From positions 4,774,001 through 4,838,000 of the forward strand of contig NC_089435.1 in assembly GCF_026210795.1 (NCBI RefSeq): a stretch of 64,000 nt of DNA. Reading direction: 5' to 3'. The stretch's first letter is position 1. Every line of letters starts with the position of its first letter. The notes under the pieces are model-generated. The model searched no databases. It was given only the letters and a program-made list of their open reading frames with translations, and had not been told where the DNA came from. Below are positions 1-64,000 of this stretch, piece after piece. A program made the translations under genes and the position numbers. This stretch comes from Rhizophagus irregularis (Eukaryota).

Positions 1-734
1 TATAATAAATTATTAATTCAACTTTTTACGTAGAATTGTAGAATTGCGAGTTCTCGTCAAAAAAAAAAAATCCATTCGGAATTTATGTAAACTCCCTCTA
101 AAAAAAACATTTACACGTGTGTAGTGTGTATTAAGAGTATTTTCTAATCTCGGTTAGCACTTTTGGAGATCCTTAGTACAAAAAAATGTAATCAAACTTT
201 AATTATTTTCCGACTTTAAAATTTGTAATTGAGATTATTTGCTAACGTGGCATTCGAATCATATTAATTTTTAATTTATTATTATAATTAAATAAAGCGA
301 AAAATTTTATTTGAAAAATGTATTACAGAAATTTTATAATAATTATTAAGGTAAATATAATTACAAAGAATTTCAGTTCGAGAATTATAAACAATCACTA
401 CTGAAATATTTATATAATTAAAAATAAACATTGCTAATTTAATTTAGAATCAATTATGGATATCTGTTATAAATCCTATTTGTTACTAATAAATAGAATT
501 ATTAACAAATATCTAACATATTTATGTTTATATTGTCTCAGATATTTCAGATCATTTGCATTTACTTTCATAAAATAAAATGCCATGATCATTAAAATAG
601 CCAACGGCTTTATTAATGCCACCACCATCCCGCAAATTAAATGTGCAATATACAAATATATCATATTACAAAATAAAAAAAGGAAAATGCAAATGCAAGT
701 GCAAAAAAAAAATACAATTATTTATTTCCATCCA

Positions 735-2687
735 TCATAGGATACCACTATCTCGCAATGCATTCTGCAAAATTGTCTCTTTTACGGCCGCAAAAACAAG
801 TCTAAAAAAAGTGTAAAGAAATTTAATATATAATTTAACTATTAGAGGGAGAAAACAAAAAAAAACCATTATAACTAACCGTATCTTTAAATAATAAAAT
901 TAGTAGAATTTATAAAAAAAAACTTTAGTATCATAAAATATAACAGTATAAAAACCACTTAATGACTTTTACTTACATTCGATGTATCAGTAGCCTGTGT
1001 GAGACTATCATAAATTTCAAATACAGATAAAAAGTCAAATATAACTAATTCCTGTACAATTAAATGATCAAATAATTGTGAAAATGTTACTCACTGTGGA
1101 TATATATTGAGTCGAGCTCGATTGGTTTGTGTGAATCGCCATAATATATACTTTGCGGCTTTATTTACATCAGCACCCCCTAAACAAGAGAGACTCATAA
1201 TTTAATAATAGAGAAACAGAATTAAATTATACGAAATAAATGAATTACCGGAATATTCGGGAAAATATTGTTCAAGAGGTACCCTCGGTAGTTTTGCTCT
1301 GAACAAGTCAATTTTGTTAAGAAATAAAATAATTGAAGTTCTCAAAAACCATCTACTATTAATAACTGATTCAAATAATATGAGACTTTCTGCCATACGA
1401 TTCTAATAGTGGAAATAAAAAAAAAAGAATTATATCAATAATTGTTAATAAATTAATAAATTCGTTAAAAAAATATAAATTTTATTTATAATAATAATAA
1501 CACCTGGCCTGATTCTTCTAACAAAACTTGGTCATATTCGCTTAATGCCACACAAAAGATAATTGATGTGACGGCTTCAAAACAATGAATCCATTTTTTT
1601 CGCTCTGATCTTTGGCCTCCTACATCAAACATACTAAATAAAGTATTCGTTCAATAATTAAGGAAAATATTGATAAGAAGTTGCTTCGCTCCACACATAT
1701 TATTTACTTTTTTTTAAAAAAAAAAACGTACTGTATGCTCAGTTGACCCATATTAAATCTTGTTTCTGATATTCCTGTAGTTTTGGTTCTTGCGCGCAAA
1801 ACATCCGCTTCAACTGGAATATAACCATGAGCTCCAATCCGCCTTACTTCAGCAAAAAAGCTATAATCGCACAATTATCAAAACAATTAAAAAATGTAAG
1901 TAAATGCCCAATTCTGATGAACTTATCTAATAGTTTCGTATAATCATATATAGCATATACTAACTAAGGTGCTGAATCCATCAAATAAAAATGGCTTTGT
2001 TGATCCAAAATTTCTGTTATTATTGGATCATGCCATACAGAATCAATTGCTTCAACTATTTCTTGACTTAGTTGAAACGCTGGGTCGGATTCAACATAAT
2101 AATCCAAAATTTTATCAGCAAAAGCCTAAAATAAAAAAAAAACAAATCAGTAATAATGTTGGATTTAACATGATACATTTTCTGACATTTATTTCATAAA
2201 TTACTCACTCTGTTTTCGGGCCTTCGAGGCTCTTTTCGAAATTTCTTCATTGCAAAAATAATGGCTTGTGCTGAGTCAATAAGGTTTTTATAAACTGTTA
2301 TCCGGTAAAGTGCCAATTCTTCTTTTGTATAACCGTTTTGATGTATTATTTTCATCTGTTTAACTATCGTTGACTTCCCCGATTCTCCTGACCCTGTAAA
2401 TGACAATGCGCAAGTAAATGCTACGGTTTGCCCCGAAAAAACCGACTGAGAAAACTAATTAACTAGTTGTTGCAACTTTCCTCTAACTCTTAATCAGTAG
2501 TTAGAAGAAAATTTATTTCTTTTGCTTGCGTCGAGTTTCCAACGAGGCAAGCAAAGATGAGTTATATACCTAGCAGGAGAATTTTACATTCTTTCTTGAA
2601 TCTCCGGCTATCCTCTTCAATCTGTTTATCAATTTGATAACTCCGTAACCGCGATTCTTTTTCTTCAGCAGATAAACATAAACCCAT
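735..2687 (-). CDS. Heterotrimeric G-protein alpha subunit, fungal group III (GNA-3/GanB/Gpa3-like), multi-exon
   Basis: ATG at 2687 gives [13 protein letters not shown]...[19 protein letters not shown] (myristoylation Gly2, P-loop), then [16 protein letters not shown] and FLNKID. The C-terminus [27 protein letters not shown] (stop 735-737) is typical of group III. Introns are GT-AG. Confidence 0.95.
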
Positions 2688-2912
2688 AATGTTTTATAAT
2701 AGAAAAATGAATGAAATATTTCCTTCCCACAAAGAGTATTTTCTGAATATTTTTGTAACCTAGTAAGTGATAAAAAAAATCATGTGTCTTTAAGTCATGA
2801 ATATTTTAATGCACATGATTTAATTTTAACTATCAGTTACGCCGATCTAATTTTTTAAAAATCTACTCTTTAAATAATCGTCAATACTTAGAATCGATTA
2901 ATATTTATTACT
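2688..2912. promoter_or_regulatory. Short divergent (bidirectional) promoter region between G-alpha and TOR
   Basis: 225 bp separate the two divergent start codons. It contains CATGTG/CACATG E-box-like hexamers at ~2781 and ~2812. Confidence 0.6.
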
Positions 2913-5900
2913 ATGGACGATATAATCAATCGACTTAAAAACAAGTAAGGCATATTTGTTCTATAATAGGGCATGATTAATTTGATCTAAATTGTTTAAA
3001 TCGCCTTTTACAGAGACAAGGCTGTTCAACAAAAAGCGGCTTTAGAGCTTCGACTTTTGGTAACCATATAATTTAGACTTTTATTTATTTATTTATTTAT
3101 CGAGCACGATTTTTGATAAATAAACATGTTTTTTTAAAATAGGTCGAAGGACAACCTAATTTATTAAATGAAGCCAATAAGCGAATTTTTGAATTGATGC
3201 AGGGAGATACTCCAGACAAAATTGGTGGCATTCTTGCAATTGGTATGTAAAAGTTTTTTGGTAATTAATCTGTTTAGTGACTTGAAAATTTTTCATGGAA
3301 CTATAATTATTTTCTTCCAGACTCGTTGATAAATAATAATATCGAAACGACAACTCTTTCCCGTTTTACGAATTACTTAAAAATGGTTCTTCCAAGCGGT
3401 GATCAACAAATAATGATTTTAGCATCTAAAGCATTAGGCAAGCTGGCTGCGCCAAGTGGTGCCGTAACAGCTATATTTGTGTCGCGAGAAGTAAATACAG
3501 CTTTGGAGTATTTGCAAGGTAGGAGACGGATCGATCGAATTTATATAACGCATATAATATTAAAATAATATTTATATAAGGTGACCGAAATGAATCGCGT
3601 CGGTATGCTGCTGCCCTTGTATTACGAGAATTAGCGCAAAACGCGCCAACTTTAATATATACTTATGTATCATCAATTTTGGACAATATATGGGTTGGAT
3701 TACGAGATCAAAAACAGATAATTCGAGAGGCTTCTGCAGAGACTTTAAGTGCATGTTTGAAAATTGTATATGAGCGTGAAAGTTCAATGAGGATTCAATG
3801 GTATACAAAAATATATGATGAAGCATCAAGAAATTTAAAGCCCGGTAATGCTGATCAAATTCATGGGGCATTATTAGCATATCGAGAATTATTACATCAT
3901 GCAAAATCGGTTCGTTACTTTTCTAAACTAATACTTCCCTTACAGTTAATTAAGTTTATTGATTTTTTTCCGCAAATTTTAATTACTAGTTTATGCATGA
4001 AAGGTATAAGAATGTGTGTGAAACTGTGCTTCGCTATAAAGATCATCGTGATGGTCTTATTCGGAGAACTGTGATTTCTTTAATACCGGTTCTTGCAGAA
4101 TTTGACAACAAGGAATTTGTCGCTACATATGTTCACAAATGCATGCTATATTTATTAGCACAACTCAAAAAAGAAAGAGACAGATCTATATGTACGTATG
4201 ATTTATTCAATAAAGATGTCCCTATTTTGGAATTTATAACTAAGTAATAATATTGTAAAATAGCTTTTATTGCTATAGGACAAGTGGCTATAGCCGTAGG
4301 TAGTAATATAGGTCCATATTTAGATGGCATATTAAGCAATATTAAGGAAGGGCTTACACCTAAAGCACGAAACCGCGGCGGTAACGAAGCTCCATTATTT
4401 CAATGTATTGGGATGTTGGCGCGTGCTGTTGGTCAGGCACTTACCATGCATATGCATGAACTGTTGGATTTAATGTTTGCATGTGGGTTAAGTGAACCAT
4501 TGCGACAAGCTTTAATGGAGCTGGCCGTATTTATTCCTCCTTTGTTACCGAATATTCAAGGTTTTATTCCAAATTTTATATTATTATGATTATATTCTTT
4601 CTATTCTTATTATTAAAATATAATTGCTTTACAATTAAATAGAACGTCTTCTGAATATGTTATCTACAATTCTTAGCGGACAAACATTTCGTGCCCCTGG
4701 ATCACCTGCATCCGAAGGACCTGACTTAAGACGTCACCTTAAAACTGATATATCAGAAATGAAAGATGTAGAGACGGTAACATTAGCTCTTAAGACACTC
4801 GGGAGTTTCAATTTTGAAGGCCACATTTTAAATGAGTTTGTAAGAGATTGTGTAGTTCGGTATCTTGAGCAAGATAACCATGGAGTACGAGAAGCAGCTG
4901 CATTGACTTGCTGTCAGTTATTTGCTCGAGATCCAATACTGGACCAAACTAGTAATCACGCTATTTTAGTAGTTAATGAAGTATTGGAAAAGCTTTTAAC
5001 AGTTGGTGTTGCAGATCCTGGTATTTAAAGAAAATTGATTATTTTGAATTAAGTAATATTTTTTTTATTGTTTTTTAATATTTCTTTGTTAATTCAGATC
5101 CGAATATTAGAGAGACTGTGTTGAAAAATCTCAATGAGAGATTTGATAAACACTTGGCACAAGCTGAAAATATTCGATCGTTGTTCCTTGCTTTGAATGA
5201 TGAAATTTTTACTATTCGAGAAATTACAATTACCATTATAGGTCGTCTTGCTTCCCATAATCCAGCATACGTAATGCCATCATTACGTAAAACGCTCATT
5301 CAGCTTCTTACGGAGCTAGAATATTCCAGCGTGAGGTGAGAATAAAAAATCATTATACATGCTTTTCTAATATTATTTATTTTATTGTAATCTGTTATAA
5401 TTATTTTTTTTCTTTATAGCCGTAATAAAGAAGAAAGTGCACGACTGTTGAGTCTTTTGGTCTCGGCTTCACAAAGGTTAATAAAACCTTATGTAGAATC
5501 GATATTAAAAGCCCTTTTACCGAGATCTCGTGATCCAAACCCTGCTGTAGCATCAAGTGTATTAGCTGCACTTGGTGAGTTAGCGCGTGTTGGAGGTGAA
5601 GATTTAACACCATATTTGGATAATTTGATGCCTTTGATAATTGATGCTCTCCAAGATCAAAGTTCAACTGTAAAACGAGACGCTGCACTTAAAACTTTGG
5701 GACAACTTACAAGCAACACCGGTTTTGTAATTGAGCCATATCAAAAATATCCTCAATTACTTTCTATTCTAATCAACATTTTAAAGACTGAACAGTCACC
5801 TTCCATCAGACGCGAAACTGTTAAATTAGTGGGAATTCTCGGAGCATTAGATCCTTATCGTCATAAGGTATTAATATATTTCCTATAATCAATTGTATTA

Positions 5901-8900
5901 ATTTATAAATACTTCTATACTTTATTAATCGACTTACATACTATTTAGATAACGATTGCTTCATCCGAAGATTCGTTATCGGATCCTAAAACAACAAATA
6001 CAGATGTGACACTTTTAATGATAGGTTTAGGGCCTTCTTCAGAAGATTACTATCCAACCGTAGTTATTAATGCATTAATGAAAATTCTTCGAGATTCTTC
6101 ATTAAATGCCCATCACACCGCTGTTATTGAAGCTGTAATGTATATTTTCAAAACATTAAGCTTGAAATGTGTTCCCTTCTTACCACAGGTAGGTTTTCAT
6201 TTATTTTTATAGTTCATGTTTATGTTTATATTAATAACATTTTAAAAAAAATTTTAATAGATTACACCTGCGTTCTTAGGAGTGATGCGTACGTGCCCCT
6301 CCGGCATGCTTGAATTCTATTTCCAGCAATTAGGTATCCTGGTTTCTATTGTTCAACAACACATCAGGAATTATCTTTCCGATATTTTTGCTTTGGTTGA
6401 GAATTTCTGGAATCCAAGTTCCACAATTCAGATAACAATTATTAACCTTGTTGAAGAAATTGCCAAGGCTCTTGATGGTGAATTTAAAAATCATTTGCCA
6501 GTGTTATTGCCTATAATGTTACAAATATTTGACCAAGATAAGAGTGAAAAGCGTCAGCCAACTCTTAAAGTATTGCATGCTCTTGTAGTATTTGGTACAA
6601 ATATTGAAGAATATATGCATCTTGTTATCCCTGTTGTTGTCAAGCTTTTTGAGAAGCCAGATGTACCACTTCAACTTCGCAAAGCAGCAGTTCAAACTAT
6701 TGGTTCAATGTCTAAAAAAGTTAATTTTTCGGATCATGCATCTAGAATAATTCATCCATTAGCTCGTGTGTTAGCACTTCCATATGGTGATTTGAGGATA
6801 GCTGCAATGGAAACGCTTTGCGCTCTTGTTTTTCAACTCGGATCGGACTATGCTATATTTATTCCAATGATAAATAAAGTAAAAAAAATATTTTCTTATA
6901 TTTTTAACACTTTTTTGCTTAAATTTTATTTAATTATCTAATTAAATTCTCGTATAAGGTAATTCTGAAACATCGTATACAAAATAATGATTATGAGATT
7001 CTAGTTTCGAAACTTCTTAAAGGAGAACCATTACCGCAAGAATTTGGAAGTGAAGAAAGGTATATTATGAAAATACACGGAATATAATTATTTTACATAT
7101 TTACATATATATTATTATTATTTCGGTAAAAGATTTAATGAATCAAGAGCAGAAGAAACGCCCGCAGCAGAAACAAATGCTAAAAAATTGCCAGTCAACC
7201 AGCAGCATTTGAAAAATGCATGGGAATGTTCTCAAAGATCTACTAAAGATGATTGGCATGAATGGATACGTAGATTAAGTGTGGAATTACTTAAAGAATC
7301 TCCATCACATGCTCTTAGAGCGTGTGCAAGTTTAGCTGGCGTTTATCATCAACTTGCGAGAGAATTATTTAATGCAGGATTCATATCTTGTTGGTCTGAA
7401 TTATACTACCAATATAAGGTAACCTAAAATCAACATTTTAATTTGTAATTAATTTATATCGCATTCGGTAGGTTTACTATTATTGATTGTCTTCAAACTT
7501 TTCTAGGATGAATTAGTAAGTTCTTTAATGTCTGCATTGAGAGCACCAAATATTCCTGCAGAAATTGTTTCGACCATTTTAAATTTGGCTGAATTTATGG
7601 AACATTATGATAAACCTCTTCCGATTGACATAAAAACACTCGGTAATCACGCAGAAAACTGTCATGCGTATGCTAAAGCCCTTCACTATAAGGAATTGGA
7701 ATTTATAAGTGAAGCGTCCACAGAAACAATTGAAAAATTGATTCAAATCAATAATCAACTACAATTACCAGATGCTGCCATAGGTATACTTACACATGCA
7801 CAACAGAATCCAAATTTACAGGATTTGCAATTAAAAGAAAATTGGTACGAAAAGTTGAATCGTTGGGAGGATGCTTTGACAGCATATGAGAAAAGGCGAA
7901 CTGATGATCCAAATGATTTTGAAGCAACTCTTGGTGTGATGCGTTGCTTACACTCACTGGGTAATTGGGATGGGCTTTCCGAACTTGTCCAAGAAAAATG
8001 GCCCGAATCGGATATTACAAATCGCAAGTCAATGGCTACTTTCGCAGCTGCTGGTGCATGGTCTTTAGGCCAGTGGAGTTTAATGGAGGATTACATTGAA
8101 AATATTAAGCCCGATAACTATTATAGACCATTCTATCAAGCTATTATTGCTTTACATAAGAACCAATATTCCGAGGCTGTTCGTCACATTGATAAAACTC
8201 GAGATTTATTAGACACAGAATTGACAGCTCTCGTTGGAGAAAGTTATAATCGAGCCTACAAGTAAGTACCAACAGACACGACATAATATGACTTTTTTGA
8301 TTAACATATATAATCACTTAATCTAATTTGTAATTTTCGTTAGTGTTGTAGTTCGTGTTCAAATGTTAGCGGAATTAGAAGAAATAATAACATACAAACA
8401 ATATGCAGATCAGCCTGATCGCCAGGCAACCATCCGAAAAACTTGGATGAAGAGGTAGATATGTTTATTTTAAGATAATTTTATTTAACGAGGACAAAAA
8501 AGCTCGTATTGGTAACGTTGAATTATTTTGTTAATGTTCATAAAATAAAATTATTGTAGACTTAAAGGGTGCCAACGTAACGTGGATGTTTGGCAACAAA
8601 TTCTCAAAGTTCGCACATTGGTAATTTCACCAAAGGAAAATATGGAAATGTGGATTAAATTTGCTAATTTATGCCGTAAGAGCGATCGTCTTGAGTTAGC
8701 GGAAAAAACATTAAGACAACTTTTAGTTGGCGATCAAAAATTGGAAGTTATTCATTCATCGGTAATTATATGTTAATTATATAAGAAATTTCATTTTTTT
8801 TTTTTGATTTTGTTCGCTATATTGTAATAATTTTTTGAGTATAGATTCTTGCGAGAGCTTCACCGCAAGTTGTCTACGCACACTTAAAATGGATGTGGGC

Positions 8901-11900
8901 TAGTGGAGTTCGTGAAGAAGCTTTAGGCTATTTACGTGATTTCACGACAAGAATGTCTAATGATCATCACCGAGTCGGCAACACTGGTTTACTCGCACGC
9001 TGTTGCCTTAAGAAAGGAGAATGGCAGAAAGTTTTACAGGATGATTGGGATAGAGTATGTTTAAAAATTGAACATTTTACTTAATTATTTACCTAATATC
9101 TGAATTGCAAAATTTTTAGGAAACTATTCCAGATATCTTGCAATCATATTTACTCGCAACACAATATGATAAAGAATGGTATAAAGCTTGGCATGCATGG
9201 GCTCTCGCAAATTTTGAGGTCATTTCTTTTTATGAGAAATCTAACTCTACCGAAAATAATACGCCGGCCGATCAAAATATTACAGTCACTGAAGAAGTTA
9301 ACGGGGATATTCATCAAGAAGTGTTACGTTATGTAGTACCATCTGTTCAAGGTATAAAATAATCGTTCAAATGTAATCATTTAAAGCCTTTCTGTGAATT
9401 TTTTTACTAAACTTTAGTTCATTTTTGTAGGTTTCTTTAAATCAATCGCTCTTTCAAGGGGTAATTGTTTGCAAGATACTTTGCGGTTGCTTACTCTTTG
9501 GTTCAAATATGGCTATCAAGAAGAAGTATGCAATGCTATTAAAGAAGGATTCAGTAATGTCAATATTGATACATGGCTTGAAGTTATTCCACAGGTTTGC
9601 TCATGCAATAAATGTTATCTTTTATTTATACCTTTATTTTAATAATAATATTTTTTCATAATCATATAAACAAATTCGGCAGCTTATTGCACGCATTCAC
9701 GCTCCAAATCAACAAGTGCGCCGTCTTATTCACGATTTGCTAGCCGAGGTCGGAAAGGAGCATCCTCAGGCTTTGATTTATCCTCTTACTGTCGCTTCGA
9801 AATCTCCGAGTTCTTATCGACAAACCGCTGCTGAATCAGTTATGGATAAACTACGTGCACATAGTGCTGTTCTCGTCGATCAGGTATTTATGTTATCATC
9901 ATTATTTGCATAATAATGCCATTCTCCATAACAATCAATGCCATCAAACTTCCTAGGCTTTACTCGTTAGTCAAGAACTTATTCGTGTTGCGATCCTATG
10001 GCATGAAATATGGATGGAAAATCTGGAAGAAGCCTCTCGTCTATTCTTTATTGAACGTAACTTCGAAGCTATGTTCAATATATTGGATGAATTGCAGGAA
10101 CGCCTTGATCGTGGTCCTGAAACTTTGCGAGAAGTAGCTTTTGTACAAGCATATGGAAGGGAACTTCAAGAAGCTGGTGGATGGTGTAAGAAATACAAGC
10201 AAACGGGAGATATGACTTTCTTATCTCAAGCCTGGCAAATATATCACGAGGTAAGAGATTTTTTTTATTTTTCCTTTATCTTCTAAATATTTATAACTTA
10301 TAATACTCATTTATAAACACAAAAATTAGATGTTTAAAAAAATAACTGCACAAGTGGGAACTATTACTACTCTTGAACTTCAATATGTTTCTCCGAAATT
10401 ACTAGCAGCGAGAGATTTAGAACTAGCAGTTCCAGGTTGTTTTATAATTTTTTATAACAATTTACAAAATTTTTTTATTTATAAATTTCCGAATTGTTCT
10501 TAGGTACATACAAAAGCGGAGAACCTGTAACCAAAATAGCAAGCTTTATATCTACAGTCAATATTATTTCTTCTAAACAGCGCCCTAGAAAACTAAATTT
10601 GATTGGTAATGATGGCAAAGAATATCAATTCTTGTTAAAAGGTAATAGTCGTGTTATTTATTTATAATTATCTACGAATAATTATTTTAATACTTTATTA
10701 TATTTAATAGGTCACGAAGATTTACGACAAGACGAACGTGTAATGCAATTATTCGGCTTGGTTAATACTCTCCTCTCCGTAGACTCTGAGACATTTAAGA
10801 GACATTTACACATACAAAGATATACTGTTACTCCTCTCACACCTAACATCGGTCTTTTAGGATGGGTACCAAATTGTGACACTCTTCACGCTCTAATTCG
10901 CGATTATCGTGAGAGCAAAAAAATCCTCCTTAATATAGAACATCGTTTAATGCTACAGGTATGTTAGTTAAGTTAGTTTGTTCAATTTTATTTTATTTTT
11001 ATAATACAAATTTATAACATCGTATGCAGATGGCACCCGATTATGATCAATGCACTATAATTGAAAAAGTGGAAGTGTTCGAATTTGCCCTAGCTAATAC
11101 AACAGGCCAAGATCTATATAAAGTTTTATGGCTTAAGAGTAAAAACTCTGAGGCATGGTTGGAGCGACGTACTAATTATACTCGATCCTTAGCACTAATG
11201 TCAATGGTTGGCTATATCCTTGGATTGGGAGATAGACATCCATCAAATATCATGCTTGATCGTTATACAGGGAAGATTGTGCATATTGATTTTGGTGATT
11301 GTTTCGAGGTACATTTTCAATAATAACATGTACATAACATACTGCTAAATGTGTTATTGTTATATTACTAAATCTTTTTCTATCATAGGTTGCGATGACT
11401 CGTGAAAAATATCCAGAAAAAATTCCATTCCGTTTAACGCGCATGTTAGTTAATGCAATGGAAGTAAGTGGTATAGAAGGGAATTTCCGTACTACATGTG
11501 AAGCCGTGATGAGTGTATTACGAAAGAACAAGGAAAGTTTAATGGCTGTTCTTGAGGCTTTCGTACATGATCCTTTAATAAATTGGAGAATTATGGCTAA
11601 TCCGAGTCCAAGACAAGGTGATCTTTGTTTACTTTATCTTTATTACTATTATAATTGAGTTACTTATTAATGCTATTATACTTTATAAGATGGCGAAAAC
11701 ATGCATGCAGTAGCAGGTTCAAGCAATCGTCGTGCCCGTGATATAATTAATCGTATTTCAAATAAGTTAACAGGTTAGGACTGGCCTAAAAGAATTTATA
11801 TCTTAAATAATTATAAATAGTAATTCTCATTAATAATTAATTGTAGGCAAAGATTTTAAACCGAATCAAGTATTAGATGTGCCTTCACAGGTTGAAAAAT

Positions 11901-12041
11901 TAATTCAACAAGCAATTTCAGTTGAGAATCTGTGTCAATGCTATATCGGATGGTAATATTAGGTCTTATATTCGTCTATTCAATTATTATATATACTTTG
12001 CTAACTTTTTAACAAAAATTTATAGGTGTGCCTTCTGGTAA
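2913..12041 (+). CDS. TOR: TOR (target of rapamycin) PIKK serine/threonine kinase, many exons
   Basis: HEAT-repeat exons; FAT domain ([23 protein letters not shown]); FRB (LEEASRLFF); kinase motifs [36 protein letters not shown] and [12 protein letters not shown] end [14 protein letters not shown] (TAA 12039-12041). The start at 2913 is the first plausible ATG followed by a GT-AG intron. Confidence 0.97.
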
Positions 12042-12560
12042 TTGAGGATTTACCATTGTGTTGGTGTACGAAATTTTAATTATCGATTACGCAAGAATGC
12101 CTACTTGGCTTAAGAAACATTAGAATTGTACAATATTATACACTAGAAATTTTGAAATTATGGATAATCGTTTATTATATTATTTATATATAATACGGAA
12201 ATTAATTTATTAATCACCCGCATATTACTAATCAAATATAATTAGTAACATTCACTATTTAATATCAGTGTAACATCTATACAATGTAGCGATCGCTGAC
12301 AAAGCGATCGAGAGAAGAATCAGTACTAGATAAATTTCTAAGCTATTGATTGTTCAAATAAATTAAGCTTCACATTTAACAATTTTCTTGTGATATTCCG
12401 AAATTTGCATTAAATTATGAATGTACTATTATTAGAAATTTTTTTTTATTCTTATGAAATACATTAATTTATAAAAAAAAATAGCATAGTATTCAAGAGA
12501 TACTAAAGTATTATCAATGGTTCTCTGATCTGAATTTAATAATTCTTTCGGCTTTGTTAC

Positions 12561-15500
12561 TCAACGACGGTAATAATGACGTTTAAAATGGAAATGTAAC
12601 TGTAAAACTCCACGATCAAAACTTGATTTAAAGCCTTTTTTGTGAGAATATTCCCATTCACGATTAACAATACGAAAAGCAATATCCTAAATGATAGAAG
12701 ACAAGTTTTTAAAATATCTAAGCTGTCAACATTAAAAATAAACTTCATACATACTTCATAAGGAGGTCCTGCCATAAATCTGATCAAGACTGTATCATTG
12801 TTTCCAGGTTCTCTTTCAATTTTATATGTTGGTGCTTTTGATTTATCAATTAAATCGGGATAAAATATATTAAATTTATATCCTTGAACAACTTTTGGAG
12901 GTGGATTATCGCTATCGTAATGAGTTTGGTTATATTTATTCCATTCGTATCCTGTATGAACACGATTGAAATATCGTGGTTTCCTTGGACGATATTTATC
13001 TTGCCATAGATATGTCTAAATAAATTATTTAATAAGTAAATTGAAGGCTGGTTAAAAATTGATTATATAAAATTGAAAATTCACCGTTTTAGCTAATTCT
13101 TCCTCTATATTAAATATAGCTTCATCTTCATCCAAATCTTTAGCAGCCTCTCGCTCGTACAATACTTTTGAAACCTATATATCAAAATAATTTAGAAAAT
13201 CAATAATATATAAAGTAGCAAAATAAACCTCGAATTATACTTACTAATGATTCTTCCTCCTCCTCCACGGTAGGTTTCTTTTGCTGAACTTTCATAGGAA
13301 TAAATTGATTACGAAGAACCTCTTTACGTTTTTCTCTCTTTAATAAAATTAAAATAAGCAAAGTATTAAAAATTTTATAGATTTTCTTCATTTAAAATTA
13401 ACATACCAATGATTTCATATCTTCGCCAAGATCAACAATTTCACATTGTTTATCCTCTCTGGGTAATTTGTCAAAAGGTCTTGGGCTCATTAATTTATCA
13501 TATTCCTCAATCAAAGAATAATCCTCTTCCTCTATTGCATCATTGTCAATAGTCCCTTGCCCTTCTGCTTTAATCTGCACACTATGTGATGCAAGTGCTG
13601 TTTCTAATTCTTCTTGTACTTTTATAGCCTCCTGTCTCTGTTTTCTCCTTAGTTGCTCCAATCTTTTTTGCAACACAATTTCATGCATTGCTTTTAACTT
13701 AGCCTTTGCTTTCCAAACAGTTATAGTTTTTAACTGCTGTTCCCAGTATTCAACTTCCACAGCTTCTTGTCCAGATAACTTTTGTTGAATTTGACTCTGC
13801 AGTTTGTTTAATTGTTCATAAGTTTTACCAGCCAACAATTTATTAATATCATCTTTAACAACGGCGGTAACATTGCCAGTAAGATTTTTTTCTTCTGCTT
13901 GAAGTTCAGAAAGCTTGTTATCACATACTACAATCATTGCCTATATAGCGATAAAAAATTTTTTAGATACAATCCAAATAAAAAGGCCAATAAATCATTG
14001 TAGTAATAATACTTACCCTCCAGAAATCGAGATTATTCGGATTTTTCTCAAGGCTTAAATATTTCTGAATGTCTTGATGTAATTCTTCAACCTCTTGCAA
14101 ATTTAAATTCTATGATCATAAAATTATGTTAAATTGTGAATTTTCCAATTTTACATTCGTGACTATATTTACCTCAAAAATAGTGTAAGGTTCGTCTATA
14201 TCAATTTCTAAAGCTTCATCCACATCTTCATTTTCATCAGCCAATCGCAGGTTGATAGCAAGAATGTCTATTGGTTTTGCTCGACTTTCCTTGATACGAA
14301 TTTCTGCGCGGCGCTTTGCTTGTTGAAGATGAAACTAGTGAATAGAGAAAAGAAAACCACTTAGTAATCAATTAAATGAATATCTTTCGCAGATTGAATC
14401 AAATTTTACTTCATCTTCTTTAGCTGCCCAATCGCCCATAGATGCGATTTCAGCCTCACGTTGCATCCGTGACTATAATTATAATTTTGTTAATAAACAA
14501 TATTAAAGAACATAAATGAACAATCGAGAGCTAAATAATTACAAGTTCTTCATCTCTTAGTTGCTGTTCTATTTCACGTTCTACTCTCCTCTTTTTCAAT
14601 TTTTCAAGTTCGAGCTATTAATAACAAAGATATGTGAAATAATGAAATAAGAAAAAAACCGATATGTAAATTTCTTAATGGATTCGAAAAGGTCTCAACC
14701 TGTGTTTCTTCACGACGTTGTTGTTCTTGACGTAAAATCTCCTCAGGAGTTAATCCCAATTTCTTCTCGCGATCTTTCTTTTTAGTCCATTCGAATTTTT
14801 CTCCTAAATTAGCGTCATTAAATGGATTGTCGCTGTTTGAATAAATCGACAAATCTATATATGAAAATTGATCTGCTTTATGTTCCTATAAAGACAATTA
14901 ATTAATTATAAATTGGATATAGATCATAAAAACCAAAATATGAAATTTAATAATAGCTACCCATAATTACATACTCTTTTGTGTTTCTTCGATTCTTTTT
15001 TCGCTTTTTTTGATTTTTTTTTCGTTTCCTTTCCTCTTCTTCCTCGTTTGATTTGTGATGTCTCCTTCCCTCCCCCTCCTCAGATGATCTACGATGCTTC
15101 CTTTCCTTTTCTTCCTCGGATGAATATCTTCTTTTGGATGATCTATTGCGTCCTCTCTCCTCCTCGTCAGAATATCTATCACGATGTCTTCTGTCCTCCT
15201 CATCAGAATATCTATCACGATGTCTTCTGTCCTCCTCATCAGAATATCTATCACGATGTCTTCTGTCCTCCTCATCAGAATATCTATCACGATGTCTTTT
15301 GTCCTTCTCGTCAGAATATCTATCATGATGTCTTCTGTCCTCCTCGTCAGAATATCTATTACGATGTCTTCTGTCCTCCTCGTCAGAAAATCTATTACGA
15401 TGTCTTCTGTCCTCCTCGTCAGAAAATCTATTACGATGTCTTCTGTCCTCCTCGTCAGAATATTCATTTCGATATTTTCTCTCTTGCTCTTCGTCGGATG

Positions 15501-15756
15501 ATCTATTACGGTGTCTGCTACCCTCTTCTTCAGAATATCTACTACGGTGCCTCTTATCCTCTTCTACAGAGTATCTATTACGTAGTTTTCTGTCCTCCTC
15601 TTCGTCAGAATATCTATAACGACGTTTCCTGTCTTCTTCGTCAGAATATCTGTTGCGACGTTTCCTGCCCTCGTCGTCTGGTGAATATCTACTATGTTTC
15701 CTGCTCTCATTGTCTGGTGAATATCTTCTGGGATACGAGGGATAGTGTGAAGACAT
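12561..15756 (-). CDS. cactin: Cactin (spliceosome-associated factor), multi-exon
   Basis: YSNSDNPFNDANLGEKFEW, FHLQQAKRRAEIRIKESRAKPID, RPRKPRYFNRVHTGYEWNKYNQTHYDSDNPPPKVVQGYKFNIFYPDLI and FMAGPPYE. The C-terminus is FDRGVLQLHFHFKRHYYRR* (TGA 12561-12563). The N-terminus is R/S/D/E-rich from the ATG at 15756 (MSSHYPSYPRRYSP). Confidence 0.93.
15140..15730 (-). repeat. 36-nt coding tandem repeat (RYSDEEDRRHRD) in cactin exon 1
   Basis: The plus-strand unit tcagaatatctatcacgatgtcttctgtcctcctc(a/g) is repeated, near-perfect at ~15165-15460 and degenerate on either side. Confidence 0.9.
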
Positions 15757-15899
15757 TATAATTTTAAAATCAAGGACATTCGATTGATTGTAATGAAGAT
15801 CATAAATCATAAATAAATAAATATCATGTGATAATGTTTGGTGAGGATCATCATTTATCACAGTTTACGAGTTGATTTGGTTGATTTAATTTTACCGAT

Positions 15900-17029
15900 A
15901 TGTCTGGAGTGTATCTTAAAGAACAAAGTTATGGAAAAGATCAAGTTAGATTAGTTAAGGTTATACGTACGGGCAAATGGCATGAAATTGTAGAACTTAC
16001 GGTAATGCATAAATTATTTAGTTGTATTAGGTGCTTAAGCAAGTTTAATATAATAATACTTTTTGTTTAAATAGATTCGTGTTCTTTTAGAAGGCGACTT
16101 TGCCGACTCTTATACAAAAGCTGATAATTCGCTCATTGTCGCAACGGATACGATGAAAAATACTATTTATATTCTTGCTAAACAATCATCTAATGTTAAT
16201 CGTATTGAAATTTTTGCCACAGAAATTGGACAACATTTTATTTCAACTTATTCACATGTATCCAAAGCTAATGTTTGGATAAGTAAACATAAGTGGACAA
16301 GAATGCTTGTTAATGGAAAATTACATGATCATTCTTTTTTAAGAGATGGTGAGGATACTCGAAACACTAAAGTCGTTATTACAAAGAAAGGTGGACCAAA
16401 AGATGTGACTATTGAAATTGAGTCAGGCCTTAAGGATATGTTGGTGTTAAAAACTACCGGTTCAGCATTCTACGGATTCTTGAGAGATAAATGTTAAGTT
16501 AAATATATTTGTATCTTTTTGTATAAAATCCTTTTATCTTATTTTTTTTCTCCTATGTATAGATACAACTCTTCAAGAGACTAATGACCGTATCCTTTCA
16601 ACCAGTGTAGATGCAACTTGGACTTATAACATTTCTAATATATCTTTGATTTCACAAATTCCTTTTGACGATATTTTTGATTCAATTAGACAAATTACTT
16701 TAGATACTTTTGCTACACACAATAGTTCTTCGGTGCAAGCAACTTTATATCTTATGGCTAAAATTGCTTTAGAAAAATTTCAACAACTTAGTTCTATTCA
16801 TTATGAATTACCAAATAAGCATTATTTTACTTATGATCTTGATAGATTTGGATTAAAAAATACTGGAAAAGACACTGATATTTACTATCCTGTAGCTGAC
16901 CCAGCAGGTAAATATTAATATTTTTTTTACTCTCATCTTAAAACTAAATTTTTTCTTTCTTTCTTTTTTTTTTGAAAAAAAATAGGTTTAATAACTGCAA
17001 CTATTGCAAGAACTAAACCAAAATTGTAA
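15900..17029 (+). CDS. uox: Urate oxidase (uricase), 4 exons, peroxisomal
   Basis: YGKDQVRLVKV, YTKADNSLIVATDTMKNT, VLKTTGSAFYGFLRDKYTTLQETNDRILST, SSVQATLY and LPNKHYF. It ends GLITATIARTKPKL* (PTS1-like PKL). Confidence 0.95.
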
Positions 17030-17504
17030 TTAGATACAATAAATAATTTATTATTATTCTCTGCATATTATTGATAAATCTCAATAATAAAATCATAAAT
17101 ATCTTTATTTACTTATAAACATTGAAATATTGAAATAGTGGTTTAAATAATAAAAATATATACCTCTCTCAAGAATACTAACCAATAAAATAAGGTCAAT
17201 TAAAAGAAATATTATAAAGTCTTTTTTTGTATAGCTTACCTTTTATCAAATTTATTTCAATGTATTATAAACTTTAATAAACAACACAATTTCAATAATA
17301 AATATAATATTAGATATATAATAAGTTGATATCAACTTATTTATAAAATAAATATTATTTAAAAAATCAATATCAAGAAAATTAAATTAGTAATCTATAT
17401 GTAATATAATTAATTCTAAATATAATCTAATCTAATTATATATTCTATATTTAAAATCTCTATTCAAAAAATTCCTTTTCCTTACCTTTCCTTTTACCAG
17501 CTCT

Positions 17505-18236
17505 TTAATTTACATTAAAAGCATAAGGAAAGAAATATACATATTGGTCTTGCCATTTATATTTATATATTTCATCCATAAATTCATTAACCTCTTCTTT
17601 TTTCTCTTTAACCCAATTGTCTCTTTCATGTTTATTTTCAAAACTATAATATTTGGCTTTAATTGAATGTAAATCATCCGACCAATAAAGTTTTTCATCT
17701 CTTTTATGATATGGTAAACATTCTAATAATTCTTTTGGTAAATTTGGCATAGTCATTTTAATGTATGAAATACTATAAAGTGTATAAATTTTTTTTTTTA
17801 TAAAAATATATACATTTTTTTAAATTAGTATAAATACATTTAAGCTATAATGAATTATTCAAAAAAAAAATTTTTCTTACCTGACAGTTTTTCTTTCGAT
17901 ACATTCTTTACAACAAAATCTACTAAATTCCCAATATCTACAACCAAACAAATCTTTTTTTTCAATTTTAATTTTACAAATACTACATTTATCAGCTAAC
18001 AAAGTAAACCAAATATATTCTTGTTCACTCATAAATTTTGATGGTGGTAATGAAGGATAAGGTAAAATTGGATCAAATGAAAGAACTCTTGAACATGTCC
18101 AAACTTTTTGTATAGAAACAGCTTTTGTCCATAAAATTTTACGATACAATTTACAAACGAGAGTTAATGTGTAGAGATCTTTAACATATAAATGAATACA
18201 AATTTCCAAAAAAATTTCAGGTGGAATTTTTTCCAT
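17505..18236 (-). CDS. F-box domain protein (Glomeromycotina-type expanded family), probably 2 exons
   Basis: N-terminal F-box MEKIPPEIFLEICIHLYVKDLYTLTLVCK, followed by CxxC...YWEF..CC..C. A GT-AG intron at ~17773-17880 joins it to ORF 17505-17756. Confidence 0.8.
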
Positions 18237-18689
18237 CGTGTGGACGGTATGAAAAGGATTAAAATTGTTCCAAGTCGGTTTTTATACAGTATATATTCAC
18301 AAATAGACTATTCCATTTTTGTAAAACCCGAATTAAATTTTGATCAGTGACCTTTCGGGTCCTTGCTTTGTCCAACATTTCTTACATCACGTTTATGTAA
18401 ATCAGAAATTTTGCTTATATAATATTTAATTGATGATCAGCAACGTGGCATTCGAGCTTGTTTAATTTCTTATTTTTTTATTGAAATTTCTCGAATATTG
18501 ATTGGTTGAAATACATAGTTTCATTGGAACAATATATAAATTATTTTGAATTTTAATTCTATTATTACATATCAGATATTTATATAAACTAATTAGATTC
18601 TTTATTAAAAAATTATTTGACAATTTATTTTAAGATTGTAAGTTATTTGTTTAAACAATCTAATTGTTAAAATAAAAATCATATGCTAT

Positions 18690-20534
18690 TTAAAATGGAA
18701 TTGAGATTTCAGCATTAGGAAATTCCTCTAACACTTTAACATTTGATAAACCCCTAAGTACAGGAGCAGCAGGACAACCACCTATAGGTGCATAATGTAC
18801 AATAAAATCACCACGAACATATCTATCAGGGAAAGTATTTAATGAATGATCATCATATTCCAAATTCAAAACCTATGATAAAGTAAATTAGAATAAAAAC
18901 TTCAAATTCAAATGACAAGAATTCTTAGTACTTACATTTTTTCTCCAGTATGGATGTCTAATAGCATCACGCATGGCTTCCTGTTCTAAACTACCAGTGT
19001 AAGAGAAATCATATCTAGGTTGTATTCCACGTCTAAGAAGATCTCTAGTCCAAGCGGAATTTTTAATTAAGAAAACACCAGCATTAATCATTTTATCATT
19101 AATAGGTCTGGCTACAATAATATTAATTTTTTCAAACTCTTCCTTTCCGCCAACTTTTTCTTCGCACATTTCCAAAAAGCGTTCAACAGTAAGAGATCTA
19201 TTAACGAAAATAGCGTCCATATCAAGCCATATTAACCATTCATAATAGGGCAAAAGTTTTTCTATGGCATCAATTTTACCCCAAACTGGTTTTCTATCAT
19301 GATAAAGTTGTTGTGCAAATTCAGCTGAACGAGACACGAATGCGTAACCATGCATTTCGGCATATTCCCGTTTATTCTTTGCAGAAAGAAATCCAGCTTC
19401 TAACATACAATTATCTTTATATAAGAAACTACTTGTTACTACAGCTACATTTGGTCTAAATTTGGATGCTGTCTCCTTTGAGTACATTTTAAGATCAGAG
19501 CGAGCATTACAAGGAAGTGTTGTTGGAATATTAAGTTCATTTTTAATTTGTTTAATTTCCACATCTTGATAAATATGACCAATTGCAACAACACAATCAG
19601 CACACTCAATACTAGTTATTGTATTTGGCCATTCTATTATACTTATTGGATCATTAATAAAAATCAAATCGCTCGGAATTTTTTTGTTTGGATATTTCTT
19701 ATGATAAAGGTATAGACTTGATAAAATACTTGTGTGGTTTAATTTAAATTTCAAATTATCGAGAATTGGTTGTATTGCTGATGCCCCTATTATTACTGCC
19801 ATGTTTTCCGTTCTGTTAGAATTGAATGACCCCCAAACCAATTTTTGTGTATCCGTTACTAGTGTCGAAGTTGAAATTTTATTTTTGATTTTTTCGAGAT
19901 TTATCATAGTAAATGTGTCTATTATTACTAAATGATCAAATGTTGTACATTCTTCTTGTAACGATTTAGCCTGAATATATTTAAAGGATTAGATTTAGTA
20001 AGTGACATCACGTGAATTTTATCATGTGACACTAATGAAACATATATCGAAACTTACGTTTTCCAGTAAATAATGGTGTAGGTCATCACTATGTTGAATA
20101 TCAATTTCAATAATATCATTAAACTCCATTTTTTCGGCCGTATACGAATGTAGAATACTCATATCAATTTTCTTTGATTTATTTGCCAAGAATCTATAAA
20201 AAATTTCAGTTGTGTCTTGTTTCATGCAAGGAATTAAATTATCTGTGATACCAAATAATTCTTCCCTCATTAGCATACGTTTGTCAACTTGTTCCATTTG
20301 TGAAAAAATAAACAATGCTATTTTATAATGCGGACATGTCATATTCTGTACTGAATTATCAACAAATGGAATTTCTGAAGAATATCCATTATCGTTAACA
20401 TCGTTATGGTAATAATTATTATAATAAGATATTATGAATAAAAATAATATAAATGCCGTAATTAATAAATGATATAATTTTATTTTACGAAATGTGTAAT
20501 ATGTCGAATAATTTGATCGTTCCTCAGTTCTCAT
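18690..20534 (-). CDS. Type II membrane glycosyltransferase: N-terminal TM, degenerate GT31/fringe-like region, C-terminal GT34 (Mnn10/GMA12-like) domain; 3 exons
   Basis: TM segment LYHLLITAFILFLFIISYY. GT34 motifs NKREYAEMHGY, VWGKIDAI, WLIWLDMDAIFVN, INAGVFLIKNSAW, EQEAM and GDFIVHYAP. Introns at ~19971-20058 and ~18872-18935; stop TAA 18690-18692. Confidence 0.85.
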
Positions 20535-22687
20535 CTTTCGAATAGATTTTAATTTTAATAAAGTTTAACAAGGGAGAAAAAAGAATCACATTTAACCAAT
20601 TTGAATCATCTAACAAGTATTTATATTAAATGTACTGTACGGTTGGAAAATACATTCACGATCCACAAATATTAATGAATTTTTTTGCTATTGAAATTGA
20701 CTAATAATATCTGGTCATACCATAATTCTGCTATTACTACATATGTGAATATAATTTATCATACATATGATTGTTTTTTAGTAGACAAAAGAACTAATTC
20801 GTACTACGAGGTAGGATGAGTATATGTGCATTTGTTTATTATTTTCTTTACCTTTCTTTAAAAAAATAAATACTGACTACAAGTATTAATAGAAGAGATT
20901 TTCTTGTTTATGCTTCAATTAATTAATTTTTGCATTTCATTAGAATTTAAAATTTCCATTTGAAGGCTGTAGTACATTAAAAGAATGACGATTGGAAAAT
21001 TATTATAGTGATGAACGATCATTACATTATTATTGGTCACTTTTTTTAAAAAAACTATAATTGGCTACAGCTACTTACAATTTAAAATGTGTCATTTGCG
21101 TCAACCTTGAAACACAAATGTGGTAAAGCGTATTAGTACATTATCTCATCGAATAGATGACATACCCTTCCCGCGGCCAGAACAAAGATTTAGAAAGACT
21201 GTTGCACTTATATATATAAGTTTATATAAAATTAAGGCAATACTATAAGTAAAAGGGTGCATTTAGGAGGGTGTACACTAATTAAAGGTACAAAACTCAT
21301 TTATTATTCTAACTGTGCTTTTAACAAATTTTTATTTATTACAAATCTATAATTTTGGTTTTATCAAAAATTCAAAATCAATAACCTAATCTCCTCCAAT
21401 TCAATTGAATTCCCCATTGTAAATCCTTTACCATATTTGCAATACTGCTTAAACTTGAATTCGGCATATGAAACCGATTATGCAGGATGAAATTTCTTGT
21501 CACAATGAGACACATGATTTTGTCTGCAACGTAACTTTAGATTTCCGCAATTGATAGTAAGCAAATTTTGAGTTTAGTGGAACTTCATTTGACATTTTAA
21601 ATTTTCTAGAATGGATGATCTTGAAAAGGTATTTGCAAATAATTAACAACTCATTCTCCCTCATTTCGAAGCAAATTTATATATACTGAATACAGTTACA
21701 ATACAGATCTTGAAATAATATTTTTGAGATTCAAATCTATTTTTCTCGATTGATAAAATATAATAAGATTAGATATATTAACTGAATTATAAAAATAAAA
21801 AAAGACTAAAAGAAAATTAAATTTACTAGTTATTAAAATTAAAAAAAAACTATATGCAGTAAAAAATTGAAAAAAAGTAGATAAACTAAAAAAAAAAATT
21901 ATTTATATTATTTTTGTAATCTATAGAACATGCAAGAATTTATTAGATTAAAAATAGTAAAAAATAAATTTCCTAAATCAATTCTCACTCCATTTGTTTC
22001 CAAAAGTTAAAATATTTACATAATTTATATAGTAAAAAATAGTATTAAATTTTAAAATAAATTATTTTAACATCCAATAATCTGATTTTGATAATTTTTA
22101 TACTATTCATCTTATTAAAAGGAATCGAATAATGAATTCAGAGAATTTCTTAATTTGCACTGAGTATTCATACATGTATTACGTGACTTTATTAAAGAGT
22201 TATGTAAAAAAAAATTTTTAATAAATATAATTTTAAAAGGAACATGCAATATGTGTATTTTTGTCTGTTTTACAAATTTACTTAAAGCATCGAAGTTGAT
22301 TTTGTTAATTCTACCAAACATTAAATGATCAGCGTAGAAACTTTACTTTTTTGAAAACCCGGTGTTTGAACACCCGAAAAAAATAAAATTTATAATAATA
22401 AAAAATTTGTATATTTTAAATTGTATAATCTTATTTTTATTAATCAATTTATTATATAATATTAAACAAATTGTTTTATAAGTATTTTAAAAAAGTAAAA
22501 TTTATATATTAATTATATTAATCAGAATTACAGCTAAATAATTTTTTTTTAAAAAAAAAATAATTATTGTTTTATAAATTAATATATATAAATATATTTT
22601 AAAATAATAGATTTCATTAGCTTTTATATTTTTTTTATTTTTACAAATCACTTTTAAATATAATAAGTAAATAATTTATTACTATAC

Positions 22688-23049
22688 TACTTTACTAAAA
22701 ATTGCCAATTTTTTGAAATATTTTTATAGGCCTAGATACAATAGTTTTCAAAACATTATTTTGTAAAATTTTTAAAATATATCAAAATATATTTAAGGTA
22801 TTTTTGAAATTAAAATATTAAAAAATATTAAAGTTAGTAATTATATTATAATATAAAATAATAATAAAAGTATTGAAAAATTATTGTGATATTATTTTGA
22901 AATATTTTTATAGACCTAGATATAATACAATCACAAAATAATAACTAAGTATAATAAAAACATTTTAATATATTAAATGTATTTTAGTAATATTTTAAAA
23001 TTACTGATTACAAAATTATTTCAAAAAATTGGCAATTTTTAGTAAAGTA
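22688..23049. mobile_element. MITE-like element with perfect 33-bp terminal inverted repeats
   Basis: tactttactaaaaattgccaattttttgaaata (22688-22720) and its exact reverse complement at 23017-23049; AT-rich non-coding interior. Confidence 0.8.
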
Positions 23050-23324
23050 ATTCATTTATATTAGATAAAATTATTTTTATTATATCAGAATTTCAGAAAT
23101 TTTTGAAATAAATTATAAATTATATTTTTAGCAAATTGGTTTATTTTTTAAAAAATTAAAAATTAAAATTATATAATTTTTTTAGTATTTACTAATTATA
23201 ATTGACTTTAAATTAAAATTTTAATATACTTTACAGAAACTCAAAATTTACAAATAATGTTATTTTAATATATTTTTAATATAATTTTAATAGAACCCTG
23301 GACATCTTTTATAGAATTCACAAC

Positions 23325-23553
23325 AGGACCCCGCTTACTTATAATAAAGGTCACCGTAGAAAATTGGCCCTTTACTAATAGTTTTTACCTTACTTTTTTC
23401 TTAAATTCTATTGGTTAATTAGCTAAAAAGGAAAAAAATCATAACAATAGTATAACATAAAATTTCCTTTTATAGTAGAATCTGCAAAGAATTTTATATA
23501 TGATTTTTACTTTAGGCCTGGGGGTGACCTATCTTATAAGTAAGCGGGGTCCT
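23325..23553. mobile_element. MITE with ~30-bp TIRs and 8-bp target-site duplication
   Basis: Ends aggaccccgcttacttataa...ttataagtaagcggggtcct, flanked on both sides by ttcacaac (23317-23324 and 23554-23561). Confidence 0.9.
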
Positions 23554-23607
23554 TTCACAACTGACTTTTTGTCAAAAAAGACCCAATTTGCTCTTTTTTT
23601 ATTTTCT

Positions 23608-23740
23608 GTTTTTTGCAATTATCTCAGTATCCAGTGATCCAATTCATGCGATTTTTTTTTTTGTAGAGCTCAATAAGAGCCTAAAACAAAAAAAGTTCGT
23701 ACAAATTGGACTACTGGATATCAAAATAATTGCAAAAAAC
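23608..23740. repeat. ~130-bp imperfect palindrome / foldback
   Basis: gttttttgcaattat...tatccagt.tccaatt pairs with aattgga.actggata...ataattgcaaaaaac around a central gctc-aataa-gagc. Confidence 0.7.
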
Positions 23741-24250
23741 TGATTTTTTTTGTGAAATTTAGGTCAATTTATGAAGAAGTTATCACTAAGTTGTATATGT
23801 AATGTCTGGAGTTCTATTTTAATGTTATTGATATAATATTACAATGATATTAAAATGACATTAAAATAATATTTAAATATTAAATAATATCAAAATGACT
23901 AAAATGATATCATTAAATTTAATTTAAATATGTTATTTCAATATTATTTCAATATTATTTTGATATGCCATTTCAATATATTTTAATATTGCAATAATAT
24001 AATTTTAATATTGTTTCAATTTTAATATTAATAAATAATATTGAAATAATATCAAAATAAAAATAACATTAAAATGATATTGTAACAACATAATTAAATT
24101 AAACTTAACTATATATGTTAATTTTATATTGATTGAAAACTTCAAGTTTCTATAAAGTAATATTATTGTATTTTATTAATATATTTCTTATATTTAATAC
24201 AATTTTCTACTCTATTAATACATTCTTTTTTTTTATTAATTTATTATATA

Positions 24251-24501
24251 CAGGTCGAAAAGTGAAAAATCAGGCATCAATCAGTTACCAATCGGTCACC
24301 AATCAGGTAGCTGATTGGTGACTGATTGGTGACTGATTGGCATTTTCGCCAAATACCATCATCAATCAGGCAGTTTGCTAACTTTTGATCCAGTGATCAG
24401 AAAAAAATGAAATATAGCTCATTGGAATCATCACCAATCAGCTACCTGATTGGTGACCGATTGGTGACTGATTGATGCCTGATTTTTCACTTTTCGACCT
24501 G
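24251..24501. mobile_element. MITE with ~70-bp TIRs and internal CCAATCAG/CTGATTGG repeats
   Basis: caggtcgaaaagtgaaaaatcaggcatcaatcag...ctgattggtga is mirrored almost exactly at 24432-24501 (...gatttttcacttttcgacctg). Confidence 0.88.
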
Positions 24502-25460
24502 TGATAGATATGACCTTGTCTTAATATAACTATGCTTACTTATATATATTAAACTTATAAAAATAAGAAAAACAAAATACATATAAAAACTAAGCATTAT
24601 AAAAAAAGACTATTTCTTTAAAGAAAAAGTTAATCTGTTACCTAAATGATTATATCACTATTATAAATAATAATACAACCAAAAAATTTTTAAGTAACTG
24701 TCAAGATCTATTTAAAATTTTACCCAATAACCTTTCCAATAAAATGCTAAATTATTCCATTTATTCTATTAATACATTCTTTTTATTCATACATTCTAAT
24801 TAATTATTTTCAACCAATTATTTCAAATTAAATAAATTGAATATTATTTTTAATTAAAATAATAAAATAAGTTAATTTAAAAATAATAATATATGTAAAA
24901 TAAACAAATAGTAAATAAATACAACAATTTCAACAATGATTTTATTAATAATTACAAAGTTTTCAGAATTATTTGACTTTAAATATAAAACATTAATAAT
25001 AAACAACCAATTTTTTTGTATTATAAATATATATATAATAATAAATATCTTCTTTTTTGTAACCTATATGATTTAATAACTTAAAACTTTTATTATTTAT
25101 TAATTTACCTATTATTTATAAAAGTTTTGTAATTTTCTTATAATTAAAATTTCTTCTTTAAATACAATAGTATATATTATTTTTATTAGATAAAATTACT
25201 TTATCACAAATATTATTACAATTGTTTACAAAAAAATAAAAAGAAAAGTTAAAATAATTATTATTTTCATTTATCTTAAATTTTTTATTTTAAATCTACT
25301 TTTTTACCTTAATTTTAAACTAATTTTATTATAAAGTAATATAAACTAATTCTCTTTATTCTAATTTTAAGTTATTTTAAACTAATATTTATTACTTTAA
25401 AAAAAATACATTTTTAAACTAATTCTTCTTATCCTAACTTTAAACTACTCCAAACTAATA

Positions 25461-27055
25461 CAGTCACCCCTCTCTACAGCGAACCTCGATATAGCGAATA
25501 ACATGATATAACGGATCATACAGTGTGGTACCGATTTTAAATATGAAAAAAACCTTGATATAACGAAGTTTACTATTTATTTACCATATAACGTAGTACG
25601 AAGTAAAGTGTGTGAATTTCTTATATAAAAATGCCTCTCGATATAACGGATTTTTTTTATAACGAATTTTTTTCAGTTATAACGAAGAATTTCTTTATAA
25701 TTAAATGTAATTATTAATAAATATTGATGCATTATGACATTAAATATCACCCCTGTGTTTTATATTTAAATTATGGATCAGGATTGTATCGGGATCGTAT
25801 CAGGATTAATAATTCTGGCTATTTTATTTAATATTTAGGCAGAATTACATTAATTTACATTAATTCGGTTGTATTAGGATTCGATGTGAATTGTTATTAA
25901 TTTATATTTATCAGAGGGGGTAAGGACACTCCTAGTTAAATTAATATATCATTAATAATTTATTTATTATATAGTCAGTTATTGTTAAACAGCATTCCTA
26001 CAAAAAAAAGGAATTATAATAAACATTTTTATATAGAACACTTCAGGAAGCATTCCCTATAATAAAAAAATAAAAAAGAACATTAGTAAATGTTCTTAAA
26101 CGAAATAAAAAAGAAAAAATTGAGTTGTCCCACTTACTTGCTTTGTTCTCGAGCGTTCATTTCGAAGTCCCCACAATAAAAAAAAATAAAAAAGAATATT
26201 AGTAAATGTTCTTAAACGAAATTAAAAGAAAAAATTGAGTTATTTTGCCATTCTTGTCTCGAGCGTCCATTTCGAAGTCCCCACAATAAAAAAATAAAAA
26301 AGAACATTAGTAAATGTTCTTAAACGAAATAAAAGAAAAAATTGAGTTGTCCCACTTACTTCTTGGTCCCAAGCGTCCATTTCGAAGTCTACAATAAAAA
26401 AAATAAAAGAAAAAAGCATTAGTAAATGTTCTTAAACGAAATTAATAAAAAAAATCGAGTTCCCCACTTACTTCTTGTTTCAAGCGTCATTTCGAAAGTC
26501 ACAATAAAAAAAAATAAAAAAGAACATTAGTAAATGTTCTTAAACGAAATTAATAAAAAAAATCGGGAGTTCCCCCACTTACTTCTTATGCTTAAGCGTC
26601 CATTTCGAAGTCCAGGAAGTTCCCTATAATAAAAAAATAAAAAAAGAACATTAGTAAATGTTCTTAAATAAAAAAAATTGAGTTCCCCACTTACTTCTCG
26701 TCTCAGGCATCCATTTCGAAGTCCAGGAAGTTTCCTACAATAAAAAAAATAAAAAAAGAACATTAGTAAATGTTTTTAAATGAAATTAATATAAAAAACC
26801 CCCCAGTTCCCACTTACTTCTCATTCTAGGCATCTATTTTGAAGTTTAGAAAGCACCCCTATAAAAAAAAGATTAAAAAAAATGTTAAATTATCGGTAAT
26901 CAGATCAACAAGTCACATGATCTGTATAACCGATATTCCTATACCGAAGAATTCATTATACAATACCGAATAATTCGTTATAGTGTTAACGAAGTTGCTT
27001 ATAACGAAGCCCTGATCAGCTGGAACCTAGGGTTCGTTATATCGAGAGGGGACTG
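25461..27055. mobile_element. Non-autonomous Tc1/mariner (pogo-like) element carrying a ~120-bp tandem array
   Basis: TA|cagtcacccctctc...gagaggggactg|TA ends; subterminal (g)atataacg(a/g)a repeats in both orientations. It interrupts an aaactaat-rich repeat that continues on both sides. Confidence 0.85.
26045..26862 (-). repeat. Array A: 7 x ~115-125-bp units with micro-exon/intron architecture
   Basis: Seven copies of the plus-strand palindrome aagaacattagtaaatgttctt. On the minus strand, six units have GTAAGT donors, there is a TACTAAT branch-like motif and T-tracts, and TAG acceptors are present in some units and mutated in others. Confidence 0.85.
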
Positions 27056-27752
27056 TATTATTAAACTAATTATTTTTATTTTAATCTTAAAATACTTTAA
27101 AACTAAATACTACTTTAAAGCTAATATTACTTTAAGTTAACATTAGTATTTTACTAGTATTATTTTATTTAATTATATATTTTGAGTAAATTCTAAAAAA
27201 TAGATATTTTTGATTTCTTTTTCAGTTTTTCTATAAGATAAATTTATACGAAAGAAAAAAATAAATAAAATTATTTATAGGGTTTTGTATTCAATATTAA
27301 AGAAAAAAAATAAAAAAATCTAAATAAAAAAAAGTAGGTAAATATGAAAAATACAAATTAATGATAATTAAAAAGTTTAAATTATACAACTATTATATTA
27401 AATTACATAATTTATATAATTTAAGATTACTTGCCAATTCTTTCCAAAATTTTATGTCCAAGATTTTACCATAGTTTTATTATAATTTTGCAAAATTTTA
27501 GCAGTTTCAGTATTTATAGTAAATTTCATTAGATTTTACTTTTTTTTAGAGTTTCGCCAACTTTTTAATATAGTTTCAGTAGGACTCCGCTTAAGATTGC
27601 AATTTTTTTTAATTTTAAGTACTATCTAATTTTAAATACCATTATAACTTTAGTAAAAAAATATATATAATGAAATTATAATAAAAATACTTTTAAATTT
27701 AAATATTAATTGATGTTTAAAATTAAAAGAATATAGTAATGAAAAAATGTAT

Positions 27753-28067
27753 TTGTAACAGCCTGTTACATATCTTATTTGTAACATCCTTTTTTTATTT
27801 TTTTTTAATAATAAATTTAATATATGTTTCACAAATAAAATTTTTATATGCAAAATTTAATTTGGAAAACTTTTACTTAATGTACTTAAAACAGTTTCAT
27901 AGACAAAATTTTAAGTTATAAGCAGTTTCTTGAAATTTTTTAAAAAATTCTTTTGTTTTAGTTACACAACTGATCTTTTGTTTTTGTTTACATTACGCCT
28001 GATCTTAAATTTTAATTGGATAAAATTGGGAGTTGTTACAAATAAGACGCGTAACAGGCTGTTACAA
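27753..28067. repeat. Inverted repeat pair, probable decayed MITE core
   Basis: ttgtaacagcctgttacatatcttatttgtaac (27753) is mirrored by gttacaaataagacgcgtaacaggctgttacaa (ending ~28067). Confidence 0.65.
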
Positions 28068-28299
28068 TTAGATTTATCCTATAGTAATAATAAAAGTAAA
28101 ATGATTTTTATTTCTAATAAATTTTATCTTTAATAAATATTAATACTTTATAATTTAATTTTTTATTTAGATTTGCAAAAAAAATTAAAATTAAAAGTTA
28201 AAATCAAAATATTTTAGTTTTAAAAGTCTAAATTAAAATTAAAATCAAAATTAGTTAAAATTATATAATATTATATAATTTAAATAATTATAAAATATT

Positions 28300-28600
28300 T
28301 TTTTAGAAGTATTTGTTAGTGAATTTTACAATATCATCTGGCAACCACATTGTAAGGCAGTAGCAGAATGGGAACATACTAAAGACATAAAAAAACAAGA
28401 TTTAAGGAAAAGGCCATTAGCATATCAACGCATTGCATACAAACGGATTCTAACTATACAAACAGAAGAGGGCACGTTTGACTTGGAAAAAAGGAAAATG
28501 TTGAAACATAATGAACAATGGTCAATAGCATTAGAAAAAACAAAACAATACATTAATCAATTTATTAGAGAAGGAAACAGGGTACTTTGGAAGGTATATA
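28300..28600 (+). pseudogene. Coding-like remnant, possibly the 3' end of a non-LTR retrotransposon ORF
   Basis: GC-richer island reading ...IIWQPHCKAVAEWEHTKDIKKQDLRKRP..., with no start and AT-rich flanks. The family assignment rests on recollected similarity only. Confidence 0.35.
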
Positions 28601-29625
28601 ATAATACAAAATATACAAATATAATATAACCTTTCTTTTTTTTTTTATCTAGAGGGTTTTACTTAAGTCTTATGAAATAGTGATCCTATATAATTTAATA
28701 GCTACTATTGAAGAATATAGGTGAATTTCATAAGGTAATGGTAAGGCACAAAAGCAATTTTTTGGATAGGGAACTGGTTTTGAATTTTAATAAATTAGTT
28801 ATATAACAGATGTTTTTTTATATTCTTACATATAATTAATAAACTTACAAATTGCACTACCTTGGCTAAAAAAAAAAAAAATAATTATAAAATAATAAAA
28901 TTTTAAATTACAATAATTTATCAATATTAAATTTATTTGAATTAATATTAAAACTATAAATATATTATTTAAAATTTTAAATTCTTTTAATAAATAAATT
29001 AAATGATATAAAAATTATTAAAATCTAATCACTAAATACTAAAATTATAAATAAAATGTCTAAATATTTTAGTAAAAATAAAATAATTAATATAAATACT
29101 ATTAGTATACTTTTATTCATTTTAATTAAAATTTTTAAATAAGTTATAAATTATTAAATTCTGATTATTAAATGTTAAAATATCCTTAAAATATCTTTAT
29201 TATTAAATTTTAACCATTTTGATTTTTGAAAAGTATTTTAATAAATTTAATAAATATAAAACAAATTTATATCTATTAATTCATTTATCAAAGAAATCCT
29301 GTACCTTTTGTTATTCAAATAAATTCCATATGTATTTTATTAATAAATCATTTATCTATTTATAGTAAGTATATAAAAAACTCTTAATCTATGACTTTAT
29401 AAGTAATTTAAACTATATTATTTTGTAAAAAAAAATAATTAGTATAATAATTATATTAAATTTAATATATAATGGAATATTATATAATTTTAAATTCAAT
29501 AATTTTATATATAAATTATTTTATTTTATAAAAAAAAATATAAGTATTTTTATATAACAATATATATATATATATTTAAAAAATATTATTTTATAATTAT
29601 AAAATATATTTTTATATAAAAAATA

Positions 29626-29909
29626 GGGATTAAAATTTGAACGCACCTGTGTTTTAAATGCATCCCTCTATTTTGGAAATTTTTATATAATAAAAATGCT
29701 GATCATTTTATCATGTGATACCGGCGAATTTCTGATTTTTTTGAATAAACACAATTTATACCTTATACACTTATAAATAAACTCATATTATATGTGTATT
29801 TTGCCTCCTCTACAACTTTACTTACTATGACAAAGGGGGTTTAAAACTTCATTTTTGACTTATACCATGGGAGTGCATTCAAATGCAGGTGCGTTTAAAT
29901 TTTAAACCC
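29626..29909. mobile_element. MITE with ~40-bp TIRs, TA-flanked
   Basis: ta|gggattaaaatttgaacgcacctg...caggtgcgtttaaattttaaaccc|ta. Confidence 0.8.
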
Positions 29910-30017
29910 TAAAAAATAAATAATATGAAATTTAATATTTTTTAAAAAAATAATTTTTTTTTAATTTAACAAAAAAGTTTTGATATTTATATAAATAATT
30001 AATAAAAAATAAAAGAA

Positions 30018-30278
30018 AATTTCTAAGTTTACACGGGATGTTTGTACACAGGTCATATAAATATAATTTTTAATAAACTAATTTTTTGTTTTTTAATTTG
30101 AAATTGAATGCTACCAACATTATACTCTTTTACTTTTTATTCTTATTATATTACAAATAAATATATATATTTTCACCTGCTCTGCAAGTTTACTTAAGAC
30201 ATTAAAGAAGGTTTTGAATGCCATTTTTAATCTACTAATATGACCTGTGTTTAAACACCCCGTGTATAAATAGAAATT
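30018..30278. mobile_element. MITE with ~40-bp imperfect TIRs
   Basis: aatttctaagtttacacgggatgtttgtacacaggtcatat...atatgacctgtgtttaaacaccccgtgtataaatagaaatt. A related solo end lies at ~22335-22377. Confidence 0.75.
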
Positions 30279-33002
30279 GCCAAAATAAAAATATATAATT
30301 TTAAAATAAGCAATTTTTTAAAAATTATATTAAGTATAATTTAGTATACTTATAACACTTATAAGGTATATTTGCTGTTTGGATAGAGTGCAAATTATTT
30401 ATTATAGGTTTGATTCTTATAATTTTTCCTTTAAATAAAAAGCATTGCTTTCTTTAAGTATAATAATAAAAATTCTAATATTTTTAAAAGAATTTTTCTA
30501 ACTATCACCGGGATGATGATCACTGATGACTGAAATTATGACGATCGACTAGCATTAAAAAAATAGAGTGCTGGTAAAATTTGATAATTCTTTTTTAAAT
30601 TTTATGTTATTTTTATATTTTCAATACTAAAATTTTTTTTTAATTTTCTTTAAATAAGCAAATATTTTTTGAATTTATTACAAATTTTTTTTATATAAAT
30701 TTGTATTAAAAAATTTCTAATATTAAAAATTCAATATTTAAATTTAAACTGGTATTATAAGTTAAATTATAATAATTAAAAACCAATAAGAGATTATTTT
30801 ATATATTTTAAATATATATGTTTTATTCTTAAAAAAATAATAAATACTGTAAATTATTAACAAATATTTGATTAGGGTAATATTTTTTTTTAAAAAAAAT
30901 AGGATAGGATTTCTAACTTTAAATTTAGTATTAATGATTTCCAGAATATTGCATAATTATTTTTATTCTATAAATAAATGCACACCATCTTCAGTTAATT
31001 TTAAGTAACTAAAAAGATGACCTTTCATTAAGAAAGTAATCTGGATAAATCATATAATTAGAATTAATTATTAGGCAAAATTATTTATTAAATGGGAACG
31101 ATAAGTATCAATGAGCTCATAATGATGAATTTCAAAATAACTAGGAAGTGGAGGATTTAATGTAACTATATCGGTTTAGACGCACCTATGAATTTTACAT
31201 CAATTTAATTAGTTAAAAATTAAAAAAAAAAAGTTACGTGCTGTTACGTAACAATACATACATTTAGTCATAAATTGAATTGTTTGCGTACTTTTATATC
31301 CGGAAATTTTAATGAATTCTTACAATTTTAACCCTCTTTGTAATTTATAACTTCGATGTGATGACTAAAAAATAATCCAAATCTGGTTATTAACTTTGGC
31401 TATCTTTAAAATAACTTGTTTGAGGCTTTTTATTTTCCCATTTGGTTATATATGACTACTTTTTTTCTTTACAAATAAAATTAGAAATTTAATGTATATC
31501 GGACTCGAAATGATCAATCGGAAAACAATATGAATTTTCCTAGGGAAAAAAAAAGAATTCTTTTTTTTTAACCAAAATTAGTGAGATCCCGGATTTCTCA
31601 CAAAGCCCCATTCTTATTATATAATAAAAGAAAAAAGTCACAAATACAATACCAAACTAAGCCAAACTAAGTCACATTTGTAAAATCATTTAATTCATAC
31701 TAAGCCGGATTTTCTCCCCATTTGTAATTTTAAAAAAATAATTAGTTTAGAATCTAAACTGAAAACATTTTGGGCTTTAAATTCGATGATTCATACAAAA
31801 GTATACAAATTATATCAATGATACCATAAAAAAAAAATATGTACATAATCTTTTAGATCATCATATTGATGAATGAATGGGATGATCAAGTCGAAAGATT
31901 TATGCAGAATTTGTAAGTGAACGAGCTACATAAAAAATTGTTCTGAATATTCAAAGAGAAAAAATCAAAAGTAAGCGTTAAAATCATAATAAATGTGATT
32001 AAAAAATTCTTAGAATTTAATAAAAAAAAAGTATTATTTATAAGAAAAAAAACCCCCCAATTCACCATTCGGTCACACAATTGAATCACATGATTTTAGA
32101 CGGTTTGATTGTCGATCGCAACCCTAATTACGAATTATCCATGTTCAATTATGGTCCCAGTCCACAATCAATCTAAAAATGAGAAGGGAACTTAAATATA
32201 AATATTTTTTAAAAAAATTGCATTCTCCAAAATGAAAATTCCATTTGGAAAATGGCCCACTAACTAAAATCGAATGATCATTTATGTCATTATTGTTCTA
32301 AAAAAAGGTTCAATTAAAGTTCAGAAATTTTTTCTCATTGTGTTTACAAATAAATACAAAAAGTCATGCGAACAAGATTATTTATGTGACACAACTCTTT
32401 TGGCACATTTTTGTAAATTTGTGCAATATTTACATATAACACTACATATTTTACCATTTAATGATTATATTATTTATCGTCATAAAAACATGAGATTGAT
32501 AGAAAAAAAAAGGCAGTGGAGGCTTAGTATGATATATAAGGTGGCTTTGTTCCCGATATATTAAGCCATTTATGTTGTTAAATAATCGATTCATTAAATA
32601 TATACTGATAAATCCATAAAGGGAAAAGATCAATCAAGATCAATCAAAGATCAATTAACAGTAAATTTAAAAAAATATACACTTATTCTAAAATTTCCTT
32701 TCATGTAGGCAAAAAGTAATAATAAATTTTATTTATTTATTTTTTTTTTTTTTACGTATCAATTTCATTTTAAAAATAAACTTAATCGAAAAAATCTTTC
32801 GCGTCTCTTCTACTAAATTCTCATAAAACGCGTAAAAAGTACAGGTAATATAGTTACATTTATAATAAGCTCCCGACTTTTATTTCAATTAGAACTTCCC
32901 AACCTTAATTTTTATAACATCGAATATAATAATAATAATAATATATATATTTTTTTTGTATATAAGCAAGTAGTGGGAAAATTATTAAAGGGTTATATTA
33001 AT

Positions 33003-33630
33003 TTAAGCAAATATAGCACCAAGAATTACAGCTGCGAATGAAACTCCGACTTCGGCTTTAAGACTGTTTCCGGCTCCTGTTGCTGATTTGGCAGGTGTGC
33101 TTCCTGATGCTCCTGCTGGAGCAACTGATGTACCTGTTCCTCCACCTGGAGTAGGTGCGGCTGTTTTCGCTGGTGATGGTGCTGCTCCTTCTGGTGGTGG
33201 TCCTGCTGGTGCTCCTCCTGCTGGTGGTGCTCCTCCTGCTGGCGGAGCTACTTTACCCTTAGCATCACCTCCTGCATCTTTGGGTGCATCTTTGGGTGCA
33301 TCTTTGGGTGCTCCTTTGGCTCCATCTTTAGGTGCTCCATCTTTGGGTGCTCCATCTTTGGGTGCTCCATCTTTGGGTGCTCCATCTTTAGGTGCTCCAT
33401 CTTTGGGTGCTCCATCTTTAGGTGCTCCATCTGGTGGTGGTGCTCCTGGTGCTGGTGCTGGTGCTCCTGGTGCTCCTCCTGGTCCCCTATTATCACAATA
33501 CAAGAAGTTTATTTTATCTATTCAGTCATTAAAATTTTTTTCTTTAGGAAAAAACTTACTGTGCAGCAACGCAGGCAATCAATACGGTGAGAACAATAAG
33601 AAGAAAGAAGATACGATTATTAAATTTCAT
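33003..33630 (-). CDS. AGL: GPI-anchored arabinogalactan-protein-like (AGL) protein with APKDG repeats; 2 exons
   Basis: Exon 1 (33630-33560) is the signal peptide MKFNNRIFFLLIVLTVLIACVAAQ. After a GTAAGT..TAG intron, exon 2 encodes GPGGAP...(APKDG)x7...SATGAGNSLKAEVGVSFAAVILGAIFA* (GPI-type C-terminus). Confidence 0.92.
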
Positions 33631-34776
33631 TTTATAATTTGATGAAGGTTATCAGAAAAGAGATAATTGGAAAGAAAAGGAAAAAGGGCTCATATTTATT
33701 AGTTTTTTTTTTCGAATATTTGTTTATATCCATATTTCCTTTTTACGGAAACATCTCCGGGATACATTTTTGAAACGTTACACTTCATTTACTTGTTGGC
33801 GTTAAAATAACGCTTTTTGGCAAAAACTGGTGGCTATACTTGTGCGTTTTAAATTCATTTATTATACAATGGTATCATTACACAAAAAAATCGGGTCCAA
33901 CAAAAAATATTCATATTTTATTTTTAGATTTTATTTAAATTTTTGTAGATCATTTTTAAGTTATTAATTAGTTTATATATATATATATTTGTTATAAATA
34001 AAAGGTTATCAAAATTAACGCCACTGAAATAATAAATTGTATTCTATATTTTTATGAAATGATTTTTTTATAATTTACCGTATATAACTTTAAAGACAAA
34101 AAGTGTACATGAATGCAACCGCATGGAGACATTCCCTCATCACTATGAGAGGTACTCACTAGGCAGTGTAGCAAAAATTATGATTGGAGTTGCGAATTGT
34201 GTCATGTGTATTTTAATAAACTAATAGGAAGCCGGTGTGTAATTTTCAAAAATAAATAGGAGAGAATTTGTGTTTCCGTGCAATTAGATTGTTTGACATT
34301 TTAGTATATACTGTTATATTGTGGGATTGTGGGATGACTATAGTTAATAATTCAATTCAGATATTCACAAATGAATATCAGACGATCAGAATCGGTTTAA
34401 CACATAACTGGCCAACTTCAGATTTTATTATGTACTCCATAATTCAACATTGCATGTTTTGTCACCGTTAACAACTGAGAATATTAATTTGATGGTTATG
34501 CTAACGAATAAATGCTAGATTATGTTCGTAAAGATGTGATCAAATAGTCATCTATTTACCATTCGGAATTTCGGATAAAAAAAAAATTGACCCAAAACAT
34601 TTGTGGAATTTATATTAAGAGAAAAAAATCTCTCGTTTTTTTTTTGATTTTTTCGTAAAACGCGGTATTAAAGAATTATCATATATCGATTTTTCAATTA
34701 ATTAAATCACGATTTTACTTTGGCAATTAACCTTGCTTTGGAACTAAATGACCCAATAAAAAATCATAGAAATTGA

Positions 34777-35133
34777 TCACACGTCATCGTTCGCTGTTTG
34801 TGGTATGATTGATGATGTTTCTGCTGGTGGTGGTGGTGCTGGATCTGGTGGTGGAGCGCCTTCTGCTGGTGGGCCAACTGCCTTGCCTTTAGCTTTAGGT
34901 TCCTCTCCTTTAGGTGCTTCTTTACCTTTAGGTGCTTTACCTTTGGGTGCTCTGGGTGCTTTCCCATCACCTCCCGGCTCCCGGTGGTGGTGCTCCTCCT
35001 GCTGGTGGTACTGGGTTCTCCTGGTCCCCTATTAGAGACGTATACTGTATTTATTTATTTATTTATTTATTTATCCATCAATCAACACAATGAGAACAAT
35101 AAGAATAAAGATTATAATTTTATTGAATTTCAT
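34777..35133 (-). pseudogene. AGL pseudogene
   Basis: Starts MKFNKIIIFILIVLIVLIDG*. The end of exon 1 and the splice donor are missing, the acceptor aatag|gggacc is retained, there are two frameshifts early in exon 2, it has APKGK-type repeats and it lacks the GPI signal. Confidence 0.8.
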
Positions 35134-36807
35134 TTCTTATAATTTATGTCGGTTATAAAATGAAAAAAAGATCTCGTATTTATTAAAATTTTTTTATGTT
35201 TCTTTTTTTTTACGGAAACATCACTGGGACACATTTCGAAATAAAATAAACGGCTTGCAATGATATCGTTACATAAAAAATCAGGAAGGGGCTTGTTTTT
35301 TTATTTAATTTATTAGATATTTTTAGTCATAACAGATATTCATCCAAATAAAAATTTAAATTTAATTATATTTTGTTATAAATAATATGTTTGAAACGCC
35401 CACTTGAAATTTTGTAAATAACAAATTGCATATTAAGAGACTTAAATATTCAAATCATAATTTTATTTATTATTAAAAAAAGGGGGGTTTTGAAATAAAA
35501 GTAATCTCTAACCATAAAACAGCCAACCAGTTTTCTAATTCCAGAAAATGCTCAAATATTTATCTTAAAGATAATATCTAAAAATAAAACAAAAACAAAA
35601 CAAGGTAAAAATAAACGCGACGACATTGGAAATTATTTTGAAGTCAGATAGCCAATATGTTAAAAAAAATGACCGCTTAGAATCGATATTCGTTAAATCG
35701 ATTCCAGATAAAAAAACATACAAATGATCTTGTTAAAAAAAATTGTGAAAAATATGAAAAATAAAATTATGAAAATATCTGTTTCCAGTTAATCTAACTC
35801 CGCCGGTGGCCGATTGTCATTACTCTGGCCTGGTGGGACATCAAAGAAGAAAAAATAAAAAAAAACAAAGTAAATTTAGTCGCTTGGAGGAGACAATTCT
35901 TTACTAAGCAATGTAGCAGAAAATAGAATTTATAATAATACGCGGGAATCATACGTATTTTAGTAAACAAAAAATAAAGAGATTGACATTTTAATTATAT
36001 GAGATACATATAAAGTGCATCACAAATAGGGATGTAAAATTTACCGTAATTTATAAATTTTATTGTTACGTTACGGTAATTTTCTATGTTACGTTACATT
36101 ATGTTATTGTAACATAAAATTTTTTTTTAATCAAAATCTGAAGAAACAATAAATTCCAATAAAAAAATGATATAAATATAAATACTGTAATTCTAAATGA
36201 ACAAAAATGCGACAAGATTGCAGGAATATGTTAAAACTTGTATGATAAGATCATAAAAAAAGTTGAATCCGAAACTGTAAAACATGATAATGAGCCACTT
36301 TTTATTTGTTAATGTTTGTTATAAATTATAAACTTGGCCAAGATTAAGGTAATACTGGCTGAATTATCTTAATTCTGGTAAACATATCAATACATATCAA
36401 TGTAATGGTGTTACATAGATTTCAGGCCGAAATTGATTTTATTATATGAATTAATTTTATCGTAATACGATTGATAAACTAAAGCGCGGGTATTAGGGAA
36501 TTATTATATAAGAAAACAAGAGAAAATGAAAATACGAAAAAAAAAATCCTTTTATTATTATTATTATTCACGCGATAAAGTTGAATTAAAATTAACAAAT
36601 TATTATACTATTTTCCAACCCATAATTATTAACCAAAAAAAAAGATCTATTGTTTGGTAACTAAGTAAAATCTAATGTTCGAAATTTTTTTATTTCGATC
36701 ACGACGCTATTATTATCTATTTTTAAACACAGTACAGATCATAGTATTTATAATGTCTATAATTACTACAAAGAAAAATATTATAGATGATAGAATTATT
36801 AATTAGT

Positions 36808-37344
36808 TTAAGCGAGGATAGCACCAAGAACGGCAATAGCAACGAATGAAACTCCAATTTCAGATTTAAGAGAATTTCCGGATCCTGTTGCTGTTGTTCC
36901 TGGTGATGATTTTGGTGCGGCAGCAGTCCCGCTTGATGTTGATGGTGTTGCTGCCGGTGGTGATGCCGAACCTGATGGTGTTACTCCTGGTGGACCTCCT
37001 GCTGGTGGAGTGCCTGGGGCAGCTTTTCCTGCATCGCCTGCTGGAGCTTTACCGCCAGCTGGAGCGCCTCCTGGTGCTGGAGCTGGAGCTTTTCCGCCTG
37101 GTGCTGGTGCTGGTGCTTTTCCCGCGTCACCTCCTGGTGCTGCTGGAGCTTTTCCGTCGCCTCCTGGTGCTGGTGCCCCTGGTACCCTATTATCACAAAT
37201 ATGAGGATTTATTTATTCAATCATTATTAATTTTTTTATTTATTATTTTTTTTTTCATGGGAAAAAAACTTACTGTGCAGCAACGCAGGCAATCAATACA
37301 ATGAGAACAGCAAGAAGAAAGAGGATGCGTTTATTGAATTTCAT
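36808..37344 (-). CDS. AGL: GPI-anchored AGL protein (GGDGKAPA/APAPGG repeats); 2 exons
   Basis: MKFNKRILFLLAVLIVLIACVAAQ|VPGAPAPGGDGKAPAAPGGDAGK...ATGSGNSLKSEIGVSFVAIAVLGAILA*; same intron position as its paralogs. Confidence 0.9.
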
Positions 37345-39161
37345 TTTTTATAATTTTAAGTGGGTTAATGAACAGAGATGGTTGAAAAAAAGAAGAAAAA
37401 GGTCTCGTATTTATTAGATTTTTAACGGAAACTTCTCCGGGACACATTTGCCGGTTGGCGGTAAAAAAAGTAACGCTTTTTAGTAAAAACTGTATTAATC
37501 ATTACACAAAAAAAATTAAGGGATATTTATTTTTAGATGTTTATTATTCTGAAATGAATTTTTTAAGCTAGATCATAAATAAAAATTTACCCGACGAAAA
37601 TATTTGATATAAATAAAAGACCATAAAAAAAAGAAACTTTATTATAAACGAACGCCTATTGTTAAGGTTCGTAAATAATAATAAATTGCATATTATTAGA
37701 TATTATTAGAAACCCAAGGATCAATATTAGAAATCTTGTAAATTTTAATTTAATTTATTTTTGACTTTTTTTTTCAGATTAATAAGATTAATTATATATA
37801 GCAAATTTTAAGTTGTTCAAAAAAAAATGATTGAAAAAATAAAAACTGTGAAAATGTCCTTTTCTAGCTAGTTTAATTCTGTTATTGGATTATGATTCAT
37901 CCGGTTATCCATCCGGTTAATTTTTTGAATGAATATTACAAATAGATAAATCTTAAGAATTATTCGCCGCAGATGATTTTTATGATGCCATAATTGCATT
38001 TAACTATTACATTATTATGTTAAAGTTTCGGAAATTTATGATTATTCGGATCCTCAAAATTTCCAACGAGTTATTCTCTATTGTCCATAGAGTGCACAAA
38101 ATTAAGTTTGAATATTCATTCGGATTAATATTATCCGTTTTTTTACCTTCTATTTGGGAAATAAAATACTTTTTTTTTCTTTACAGTTATATACAGTGTT
38201 TATATCCGAGTTTGTCCTATCCTGTTATATTGGCAGATATCCAGTATTAATAAGATATCGCATATAGATTATATGACCTAAAGGATATCCAGATATTATT
38301 GTATCTAATCAAACGGATGTTCTATTAGGCCTTCATAAATTCCTAATGCCGAACATACCTGCCAAAATTAACCGTAATTCCGGCAGAAATGGTATAATGC
38401 TAATATTCATACCAGAAAATCATTGAAATTAGAATTTACTTTTTATTAGTAATTTTATTATTGTGAGGAGCAAGTGACCGTTAAACATCCGCCAAAATGA
38501 CGGATTTAACCAAAAAAATTTTTGGTGGTTATCCGGATATAAAAATTCTTAGCAGTAAACTTAACCGGATACAATCAAAATAATTATTACTAAAAAAACA
38601 ATTGATCCAAGTGGTGGCGCGAACAAATTTTGGTGTGATCAAAATAATTATAAAACAATTGATCCAAGAGGTGACGCGAACAAATTTTGGAATTTACAGT
38701 AGATTAAGCGAAAAATTTTCGCGGTTTATCTTTATCTGTGTTAATGGTAAATTTTGTTGAATATTTTTGTTCAAAAGCTTAGGGCTTGGTTAAAAGGATT
38801 TCGATCAAAACACAGTTTAAGTCATTATGTTAATTTTATCACGTAATACGTTTTTAAACTTTAAAAAAAATTAAATCTTAACTTTCATAAGACGCAGTAT
38901 TAGAGAATTATTCAAAAAAAAAATTTTCGTTGCAAATTATTATTATTATTCAAGCAAAAAAGGTTTAATTTTTTTATTTAATTTGACATTAACGCACGCT
39001 TCAACCCACCAAAAAAAACCTTATATATATTAATCTATTTTTTATTTTCCGTCACAGCAATATTATTAATTATTATTAAATATAAATATTATTTATAATT
39101 TCTATATAATTTTATAATAAAAATGTTCTTTTTGATGTTTTGATGATAAATTATTAATTAA

Positions 39162-39915
39162 TTAAGCGAAGATAGCACCAAGAACGGCAATGGCAGCGAA
39201 TGAAACTCCAGATGATTTAAGAGTATTTCCGGATGATGCTGCTGCTGCTCCTCCTGTTGATGATGTTTTTGGTGCGGAAGCAGCACTGTTTGGTGGTGGT
39301 GGTGGTGGTGTTGCTGTGCCTGCTGGTGTTACTCCTTTTGGACCTCCTGCTGGTGGAGCTCCTGCTGGAGCAGCACCTGGAGCAGCACCTGGAGCAGCAC
39401 CTGGAGCTGGAGCACCACCTGGAGCAGCACCTGGAGCTTTTCCGTCAGCTGGAGCTTTTCCATCAGCTGGAGCTTTTCCATCAGCTGGGGCTTTTCCGTC
39501 GGCTGGGGCTTTTCCGTCAGCTGGAGCTTTTCCGTCAGCTGGAGCTTTTCCATCAGCTGGAGCTTTTCCATCAGCTGGAGCTTTTCCGTCAGCTGGAGCT
39601 TTTCCGTCAGCTGGGGCTTTTCCGTCGGCTGGGGCTTTTCCGTCAGCAGCACCGTCAGCTGGGGCTTTTCCGTCGGCTGGAGCTTTTCCATCAGCTGGAG
39701 CTTTTCCGTCAGCTGGAGCTTTTCCGTCAGCTGGAGCTTTTCCGTCAGCTGGTCCTCTATTATCATAAACAAGAAATATTTTTTATTTATTAAACTATTA
39801 AAAAATTTATTATTATTTTTTTTTTCAGGGAAAAAAAAACTTACTGTGCAGCAACACAGGCAATCAACAAAGTGAGAACAGCAAGAAGAAAGAAGGTACG
39901 TTTAGTGAATTTCAT
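39162..39915 (-). CDS. AGL: GPI-anchored AGL protein with ~17 APADGK repeats; 2 exons
   Basis: MKFTKRTFFLLAVLTLLIACVAAQ|GPADGKAPADGK...AAASSGNTLKSSGVSFAAIAVLGAIFA*; 18-nt repeat at 39435-39750. Confidence 0.92.
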
Positions 39916-41491
39916 TTTTATTATTATAATATTATGTGGGTTTGTGAGTTAATGAATATGAATGATTGAAAAGAAGTGGAATGATTGAAAAAGAGAGGAA
40001 AAAAGGCTCGTATTTATTAGATTTTTTCTCTCAACCTATATTTCCTTTCTTGGAAGTGTTCCCGGGATACATTTTGAAACGTTACACTTCATTTAATGCT
40101 TGGCGTTTAAGGAACAAACGCTTTTAGCAAAAACTGGTTGGTATCATTACACGAATAAAATTAGGTTTATTTTTAGATATTTTATTATGAAATATGAATT
40201 TTACTCGACGCAAGTTTAATTAGTTAATATTTAATTTGTTAAGAATATAAGGCTATCAAAAAGCAACTTTACCATATATGAACTCCACTGAAATTAAATT
40301 GCATATTTATCGGCAATTGAGTTAGTAAAAAAATGGGTTTGTTGAAAAAATTTTTTAGATTTATAAATTTTTGATTATAGAAAATTTTTTTATCGCATGT
40401 AAAGGATAAAAAAGGATAAAAAGATAAAAATATAATCATGTTACTATATTGAAAAAATAAAATATCCATTTCTAGTTAGTAGTTACTCTGCTAATGGGCG
40501 ATGCTAAATTTAAATGCCCCGTCACCCGAATACTTATTTTTTTGAGATACCCGAAGACTACATCTCAATGTAAAATCAAAATCTTTGTTCAAGTAGAGGG
40601 AAATTATAAACGGATTGAATTTGTCATCTATCTGAATTAATTTTAATCAATTTTAATTCCTCTTTATTATTATGTTAGGACAGGTCATAATTCTCGCAGT
40701 CGCTCCTATATGTAACATATAATCAAAAGGTGCCTAGTCATTCGAGCCGTCTAATTCGTCTAATTAGAATTACAAAGAAGAAAAATAAAAAAAAACAATC
40801 GTTCCAACACATATGCAAGATAAATATAACTGCATACCGTGACAATTCTTTCCTCCAAAGAGAGCACTAGGCAGTATAATACGTAATACACGAATGTACC
40901 ATACTATATAAACTTATTGCCGTTTCGGTCATTCGATCATTTGACACAAATTTCCAAGCCACGCCGCCGATCACATACGAAACTTTTTTTTTTCTAATAA
41001 AGTATTTTTTAATCTTTTTTTTATGTTCCGATAAATAGACTCTATACACACTATATACTCCGAACTCGAAGTCTTTTTACTAGAAACAACTCAGTATATT
41101 TACTGCTTAACTTTGAGATCACACTTTAGATCACACTTTAGATCTTCGATCACACTTTCTTTGGGTTATTGAATAACGCCAAAATGGCACCGTAAGTAGT
41201 AATAAGAAATGCTTTTTGTCGTATTTAAAGACGATAATTGATATTTTCAAAGTTGTGTATCATATATTTATTTGTAAAAAATTGTTTTTAGGCGCTTAAT
41301 ACACTAATTATCATATTTTAATACATTTTAAAACTATAGACGGTAAAAACAAGTCAAGAAAGTAGTATTATTAGTTGTTTTATAGGTTTTGTATATGAAT
41401 TATTTACTTGCTAATATTTTGTTAGCATGTAGTAATATTTATGTAATTTTGTATAGAAACTTTTTAATTAATCTATACAATTTATTAAATA

Positions 41492-41679
41492 CAGCCAGAC
41501 CTCCATAATTGCACACCCCTTGGGACCATATGCATAATTTTCAAAATAGTGCATTTAAAGAGGGTGTGCATTTATAGAGGTAAAATAATTAGAGATCATA
41601 TAAGAACCAGAGGGTGCATTTAGAGAGGGTATACATAGTGGGTGCAATTATGGAGAGTGCAATTATAGAGGTCTGACTG
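41492..41679. mobile_element. pogo/Tc1-like MITE, TA-flanked
   Basis: ta|cagccagacctccataattgcac...gtgcaattatagaggtctgactg|ta; internal gagggtgcattta repeats. Confidence 0.85.
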
Positions 41680-42969
41680 TATTGTGTAGAATTATTATTA
41701 TTTTAGCACTATTGAATAAAAATTATAAGAGAATCTAATATATTAGATATAAGGTAATAGATGATTTTATACTTAAAAATACTTGGATTTTAAATAGATC
41801 AAATAGATCATATTTTTAATTTTTTCGTTTATAATCTATTTTTCAGTTCTTACATTTGAATAAATTTATACAAATAATTAATTATTAATATTTCAATTAA
41901 ATATAATAGTTTCCAACCTTTATTTGCTTTGGTTATTATGTCTGTACTGAAAATTTTAAAGCAGTATAAGAGCGCAGAGCGCGGCACGTTTAAGTTTATA
42001 TACATACATCTGATTCTGAGATATATAATAAAGTAAACGCATATTGTTATCATGTGACTGGTTGTGTTTTTTTTGTGCTGCAATGATCGGTTAGGAGTAA
42101 TAAAGATGACAATGGCCTAGTTAAAAAATAAACAAATAAATAAAAAGATAGTTTGTGTTTCTTTGCAATTAGAATGTTTGACTTTAGATATTCAATTTTT
42201 AAACAATGGTGCTTAACACCTTAGTATGTGTTTTCGCAAAAACTATGGCCTAAATTAAAGAAATTGTAACTTTTTTATACTGCAAATGTTAGCAAAAAAT
42301 TTAATACATACATAATATGAATTTTAATTATTATATTATTAACTACTACTAATATTGTAGAATAAAACACCCACTGGTATGATTGGTATGATTTATAAAT
42401 AATTTTTTATTTTATATTTGCATTAATGAGATAATATCGGAAAGGAAATCGACCACTTAGATTGGGACGAACAAATTTTGGGAATTTAGAGATCAAGCGT
42501 TTTCGCGTTGTTTTTTATTTTACTAATATTATTATTATTATTATTATTTATTTATCGTGCGGAATGTGGGTTATTAGAGGATTATAATATTAAGAAAAAT
42601 AAAAAATGAAAAACCAAAAAAAAAACGATTACAAATATCTATTACGCGAAGTAAGTTGGGATTTTTATTAGAAATTAACGCGTTTACTTTGGAAACTAAT
42701 TATTATACTATTTTCCAACCCATAATTATTAATCAAAAAAGACCTTATTGTTTAAAAAGAGGAACTAAATCTAATAAAAATATAATATGAAATAATAAAA
42801 AACTATTTAAATTAATGTTCGGAATTTTGTTTTTGGTCGTATCACTATTATTATTTATTATTAAGCACGGTAAATATAATATAATAACTTTATAAAGTGT
42901 ATATAATTATTACAAAAAAAAAAAATCTTTTTTTTTATGATGGTAAATTATTAAATCTAATTAATTAAT

Positions 42970-43742
42970 TTAAGCGAAGATAGCTCCAAGAACGGCAATG
43001 GCAGCGAATGAATATCCAGATGATTTAAGAGAATTTCCGGATGATGCTGCTGCTTTGGCTGATGCTGATGGGGCTGCTCCTCCTGCTGGTGATGCTGCTG
43101 GTGTTTTTCCGTCAGCTGGGGCTGGTGCTTTTCCGTCTTTTGGAGCAGCACCTGGAGCTGGAGCAGCACCTCCTGGAGCAGCACCTGCTGGAGCTTTTCC
43201 GTCAGCTGGAGCTTTTCCGTCAGCTGGTGCTTTTCCGTCAGCTGGTGCTTTTCCGTCAGCTGGAGCTTTTCCGTCAGCTGGAGCTTTTCCGTCAGCTGGT
43301 GCTTTTCCGTCGGCTGGTGCTTTTCCGTCAGCTGGTGCTTTTCCGTCGGCTGGTGCTTTTCCGTCAGCTGGTGCTTTTCCGTCAGCTGGTGCTTTTCCGT
43401 CGGCTGCGTCTGGTGCTTTTCCGTCAGCTGGTGCTTTTCCGTCGGCTGGTGCTTTTCCGTCGGCTGGTGCTCCGTCAGCTGGTGCTTTTCCGTCGGCTGG
43501 TGCTCCGTCAGCTGGTGCTTTTCCGTCAGCTGGTGCTCCGTCAGCTGGTGCTTTTCCGTCAGCTGGTGCTCCGTCAGCTGGTCCTCTGTTATCATAAAAA
43601 AGAGTGATTTGATTAACAACTTCACCATATTATATTAATTATTCTTTTCTTGAATAATAATTGTGAAGGAAACTTACTGTGCAGCAACGTAGGTAACTAA
43701 AGCGAAGAAAATGGCGAGAATAATGAAGATGCGTTTATTCAT
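42970..43742 (-). CDS. AGL: GPI-anchored AGL protein with APADGK and APADG repeats; 2 exons
   Basis: MNKRIFIILAIFFALVTYVAAQ|GPADGAPADGKAPADG...AKAAASSGNSLKSSGYSFAAIAVLGAIFA*. Confidence 0.92.
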
Positions 43743-46700
43743 TTTTATATATTATTATTATTAGATCTTAGAGGGGATTATTAATTTTATATTATTAACA
43801 AGGTTTTTTTTATTTTTTATTTATTATTGTAATGAAAGATTTAATTTTTTTTTGAACCTTGTTGGTGGTGATTGAGTTGAAGGAAAAATGGGCTGTATTT
43901 ATTAGGATTTTTTTTGATCGTTTCACTTAATAAATTCATATAAAATATATATTGTTTGTTATTATTATTATTTATTTATTTTACCCGTATCTCTTTTACA
44001 GCCACTCTCAGCGATTATGTTTGAAACGCATAAATAGTACATAATAGTACAAAAATATATATATATATATATATATTACAATAAATTACTTATATCACTT
44101 TGCATATACTAATTTTAAGTGCATGGCTCAATCAGGGATTAATTGATATCAGCGATCATTATAAAAAAAAACTTACCGAGTATTTTAAAAAAAAAATTTT
44201 TTTTTTATTTATTTAAAAATAGGCTGGTTTTTTTTTTGGAATACGGGTTTTGTACAAGGATACGCAATTTATATCAACGCCCAACCTTTTTTTTACAAAT
44301 ACAAAAGCAGTAAATATATTACTTGCATATCACCAACTTTTTATATATATTTATACATCAATGATACATAGTGTATCACCTTATGTTACAAATATTAATT
44401 TTATTTTTCACCCAATCAACGTTGAACTTTATAATCACCATCGCAGAACTTTCTCTAAAAAAGAGTTACCGATTCACACGCGAAAAAGGTTTCTAAGCCA
44501 TTTTTTATATTAAATGTTTTTTTTTGGACATACGTTTTTTTAAACATTTTTTTACCGGCAATCTACTCGATTTATTAGTAGCAAACAAAATAATTGTAAT
44601 TATTCATCACAATGTGTCACACAACCTAAAAAAAAGGATGATAATAGCAAATTCAATAAACGTTTGTTCTCTTTCGTTTCGACGTGTGCTTCGATATGTA
44701 CTTGCGCGTGTGTTTTACATAAAGGAGTAACATGTGACAAAAAAAATTTGTGAGACCATCATGTAAGGGGAAGGGGAGAAGTAACCAAGGTACAGAAAAA
44801 AAAAATTTTTCCAAAAACAATATTGTTGACATTTATGTTTCACTTAATGGCGCCACGAGTTATGAAATGTAAAATAGATATGTTCTTCGAAATGAAATGA
44901 AATAACCGAGCTTTTATTTACACTTCTATAAAGGAAAAATAAGTTATTAGTTTATGGAATACCATATTTGGTAAAGATTATTTTTTTCTCCGACAATCAA
45001 TAATAAAATTATATTTTTAATTATGTTCTATGTTAATCATTTATTATTATTCTCTGGTAAATGGAAACTTCTAATTGATTAACCGATTTTGGGTTCGGCC
45101 CTTCGGTTCATGCAGTCCAACACTTGGTCCAACCCTGGGAAAAGATTTGTATTTAATTTTGAACCTAAATTAGGTATCTGATCAAAAATTTACTTGATCA
45201 AATGTAACAAACAATTAAAAAAAAATTGGAGAACGTAATGGGCGAAAATTCTGACGTAAAACAAAAAGTTTATGAATAAATCTTATTAATAAGGAACAAA
45301 ATGTAACAATTAAACTGGATTCATGCCGAGGTACAAAAAAAAAATTTAATCTTCAATAAGTTCATTGGTCATTATTTCACATTTTCGCCCTTCTTCCCCC
45401 CCTCATTATAGTACAATATGCAAACTAATTTAACACAGAATATACAAAACAAACGCACAAGGGAGTAGAGAAAAAAAAGAAAACATATGCGGGTGACAGC
45501 ATTTAGTTATTTAGTACAAAAATGGAAATAAAGTTAAATATTTATTTTTTTTTTCAAGTGCTCGAAGACATATTTGGAAACTGTTATATATTAAATGCAT
45601 ATATTTATAAAAGACTTTCTTCTTTACGGTAACCTCAGAAAAAAAAAGAAAAGACAAATTGAACAAACAATAAACGAAAATATTTATGGGTCATCAATTC
45701 GGGTCACTATTATCACATAATGCATGACAAAATTAATATGGTATGACGGTATGACACACATGCTTATTTAGTTATACATTCTCCACAAGTTTTTTTGTCG
45801 TATAACCTTGTAACTCCGCGTTCGGATCAACAAAATTAAGTTCTCGTTTATTGTTATGTTTTTATAGTAACAAGGCAAATTTTTTCTTTTTTCTTTGCGG
45901 AAAACTTTTTATTGTTTTAAACTTACGGAAAAGAGAAAAATATCGGCTTTATCCGTCATTTAATGTTTATGGCAATAACTTCGTATGGAAATAAATTACA
46001 TATAATCAGAAGACAAAAGTATTTGTGGTTTAGAGTGAGCGACCTTTTTTATCTATCATGCATAATCTGCTAAATAAACATATATGTACATTAGATTAGA
46101 GAGTTATGAATAAGAGGATTTTTTTTTCACGTTTGTCGATCTTTCATCTATCTGTAATCGGTTGTGTTATGTTACATTTTAGATGCAATAAGGTTCAACT
46201 AATAAAAGAAACACAAAAATTTGCAATAATAAGCACGACATTATAAATAACTAATTACAAATTAATTTGCAATTTGAAAATCCCTTAATAAGAAAAAGGA
46301 AACCTTAAGAAGTTACGCACAGGGATACTTTTTTTTTTCCTTCTAGACTCGAACAATTTTTTTCTAATCTGAAATCGGGTCCAAGTTCCCGTCTCATTCT
46401 CTCATTTGATTGGCTAATCGAGTCATTCAATTTACTTAATTTAACGTTCATTTCCATAGTAGTCATTTGATTTCCTTAAATCGTAATACCTTTCCATTAT
46501 CAATCATCGGAATCTTAATCACTCGGAATCTTAAATCATTCGGAATTTCAATCTTTCGGAATTATTAAATAATTGAAACTTTAATCTTTTTATGCATGAT
46601 ATTCGGGGGTAAGATAAACTATTTTGAGTAATAATAGATTATGATTATGAAGATTATGTTTATCGCCAATAATCACAATATTCAATCTGTCTATTGTCTT

Positions 46701-48477
46701 TTTTGTCCTGATTTGTAGATTACCAATATATATGCGTCTTTGATTACAAATAGAAGGCGGAAAGTTCTTCGTATGTTTAAATTTATACCAAATAAAGAAA
46801 CGTAATTTTTAATGCCCATGTATAGAATTTATAATTAATAACAAAATAAAAAAGAAAAATGATTTCTCTTATAGAATTCGATACTTTGGCAAGTTTAACT
46901 GGTCAATTATTATAATTTATAATTTACAGATTTTTTCGAAAAAAAAAAAAAGTTCTGTTTTTTTCGCAAACTTTTCCAAAATTTTTCTTTCTTACATGTA
47001 ATAATAAATAATTCATTTGAGAGAATTTTTTTTTTTAGCACGTTGAAACTTAAAAGAATCTTATTATTAAAAAAAAATTTTATTACAAAAAAAAATAATT
47101 GTATGCAAAAAAAAGCAAACTTATGCAAGTCAAAAAATAAAAAGTTAACCCGCTCTTTTTAAAAAATTTTCGTAAAAAATGCTGTAAATTGTTTTTTTTT
47201 TTTGAATCAATACAATTCTTGCTTAAATTAATTCATTGTTTTTTCTTCTTAATATTACAAAATCAAATTTCCCTATATGGGATTTCGATCACCCAACTGT
47301 TGAAAATTTTTCTTAAAAATCATGCAAAGTCATGTATATTAAATTAAATGTTTTGAATCTTTTTTTTTTCTATTTGGAAATCTTTTTTTTTTTTGGGTCT
47401 TCCAATAAAATATTTCCCTGGTCTTTTTGAAAATAATGAAATAAATCGGTAAATTAATAATTCCTGGTAAATCGGCTCATTTCTTTGTATCTTCTCTCAT
47501 CGGAACACGTGATATTTTGTTCTCTTTGTAAATTATCACGTGAATGTGAATAGCGAAATTTAAAATATAGTGATATTTGGTTTTATAATAATAATCGAGT
47601 GTCATCGATCGAAGAGATATTACCGCAAGCAAGTAGCGACATGACCATCTCAAAAGTCTCACAAACTAAGTTGCTATTAATTATATACCCAACTCAACTT
47701 TTCATCATATATCAAGAAATAAACATTTTTTTTTTTAAAAAAAAATTCTTTGCTATATTATATCAGAAACACGCTTAAAAACAATTAGCATTTACAGATG
47801 TTATTGTGATGTTAATTCTCGTCATCATTATTTACCAGAATCGTAGAAATTTTACCAAAATTTATGACAATGCTGAAATTGGGCAAATAATAATTATTTT
47901 TCTCGTTTTTATCTTACATTTCATCTTTCTGAGTTATATTCTCAAAATCTCAATATTAAGCCCGAATTATTTTGATTCTTGTGATGCGAAATAAACGAAT
48001 GATTTATTCTTGTCACACATAGATCGATTTGGTTAATATGAAATATATACAAAACTAACTAACCTGAATTGAACAGGACTACATAAATAATGGTAGGGGG
48101 CGAAGCAGTTCGGATGATATTTTAACCACCATACCTAATAACTGTGTTATTATGCAGGCGTCCAAGATCATGTTCCATATGAAAAGCACAGTAAATATGT
48201 GATAATTAATCTATATGACGTAATGCGTCAAAATATCAAAGATATTTAATTTAAAAACAACATGATCCTATTTGGCTGCATAATAACATAATATACAGTA
48301 TAAAGTATAATAATAATTTAAAAATAATCATTCGCTAATTTTAGAAGAAATTAAGCATCTTAATAAACGCGTAAAATTAATATAAAAAATATGGTAAATA
48401 AAAATCGTGCAATGTTTGTTATACTTAAATCTATCAAACCATTAGGAAAGATAAAGTATACCTGGTCCCGTCTAATA

Positions 48478-48714
48478 CAGTCCCTCGATATACGGATATT
48501 CGATATATTAAAAACTTGATATACCAGTAAATTTTTACTCTCCCACTATGTGAGAGAATATATAAATATCGGTATAATTTTGATATAACAATATTTTTCA
48601 AAGGTTTTCGTATGAATCCTAACATATCGCAGTTTGCAGTTTGACGGTATATGTACCGTATATTTGCGGGCCATAGTACCCCGGGTATGTTACAAATTTC
48701 GAGGGTTGACCTTG
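48478..48714. mobile_element. Degenerate pogo-like MITE related to the ends of the 25461-27055 element
   Basis: ta|cagtccctcgatatacggatattcgatata...ttcgagggttgaccttg|ta; gatataac repeats. Confidence 0.6.
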
Positions 48715-48965
48715 TACTACCATGTCTATAACACAAAATTTTAATCTGTTATAATAACATATATTTCAAAAGCTTGTATAATAATCATATAATTCCTGGG
48801 CAAAATCTGATTCTCTAAATAATAAAATCAATAGAAAAAGTAACTTTTTTCATGTAAAAAAAGGGGAATACTATACATAGGGCCCACAATATATGGTATT
48901 ATAGTATGTATTATACATAATATAAAAGTATGGTTATAAAAGATTTTTATTTGTTAAAAAGTATA

Positions 48966-49162
48966 CAGTCAACCCTCTCTAAGTGCATTCTTTCTAAATG
49001 TATACATTATATATTTTTCTTTAATGCATCCTCTTATTCAGTTTCAAGTATATAAGATCATATAAAATATCTCTTTAAATACATATCTTTTTAAATACAC
49101 ATTTTTTCGAATTTTCATTATAGTTCTATTGTTCTAAAGGGATGCATTTAAAGAGTTGACTG
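48966..49162. mobile_element. pogo/Tc1-like MITE, TA-flanked, related to 41492-41679
   Basis: ta|cagtcaaccctctctaagtgcat...atgcatttaaagagttgactg|ta. Confidence 0.8.
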
Positions 49163-50161
49163 TATAAACTTAAAAGTGAAACTGACTTTTTTTTCTTTAT
49201 GTTTTATAATGTTATTTAGAATGCTTTATTGAAATTATATAAATAAAAGTTACTACAGCAATTTAAAAATACACAAATAGAAAAACCATTTATCATAAAA
49301 GACTATTGATTAAGGATAGATTAACAGTTAATAAACAAAAAAGTAAAACTGAATTTCTTTTATATTTTATATATTAGTATAGTATAATAATAAAAAAAGT
49401 TTTATAAGCCTAATAAAAATAAATTAAATATCAAATGTGATAAATTGAATTTCTTTAGTTAATAGACTTTTATTAATAATAAAATCAGCTTTTTCAAAAT
49501 GGAATTTATATTTGAATTTTTATATATGGATTGATATAATGTAAAAGATTATTATTTAATTTATACTAGTATTATATACTAAAATTATTTAAAATTTTTG
49601 ATTCAATTATTATAATAGTTAAAAAACTCTTAATATTATACTATATATTTATATATTAGTAAATAATAAATAATGAATTTATACTGAATTTATGGATTTT
49701 ACTAATCAAATTACTAGTAACTAATAATATAAATCTATTTAAATTTAATGGTTTATTTAATTTAATGTATTATTTATGTTTTATACTATTACATATTTTA
49801 TATATTTATAAAGTTTTACATAACAGAAATAAAGTTAATTACTTGTTTATTTAATTAGACTTTTTTTTTAAATAATATATTTTTAATAACAGGCATTTAT
49901 AATTTTCTCAATTATTAAGTAAAATTTATTACAAAATCTAAATAAAAATTTTTTGCTTCTATAATAATTTATTATTATATAAACAATTATTAAAATTTTT
50001 GTAAGTTGACATTTATTAATAATTCACTTTACTTTTTTTCTTTGGTAATATTAGTTTACTTTATTACTCTACTAGTAATATACTTTTACTTTATTTTACT
50101 TGCAATTTTTACATTACTATATCATCAGAATTAAATAAATAAAATACTAGTATAAAATAAG

Positions 50162-52195
50162 TAAGGATGGGCCCGCAAATAATTTCCAAAATCCGCAATA
50201 TTGCGGATTTTGGAGCTGAATTGCGGTTAGTAACCCGCAATTCCGCAATTCTGATTGGCTGATAATTAAATTTTTTTCTAATGATAATTTAATAAAAAAC
50301 ACACCGGTTTTATAAATATAAATTTAATCAAAAAAAATTTTTTAATAAATTTATTTATTTATTATTTATTAGAAACAATAAACCATAATTTCTGAAATGG
50401 CGCAACTGCACCAAAAACTAAATCAAACACAGACAACAATGGCGAACTTAATAATACTAATCAAAGTTCTGGGCTGGAATCTACAAAAAAAAGTGAAAGA
50501 ACGTTAATAAACGTTCTTACATAAAAAAAACATAAAAAACCTTGCTTCCCCCTCTAAAAACACCTACCGGTCTTTATTTCCAAGTTCCAGGCCGGAATCT
50601 ACAAAAAAAAGAAGTAAAGAACGTTAATAAACGTTCTTACATAAAAAAATAAAAAAACCCCGCTCCCCCCTTTAAAATACTCACCGGTCTCCATTTCCAA
50701 GTTCCAGGCCGAATCTACAAAAAAAAGAAGTAAAAGAACGTTAATAAACGTTCTTACATAAAAAAACCAAAAAAAAACCACTCCCCCTTTTAAAATACTC
50801 ACCGGTCTCAAGTTCCAAGTTCCAGGCCGGAATCTACAAAAAAAAGAAGTAAAAGAACGTTAATAAACGTTCTTACATAAAAAAACAAAAAAACGGCTTC
50901 CCCTCCCTTTAAAATACTCACCGGTCTTCATTTCCAAGTTCCAGGCCGGAATCTACAAAAAAAAAAGAAGTAAAAGAACGTTAATAAACGTTCTTACATA
51001 AAAAAACAAAAAAAACTGCTTCCCCTCCCTTTAAAATACTCACCGGTCTTCATTTCCAAGTTCCAGGCCGGAATCTACAAAAAAAAGAAGTAAAAGAACG
51101 TTAATAAACGTTCTTACATAAAAAAAAATAAAAAAACCCCTGCTCCCCCCCTTTAAAATACTCACCGGTCTCCATTTTCAAGTTCCAGGCCGGAATCTAC
51201 AAAAAAAAAAGAAGTAAAAGAACGTTAATAAACGTTCTTACATAAATAAAACATAAAAAAACCCCGCTTCCCTCTTTAGAAACACCTACCGGTCTTTATT
51301 TCCAAGTTCCAGGCCGGAATCTATAAAAAAAAAAGAAGTAAAAGAACGTTAATAAACGTTCTTACATAAAAAAATAAAAAAACCCACTCCCCCTTTAAAA
51401 TACTCACCGGTCTCAAGTTCCAAGTTCCAGGCCGGAATCTACAAAAAAAAAAGTAAAAGAACGTTAATAAACGTTCTTACATAAAAAAACAAAAAAAATT
51501 GCTTCCCCTCCCTTTAAAATACTCACCGGTCTCCATTTCCAAGTTCCAGGCCGGAATCTACAAAAAAAAGAAGTAAAAGAACGTTAATAAACGTTCTTAC
51601 ATAAAAAAAACAAAAAAAAAACCCCCTTCCGCTTCCCCCCTTAAAATACTCACTGGTCTCCATTTCCAAGTTCCAGGCCGGAATTTACAAAAAAAGAACG
51701 GTGTTGTTTTTTTTAAAATGAAAAAAAAATTTAAAATTGCGTAATGCAATTCTTATTTGATTTGTACTATGCTATCCGATAATCTAATCCAGATCATTAA
51801 CTATTAATATCAATAACCGTCGAATTAACTGGCCGGTATATTTTTTCTAAAAAATAAATGACTTTTTTTAAAAAATTTTATTAATGAAAAACCGAATTTT
51901 TTTTACTTTTAGTAATAAGAAGAAATCGGTTTCTTTATTAGTTAATTAAAAAAATTACATTTATTAAAAAAAATTGTTCTTTTTTTTGCGGGCAATCCGC
52001 AATTCCGCAAATAATCCGCAATTCCGCAATTAATTACGAAATTGCGGATCATTTGCGGAATTGCGGAAAAATTGCGGAATTGCGTCTAATTACGGATTGC
52101 GGAATTGCGGATATATAGACTTCAAAATCCGCAATATTCCGCAATACCGCATATCGCAAATATTCCGCAATTACTTATTTGCGGCACCATCTTTA
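50162..52195. mobile_element. Non-autonomous hAT-like element carrying a 10-unit tandem array
   Basis: TIRs taaggatgggcccgcaaataa / ttatttgcggcaccatcttta; 8-bp TSD aaaataag at 50154-50161 and 52196-52203; dense subterminal ccgcaat/attgcgg repeats at both ends. Confidence 0.92.
50481..51684 (-). repeat. Array B: 10 x ~120-bp units, each a 31-nt micro-exon plus a ~85-96-nt GT-AG intron-like segment
   Basis: Minus-strand unit: tag|attccggcctggaacttggaaatggagaccg|gtgagt...G-run...aagaacgtttattaacgttctt...T-tract...tag. Example: exon 51527-51557, intron 51439-51526. Confidence 0.9.
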
Positions 52196-52244
52196 AAAAT
52201 AAGTAAATAAAATAAATTTAACAAATTAAGTAAATCAATAAATA

Positions 52245-52714
52245 AATTAATTTGTAATTCATCTAGTAAAAATCAGAGCAAATTATAAAAATTCCTATAT
52301 AAAATTGAAGGAAGCAATTAAAAATATTATCTTATAATCTAGTAATTGGATTTCAATAAATCTTTAAACTATTTTATAATTTTTAATACCTTTTTTAAAA
52401 TAAAAAAAAAGATATTCAAAATTGGACCAATATATTATGAGATAATTACAAAAAATTACTTTTGCAAAAAAAAAGCAGATTTGAAATTTGAAAGCTATTT
52501 AAATAATTTTTGACAATTATCTTACAATTTATTAATCCAATTTTAAATATTTTTTTTTTTTATTTTGAAAAGAACATAAAGAACATTGAAAATTACAAAT
52601 TAACTTAAAAATTCATCAAAATCCAATTACTGAATTATGAGATAATGCTTTTAATTATTTTTTCCAATTTTTATATAATAATTTGCTCTGATTCTTAGGT
52701 GAATTGTAAATTAA
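52245..52714. mobile_element. Decayed TIR element adjacent to the hAT element
   Basis: aatttgtaattcatcta...aatcagagcaaattat is mirrored by ataatttgctctgatt...taggtgaattgtaaatt. Confidence 0.55.
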
Positions 52715-53643
52715 GCAAATTTAATAAAATTGAAAAAATCAAAAAAAAAATTGAGTTGAGAAAATTTTTTAGTATAAATAGCCAATTAATAACTTTTTAA
52801 ATAAATATTACTAGTGGTGGTTGTTATTATACCAGCATTAGGACAGAATTTCACAACATTTTTAATTCTACCCGGAAATCATTATAATTTTTCTAATAGC
52901 GGTTTGTCCAACCTTTTAAGCAAAAGATAAAAAAACTGAATGAAATAAGTATTGGTAAATTGTCCTAATTATAACATTATTACAACATTTACATAATTTT
53001 TTTGAAATGTTTAAATTAAAAAAATCCACTGCCACATATTATTTGGAGAAATTTTAATTTTAATTCTACACAAGATTTGTAACTGTGTCCTCAAATTTCG
53101 TAATTTATTTTAACAATAATTTTTGGCATGACAGATTATAAATAAGTATAAATATATTTTTTGTCAGTATGTATAGTATATTATACTTTCTTGACCTTGA
53201 CCCTCCGACAACAAGATGTCGTTCACTCAGGACCTCGGACAATTATAATCAAGGTCATATCCCTTATGTTAAGAATTTTCAAAAATTTATTATTACCATC
53301 TTGAATTTATTTTAAAAGATATAAATGTAAAATTTTAATAAAATAGTTGCCTTCCTACTATTTATAACTTTGTAATTTAAAAAGTAATATTTAATAATAT
53401 AGTTTTTTATTTTTTTGAATATTTCTATGTATACCGATAGTATATTTTTTTGCCAAATTTTGTCTTGTTACACGACTTTATCTCTAATTTTAATCAGTAA
53501 ATTTGCATAATTTTGGTATCAAAAGATTCTTTCTTTAAAAGAACCATTTTTTTCTATATTATTTTATAATATTAACTTAATAAAATTATAAGATAAATAA
53601 TGTATAAAGTTTAAAACATAGTCGGATATGACCTCAACTATAA

Positions 53644-54346
53644 TCATCCGGGGTCCTGTTCACTCTCTAACATCTGTGATTTGATGTTGCGCAATGTACG
53701 AAATGCTATAACCAAACAAATCTGTTCATCCAGTTTTTCATTGACAGAAGAGAGGTAAAGAGAAGCAGCTTTCAACTTTAACTCAAACATGGCAAGTGGA
53801 TCTGACTTGCTTTCAAAATCGTAGGTCTTCGATCTTTTAAATGGTTTACTTTTATATTTTTCAACCGGTGGAGTATTTAAAAAATTCCTCAAAAATTCGT
53901 GATCCATACTTTTACATTCTTCATTCCCCTTAGATGCTGTTGATGATGATAGTAATTGTTATCATTTTCACCCTGATCTCCTACTATTTAAGTATATTTG
54001 CTCTTTTAATTTTGAACTAACTGTGAGAAATATGTATATATAAGATTCAAATCATCTAGTTATAAAGAGTCTTCCTCCATTTTTTGAGCACGAGTCACTT
54101 CGTCATTCCAGAAGCTATATGTGTGTGGATCTGAATCTACGTTCTTTTCTGCTACCAACAATCCCTTGTTATTTATTATTTCGTTTATCTCATTTTCAAT
54201 TTCAATACATAATGAATCTATTATACCTTTAACTCCAAAGTGAACTCCCATTTATTTCTTGATCAATTTTAGAAACACATTACGATCATAAGAGAAGGAG
54301 AAACACAATAAAGCATTTGTTTCGAAACTTCCCGTCTATACTCAAT
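53644..54346 (-). pseudogene. Hypothetical coding region, possibly disrupted
   Basis: Two neighbouring minus-strand ORFs (54060-54251 and 53644-53907) with protein-like composition and no recognisable motif. The upstream part from the ATG near 54346 meets a stop. Confidence 0.35.
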
Positions 54347-57300
54347 GAAATTTATACATAGTAATGATAATAAAACTTTTGATCTTTATATATAGGTAGC
54401 ATCAAGAATTTTTTTTTTCCATTTAAAAGAGTAAAGATTACTCAAAATATGAAAGTAAGTTGCATAATGAATTCCGCTAATACTCTTTTTTCTAACATCA
54501 CATCATATTTTAAGATCTTTCTTTATGAATTCAATCAATTCACGTTTATTTGTTACTTCGGTTTAAGATTTTTAAGTTGTTCTTGAAGCACTATTACAAT
54601 ATCCCACTAACTCAGATTTTCAAAGTTTTTTTTTTTATGATTTGAGCAAATCCATTGATCAGATTTTCGTGAAATCATAAGACCAAGTTAAAGTAAATTT
54701 CCATTCCAAAATCGATTCTTAAGCCTATTACAAATCATATAAAAAGTGAATGCTCACTGATCATTTTGATTTCTTCTATATATGCTGATCAAAATCATTG
54801 TTATATTAGATGTCCATGAAAATTTAGGTCATATTTCTCTTCAATCTTATTATATCGGCACATTAATAACTTCATTTGTCAAATTGGTGAAGTGATAATT
54901 TGACACAGCGCAGTATGACGAAAATATGTGCAATACAAATAATTTTAAAAATTACCATTCGATTGAATAATAAAAATAAAAGTGAGGTATACTTGGTTTT
55001 TGTTCTGGAACTTTTGCAGTAAAAGATGATTCGATCAACTATAGAAATTATATGCCGAATTATACAGTATTGCCTAAAAATCTGTGTACTCCTTCCCTCG
55101 AAAGCATTTCATTTATTTATGTTACAGCCTATTCCTTAATTCAGTAAAAAAAAAAATATTTATATATTTATATATAGTAATAATAAAAAAAAATAATTAA
55201 AAATAAAATTGGAAACGGAATTACCAAACTGTTTCTTAAGAGACCAAAAAAATTACTTTTTTATGCAATATTTATAAATTGCTTGCTCGGAACACTCTCA
55301 TGTAAGACTTGTAAGCCCACCGCAAAATAACCACTCTGATACCTTATAAGATCAGGACTTGCGTGGCAACCGCGGAAAGAGATGCAATATCAGATACAGT
55401 GCAAACTGCAAAGTTTTTTACGCGTCGCCATTTTTAGATGGTGATCACCATATCACATGATACCATGTGCGTGACATCTCGTATTGACGACATTTAGACT
55501 TTATTAACTACTTCGCCGTCATAAAAATTCATATATTTCAACAAGTCAGACACCTTCACGGGCACAGATGCCCGCTGAAAGTATAAGAAATTTTTGACAA
55601 GCGGGTGTCAGCTTGAACTTCATACGAAAGCCCAGAATCAGTAGTAAGCTTCGTGAAAGAGCTATTTGAATATAATGATTCCACTGAATCTAGAAAATTG
55701 CTCGAGACTTGCGATCAAAATTTCCACGTTCAAGTTTTTCATCCCTATCAAGTAACTCAGCGAATTGGCAGAACTACTTGAAACAGTCGAGAGAAATCTT
55801 TTCATGTGAATTACACAAACGATCAACCTCCGAGTAGATATCGATTACAACCAAGATAATGCAAAAAATAAAAAGGAATTTTTTTTGGATCCGTCTCGAA
55901 ACATTTAGCGATTTTAGAAGATTGTGACGGTTGATGAAACGGTTGTTTATATCCTTTATATTACACAGTTTCGTAAAGAAACTTACAAACAACCCCAAAA
56001 GTATCAAAATCAAAAAAAGTTAGTATGAAAACAGCAAATGTCATTTTATCAAGAAATATCTTAACTTTCTTACTTCGTTGAAAACACGGATTCTACAAAA
56101 GATCCTTTCGACTTTATAGTGAGAAGCGAATGAAGACATCAAGAGTCTTATGGAGATATTTTGGCATTGATTAATTTTCATATACAATAATTAGGCTCAC
56201 CAAAATGAATTTTCGTCATATGTGTTTTGATCTAGCGGAATTTAACAAATAATGTTGAGACAACATCATGAGAGTGCCCAAGTGTCCAAGTGATAAAGTG
56301 ATGAAGTGGATGAAAAATTTGTATCGAAACAACCTTGCTAAATTTGTATCGCTTTATAGTGTCATCAGGAAAATAACGTTTGATGGTGATCCAAATGAAA
56401 CATATGATGATTAAAAGAATTAGAGCATTCACTTCATTGAAATAGGTATACGATAGTAACTGAACTTTCGTTCTGTTTATTGTATATATAATAAGCCATT
56501 TTTCTAAATGCGAATTTTTATGCTTTAATGGGATATAGGCACAGCTACTTAGATTCGTTTATAAAAATTATTTTTGGCGGAAAATACACATACACTTTAC
56601 ACCCTGAAATTTAATAAATTTAATAAAAGTGTAAGTGGTTTATTAAGGCCAGATTTAGCTGTGTAATTGGCAAAATTATGTAAAGTACTTCTTAAAGGAA
56701 AGAAGTCAATTAACAAGTTACTATAAAAAGGAGAACTTACAAATCTATTGACTTTTTAAATATGGGTATATATCTGTTATAATTATATTTGTTGTTTCTG
56801 CTATGTTTATTTACAAAATTCATTTGATATTATAGGAGGTACCATAGAATCATATGTTATTGATTCGACAAACGGCGAAATTAGCAATTGATAAAGGATC
56901 TTTTCCGTTGATTGTATTAATATTTTCCTATTTTGTAATGATAAGGTAATCAGAATCTTTAATATTAATTTATTTTTAATATAAATCTTTGTATAAATCA
57001 CTTATTCTGTTCTTTCAAATTCCATCATTATTTTGTATTTGTAGCAATATGTTAGGGAAATCATAATGATTGTGAAAATCGTCCACCACCACCGGGTTCT
57101 TATACACTACTCGAAAAGATCGAAAATGTGAAATTTAAATGCAATCACGCCACAGCTCAAATTATTATTGAAACAAAGATTTTTGATATGAACTAGAATA
57201 TTTAGCAAAGTAATTGATTGTTCACACTTATATGATTTTTTTCCCGGATGCATCACAGATATTGACATGATGACACAGTGTTTGGTATGACCTTCGCAAA

Positions 57301-57520
57301 CATGGTTTAACCAAAGGTGATCGTCCCTGTCTTTTATTTCACAATCTCCATTATTTACATTTTTATATAAACAACTATGTGGAATTTTAAACTTGATTTT
57401 TAACATTATTAAATTCCGTATAATTGGATGGAAGTTATTATAAATTTTTTATTAATTTGAGCTATTTGAACTTATGAAAGAGGCGATGCTTTAAAGTAAA
57501 TCTGTTATGAAAAGCTGAAA

Positions 57521-57970
57521 TATAATAGCTATGAATAATCTTAGTAATGAGTATGAATTATATATAGTATATTATAATTAGATTACTTCTAATATTTTAA
57601 TATTATAAAGTCTTAGATGGAAACATTTTTACAAGCATATTAAACTTAAAATACTTCCCAATCTCTTCCCTAATTAATCCATCATGCAAAAACCAAATCG
57701 GCATCGTTTTACAAAAGCAAGAATTTTCTTATTATATTATTAATTAACAATTATTTTTCATTTCATGTATTCATATAATAGCTATGAATAATCTTGGAAT
57801 ATGGATTATATACAGTATATTGAAATTAGATTATCTCTATGTTTATTAAATCTTAAATGTAAACCTTTTTACAAGCATATTAAACTTACAAATACTTCCC
57901 CTCTTCTCTAATTTGACTCCACGATTTACATCAAATTCCCTTTCTTCTTAATTATTTTTCATTTCATGTA
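57521..57970 (+). repeat. Diverged direct tandem duplication (~250-bp period)
   Basis: tataatagctatgaataatctt, acaagcatattaaactta and attatttttcatttcatgta each occur twice in the same order (starting 57521 and ~57775). Confidence 0.8.
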
Positions 57971-59699
57971 CAGTATTCATTTATTTTTTTTTTGAAAAAA
58001 AAAAATAAATAAGTTTTGTAGTATAACATAAACATTTTTAACCTTACAATTTTCTACTGTCATTTAGCCATGCAATGTTATGGTGAAAATCATAATTAAT
58101 TTATGCTTATAGATTATTTGTCATATTAATTGGCGTTTACTATTATAAATCATTCTTTCATTCTTTATCAATAATGAAATAGAAAGGATCCTCAGAAAAT
58201 TCGGAATGAGGTGAACTCTACAACTTTTCTTAACATTATTGTTATCGTCATATGAAACATATACTACTAAAACTTTACATGCGCATTATCAGTCACGTCA
58301 CGTGCATTTTTCACGCATCAGTGTTTTGACTACGAACGCTTTTAATTTAACACATGTAAATAGTTTTAAATAATTCTGGCTATTCTTTGTTCTGCCACCT
58401 TAATGTTATTTGTACGCTTATTATTTTGATCTCGATATCGTTGTTAAGCCCTGATCTTAAACCTGATTGGTCCTTACACGCGCGCAAATATATGTACAAT
58501 CTACTGTACTAGCTGACTAGCACATTACTCGATTAATTCATGACAAACTGATTGAAGAAGTGCATCGCCGCATTTTTTCTCTTCACTTCTCGACACAAGG
58601 AATTAATGATGTATGTATATACTTTATAAAAATCACTATAAATTGTTAATCTGAACCCGGATAAATTCTTTTTTTCCAGATATCCGGATAGTTACGGAGT
58701 ACGGACTTACGGCTTTACCTGCGATTTCGGATTTTTTAATGGGAAAATGCCTCCTATTTCAAGACAATTAAAAAAAAGCACGTGAAATACAAGTTCAAAA
58801 TCAAAAGAAAATCTAAAAGATTCCCTTAAGGATGGCCTTAAAGAAATTCGTTCCCCAAAGAAAAAAAATCAAGAGAAGTTCTTTCAGAGATGCAAGAAAA
58901 TCAATTAAATGAGATTCGGACATCACATCTCTTTGAAAAAATGTTTGGTAAATGAAATTTAAATATTTGTATACGAGATTAATACATTTTTTCAAAATTA
59001 TGATATTACTTAATTATAAATATAGGTATCAAATTTACAAAAAATCTGTAATAGTAAAATTGCATGAGACTATACATATATTTGATTTTATTAGTCCATT
59101 GACCACGTCCTGCTTCTAATAATAAATATCCTTACAATATAATCTATTGTATACAAATAGTATACAAATATAAAATGATACATAATAAAATAATATAATG
59201 AAAATAATAAAAATAATTAAACTAACGAATTCTATATCAAAAATAAATAACAATCATTTCATAGGACGGAATGATCAACCAGTTACTGCACAATATCATA
59301 AATTCTTGTGCAACATCGAGATTCTTTGATTTGAAATTCATTTTTTTTTTAGAAGCTTGCTTCGCAAGAAATTCGTTACTAAATCATTTCAATTTCATAT
59401 CTTATGTCATGTATTTATTTTCATTCCTTGTGAAGTTTTATTAAATAATTCCTAACATGCATTAAGTTTAGCGAAAATAATAAACAGGTCAAATAAAATT
59501 TCACGTAACTAGCAAACATATAGCAAATACTAGTAATTAAGCTTTATTTATTACACGATAAACAATTGATTTAAAACCGATTTGATATTTTCTTAATATG
59601 ATAAAATAAAAAAAAACCCTATATTCTATATGCAAATCTCTAAACGAGCAAAATATCCGTCCGCTAAATTTATTATCACCGATGGACTAAATTTAGAAT

Positions 59700-61140
59700 G
59701 TGACAATAAAATATTGTTAATTAAAATATTATTTTATCTATTATCATTTTTACTATCACTATTATCATCTTCAACATTATTATTTCTGACCAATGACGTC
59801 ATTGCTTTTGTTCTTATCTTTTGTTTTAATTCTTGCTTAATATCTCGTAGAACATCTTGTTTCATTTGTTCAATAACATTTTCATCGATATATGATAAAT
59901 TTCCTTGTCTAATATTTAAATAATTTCATTATCTTTTCCTAGTTCACGTGTCGTTCCTTCACTTCCTTGTTGAATATTATAATTTGGTAAATTTGGTGTA
60001 AATTCTTGTTCATGGTTCGAAATTATTACATTATTCAGTCCAGAAGTAAATTCTTTTTTTTTATTTTACACCTTCTTACTAAAAAAAAGCATAAACTAAC
60101 TAGAAAAGTTAAAATTAAACCACCAAGTATCCCTCAGCAACTATCATTTTAAATTCTGTTGCTACCGTTGATTCTACTTCTGATACATTTGCTGCTACCG
60201 CTGTTGTTGTTGTGATTATTACGGTTTTAGTTGTTGCATATGTTGGTAGAGCTTGAGCTGGTAGAGCTGGACTGCCACTCTGTAATTACAATATATTCTT
60301 AGAGCATTTCCATGTATGATTCCATGATTCAACTTCTAAATGACACCTCACGCATTTGTTAGATTTAATCCCAACTTTCCTTTAGCTATAAAATATCATA
60401 AATTGGTAATGTTTAAAGGGTCTAAAGGCTCGTACTTTGTATCTAACTCGTTCGTTGAGAATTTATTAGTTGAAATTCCATTCTTAATTAATTTGAATGT
60501 AAGCGCCCATTCTATATTGTAACAGATACTCATAACAAAATAAATTTGTTAATTGATCTAGCATTAAGATCTCCACCTTATTAGCGATATATGTTGGATT
60601 TTTCGCCCCCCACTGTTCATAACAACTGTAAATAATGTTAATATTATTCCATTTTAAATTAAACTCATCTAGTATACTGTTCCATATTATCCATATATCT
60701 TCTAAATTAAGATATTCTTCATATAACTCTTTCTTCATATCTTCCATTTTAATATTATAATCTTCATCCTTATATTTAAATGACGTTAAGAAAAAAACCT
60801 GTAACTTTTTTTCTTCTATCAATTGCTTCGAAATTTTAATAACATATAATTTTGTAATCAATTTCTTTTCTAGATCATTATAGGGAATATGAACTTTTCA
60901 TTAATTATAATTCATATAAATGTCACTTTTAAACTTTTGGTGCTATATGGGATATTCTCTCATTAAATTACATATATTTATAAATTTAATCGCTAAAGCC
61001 TAGCTATGAAATTACTTATTCTAGGCCTCTATAATTATAGATAAATCTGCTTTTGATACGTTTGTATCAAATGGAGTGGTCATCCACACATCATAATCCA
61101 TTGACGAATAATTACAATTCAATGATGCCAATATCCATGG
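59700..61140 (-). pseudogene. Intronless decayed coding remnant of unknown origin
   Basis: ORF 60484-60861 plus flanking protein-like frames broken by stops and frameshifts; no diagnostic motif recognised. Confidence 0.3.
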
Positions 61141-62114
61141 CGTTTGATAAAAAATATTATAATTAAATCGGTAGTATATAAATTAAAACAGATAAATTTG
61201 GACAATAAGAAAATGAATAAATACCAGTATTTATATTTACCCTTAGGTGGCACTTTCTTGGTGTACAGAAAGAATAATGTTATAATTGCAGGATTACAAG
61301 AATATATAATTGATAATGTTGATAGTCTGTTGCAAGTTAAATATTGTTTGGAACACCAGTTTGTTATATTTTTCCTAAAGTAAATGGTTTAACACACTTT
61401 AATGTTATATGTTGATATATTTAGGCAGTAGTGGAGTGCTACTCATTTAACACTATTCTTGTGACTGATAGAAAGATAGATGATTCTCCGATTATTATCA
61501 ATGGTGGTTAATTCACAAACCATCATCTAAAAAAAAGAAACAAGTGAGTCTAAACAACATGAATGTTTGGGCAGCAAAACCTTGACACACAATTTATTTG
61601 TTGAAAACAGAGATAGATGTTCATAGTAAGCAGTCTAAGACCACATAACTGTGGCCACGATGAGCTTCTATGCTAGAGCTCTAAATCCAATGAAAATATA
61701 TCCATGACAAGATATCACAGTGTTTGAGGCTGATAATTTGTTCCTCCTTTAGAAAAATAGACCTCACATGACCCGTGAGGAAGGTTCATAATTATTCCTC
61801 CTGTAAATGAATAGAACAATAGTCCTCACATCATTGTCATGCTATGGTGGTCTGGATTTTCCTTCTCAAACAGCATGAAATTTAAAGATAAATAGTACCT
61901 TAATTAAAACTGATCATTATGATTCTTCAAGTCCAACCAAAAAAAAGATTTTCAGAGCTAAAAGATGGTGAGATCTTTTGTTCGCCTCCTTCACTCGTTC
62001 TTAATTTCACTGTTTCGTCACTTCCTCCCCTCTTTGGTTGTTGGTGCCATATGAAGTGACGCCTGGGGAGAGTTGCGTAGCATAAAACCACAGGCTTGAA
62101 ACGTTAGTTGGGTA

Positions 62115-62853
62115 AGCCCTGTAAAAAATCTGATCCGTGTTTTATCTTTCCATGTTTTTTCCGTGAATGTATCATTTTAATTATAGCCTTAAATCATGGA
62201 AATTTTCATCTCGCTAACACGGATATCCGTGAATGTATCATTTTCACGGAATTTTTACGGAATACACGGAGAAATAATGGAAATATTCGGATAAAAATTT
62301 TTTATAGGGAAGTTATTTGAAGTAGGACGTGGTATACTGTTTGTTTTAAATTTGTTTTTTTTATAATTAAGTATTTCAAAATTTTCCATATAATTTATAC
62401 TATAGATTTAATTGTTAAACGTGTAAAATGCGAAACGCGTTAATCAAAAAATGAAGTCATTTCAGACCTATATGATAACTACTTAAAATTAGAAAAATTT
62501 ACTAATTGCCCAAAGAGTGTCGTTATAGCGGGCAGCACTTGTACCATAATTTTTAATTAATAAATTTCACAATTACAAAAAAGCTTCAAGTACTTTTTTA
62601 ATGTAAAACATATCCAATTATTGGCTCCCATTCCCTAAAATCAGTAAAACGCTTGCTTCAGCACTCTTAGAAGAAATTAGTACATGTATCATCAGTAAAT
62701 TTTTGAAGAGCACCAAGTTATCCCCTCTAATGGATTTTATATCCCTAAACTATGGAAATTATCCAAGTTACTTATATATTTTGTTATTTTTTCGTAAATT
62801 TATCATATTTACGGAGTTTTTACAGAAATTACGGATAAAGTTTTTTACAGGCT
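62115..62853. mobile_element. Non-autonomous TIR element with tccgt/acgga subterminal repeats
   Basis: agccctgtaaaaaa.ctgatccgt...acggataaagttttttacaggct, with repeated tccgtgaatgtatcatttt and tttacgga inside the ends. Confidence 0.7.
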
Positions 62854-64000
62854 ATAAACTGATCAATAAAACATTAATGATTTTTAAATATGATGGCAAA
62901 TGGTAAATCCGTAATATGAATTAAAATCTCGTTTTTTTTTATTTTTTTATAATATACTTAAGCAATTGAAAAACTTTGATACAAGAAATTTAATCTATGT
63001 AAAATTTGTAGTCAAATTAAAAGAAAGAAACAAATCAAAATTAATATAATGTAATATAATTTGGAGTAGTATTACATAACTTTCTCCTTGGGTGGATCGA
63101 AATTGTATAATGACGAAATATATATTCAGTTCTTTTGAGGTTGAGCTTTATATAATTTGATACAATAAAAAATATTATATCTCTTTTGCACAGAAGATTA
63201 AAACCAATATAACATTATTTATATTTAACAGAAATTTGAATAGAAATCTAACTGTTGTAGCGGCAAAGATTAGTCCAATAGCTTGCCTATATATATGTTA
63301 CTGCAATCTCATTTATGTCACTCATAATTTATACTTTACGCTTCAGAAATAAAATAATTTCTTTTCACACAAAGTGAACTCATCTACAGAGGAAAATGAT
63401 GAAAAGCTAGTAGAGTATATTAGTATATTTAAAGTCACATTATCTTTATGAATATTAATTATTAAAGTATAATGTTCGGAAATTTTAATATGAAATTATT
63501 ATTATAAATATTAAAAATATCCACGAGAAATTTTGAAATAATTGTCCATTTCATTATATTGGACTATAGCTCAGAAGATTACAATACAATATTCCACAAG
63601 CTTACTCTAATGGGCCGTTGGAACTTTTTATTTTATAGAATGTATTGTAATTAACAAAATTTTTTTGTAATAAAATTAAATAACGCCTTAAGAAAATTTT
63701 CTCATAGATCATTAAGAAACGGTTTATCAGCAGCAATTATATCATTTTTGGCCATATATTATAAAAATATATGCTGTATAGCTATAAATAATTTTAGAAT
63801 TATTTTTAAAATGTTAAGAAAATTTCTAACCCTAAACCGGAGAAGGATACATCCACATGCATGGATGGTAACAAATGGCGTTAAAATGAAATACGTAACC
63901 TTTTTTAGTTTGATATATTTTCTTCTGTTCATACTTCATATCCATCCCAATATCTCAGTGTCATAAAATTCTGCAGATTCAAGTATAACTAACTTTATTC

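Follow-up and report, generated by a model that had tools for sequence, protein, structure and literature searches.

Homologous exon-intron arrays within unrelated DNA transposons of Rhizophagus irregularis: a putative spliced leader

Two non-autonomous DNA transposons with unrelated ends, lying in one 64-kb window of the R. irregularis genome (the 64,000 nucleotides analysed here, to which all positions refer), are confirmed to carry homologous minus-strand arrays in which an exon and an intron are repeated in tandem (Table 1). In sequencing runs that probably represent RNA, units of the type found in array B are joined exactly at the predicted splice sites. We tentatively interpret these arrays, with a probability of roughly 0.45, as a common non-coding spliced leader through which transposon RNA would pass for a host message rich in introns, its hairpins slowing splicing.

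Table 1. Position and structure of the two elements and of their arrays.
Feature	Position	Strand	Description
Element A, non-autonomous DNA transposon	25461..27055	.	Pogo/Tc1-mariner-like ends, without transposase
A left TIR, imperfect	25461..25485	+	Followed by TATAACGAA-type subterminal repeats
Array A	26045..26862	-	~112-bp units: 29-41-nt exon and GTAAGT intron, hairpin, T tract, YAG; partly decayed
A right TIR	27031..27055	-	Array A runs inward from here
Element B, non-autonomous, hAT-like	50162..52195	.	8-bp TSD AAAATAAG at 50154-50161 and 52196-52203
B left TIR, 21 bp, with subterminal repeats CCGCAA/TTGCGG	50162..50250	+	
Array B	50464..51695	-	~119-bp units: 30-31-nt exon and GTGAGT/GTAGGT intron, hairpin, T tract, TAG
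One exon of array B, 31 nt	50922..50952	-	Donor boundary 50922/50921; joined to a homologous exon start in the X18 contig
B right subterminal repeats and TIR	51992..52195	-	Array B runs inward from here

Tc1/mariner-pogo elements duplicate a TA target and have short TIRs that begin with CAGT. Element A has imperfect ~25-bp termini of the form CAGTC..GACTG and is flanked by TA on both sides (25459-60 and 27056-57), TA alone being a weak sign in DNA that is 80% A+T. It contains no ORF of at least 100 aa, and no autonomous partner was present among the fetched loci. One of these, L014, shares the TA|CAGTC end, set in a different flank, and is 78% identical to the left 232 bp of element A. Element B lies between two copies of AAAATAAG, as expected for an 8-bp hAT target duplication, and its 21-bp ends match each other at 18/21 positions (TAAGGATG/TAAAGATG, hence only 'TAGGGATG-like'). 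They are similar to the TAGAGATG/TAGAGGTG termini of hAT-transposase loci, in clusters with PF05699 or clearly homologous ORFs, and, as in hAT elements, are accompanied by short subterminal repeats. There is no transposase within element B, and no autonomous copy bearing the CCGCAA repeats was found among the loci. A sequence-only reading had placed the arrays in a TA-flanked CAGT..ACTG element and in an 8-bp-TSD element with different ends, and both placements hold. The window also contains several inverted-repeat elements without any array.

Array A has a TRF period of 112 with 6.6 copies and array B one of 119 with 10.2 copies; the common period of ~120 bp claimed earlier thus fits B, A being nearer to 112. 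The hairpin is AAGAACATT-TACT-AATGTTCTT in array A (at 26076, 26192, 26300, 26412, 26520, 26644 and 26756) and AAGAACGTT-TATT-AACGTTCTT in array B. Allowing two mismatches, it occurs 17 times in the window where 0.01 is expected, 7 times in A, 10 times in B and nowhere else. The exon cores match at 17/19 aligned positions with a score of 26, which is reached by 0/2000 and 5/2000 shuffles (12.8±2.6 and 12.4±2.7), and the whole-unit alignment scores 58 against a highest shuffle of 42. Whole-unit identity is low (65-70%, with a null of 57% and a maximum of 66%), and it is therefore hairpin, exon core and the arrangement of parts that carry the homology of the arrays. On this basis the claim that A and B are homologous is upheld. 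Outside the arrays, 3/8 A-B comparisons slightly exceeded the shuffle maximum, mostly through A/T matches that did not involve the TIRs. The decay of array A is seen in its acceptors, with a YAG following 4/7 of the hairpins scored and three having no AG.

A single metagenome scan for the module yielded 44 locus clusters, of which 25 could be attributed to no element; clusters L005 and L020/35/81 were discarded as chance, and L006 and L066 were handled as probable chimeras. The module adjoins transposase genes (hAT and MULE), a multicopy gene that is unclassified and one that is TET/JBP-like, the last assigned by a Pfam match (E 4.4e-07) under the curated cut-off. The L053 protein, a multicopy family in Glomeromycotina, has no Pfam match and falls in unnamed Atlas clusters, with DUF7869 in 38% of one. 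The presence of one array family in different superfamilies is thereby substantiated (hAT, MULE, pogo-like ends and an unclassified family). Since arrays also occupy the arms of transposase-encoding elements, the module is not specific to non-autonomous elements, as had been supposed; it is a native arm component of autonomous elements besides being cargo of non-autonomous ones. Arrays point inward in 24/25 loci (11/12 clusters) with a transposase-like or TET/JBP-like ORF, the array of L043 facing outward, and in 4/4 contigs where a gene of this kind lies between two arrays the orientation is inward from both ends. The two arms are alike, at 94% over 802 nt in L057+58 and 90% over 650 nt in L072+73. 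Inward arrays at the 3' end, found in 7/11 inward clusters, run antisense to the transposase. The exon words CTTGGA, CCTGGA and TTCGG recur across arrays. Fragmentary arrays occur in DNA not tied to an element (the L013 cluster, L064 and L054), and L068 has TIRs without the 8-bp duplication. Viral contigs gave 0 matches, a protein search with the unspliced array frame gave one unnamed match and no taxonomic range, and Rfam 15 gave 0 matches in the window at gathering score and 4 sub-threshold matches in 5 loci. The literature covered, which left aside subscription papers, Repbase and supplements that may describe these elements, held no description of the module, and four hairpin strings had 0 matches there.

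It had been proposed that the array moves between elements or is repeatedly captured by them. Consistent with this, L014, with its A-type pogo-like ends, bears exon types otherwise seen in hAT-type shells, its units being 79% identical to those of L068. In a unit tree of 61/136 units (no more than 3 from an assigned locus and 1 from an unassigned one, 125 columns, with unsettled bootstrap), monophyly of the hAT-borne units was rejected (p-AU 0.018), and the tree is discordant with element ends. Monophyly of the pogo-borne units was not rejected (p 0.06 and 0.31), and recent exchange is thus suggested rather than proven.

The units have the signals of a U2 intron, namely a GT donor, a YTRAY branch, a pyrimidine tract and YAG at fixed spacing. 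The branch-to-AG distance is 24-29 nt in 271/321 units and the exon ends with G in 238/268 (neither units nor exons being independent counts), and the exact hairpin is followed by tract and YAG in 38/44 clusters. In these signals the host introns are further from consensus. Precise removal of the intron was seen in contigs of X18 and X19, runs of two studies whose RNA nature is a guess: exact junctions occur at 50922 (depth 460) and 50713 in X18 and at 51190 in X19, all being GAGACCG/GGGACCG|ATTT joins, with a fourth, probable junction at 50681. These records concern B-type units only and stem from diverged homologous copies, not demonstrably from element B itself. None of five junction motifs tested occurs in the DNA loci or the window. 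Depth over the array rises to at most ~1900 in X18 and ~2700 in X19, yet is 0 across 49900-50415 and 49986-50329, respectively, an absence to which we give no weight. Unspliced introns are likewise deeply covered, and one X18 record has retained introns next to spliced ones.

A single coding frame through the exons was considered and rejected, as exon lengths occupy all three frames (65/59/74). Counting exons that are not independent of one another, ATG is present in 14/73 of those adjoining transposase-like genes (shuffles 36.8±3.7) and in 16/24 of those in gene-less shells (10.5±1.9); such a depletion beside transposase-like genes only is expected of the leader of a translated mRNA. Stop codons in exons are also fewer than chance (256, shuffles 320±10).

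Stems of at least 8 pairs are found in 80/136 array units vs 1/23 predicted host introns. Changed stem positions are compensated in 25/51 cases (permutation mean 7.3, maximum 19), in a test of 28 sites picked by their 3' side only and with compensated variants mainly from L001 and L044. Loops are 3 to 6 nt long or longer, and the stems keep their pairing through changes of letters. G-U-making changes (21) are not preferred over A-C-making ones (30), which leaves no strand bias pointing to an RNA hairpin, and the covariation could come from palindrome repair at the DNA level. Strand-switch repair predicts an excess of double changes that restore the palindrome, and these indeed number 31 vs 5. 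The branch A sits within the hairpins, and L001 has 11 donors enclosed in 7-14-bp stems as well. Two other readings of the palindrome were dropped: a heat-shock element, composed of nGAAn units, on account of degenerate inner units and a variable loop length, and an opposite-strand poly(A) signal (AATAAA/AGTAAA in the loop), which is not kept in variant loops.

With these features in mind, the action of a spliced leader may be inferred. Each arm would be transcribed from the flank or from a promoter in the subterminal region; repeated splicing would license RNA from the 5' end to be exported and translated and would alter the fate of RNA coming in from the 3' end, with hairpins throttling the process. 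Unit number would grow through slippage or unequal exchange within T tracts, A and B would be deletion derivatives or chimeric shells, and the module would pass among superfamilies via capture or recombination of nested elements rather than by its own movement. The array may benefit the element. In the available text of the respective reports, introns are required for expression in Cryptococcus (PMC5851062) and protect against HUSH silencing (PMC8770142). Counting against the leader, intronless copies of Glomhopper elements in Gigaspora are expressed above intron-bearing ones, as far as the available text of that report goes (PMC13465315). A simple leader also does not explain the antisense 3' arrays, which could be a source of dsRNA. 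With some reservation, the module may be seen more broadly as a portable, superfamily-independent RNA-processing device at both ends of Glomeromycotina DNA transposons (hAT, MULE, pogo-like, unclassified and TET/JBP-linked), a putative common counter to splicing-linked genome defence whose inward-facing, structure-throttled intron batteries would act on any RNA that enters the element, license transposase RNA as host-like and defuse read-through RNA.

The same hairpins might instead serve self-restraint, hiding splice sites so that spliceosomes stall or host read-through is caught from either side, with less transposase output or a feed of siRNA as the outcome. The inward 3'-end arrays, the covering of the branch A and of the L001 donors and the retained introns in X18 fit such a trap, as does a first acceptor without a canonical upstream donor in arrays A, L057, L016, L068 and L022; in Cryptococcus, RNAi is set off by poorly spliced transposon RNA, according to the available text (PMC5851062). 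We nevertheless regard it as unlikely: the array signals are nearer the consensus than those in host introns, stop codons are below shuffle level, the arrays of L034, L031, L072 and L062 open on a donor or offer plausible ones, and T-tract slippage leaves an orphan acceptor as well. The arrays might also be a neutral satellite, an ancestral 5'-UTR exon-intron unit that slippage multiplied, that reached both arms through foldback or gene conversion and that passed between nested elements without benefit, its palindromes kept perfect through template switching. Decay of array A and of MULE copies, the palindrome-restoring changes and the long TIRs with tandem repeats known from Tetris (PMC4079207, available text) speak for this. 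Its improbability lies in the persistence of splice signals and spacing across at least 4 element types while exons diverge beyond recognition, in the inward orientation of 11/12 clusters and in the local ATG depletion.

It is rather improbable that the arrays act as DNA, with CpG palindromes and exon words docking a putative anti-silencing factor of host or element, as VANDAL arrays dock the element-encoded VANC with local demethylation, and splicing being incidental. The shared word vocabulary, the missing G-U bias and the 91% identity of B-type units to an array upstream of the TET/JBP-like gene would agree with it, and VANC targets are tandem repeats too in the available text (PMC5735166); a fixed protein site, however, would hardly have a variable loop and changing stem letters with pairing held, nor does docking account for the constant order, spacing and inward orientation of donor, branch, tract and AG or for the exact junctions. 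The earlier reading had allowed the array to be mobile in itself; that it is an Introner- or Helitron-like element targeting transposon arms we consider highly improbable, even though the unit tree is discordant with element ends. Helitrons have 5' TC and 3' hairpin-CTRR ends and insert between A and T, and a hairpin followed by TAG recalls their end only loosely. The units here end in YAG|exon, array starts vary, and none of the 26 viewed has a conserved terminus or target duplication. Near-identical introns scattered singly, as Introners would leave them, were not seen in the host genes of the window either: the exon is duplicated along with the intron, and neither the 23 predicted host introns nor the window outside the arrays has a copy. 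L006, the sole Introner candidate, is probably a poly-T chimera.

Introners are families of similar introns linked to mobile DNA that put single introns into host genes. The arrays share with them similar introns tied to mobile DNA and differ in that exon and intron are tandemly amplified in transposon arms; a literature search for Introners in Rhizophagus found nothing relevant. Long inverted arms with internal tandem repeats, typical of foldback elements, are present in the autonomous hAT and MULE relatives and absent from A and B, which have one array each; outer arms of loci have perhaps been collapsed by assembly. Foldback-type Tetris/TIR-220 elements have tandem units within long inverted arms as well, but, going by the available text, the present unit differs in comprising an exon and a spliceosomal intron, in its spliced forms and in spanning several superfamilies (PMC4079207). 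The VANC target arrays of Arabidopsis VANDAL MULEs are likewise fast-evolving, non-coding and possibly anti-silencing, but are described in the available text as family-specific DNA sites, whereas the module spans superfamilies and is defined by splice signals and hairpins (PMC5735166). In Cryptococcus SCANR and in HUSH, too, introns or splicing decide between self and silenced RNA; these are host systems, and the available text does not describe a portable intron array borne by transposons (PMC5851062, PMC8770142).

If functional, the module would mean that superfamilies of transposons share a cis module working via splicing, would open the view of introns as marks of self against genome defence to a direct test in a fungus, and could supply a strong expression leader for a hard-to-engineer lineage. 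About two-thirds of AM-fungal repeats are unclassified, according to the available text of one report (PMC11075540), and the 22-bp signature of the module finds and links many such repeats. The arrays may also mislead gene prediction into multi-exon pseudo-genes.

Elements A, with pogo/Tc1-mariner-like ends, and B, with hAT-like ends, each contain one array on the minus strand, reading inward from the right end, and neither carries a transposase gene. The arrays consist of tandem units of ~112-119 bp, in which a micro-exon is joined to an intron of the order GT, hairpin, T-tract, AG. The AAGAACRTT-N4-AAYGTTCTT hairpin occurs 17 times in the window, always inside the arrays (0.01 expected), and the branch-site consensus TACTAAY/TATTAAC sits in its loop and 3' arm. 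Alignment scores between A and B units and exon cores exceed all or nearly all shuffles, with whole-unit identity (65-70%) only slightly higher than the null (57%, maximum 66%). The TIRs are unrelated, and the weak similarity outside the arrays is mostly A/T. The sequence-only reading, which placed a homologous array in two DNA-transposon superfamilies, is upheld: the ends differ and the arrays align. This anatomy is firm and uncommon.

Beyond the window, the evidence rests on a single metagenome scan and a single mapping of four probable RNA runs. In metagenome contigs the hairpin pattern was found in 85 stretches, falling into 82 loci and 44 clusters, and in 38 of the 44 clusters a pyrimidine tract and YAG come after an exact hairpin. 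Seventeen clusters were assigned to an element type, by inspection: 13 hAT elements or carriers of hAT-type ends (transposase ORFs in 7, confirmed by Pfam in 5), two MULEs, one with A-type pogo-like ends (L014) and one unclassified multicopy Glomeromycotina gene. Two were set aside as chance matches. The remaining 25 comprise short contigs, fragments of arrays, repeats without classification and L044, which has B-like units (91% identity) upstream of a TET/JBP-like gene. Residence in elements therefore stands for 17 of 44 clusters; the distribution that would refute the earlier reading, with arrays mostly outside elements, is not borne out but keeps some room in the 25 without assignment. In one unclassified repeat family (L007, L008, L022, L028, L048, L062, L080), with termini outside the view, tandem repeats of the ATCATCGTTCC type lie on one side of the array and repeats of the TTGGCTGAATTT type on the other.

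The array is directed toward a transposase-like or TET/JBP-like ORF in 24 of 25 loci and 11 of 12 clusters, L043 being the sole exception; arrays 5' of these genes are sense, and those 3' antisense. Both arms are present on each of four contigs, 77-94% alike. At the locus L057 the TIR is followed by subterminal repeats, then by the array and the transposase start. The outer arm of another locus, L071, continues into the left flank of L057, so assembly may have collapsed the outer arms; at the inner junctions the sequences are distinct.

Near the acceptor, 80 of 136 array units have a stem of 8 or more pairs, versus 1 of 23 predicted host introns. At 28 variant sites, for which only the 3' side was used in selection, compensation is seen at 25 of 51 changed stem positions (null mean 7.3, maximum 19), mostly in L001 and L044; in L001, 11 donors are also folded into stems. 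Single stem changes that make G-U (21) do not exceed those that make A-C (30), which counts against an RNA-specific reading of the hairpin, and double changes restoring the palindrome (31 vs 5) could stem from DNA strand-switch repair. Since stems near splice sites in yeast did not correlate with the spliced fraction (PMC12350175), throttling of splicing by the hairpins is something we only infer.

The four runs mapped to B are RNA by our guess, and were available as contigs, giving neither strand nor start. X18 and X19 cover array B deeply, the left flank and left TIR being mostly uncovered. Among the 24 loose ends listed (102 more exist), at least three are exact exon-exon joins at predicted donor and acceptor. 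The exons joined differ from those of B, and the records therefore derive from homologous copies. In a single record, of depth 460, a spliced junction stands alongside a retained intron. No intron-sized skip appears in the joints table for these runs, and none of five junction motifs sought in DNA loci was present. The lengths of 198 distinct exons are spread evenly across the three frames; the words CTTGGA, CCTGGA and TTTCGG recur, and stop codons are fewer than in shuffles. ATG is scarce beside transposase-like genes (14/73 exons) and common in gene-less shells, A and B included (16/24), these counts being non-independent.

With a probability of roughly 45%, which makes this the best reading, and by analogy with Cryptococcus (PMC5851062) and HUSH (PMC8770142), the array may be a shared spliced leader; such a leader, common to transposons, would give their RNA the processing of host transcripts. 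The array could instead be a read-through trap or a self-silencing device, which we consider unlikely. That the units are a neutral satellite seems to us quite unlikely, and a DNA target array, in which the palindrome would matter as DNA, is improbable.

A self-mobile unit is very improbable, and no common terminus was found among 26 array starts. In a tree of 61 units, two units from the pogo-type L014 group with units of hAT-type shells (96/92), apart from A; a single clade of hAT-borne units is rejected (p 0.018), and one of pogo-borne units is not (p 0.06, 0.31). Nested elements are visible (a hAT inside a MULE at L070, a MITE inside the L014 array), and the simplest way for the module to have passed from one to another would be capture, or recombination between nested elements.

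A literature search for the module returned nothing closer than foldback arms with tandem repeats (PMC4079207) and VANC arrays (PMC5735166); the module resembles both, but unlike them it is spliced, conserved in structure and common to several superfamilies. It is not described in the searched passages of three AMF transposon papers (PMC11075540, PMC8647823, PMC11952901), the Glomhopper paper (PMC13465315) or a TET/JBP-transposon paper (PMC12730594), the last of which leaves Glomeromycota unmentioned there.

The window, of ~27% G+C, also contains TOR, clustered genes rich in Gly/Ala/Pro whose products have APADGK repeats, and several small elements with inverted repeats. Together these features point to Glomeromycotina.

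Features of the window and of array-bearing metagenome loci (L handles)
Feature	Location	Observation
Element A	25461-27055	TA flanks, imperfect CAGTC ends
Element B	50162-52195	8-bp duplication, TIRs 18/21, CCGCAA subterminal repeats
Exact junctions	X18: 50922, 50713; X19: 51190	boundaries checked
Further junction	50681	probably exon-exon
L001 array	L001 440-2882	at least 20 diverged units, donor and branch site both within hairpins
L044 TET/JBP-like gene with arrays	L044 411-6386	B-like array before the gene; behind it a divergent array, ~2.7 kb, of many acceptor + micro-exon units, GAAACGTT-type hairpins; element ends outside view
Unclassified multicopy Glomeromycotina gene	L031 ~630-5132; L053	inward 3' array, possible TTAA|GGGAC end; from end motifs we guess Kolobok/Sola-like
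Host aminotransferase intron	L006 1-100	passes via poly-T into array-type acceptor at contig end; assembly chimera or genuine exon-trap event
Array-free MITE family	23325-23553; 53228-53658	AGGACC..GGTCCT ends; 8-bp duplications TTCACAAC; GTTCACTC
Relative of this MITE	L014 874-1156	inserted in array
Array-free inverted-repeat element	24250-24502	72-nt arms 99% complementary, CTGATTGG repeats
Further such elements	27734-28086; 30018-30278; 48145-48288	
Cactin-like gene	14947-15864 and 12557-13940, minus strand	coding tandem repeat of 36 bp (RYSDEEDRRHRD); neighbours TOR and uricase-like gene
Five tandem Gly/Ala/Pro-rich genes	33003-43634, minus strand	between A and B; APKDG/APADGK repeats, hydrophobic C-termini; taken by us to be AM-fungal arabinogalactan-like (AGL-like) proteins

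What the first reader, a model, noticed from the sequence alone, without database searches (positions are those of the whole stretch)
50481..51684. Transposon-borne tandem array of micro-exons and hairpin-containing spliceosomal introns (array B)
Seen: this apparent 120-bp minisatellite has full splice architecture on the minus strand in all 10 units. Each unit has a donor (GTGAGT x8, GTAGGT x2), a G-run, a perfect 9-bp stem (AAGAACGTT-tatt-AACGTTCTT) overlapping a TATTAAC branch-like motif ~25 nt from the end, a T-tract and a TAG acceptor. The intron lengths match this genome's real introns. Homopolymer lengths and the post-donor segment vary freely, while GT, AG, the hairpin and exon length (31 nt, one 30 nt) are kept. 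The consensus 31-mer is open in all three frames (IPAWNLEMET/DSGLELGNGD/RFRPGTWKWRP), but full splicing from the first ATG reaches TGA in the sixth exon. Inference: a heavily spliced non-coding or short-ORF transcript carried by a non-autonomous hAT element. Possible roles are a source of intron-derived small RNAs, a spliceosome-recruiting device that helps the element avoid or trigger silencing, or an intron-generating module.
Basis: partly seen in the sequence, partly recalled or inferred. Interest (0 to 1): 0.9.

Follow-up and report, generated by a model that had tools for sequence, protein, structure and literature searches.

The report
Spliced micro-exon cassette riding fungal transposons
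A small jumping-DNA element in what is likely a mycorrhizal fungus carries ten tiny exon-intron units in a row; look-alike units sit beside the transposase genes of unrelated transposons and close relatives are spliced in RNA, which likely lets these parasites pass as intron-rich host genes and would help them avoid silencing.

Summary
Confirmed and wider than reported. Ten minus-strand units (30-31-nt exon, 86-96-nt GT-AG intron, 9-bp hairpin over the branch motif) lie in a 2,034-bp non-autonomous hAT-type element (8-bp TSD) of, likely, Rhizophagus irregularis. Public RNA reads join one exon to the next exactly at the predicted donor (102 reads in one run; 53-98 in three runs). The reads come from paralogues; this copy is not shown transcribed. 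In DNA loci 114 exon ends run into GT, none into an exon. One metagenome scan gave 242 units in 59 sources; 214 of 238 keep an acceptor (null 44). Exons vary from 16 to 62 nt without frame, so non-coding. Arrays flank hAT and MULE transposases in sense, antisense and outward orientation; a homologous array sits in a TA-flanked element in this window. Best reading (0.4, untested): cis-acting spliceosome recruitment that shields transposon ends from silencing. Small-RNA host, intron generator and coding readings lack support. Not found in ten paper searches; the scan had not noted it on other DNA.

The parts
50162..52195 (.). Non-autonomous hAT-type DNA transposon (2,034 bp) that carries array B
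   Evidence: 8-bp TSD, imperfect terminal repeats, no ORF of 90 aa or more; contigs of two other runs end their match at 52195
50154..50161 (+). Target-site duplication, copy 1 (AAAATAAG)
52196..52203 (+). Target-site duplication, copy 2 (AAAATAAG)
50162..50182 (+). Terminal inverted repeat, downstream of the array
   Evidence: 18 of 21 alike with the other end
52175..52195 (-). Terminal inverted repeat, upstream of the array
51972..52174 (.). Subterminal CCGCAA/TTGCGG repeats (likely transposase-binding; inferred from hAT knowledge, recalled); shorter set at 50183-50250
   Evidence: no RNA depth at 52008-52167 in X21
51685..51740 (-). Decayed intron 3' end before exon 1 (T-tract, TAA in place of TAG)
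   Evidence: 8 reads link 51729 to the intron T-tract at 51603
50481..51684 (-). Array B: ten exon-intron units; exons 51684-51654, 51557-51527, 51438-51408, 51320-51290, 51196-51166, 51074-51044, 50952-50922, 50833-50803, 50714-50685, 50598-50568
   Evidence: exon-to-exon reads of paralogues at 51527 and 50685
50497..51598 (-). Ten copies of the 22-nt inverted repeat over the branch motif (first 51598-51577, last 50518-50497)
   Evidence: predicted to fold in the centroid or near-centroid structure
50350..50480 (-). Putative last exon ending in a cluster of AATAAA motifs
   Evidence: low depth from paralogues at 50366-50470; 3' end not mapped
26054..26860 (-). Array A: seven homologous units with a compensated hairpin variant; partly decayed (3 of 7 acceptors and 1 of 7 donors lost)
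25461..27055 (.). Different non-autonomous element that carries array A (TA on both sides, CAGT termini: Tc1/mariner-pogo-like by recalled criteria)

Best explanation
Array B is a ten-unit exon-intron cassette inside a non-autonomous hAT-type transposon of, likely, Rhizophagus irregularis; close relatives of it are spliced in RNA, and it likely works in cis by loading spliceosomes densely onto a likely non-coding transcript near the transposon end, which would make the element look like an intron-rich host gene and help it escape silencing. Shown: anatomy; family-level splicing at the predicted sites; kept splice signals with free exon length; presence beside hAT and MULE transposase genes in three orientations and in non-autonomous elements of different end types. 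Inferred: that a promoter in or near the element drives the transcript; that the act of splicing, not the product, is what is selected; that this protects against RNA surveillance, RNAi or CpG methylation and keeps the ends usable; that the cassette spread between transposon families by capture and was expanded by tandem duplication.
For: These are RNA: X21 has no depth at 52008-52167, where contig depth in two DNA-like runs sums to thousands. In DNA loci 114 exon ends are followed by GT and 0 by an exon start. Selection on signals, not product: first AG after the hairpin is a YAG 10-28 nt away in 214 of 238 units (shuffle mean 44.5, max 59; opposite strand 13 of 234); donor-like site in 128 of 148 neighbouring pairs; 111 exons of 16-62 nt, length mod 3 = 39/29/43; TGGA enriched in 30 representative exons (z 8.8). 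Cis logic: arrays occur upstream-sense (L013, L023, L029, L031, L042, L052, L060), downstream-antisense (L003, L024, L028, L035, L061) and outward (L014, L038) of transposase frames, and are kept by two non-autonomous elements of different kind in this window, which would gain nothing from repressing their own mobiliser. CpG observed/expected is higher in the array than in the neighbouring gene in 8 of 12 pairs (weak). Precedent: introns are needed for mRNA survival in Cryptococcus (PMC5851062, passages) and protect from HUSH in human cells (PMC8770142, abstract); R. irregularis silences transposons by CpG methylation and small RNA (PMC8647823, passages).
Against: No functional test of any kind. 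This copy is not shown transcribed: only 70 of 1085, 90 of 1186, 48 of 615 and 40 of 305 laid reads are 99% or more alike, and depth is zero at 50262-50365 in X21-X23. Intron-containing reads are abundant in X21-X23 (donor-side intron depth 297, 357, 155 against exon 430, 464, 263; only 7 against 201 in X24), which fits slow splicing or antisense RNA as well; libraries look unstranded. The hairpin covers the branch site, which is odd for a device meant to splice fast. Array A has lost splice sites, so not all copies are under selection. CpG contrast fails in 4 of 12 pairs. In Gigaspora intronless Glomhopper copies are expressed more than intron-bearing ones, though in Rhizophagus only intron-bearing ones were detected (PMC13465315, passages). 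The four RNA runs are at most 3 samples in 2 studies. No HUSH-like system is shown for these fungi.
Confidence: 0.4

Rival explanations
1. Passenger leader: one ancestral 5'-leader exon-intron unit of a transposon promoter was expanded as a minisatellite, copied to the other end with long inverted ends, and swapped between elements; it is spliced because it still has the signals, with little function of its own.
For: The two ends of one hAT family are inverted copies (94% over 802 nt, 85% over 465 nt), so 'both ends' may be a by-product; array A is decaying; tandem homogenisation alone keeps units alike; variation in the hairpin is mostly CpG decay.
Against: Signals are kept while exons diverged into about 30 types and the intron middle changed freely; presence in hAT, MULE and TA-flanked elements is much for a neutral passenger.
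Confidence: 0.2
2. Self-restraint: the branch-site hairpin slows splicing, stalled spliceosomes and antisense arrays feed RNAi, and elements limit their own copy number in a clonal host.
For: Many intron-containing poly(A) reads in X21-X23; arrays aimed into the 3' end of transposase genes; 5' arm complementary to the branch region in 80 of 125 units chosen without it (null mean 1.8); Cryptococcus SCANR precedent (PMC5851062 passages).
Against: Signals are textbook-strong rather than weak; X24 is almost fully spliced; outward arrays and non-autonomous carriers do not make antisense to a transposase; mismatches at the variable stem pairs are as common as G-U pairs (28 vs 28, 29 vs 17).
Confidence: 0.17
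3. Read-through trap: the arrays catch transcripts that cross an element end, splice them and end them, so that no double-stranded or run-on transposase RNA forms.
For: Several arrays start with a T-tract and AG without an upstream donor; AATAAA cluster after array B; four public gene models join these exons to unrelated sequence (predictions only).
Against: AATAAA shows no sense bias after arrays: 22 of 37 sense, 29 of 37 antisense; ten introns are not needed for a trap.
Confidence: 0.08
4. DNA-level array of a palindromic protein-binding site (host factor or transposase helper); splicing is incidental.
For: Covariation at paired CpG columns (odds ratios 4.6 and 6.2 against 0.6 and 1.1 for unpaired ones) with no preference for G-U over mismatch fits DNA symmetry or palindrome correction; the motif has a heat-shock-element-like register (recalled, untested).
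Against: Acceptor, T-tract and donor are strand-specific and kept at fixed spacing; loop and spacing vary; reads are spliced.
Confidence: 0.07
5. Host of intron-derived small RNAs (mirtron- or snoRNA-host-like).
For: Tandem non-coding exons with a conserved intronic hairpin resemble such hosts (recalled).
Against: Stem is 9 bp and overlaps the branch site; no Rfam family at gathering score; no box motifs noted.
Confidence: 0.03
6. Short-peptide or protein-coding micro-exon gene.
For: 52-codon ORF from the first ATG; four R. irregularis gene models translate such exons; stop codons mildly depleted (z -2.3).
Against: Exon lengths ignore frame within and between arrays; models are singletons or nearly so, fused to unrelated pieces, no Pfam hit at cut-off.
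Confidence: 0.03
7. Intron-generating (introner-like) module.
For: Highly similar hairpin-bearing introns in many copies; L004 links a host aminotransferase donor to an array acceptor.
Against: Units travel with their own exon in tandem; no single copy inside an intact host frame among 13 loci read; L004 joins through a poly-T run at a contig end and may be a chimera.
Confidence: 0.02

Closest known systems
Non-autonomous hAT elements / MITEs with internal tandem repeats (recalled; hAT among recently expanded R. irregularis transposons, PMC8647823 passages)
   Same: 8-bp TSD, short terminal repeats, subterminal motif repeats, no transposase, internal minisatellite
   Different: The internal repeat is a full exon-intron unit, spliced in relatives, and shared with MULE and TA-flanked elements
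Maize MuDR (promoters in both long terminal repeats, convergent transcripts) and Ac/Ds or Spm splice sites near element ends (both recalled, no call)
   Same: Inward-facing transcription units at both ends of a DNA transposon; splice signals near ends
   Different: Those make proteins or remove the element from a host mRNA; here 3-13 repeated non-coding micro-exons, also facing outward
Intron-based self/non-self surveillance: HUSH (PMC8770142 abstract); intron requirement and SCANR in Cryptococcus (PMC5851062 passages)
   Same: Intron density or splicing speed decides whether a transcript is silenced
   Different: These are host defences; a transposon-borne intron cassette that answers them was not described in what I read; neither pathway is shown in Glomeromycotina
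Tandem exon-intron non-coding hosts of snoRNA or miRNA (SNHG14, C19MC; recalled)
   Same: Repeated short non-coding exon plus intron with a conserved element
   Different: No Rfam cargo, stem too short, element sits on the branch site, carried by mobile DNA
Introners, introner-like elements and sister stwintrons (PMC7789003, PMC8469720: search listings only)
   Same: Families of near-identical spliceosomal introns with secondary structure
   Different: Those insert singly into host genes; these stay in tandem with their own exon inside larger transposons
TET/JBP-carrying fungal transposons (PMC12730594 abstract and passages)
   Same: Cargo taken up by several unrelated DNA-transposon superfamilies, proposed to escape methylation silencing; one B-type array lies upstream of a TET/JBP-like frame (L045, below Pfam cut-off)
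   Different: Protein cargo there, non-coding splice cassette here; that paper has no hit for 'Rhizophagus', 'splic' or 'tandem repeat'

Membership tests
non-autonomous hAT element | 8-bp target-site duplication | tested here: met
   AAAATAAG at 50154-50161 and 52196-52203
non-autonomous hAT element | short terminal inverted repeats with subterminal motif repeats, no transposase | tested here: met
   18 of 21 alike; CCGCAA repeats; no long ORF
non-autonomous hAT element | autonomous partner with the same ends | tested here: inconclusive
   No locus matched B outside the array in the top hits; no genome held; other copies of the ends exist
U2 spliceosomal introns | GT donor, branch motif, pyrimidine tract, YAG | tested here: met
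   10 of 10 units; 214 of 238 family units
U2 spliceosomal introns | removed from RNA at those sites | tested here: inconclusive
   Met for paralogues; not shown for this copy; branch point not mapped
introner / introner-like element | single copies inserted in unrelated host genes | tested here: not met
   None in an intact host frame among 13 loci read; sample was chosen by motif and is small
snoRNA/miRNA host array | known or Dicer-size structured RNA in each intron | tested here: not met
   No Rfam match at gathering score; 9-bp stem
snoRNA/miRNA host array | discrete small RNA from the intron | not testable with these tools
   No small-RNA run offered; supplement search uninformative
coding micro-exon gene | frame-preserving exons in one long ORF | tested here: not met
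   mod 3 = 39/29/43 of 111; longest ORF in B 52 codons
plain minisatellite | no constraint tied to splice signals, no splicing | tested here: not met
conserved RNA hairpin | compensatory changes with G-U tolerated over mismatch | tested here: inconclusive
   Paired columns covary, unpaired do not, 5' arm kept, but mismatch is as common as G-U and almost all change is at CpG; units share descent

The most novel reading that the evidence does not exclude
Mycorrhizal-fungus DNA transposons of unrelated superfamilies share a portable, non-coding 'intron passport': a dense micro-exon array with a branch-site hairpin that recruits the spliceosome to counterfeit the intron-rich signature of host genes and so disarm silencing, with the hairpin as a switch between protective splicing and retention.
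Probability: 0.3. Interest if true: 0.9.

Novelty: categorically new. Interest (0 to 1): 0.74.

Why it matters
Hosts are known to use introns to tell self from invader; a matching counter-device on transposons has not turned up in my searches. Here is a concrete, abundant candidate that is already spliced in public data and sits in many families, so the question can be tested by comparing array-bearing and array-less copies in existing methylome, small-RNA and long-read sets of R. irregularis. It bears on how transposons persist in these long-clonal symbionts. Practically, it explains a class of repetitive 'hypothetical proteins' in Rhizophagus annotations (four found) as likely mis-called non-coding arrays, and gives a natural library of very short exons with strong signals.

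Tried and rejected
No whole genome is held, so copy number and presence in other strains were not counted. No RNA holder was listed by the run index; raw 2026 runs of the same species label were laid instead, on two stretches of two to three units each, never the whole array. The DNA-contig control showed no exon-to-exon loose end at 51527 in X15, X17 or X3, but 371 rows were hidden and the joint table did not show that junction for the RNA run either, so it is weak. Rfam: 20 weak matches, none at gathering score. Viral contigs: 0. Protein search with the unspliced 53-aa frame: none among longer proteins, one among near-length ones. Representative-protein search was still queued when I stopped: no result. 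Atlas search of the unknown L027 frame was unavailable. Small-RNA supplement of PMC6399891: 0 hits in 9 files, uninformative since few sequences are listed and are written 3' to 5'. m6A-motif (DRACH) enrichment in exons vanished against dinucleotide shuffles of representatives (z 1.0). AATAAA after arrays has no strand bias. L016's NUDIX frame is flank, not element. Bacterial promoter scan is irrelevant to a fungus. 25 singleton hits were dropped before the unit counts; about ten are chance matches in unrelated DNA.

Full report
Setting. The window is 28% G+C and eukaryotic: TOR, uricase and four Pro/Gly/Ala-repeat genes with APADGK and APKDG units over about 10.7 kb. That matches the RiAGL cluster of Rhizophagus irregularis (PMC8786786, passages), and the only proteins like the array's frames are labelled R. 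irregularis. The species is therefore likely, not proven. No whole genome was held.

Observation. All ten units are as described. They fill a 2,034-bp element, 50162-52195, with an 8-bp TSD, terminal repeats 18 of 21 alike and CCGCAA subterminal repeats. Contigs of two other runs match the element's end up to 52195 and then diverge, so the end belongs to a dispersed family. Against 12 host introns that I predicted by script (unverified), array introns are slightly long, richer in G+C and far more regular.

A second array. Array A (26054-26860) has a related exon core and the same hairpin with one pair changed on both sides, but lies in another element with TA flanks and CAGT ends. It has lost 3 of 7 acceptors and 1 of 7 donors, so copies can decay.

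Splicing. Four raw RNA runs of the same species label (at most 3 samples, 2 studies; unstranded by their read balance) were laid at 85% likeness on 49950-50725, and one of them with three contig sets on 51400-52330. Reads leave an exon exactly at the predicted donor and continue with another exon start: 80, 53 and 98 reads at 50685 in X21, X23, X24, and 102 at 51527 in X21. Joint rows show exon-exon-exon reads (55, 50, 48, 110 and 29, 28, 31, 29 in X21-X24) and part-spliced reads, intron-exon-exon (49, 29, 20, 36). In the first of these classes one junction is precise and the other carries three extra bases, which I cannot place without the paralogue's DNA. The reads are RNA, as X21 has no depth over 52008-52167 where DNA-like contigs are deep. 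In DNA loci 114 exon ends are followed by GT and none by an exon start; the contig control agrees but is weak (rows hidden). Against: most reads are 85-95% alike and depth is zero at 50262-50365 in X21-X23 (part of that stretch was skipped as repeat), so this copy is not shown transcribed. Intron-containing reads are common in X21-X23 (donor-side intron depth 297, 357, 155 against exon 430, 464, 263) and rare in X24 (7 against 201).

The family. One metagenome scan with a 21-nt motif gave 90 stretches, 89 stored; 68 of 89 show outer stem plus acceptor, neither of which was in the pattern. After dropping 25 singletons, 242 distinct units remain in 58 loci plus the window. The first AG is a YAG 10-28 nt past the hairpin in 214 of 238 (shuffle mean 44.5; opposite strand 13 of 234). 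A donor-like site follows in 128 of 148 neighbouring pairs (permissive list, no null). The 111 distinct exons are 16-62 nt, fall into 30 clusters and ignore frame (39/29/43); TGGA is enriched, DRACH is not. Units share descent, so these are counts, not independent events. The loci are not labelled by species; their composition fits Glomeromycotina, which is an inference.

The hairpin. Chosen by the 3' side only and outside the scan pattern, 80 of 125 units pair at 8 or 9 of 9 positions (null mean 1.8). Paired CpG columns covary (odds ratios 4.6 and 6.2; 3.1 and 2.5 in the 135 non-pattern units) and unpaired ones do not (0.6, 1.1). But mismatches are as common as G-U pairs, so an RNA stem, DNA symmetry and palindrome correction (recalled) are not told apart.

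Carriers. I mapped 24 loci picked for length or long frames. Pfam domains at cut-off: hAT in L003, L014, L024, L028, L031, L038, L061; MULE in L013, L035; weaker hAT-type hits in L029, L042, L052, L060; a TET/JBP-like frame below cut-off in L045; nothing for L027/L054. Arrays lie upstream in sense, downstream in antisense, or face outward (L014, L038). In two contigs both ends carry arrays as long inverted copies (94% over 802 nt; 85% over 465 nt); L076 shares flank as well and may be an assembly collapse. Other arrays abut several kinds of subterminal repeat. CpG observed/expected is higher in the array than in the neighbouring gene in 8 of 12 pairs. AATAAA has no strand bias after arrays.

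Mechanism. What is kept is the ability to be spliced many times in a short span; exon sequence, frame and orientation to the transposase are not kept, and non-autonomous elements keep the cassette. That points to a cis benefit for the element, most simply protection from intron-sensitive surveillance, for which there is precedent on the host side (PMC5851062 passages; PMC8770142 abstract) in a fungus that methylates and makes small RNA from transposons (PMC8647823 passages). I put this at 0.4; a passenger leader (0.2) and self-restraint through slow splicing (0.17) are live. No step of the function was tested.

Novelty. Ten paper searches (open-access and bioRxiv only) listed nothing that describes these arrays. 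Term look-ups in PMC8647823 (no 'intron' or 'splic'), PMC10234402, PMC12730594, PMC13465315 (74: introns in Glomhopper genes, no 'tandem', 'hairpin' or 'microexon') and PMC5751038 showed no mention; I saw passages, not whole texts. Repbase or Dfam entries and supplements that I did not open may hold the elements. Automatic annotation has called four such arrays hypothetical proteins. Earlier scan notes hold nothing on this family. The carrier is a known kind; the cargo fits no family that I tested, hence 'categorically new' for the structure, with the function open.

Noticed in passing
window 33003-43690 (-): Four arabinogalactan-like genes with APADGK/APKDG repeats, matching the published R. 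irregularis RiAGL cluster of 10.7 kb.
   Followed up: partly
window 25461-27055: TA-flanked element with the homologous, partly decayed array A; L010 shares its end (78% over 235 nt) but carries a different exon type.
   Followed up: partly
L045 3500-4300 and 4400-6385; also L008, L036, L066, L070: Beside B-type arrays, long T-rich repeats; in L045 they are acceptor-only units (T-tract, TAG, exon-like motifs, no donor or hairpin) on the opposite strand, upstream of a TET/JBP-like frame.
   Followed up: no
L001, L048, L064 (upstream of the matched units): Further tandem micro-exon units with other introns: hairpin-less ones (L001, L048) and a hairpin variant in shifted register with changes on both arms (L064).
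   Followed up: no
L027 3399-5123 (-), L054 3-1646 (+): Transposase-like frames with no Pfam match, with 9-13-unit arrays aimed at their 3' end; superfamily unknown.
   Followed up: partly
L004 1-200 (-): Host aminotransferase class V exon whose donor runs through poly-T into an array acceptor at the contig end: exon trapping or assembly chimera.
   Followed up: no
window 50681-50713 (reads): An abundant junction class with three extra bases after the exon end: alternative donor in a paralogue, or a 2-nt microhomology deletion.
   Followed up: no
window 50497-50518 and copies: The palindrome has the 5-nt register of a heat-shock element with two imperfect inner units (recalled motif, untested).
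   Followed up: no
window 22400-30500 and 52200-52760: Dense nest of further small inverted-repeat elements (for example arms 24250-24321 / 24431-24502, 99% complementary) around arrays A and B.
   Followed up: no
window 15029-15729 (-): 36-nt tandem repeat encoding an Arg/Asp/Glu/Ser-rich stretch in a gene that looks cactin-like by recall.
   Followed up: no
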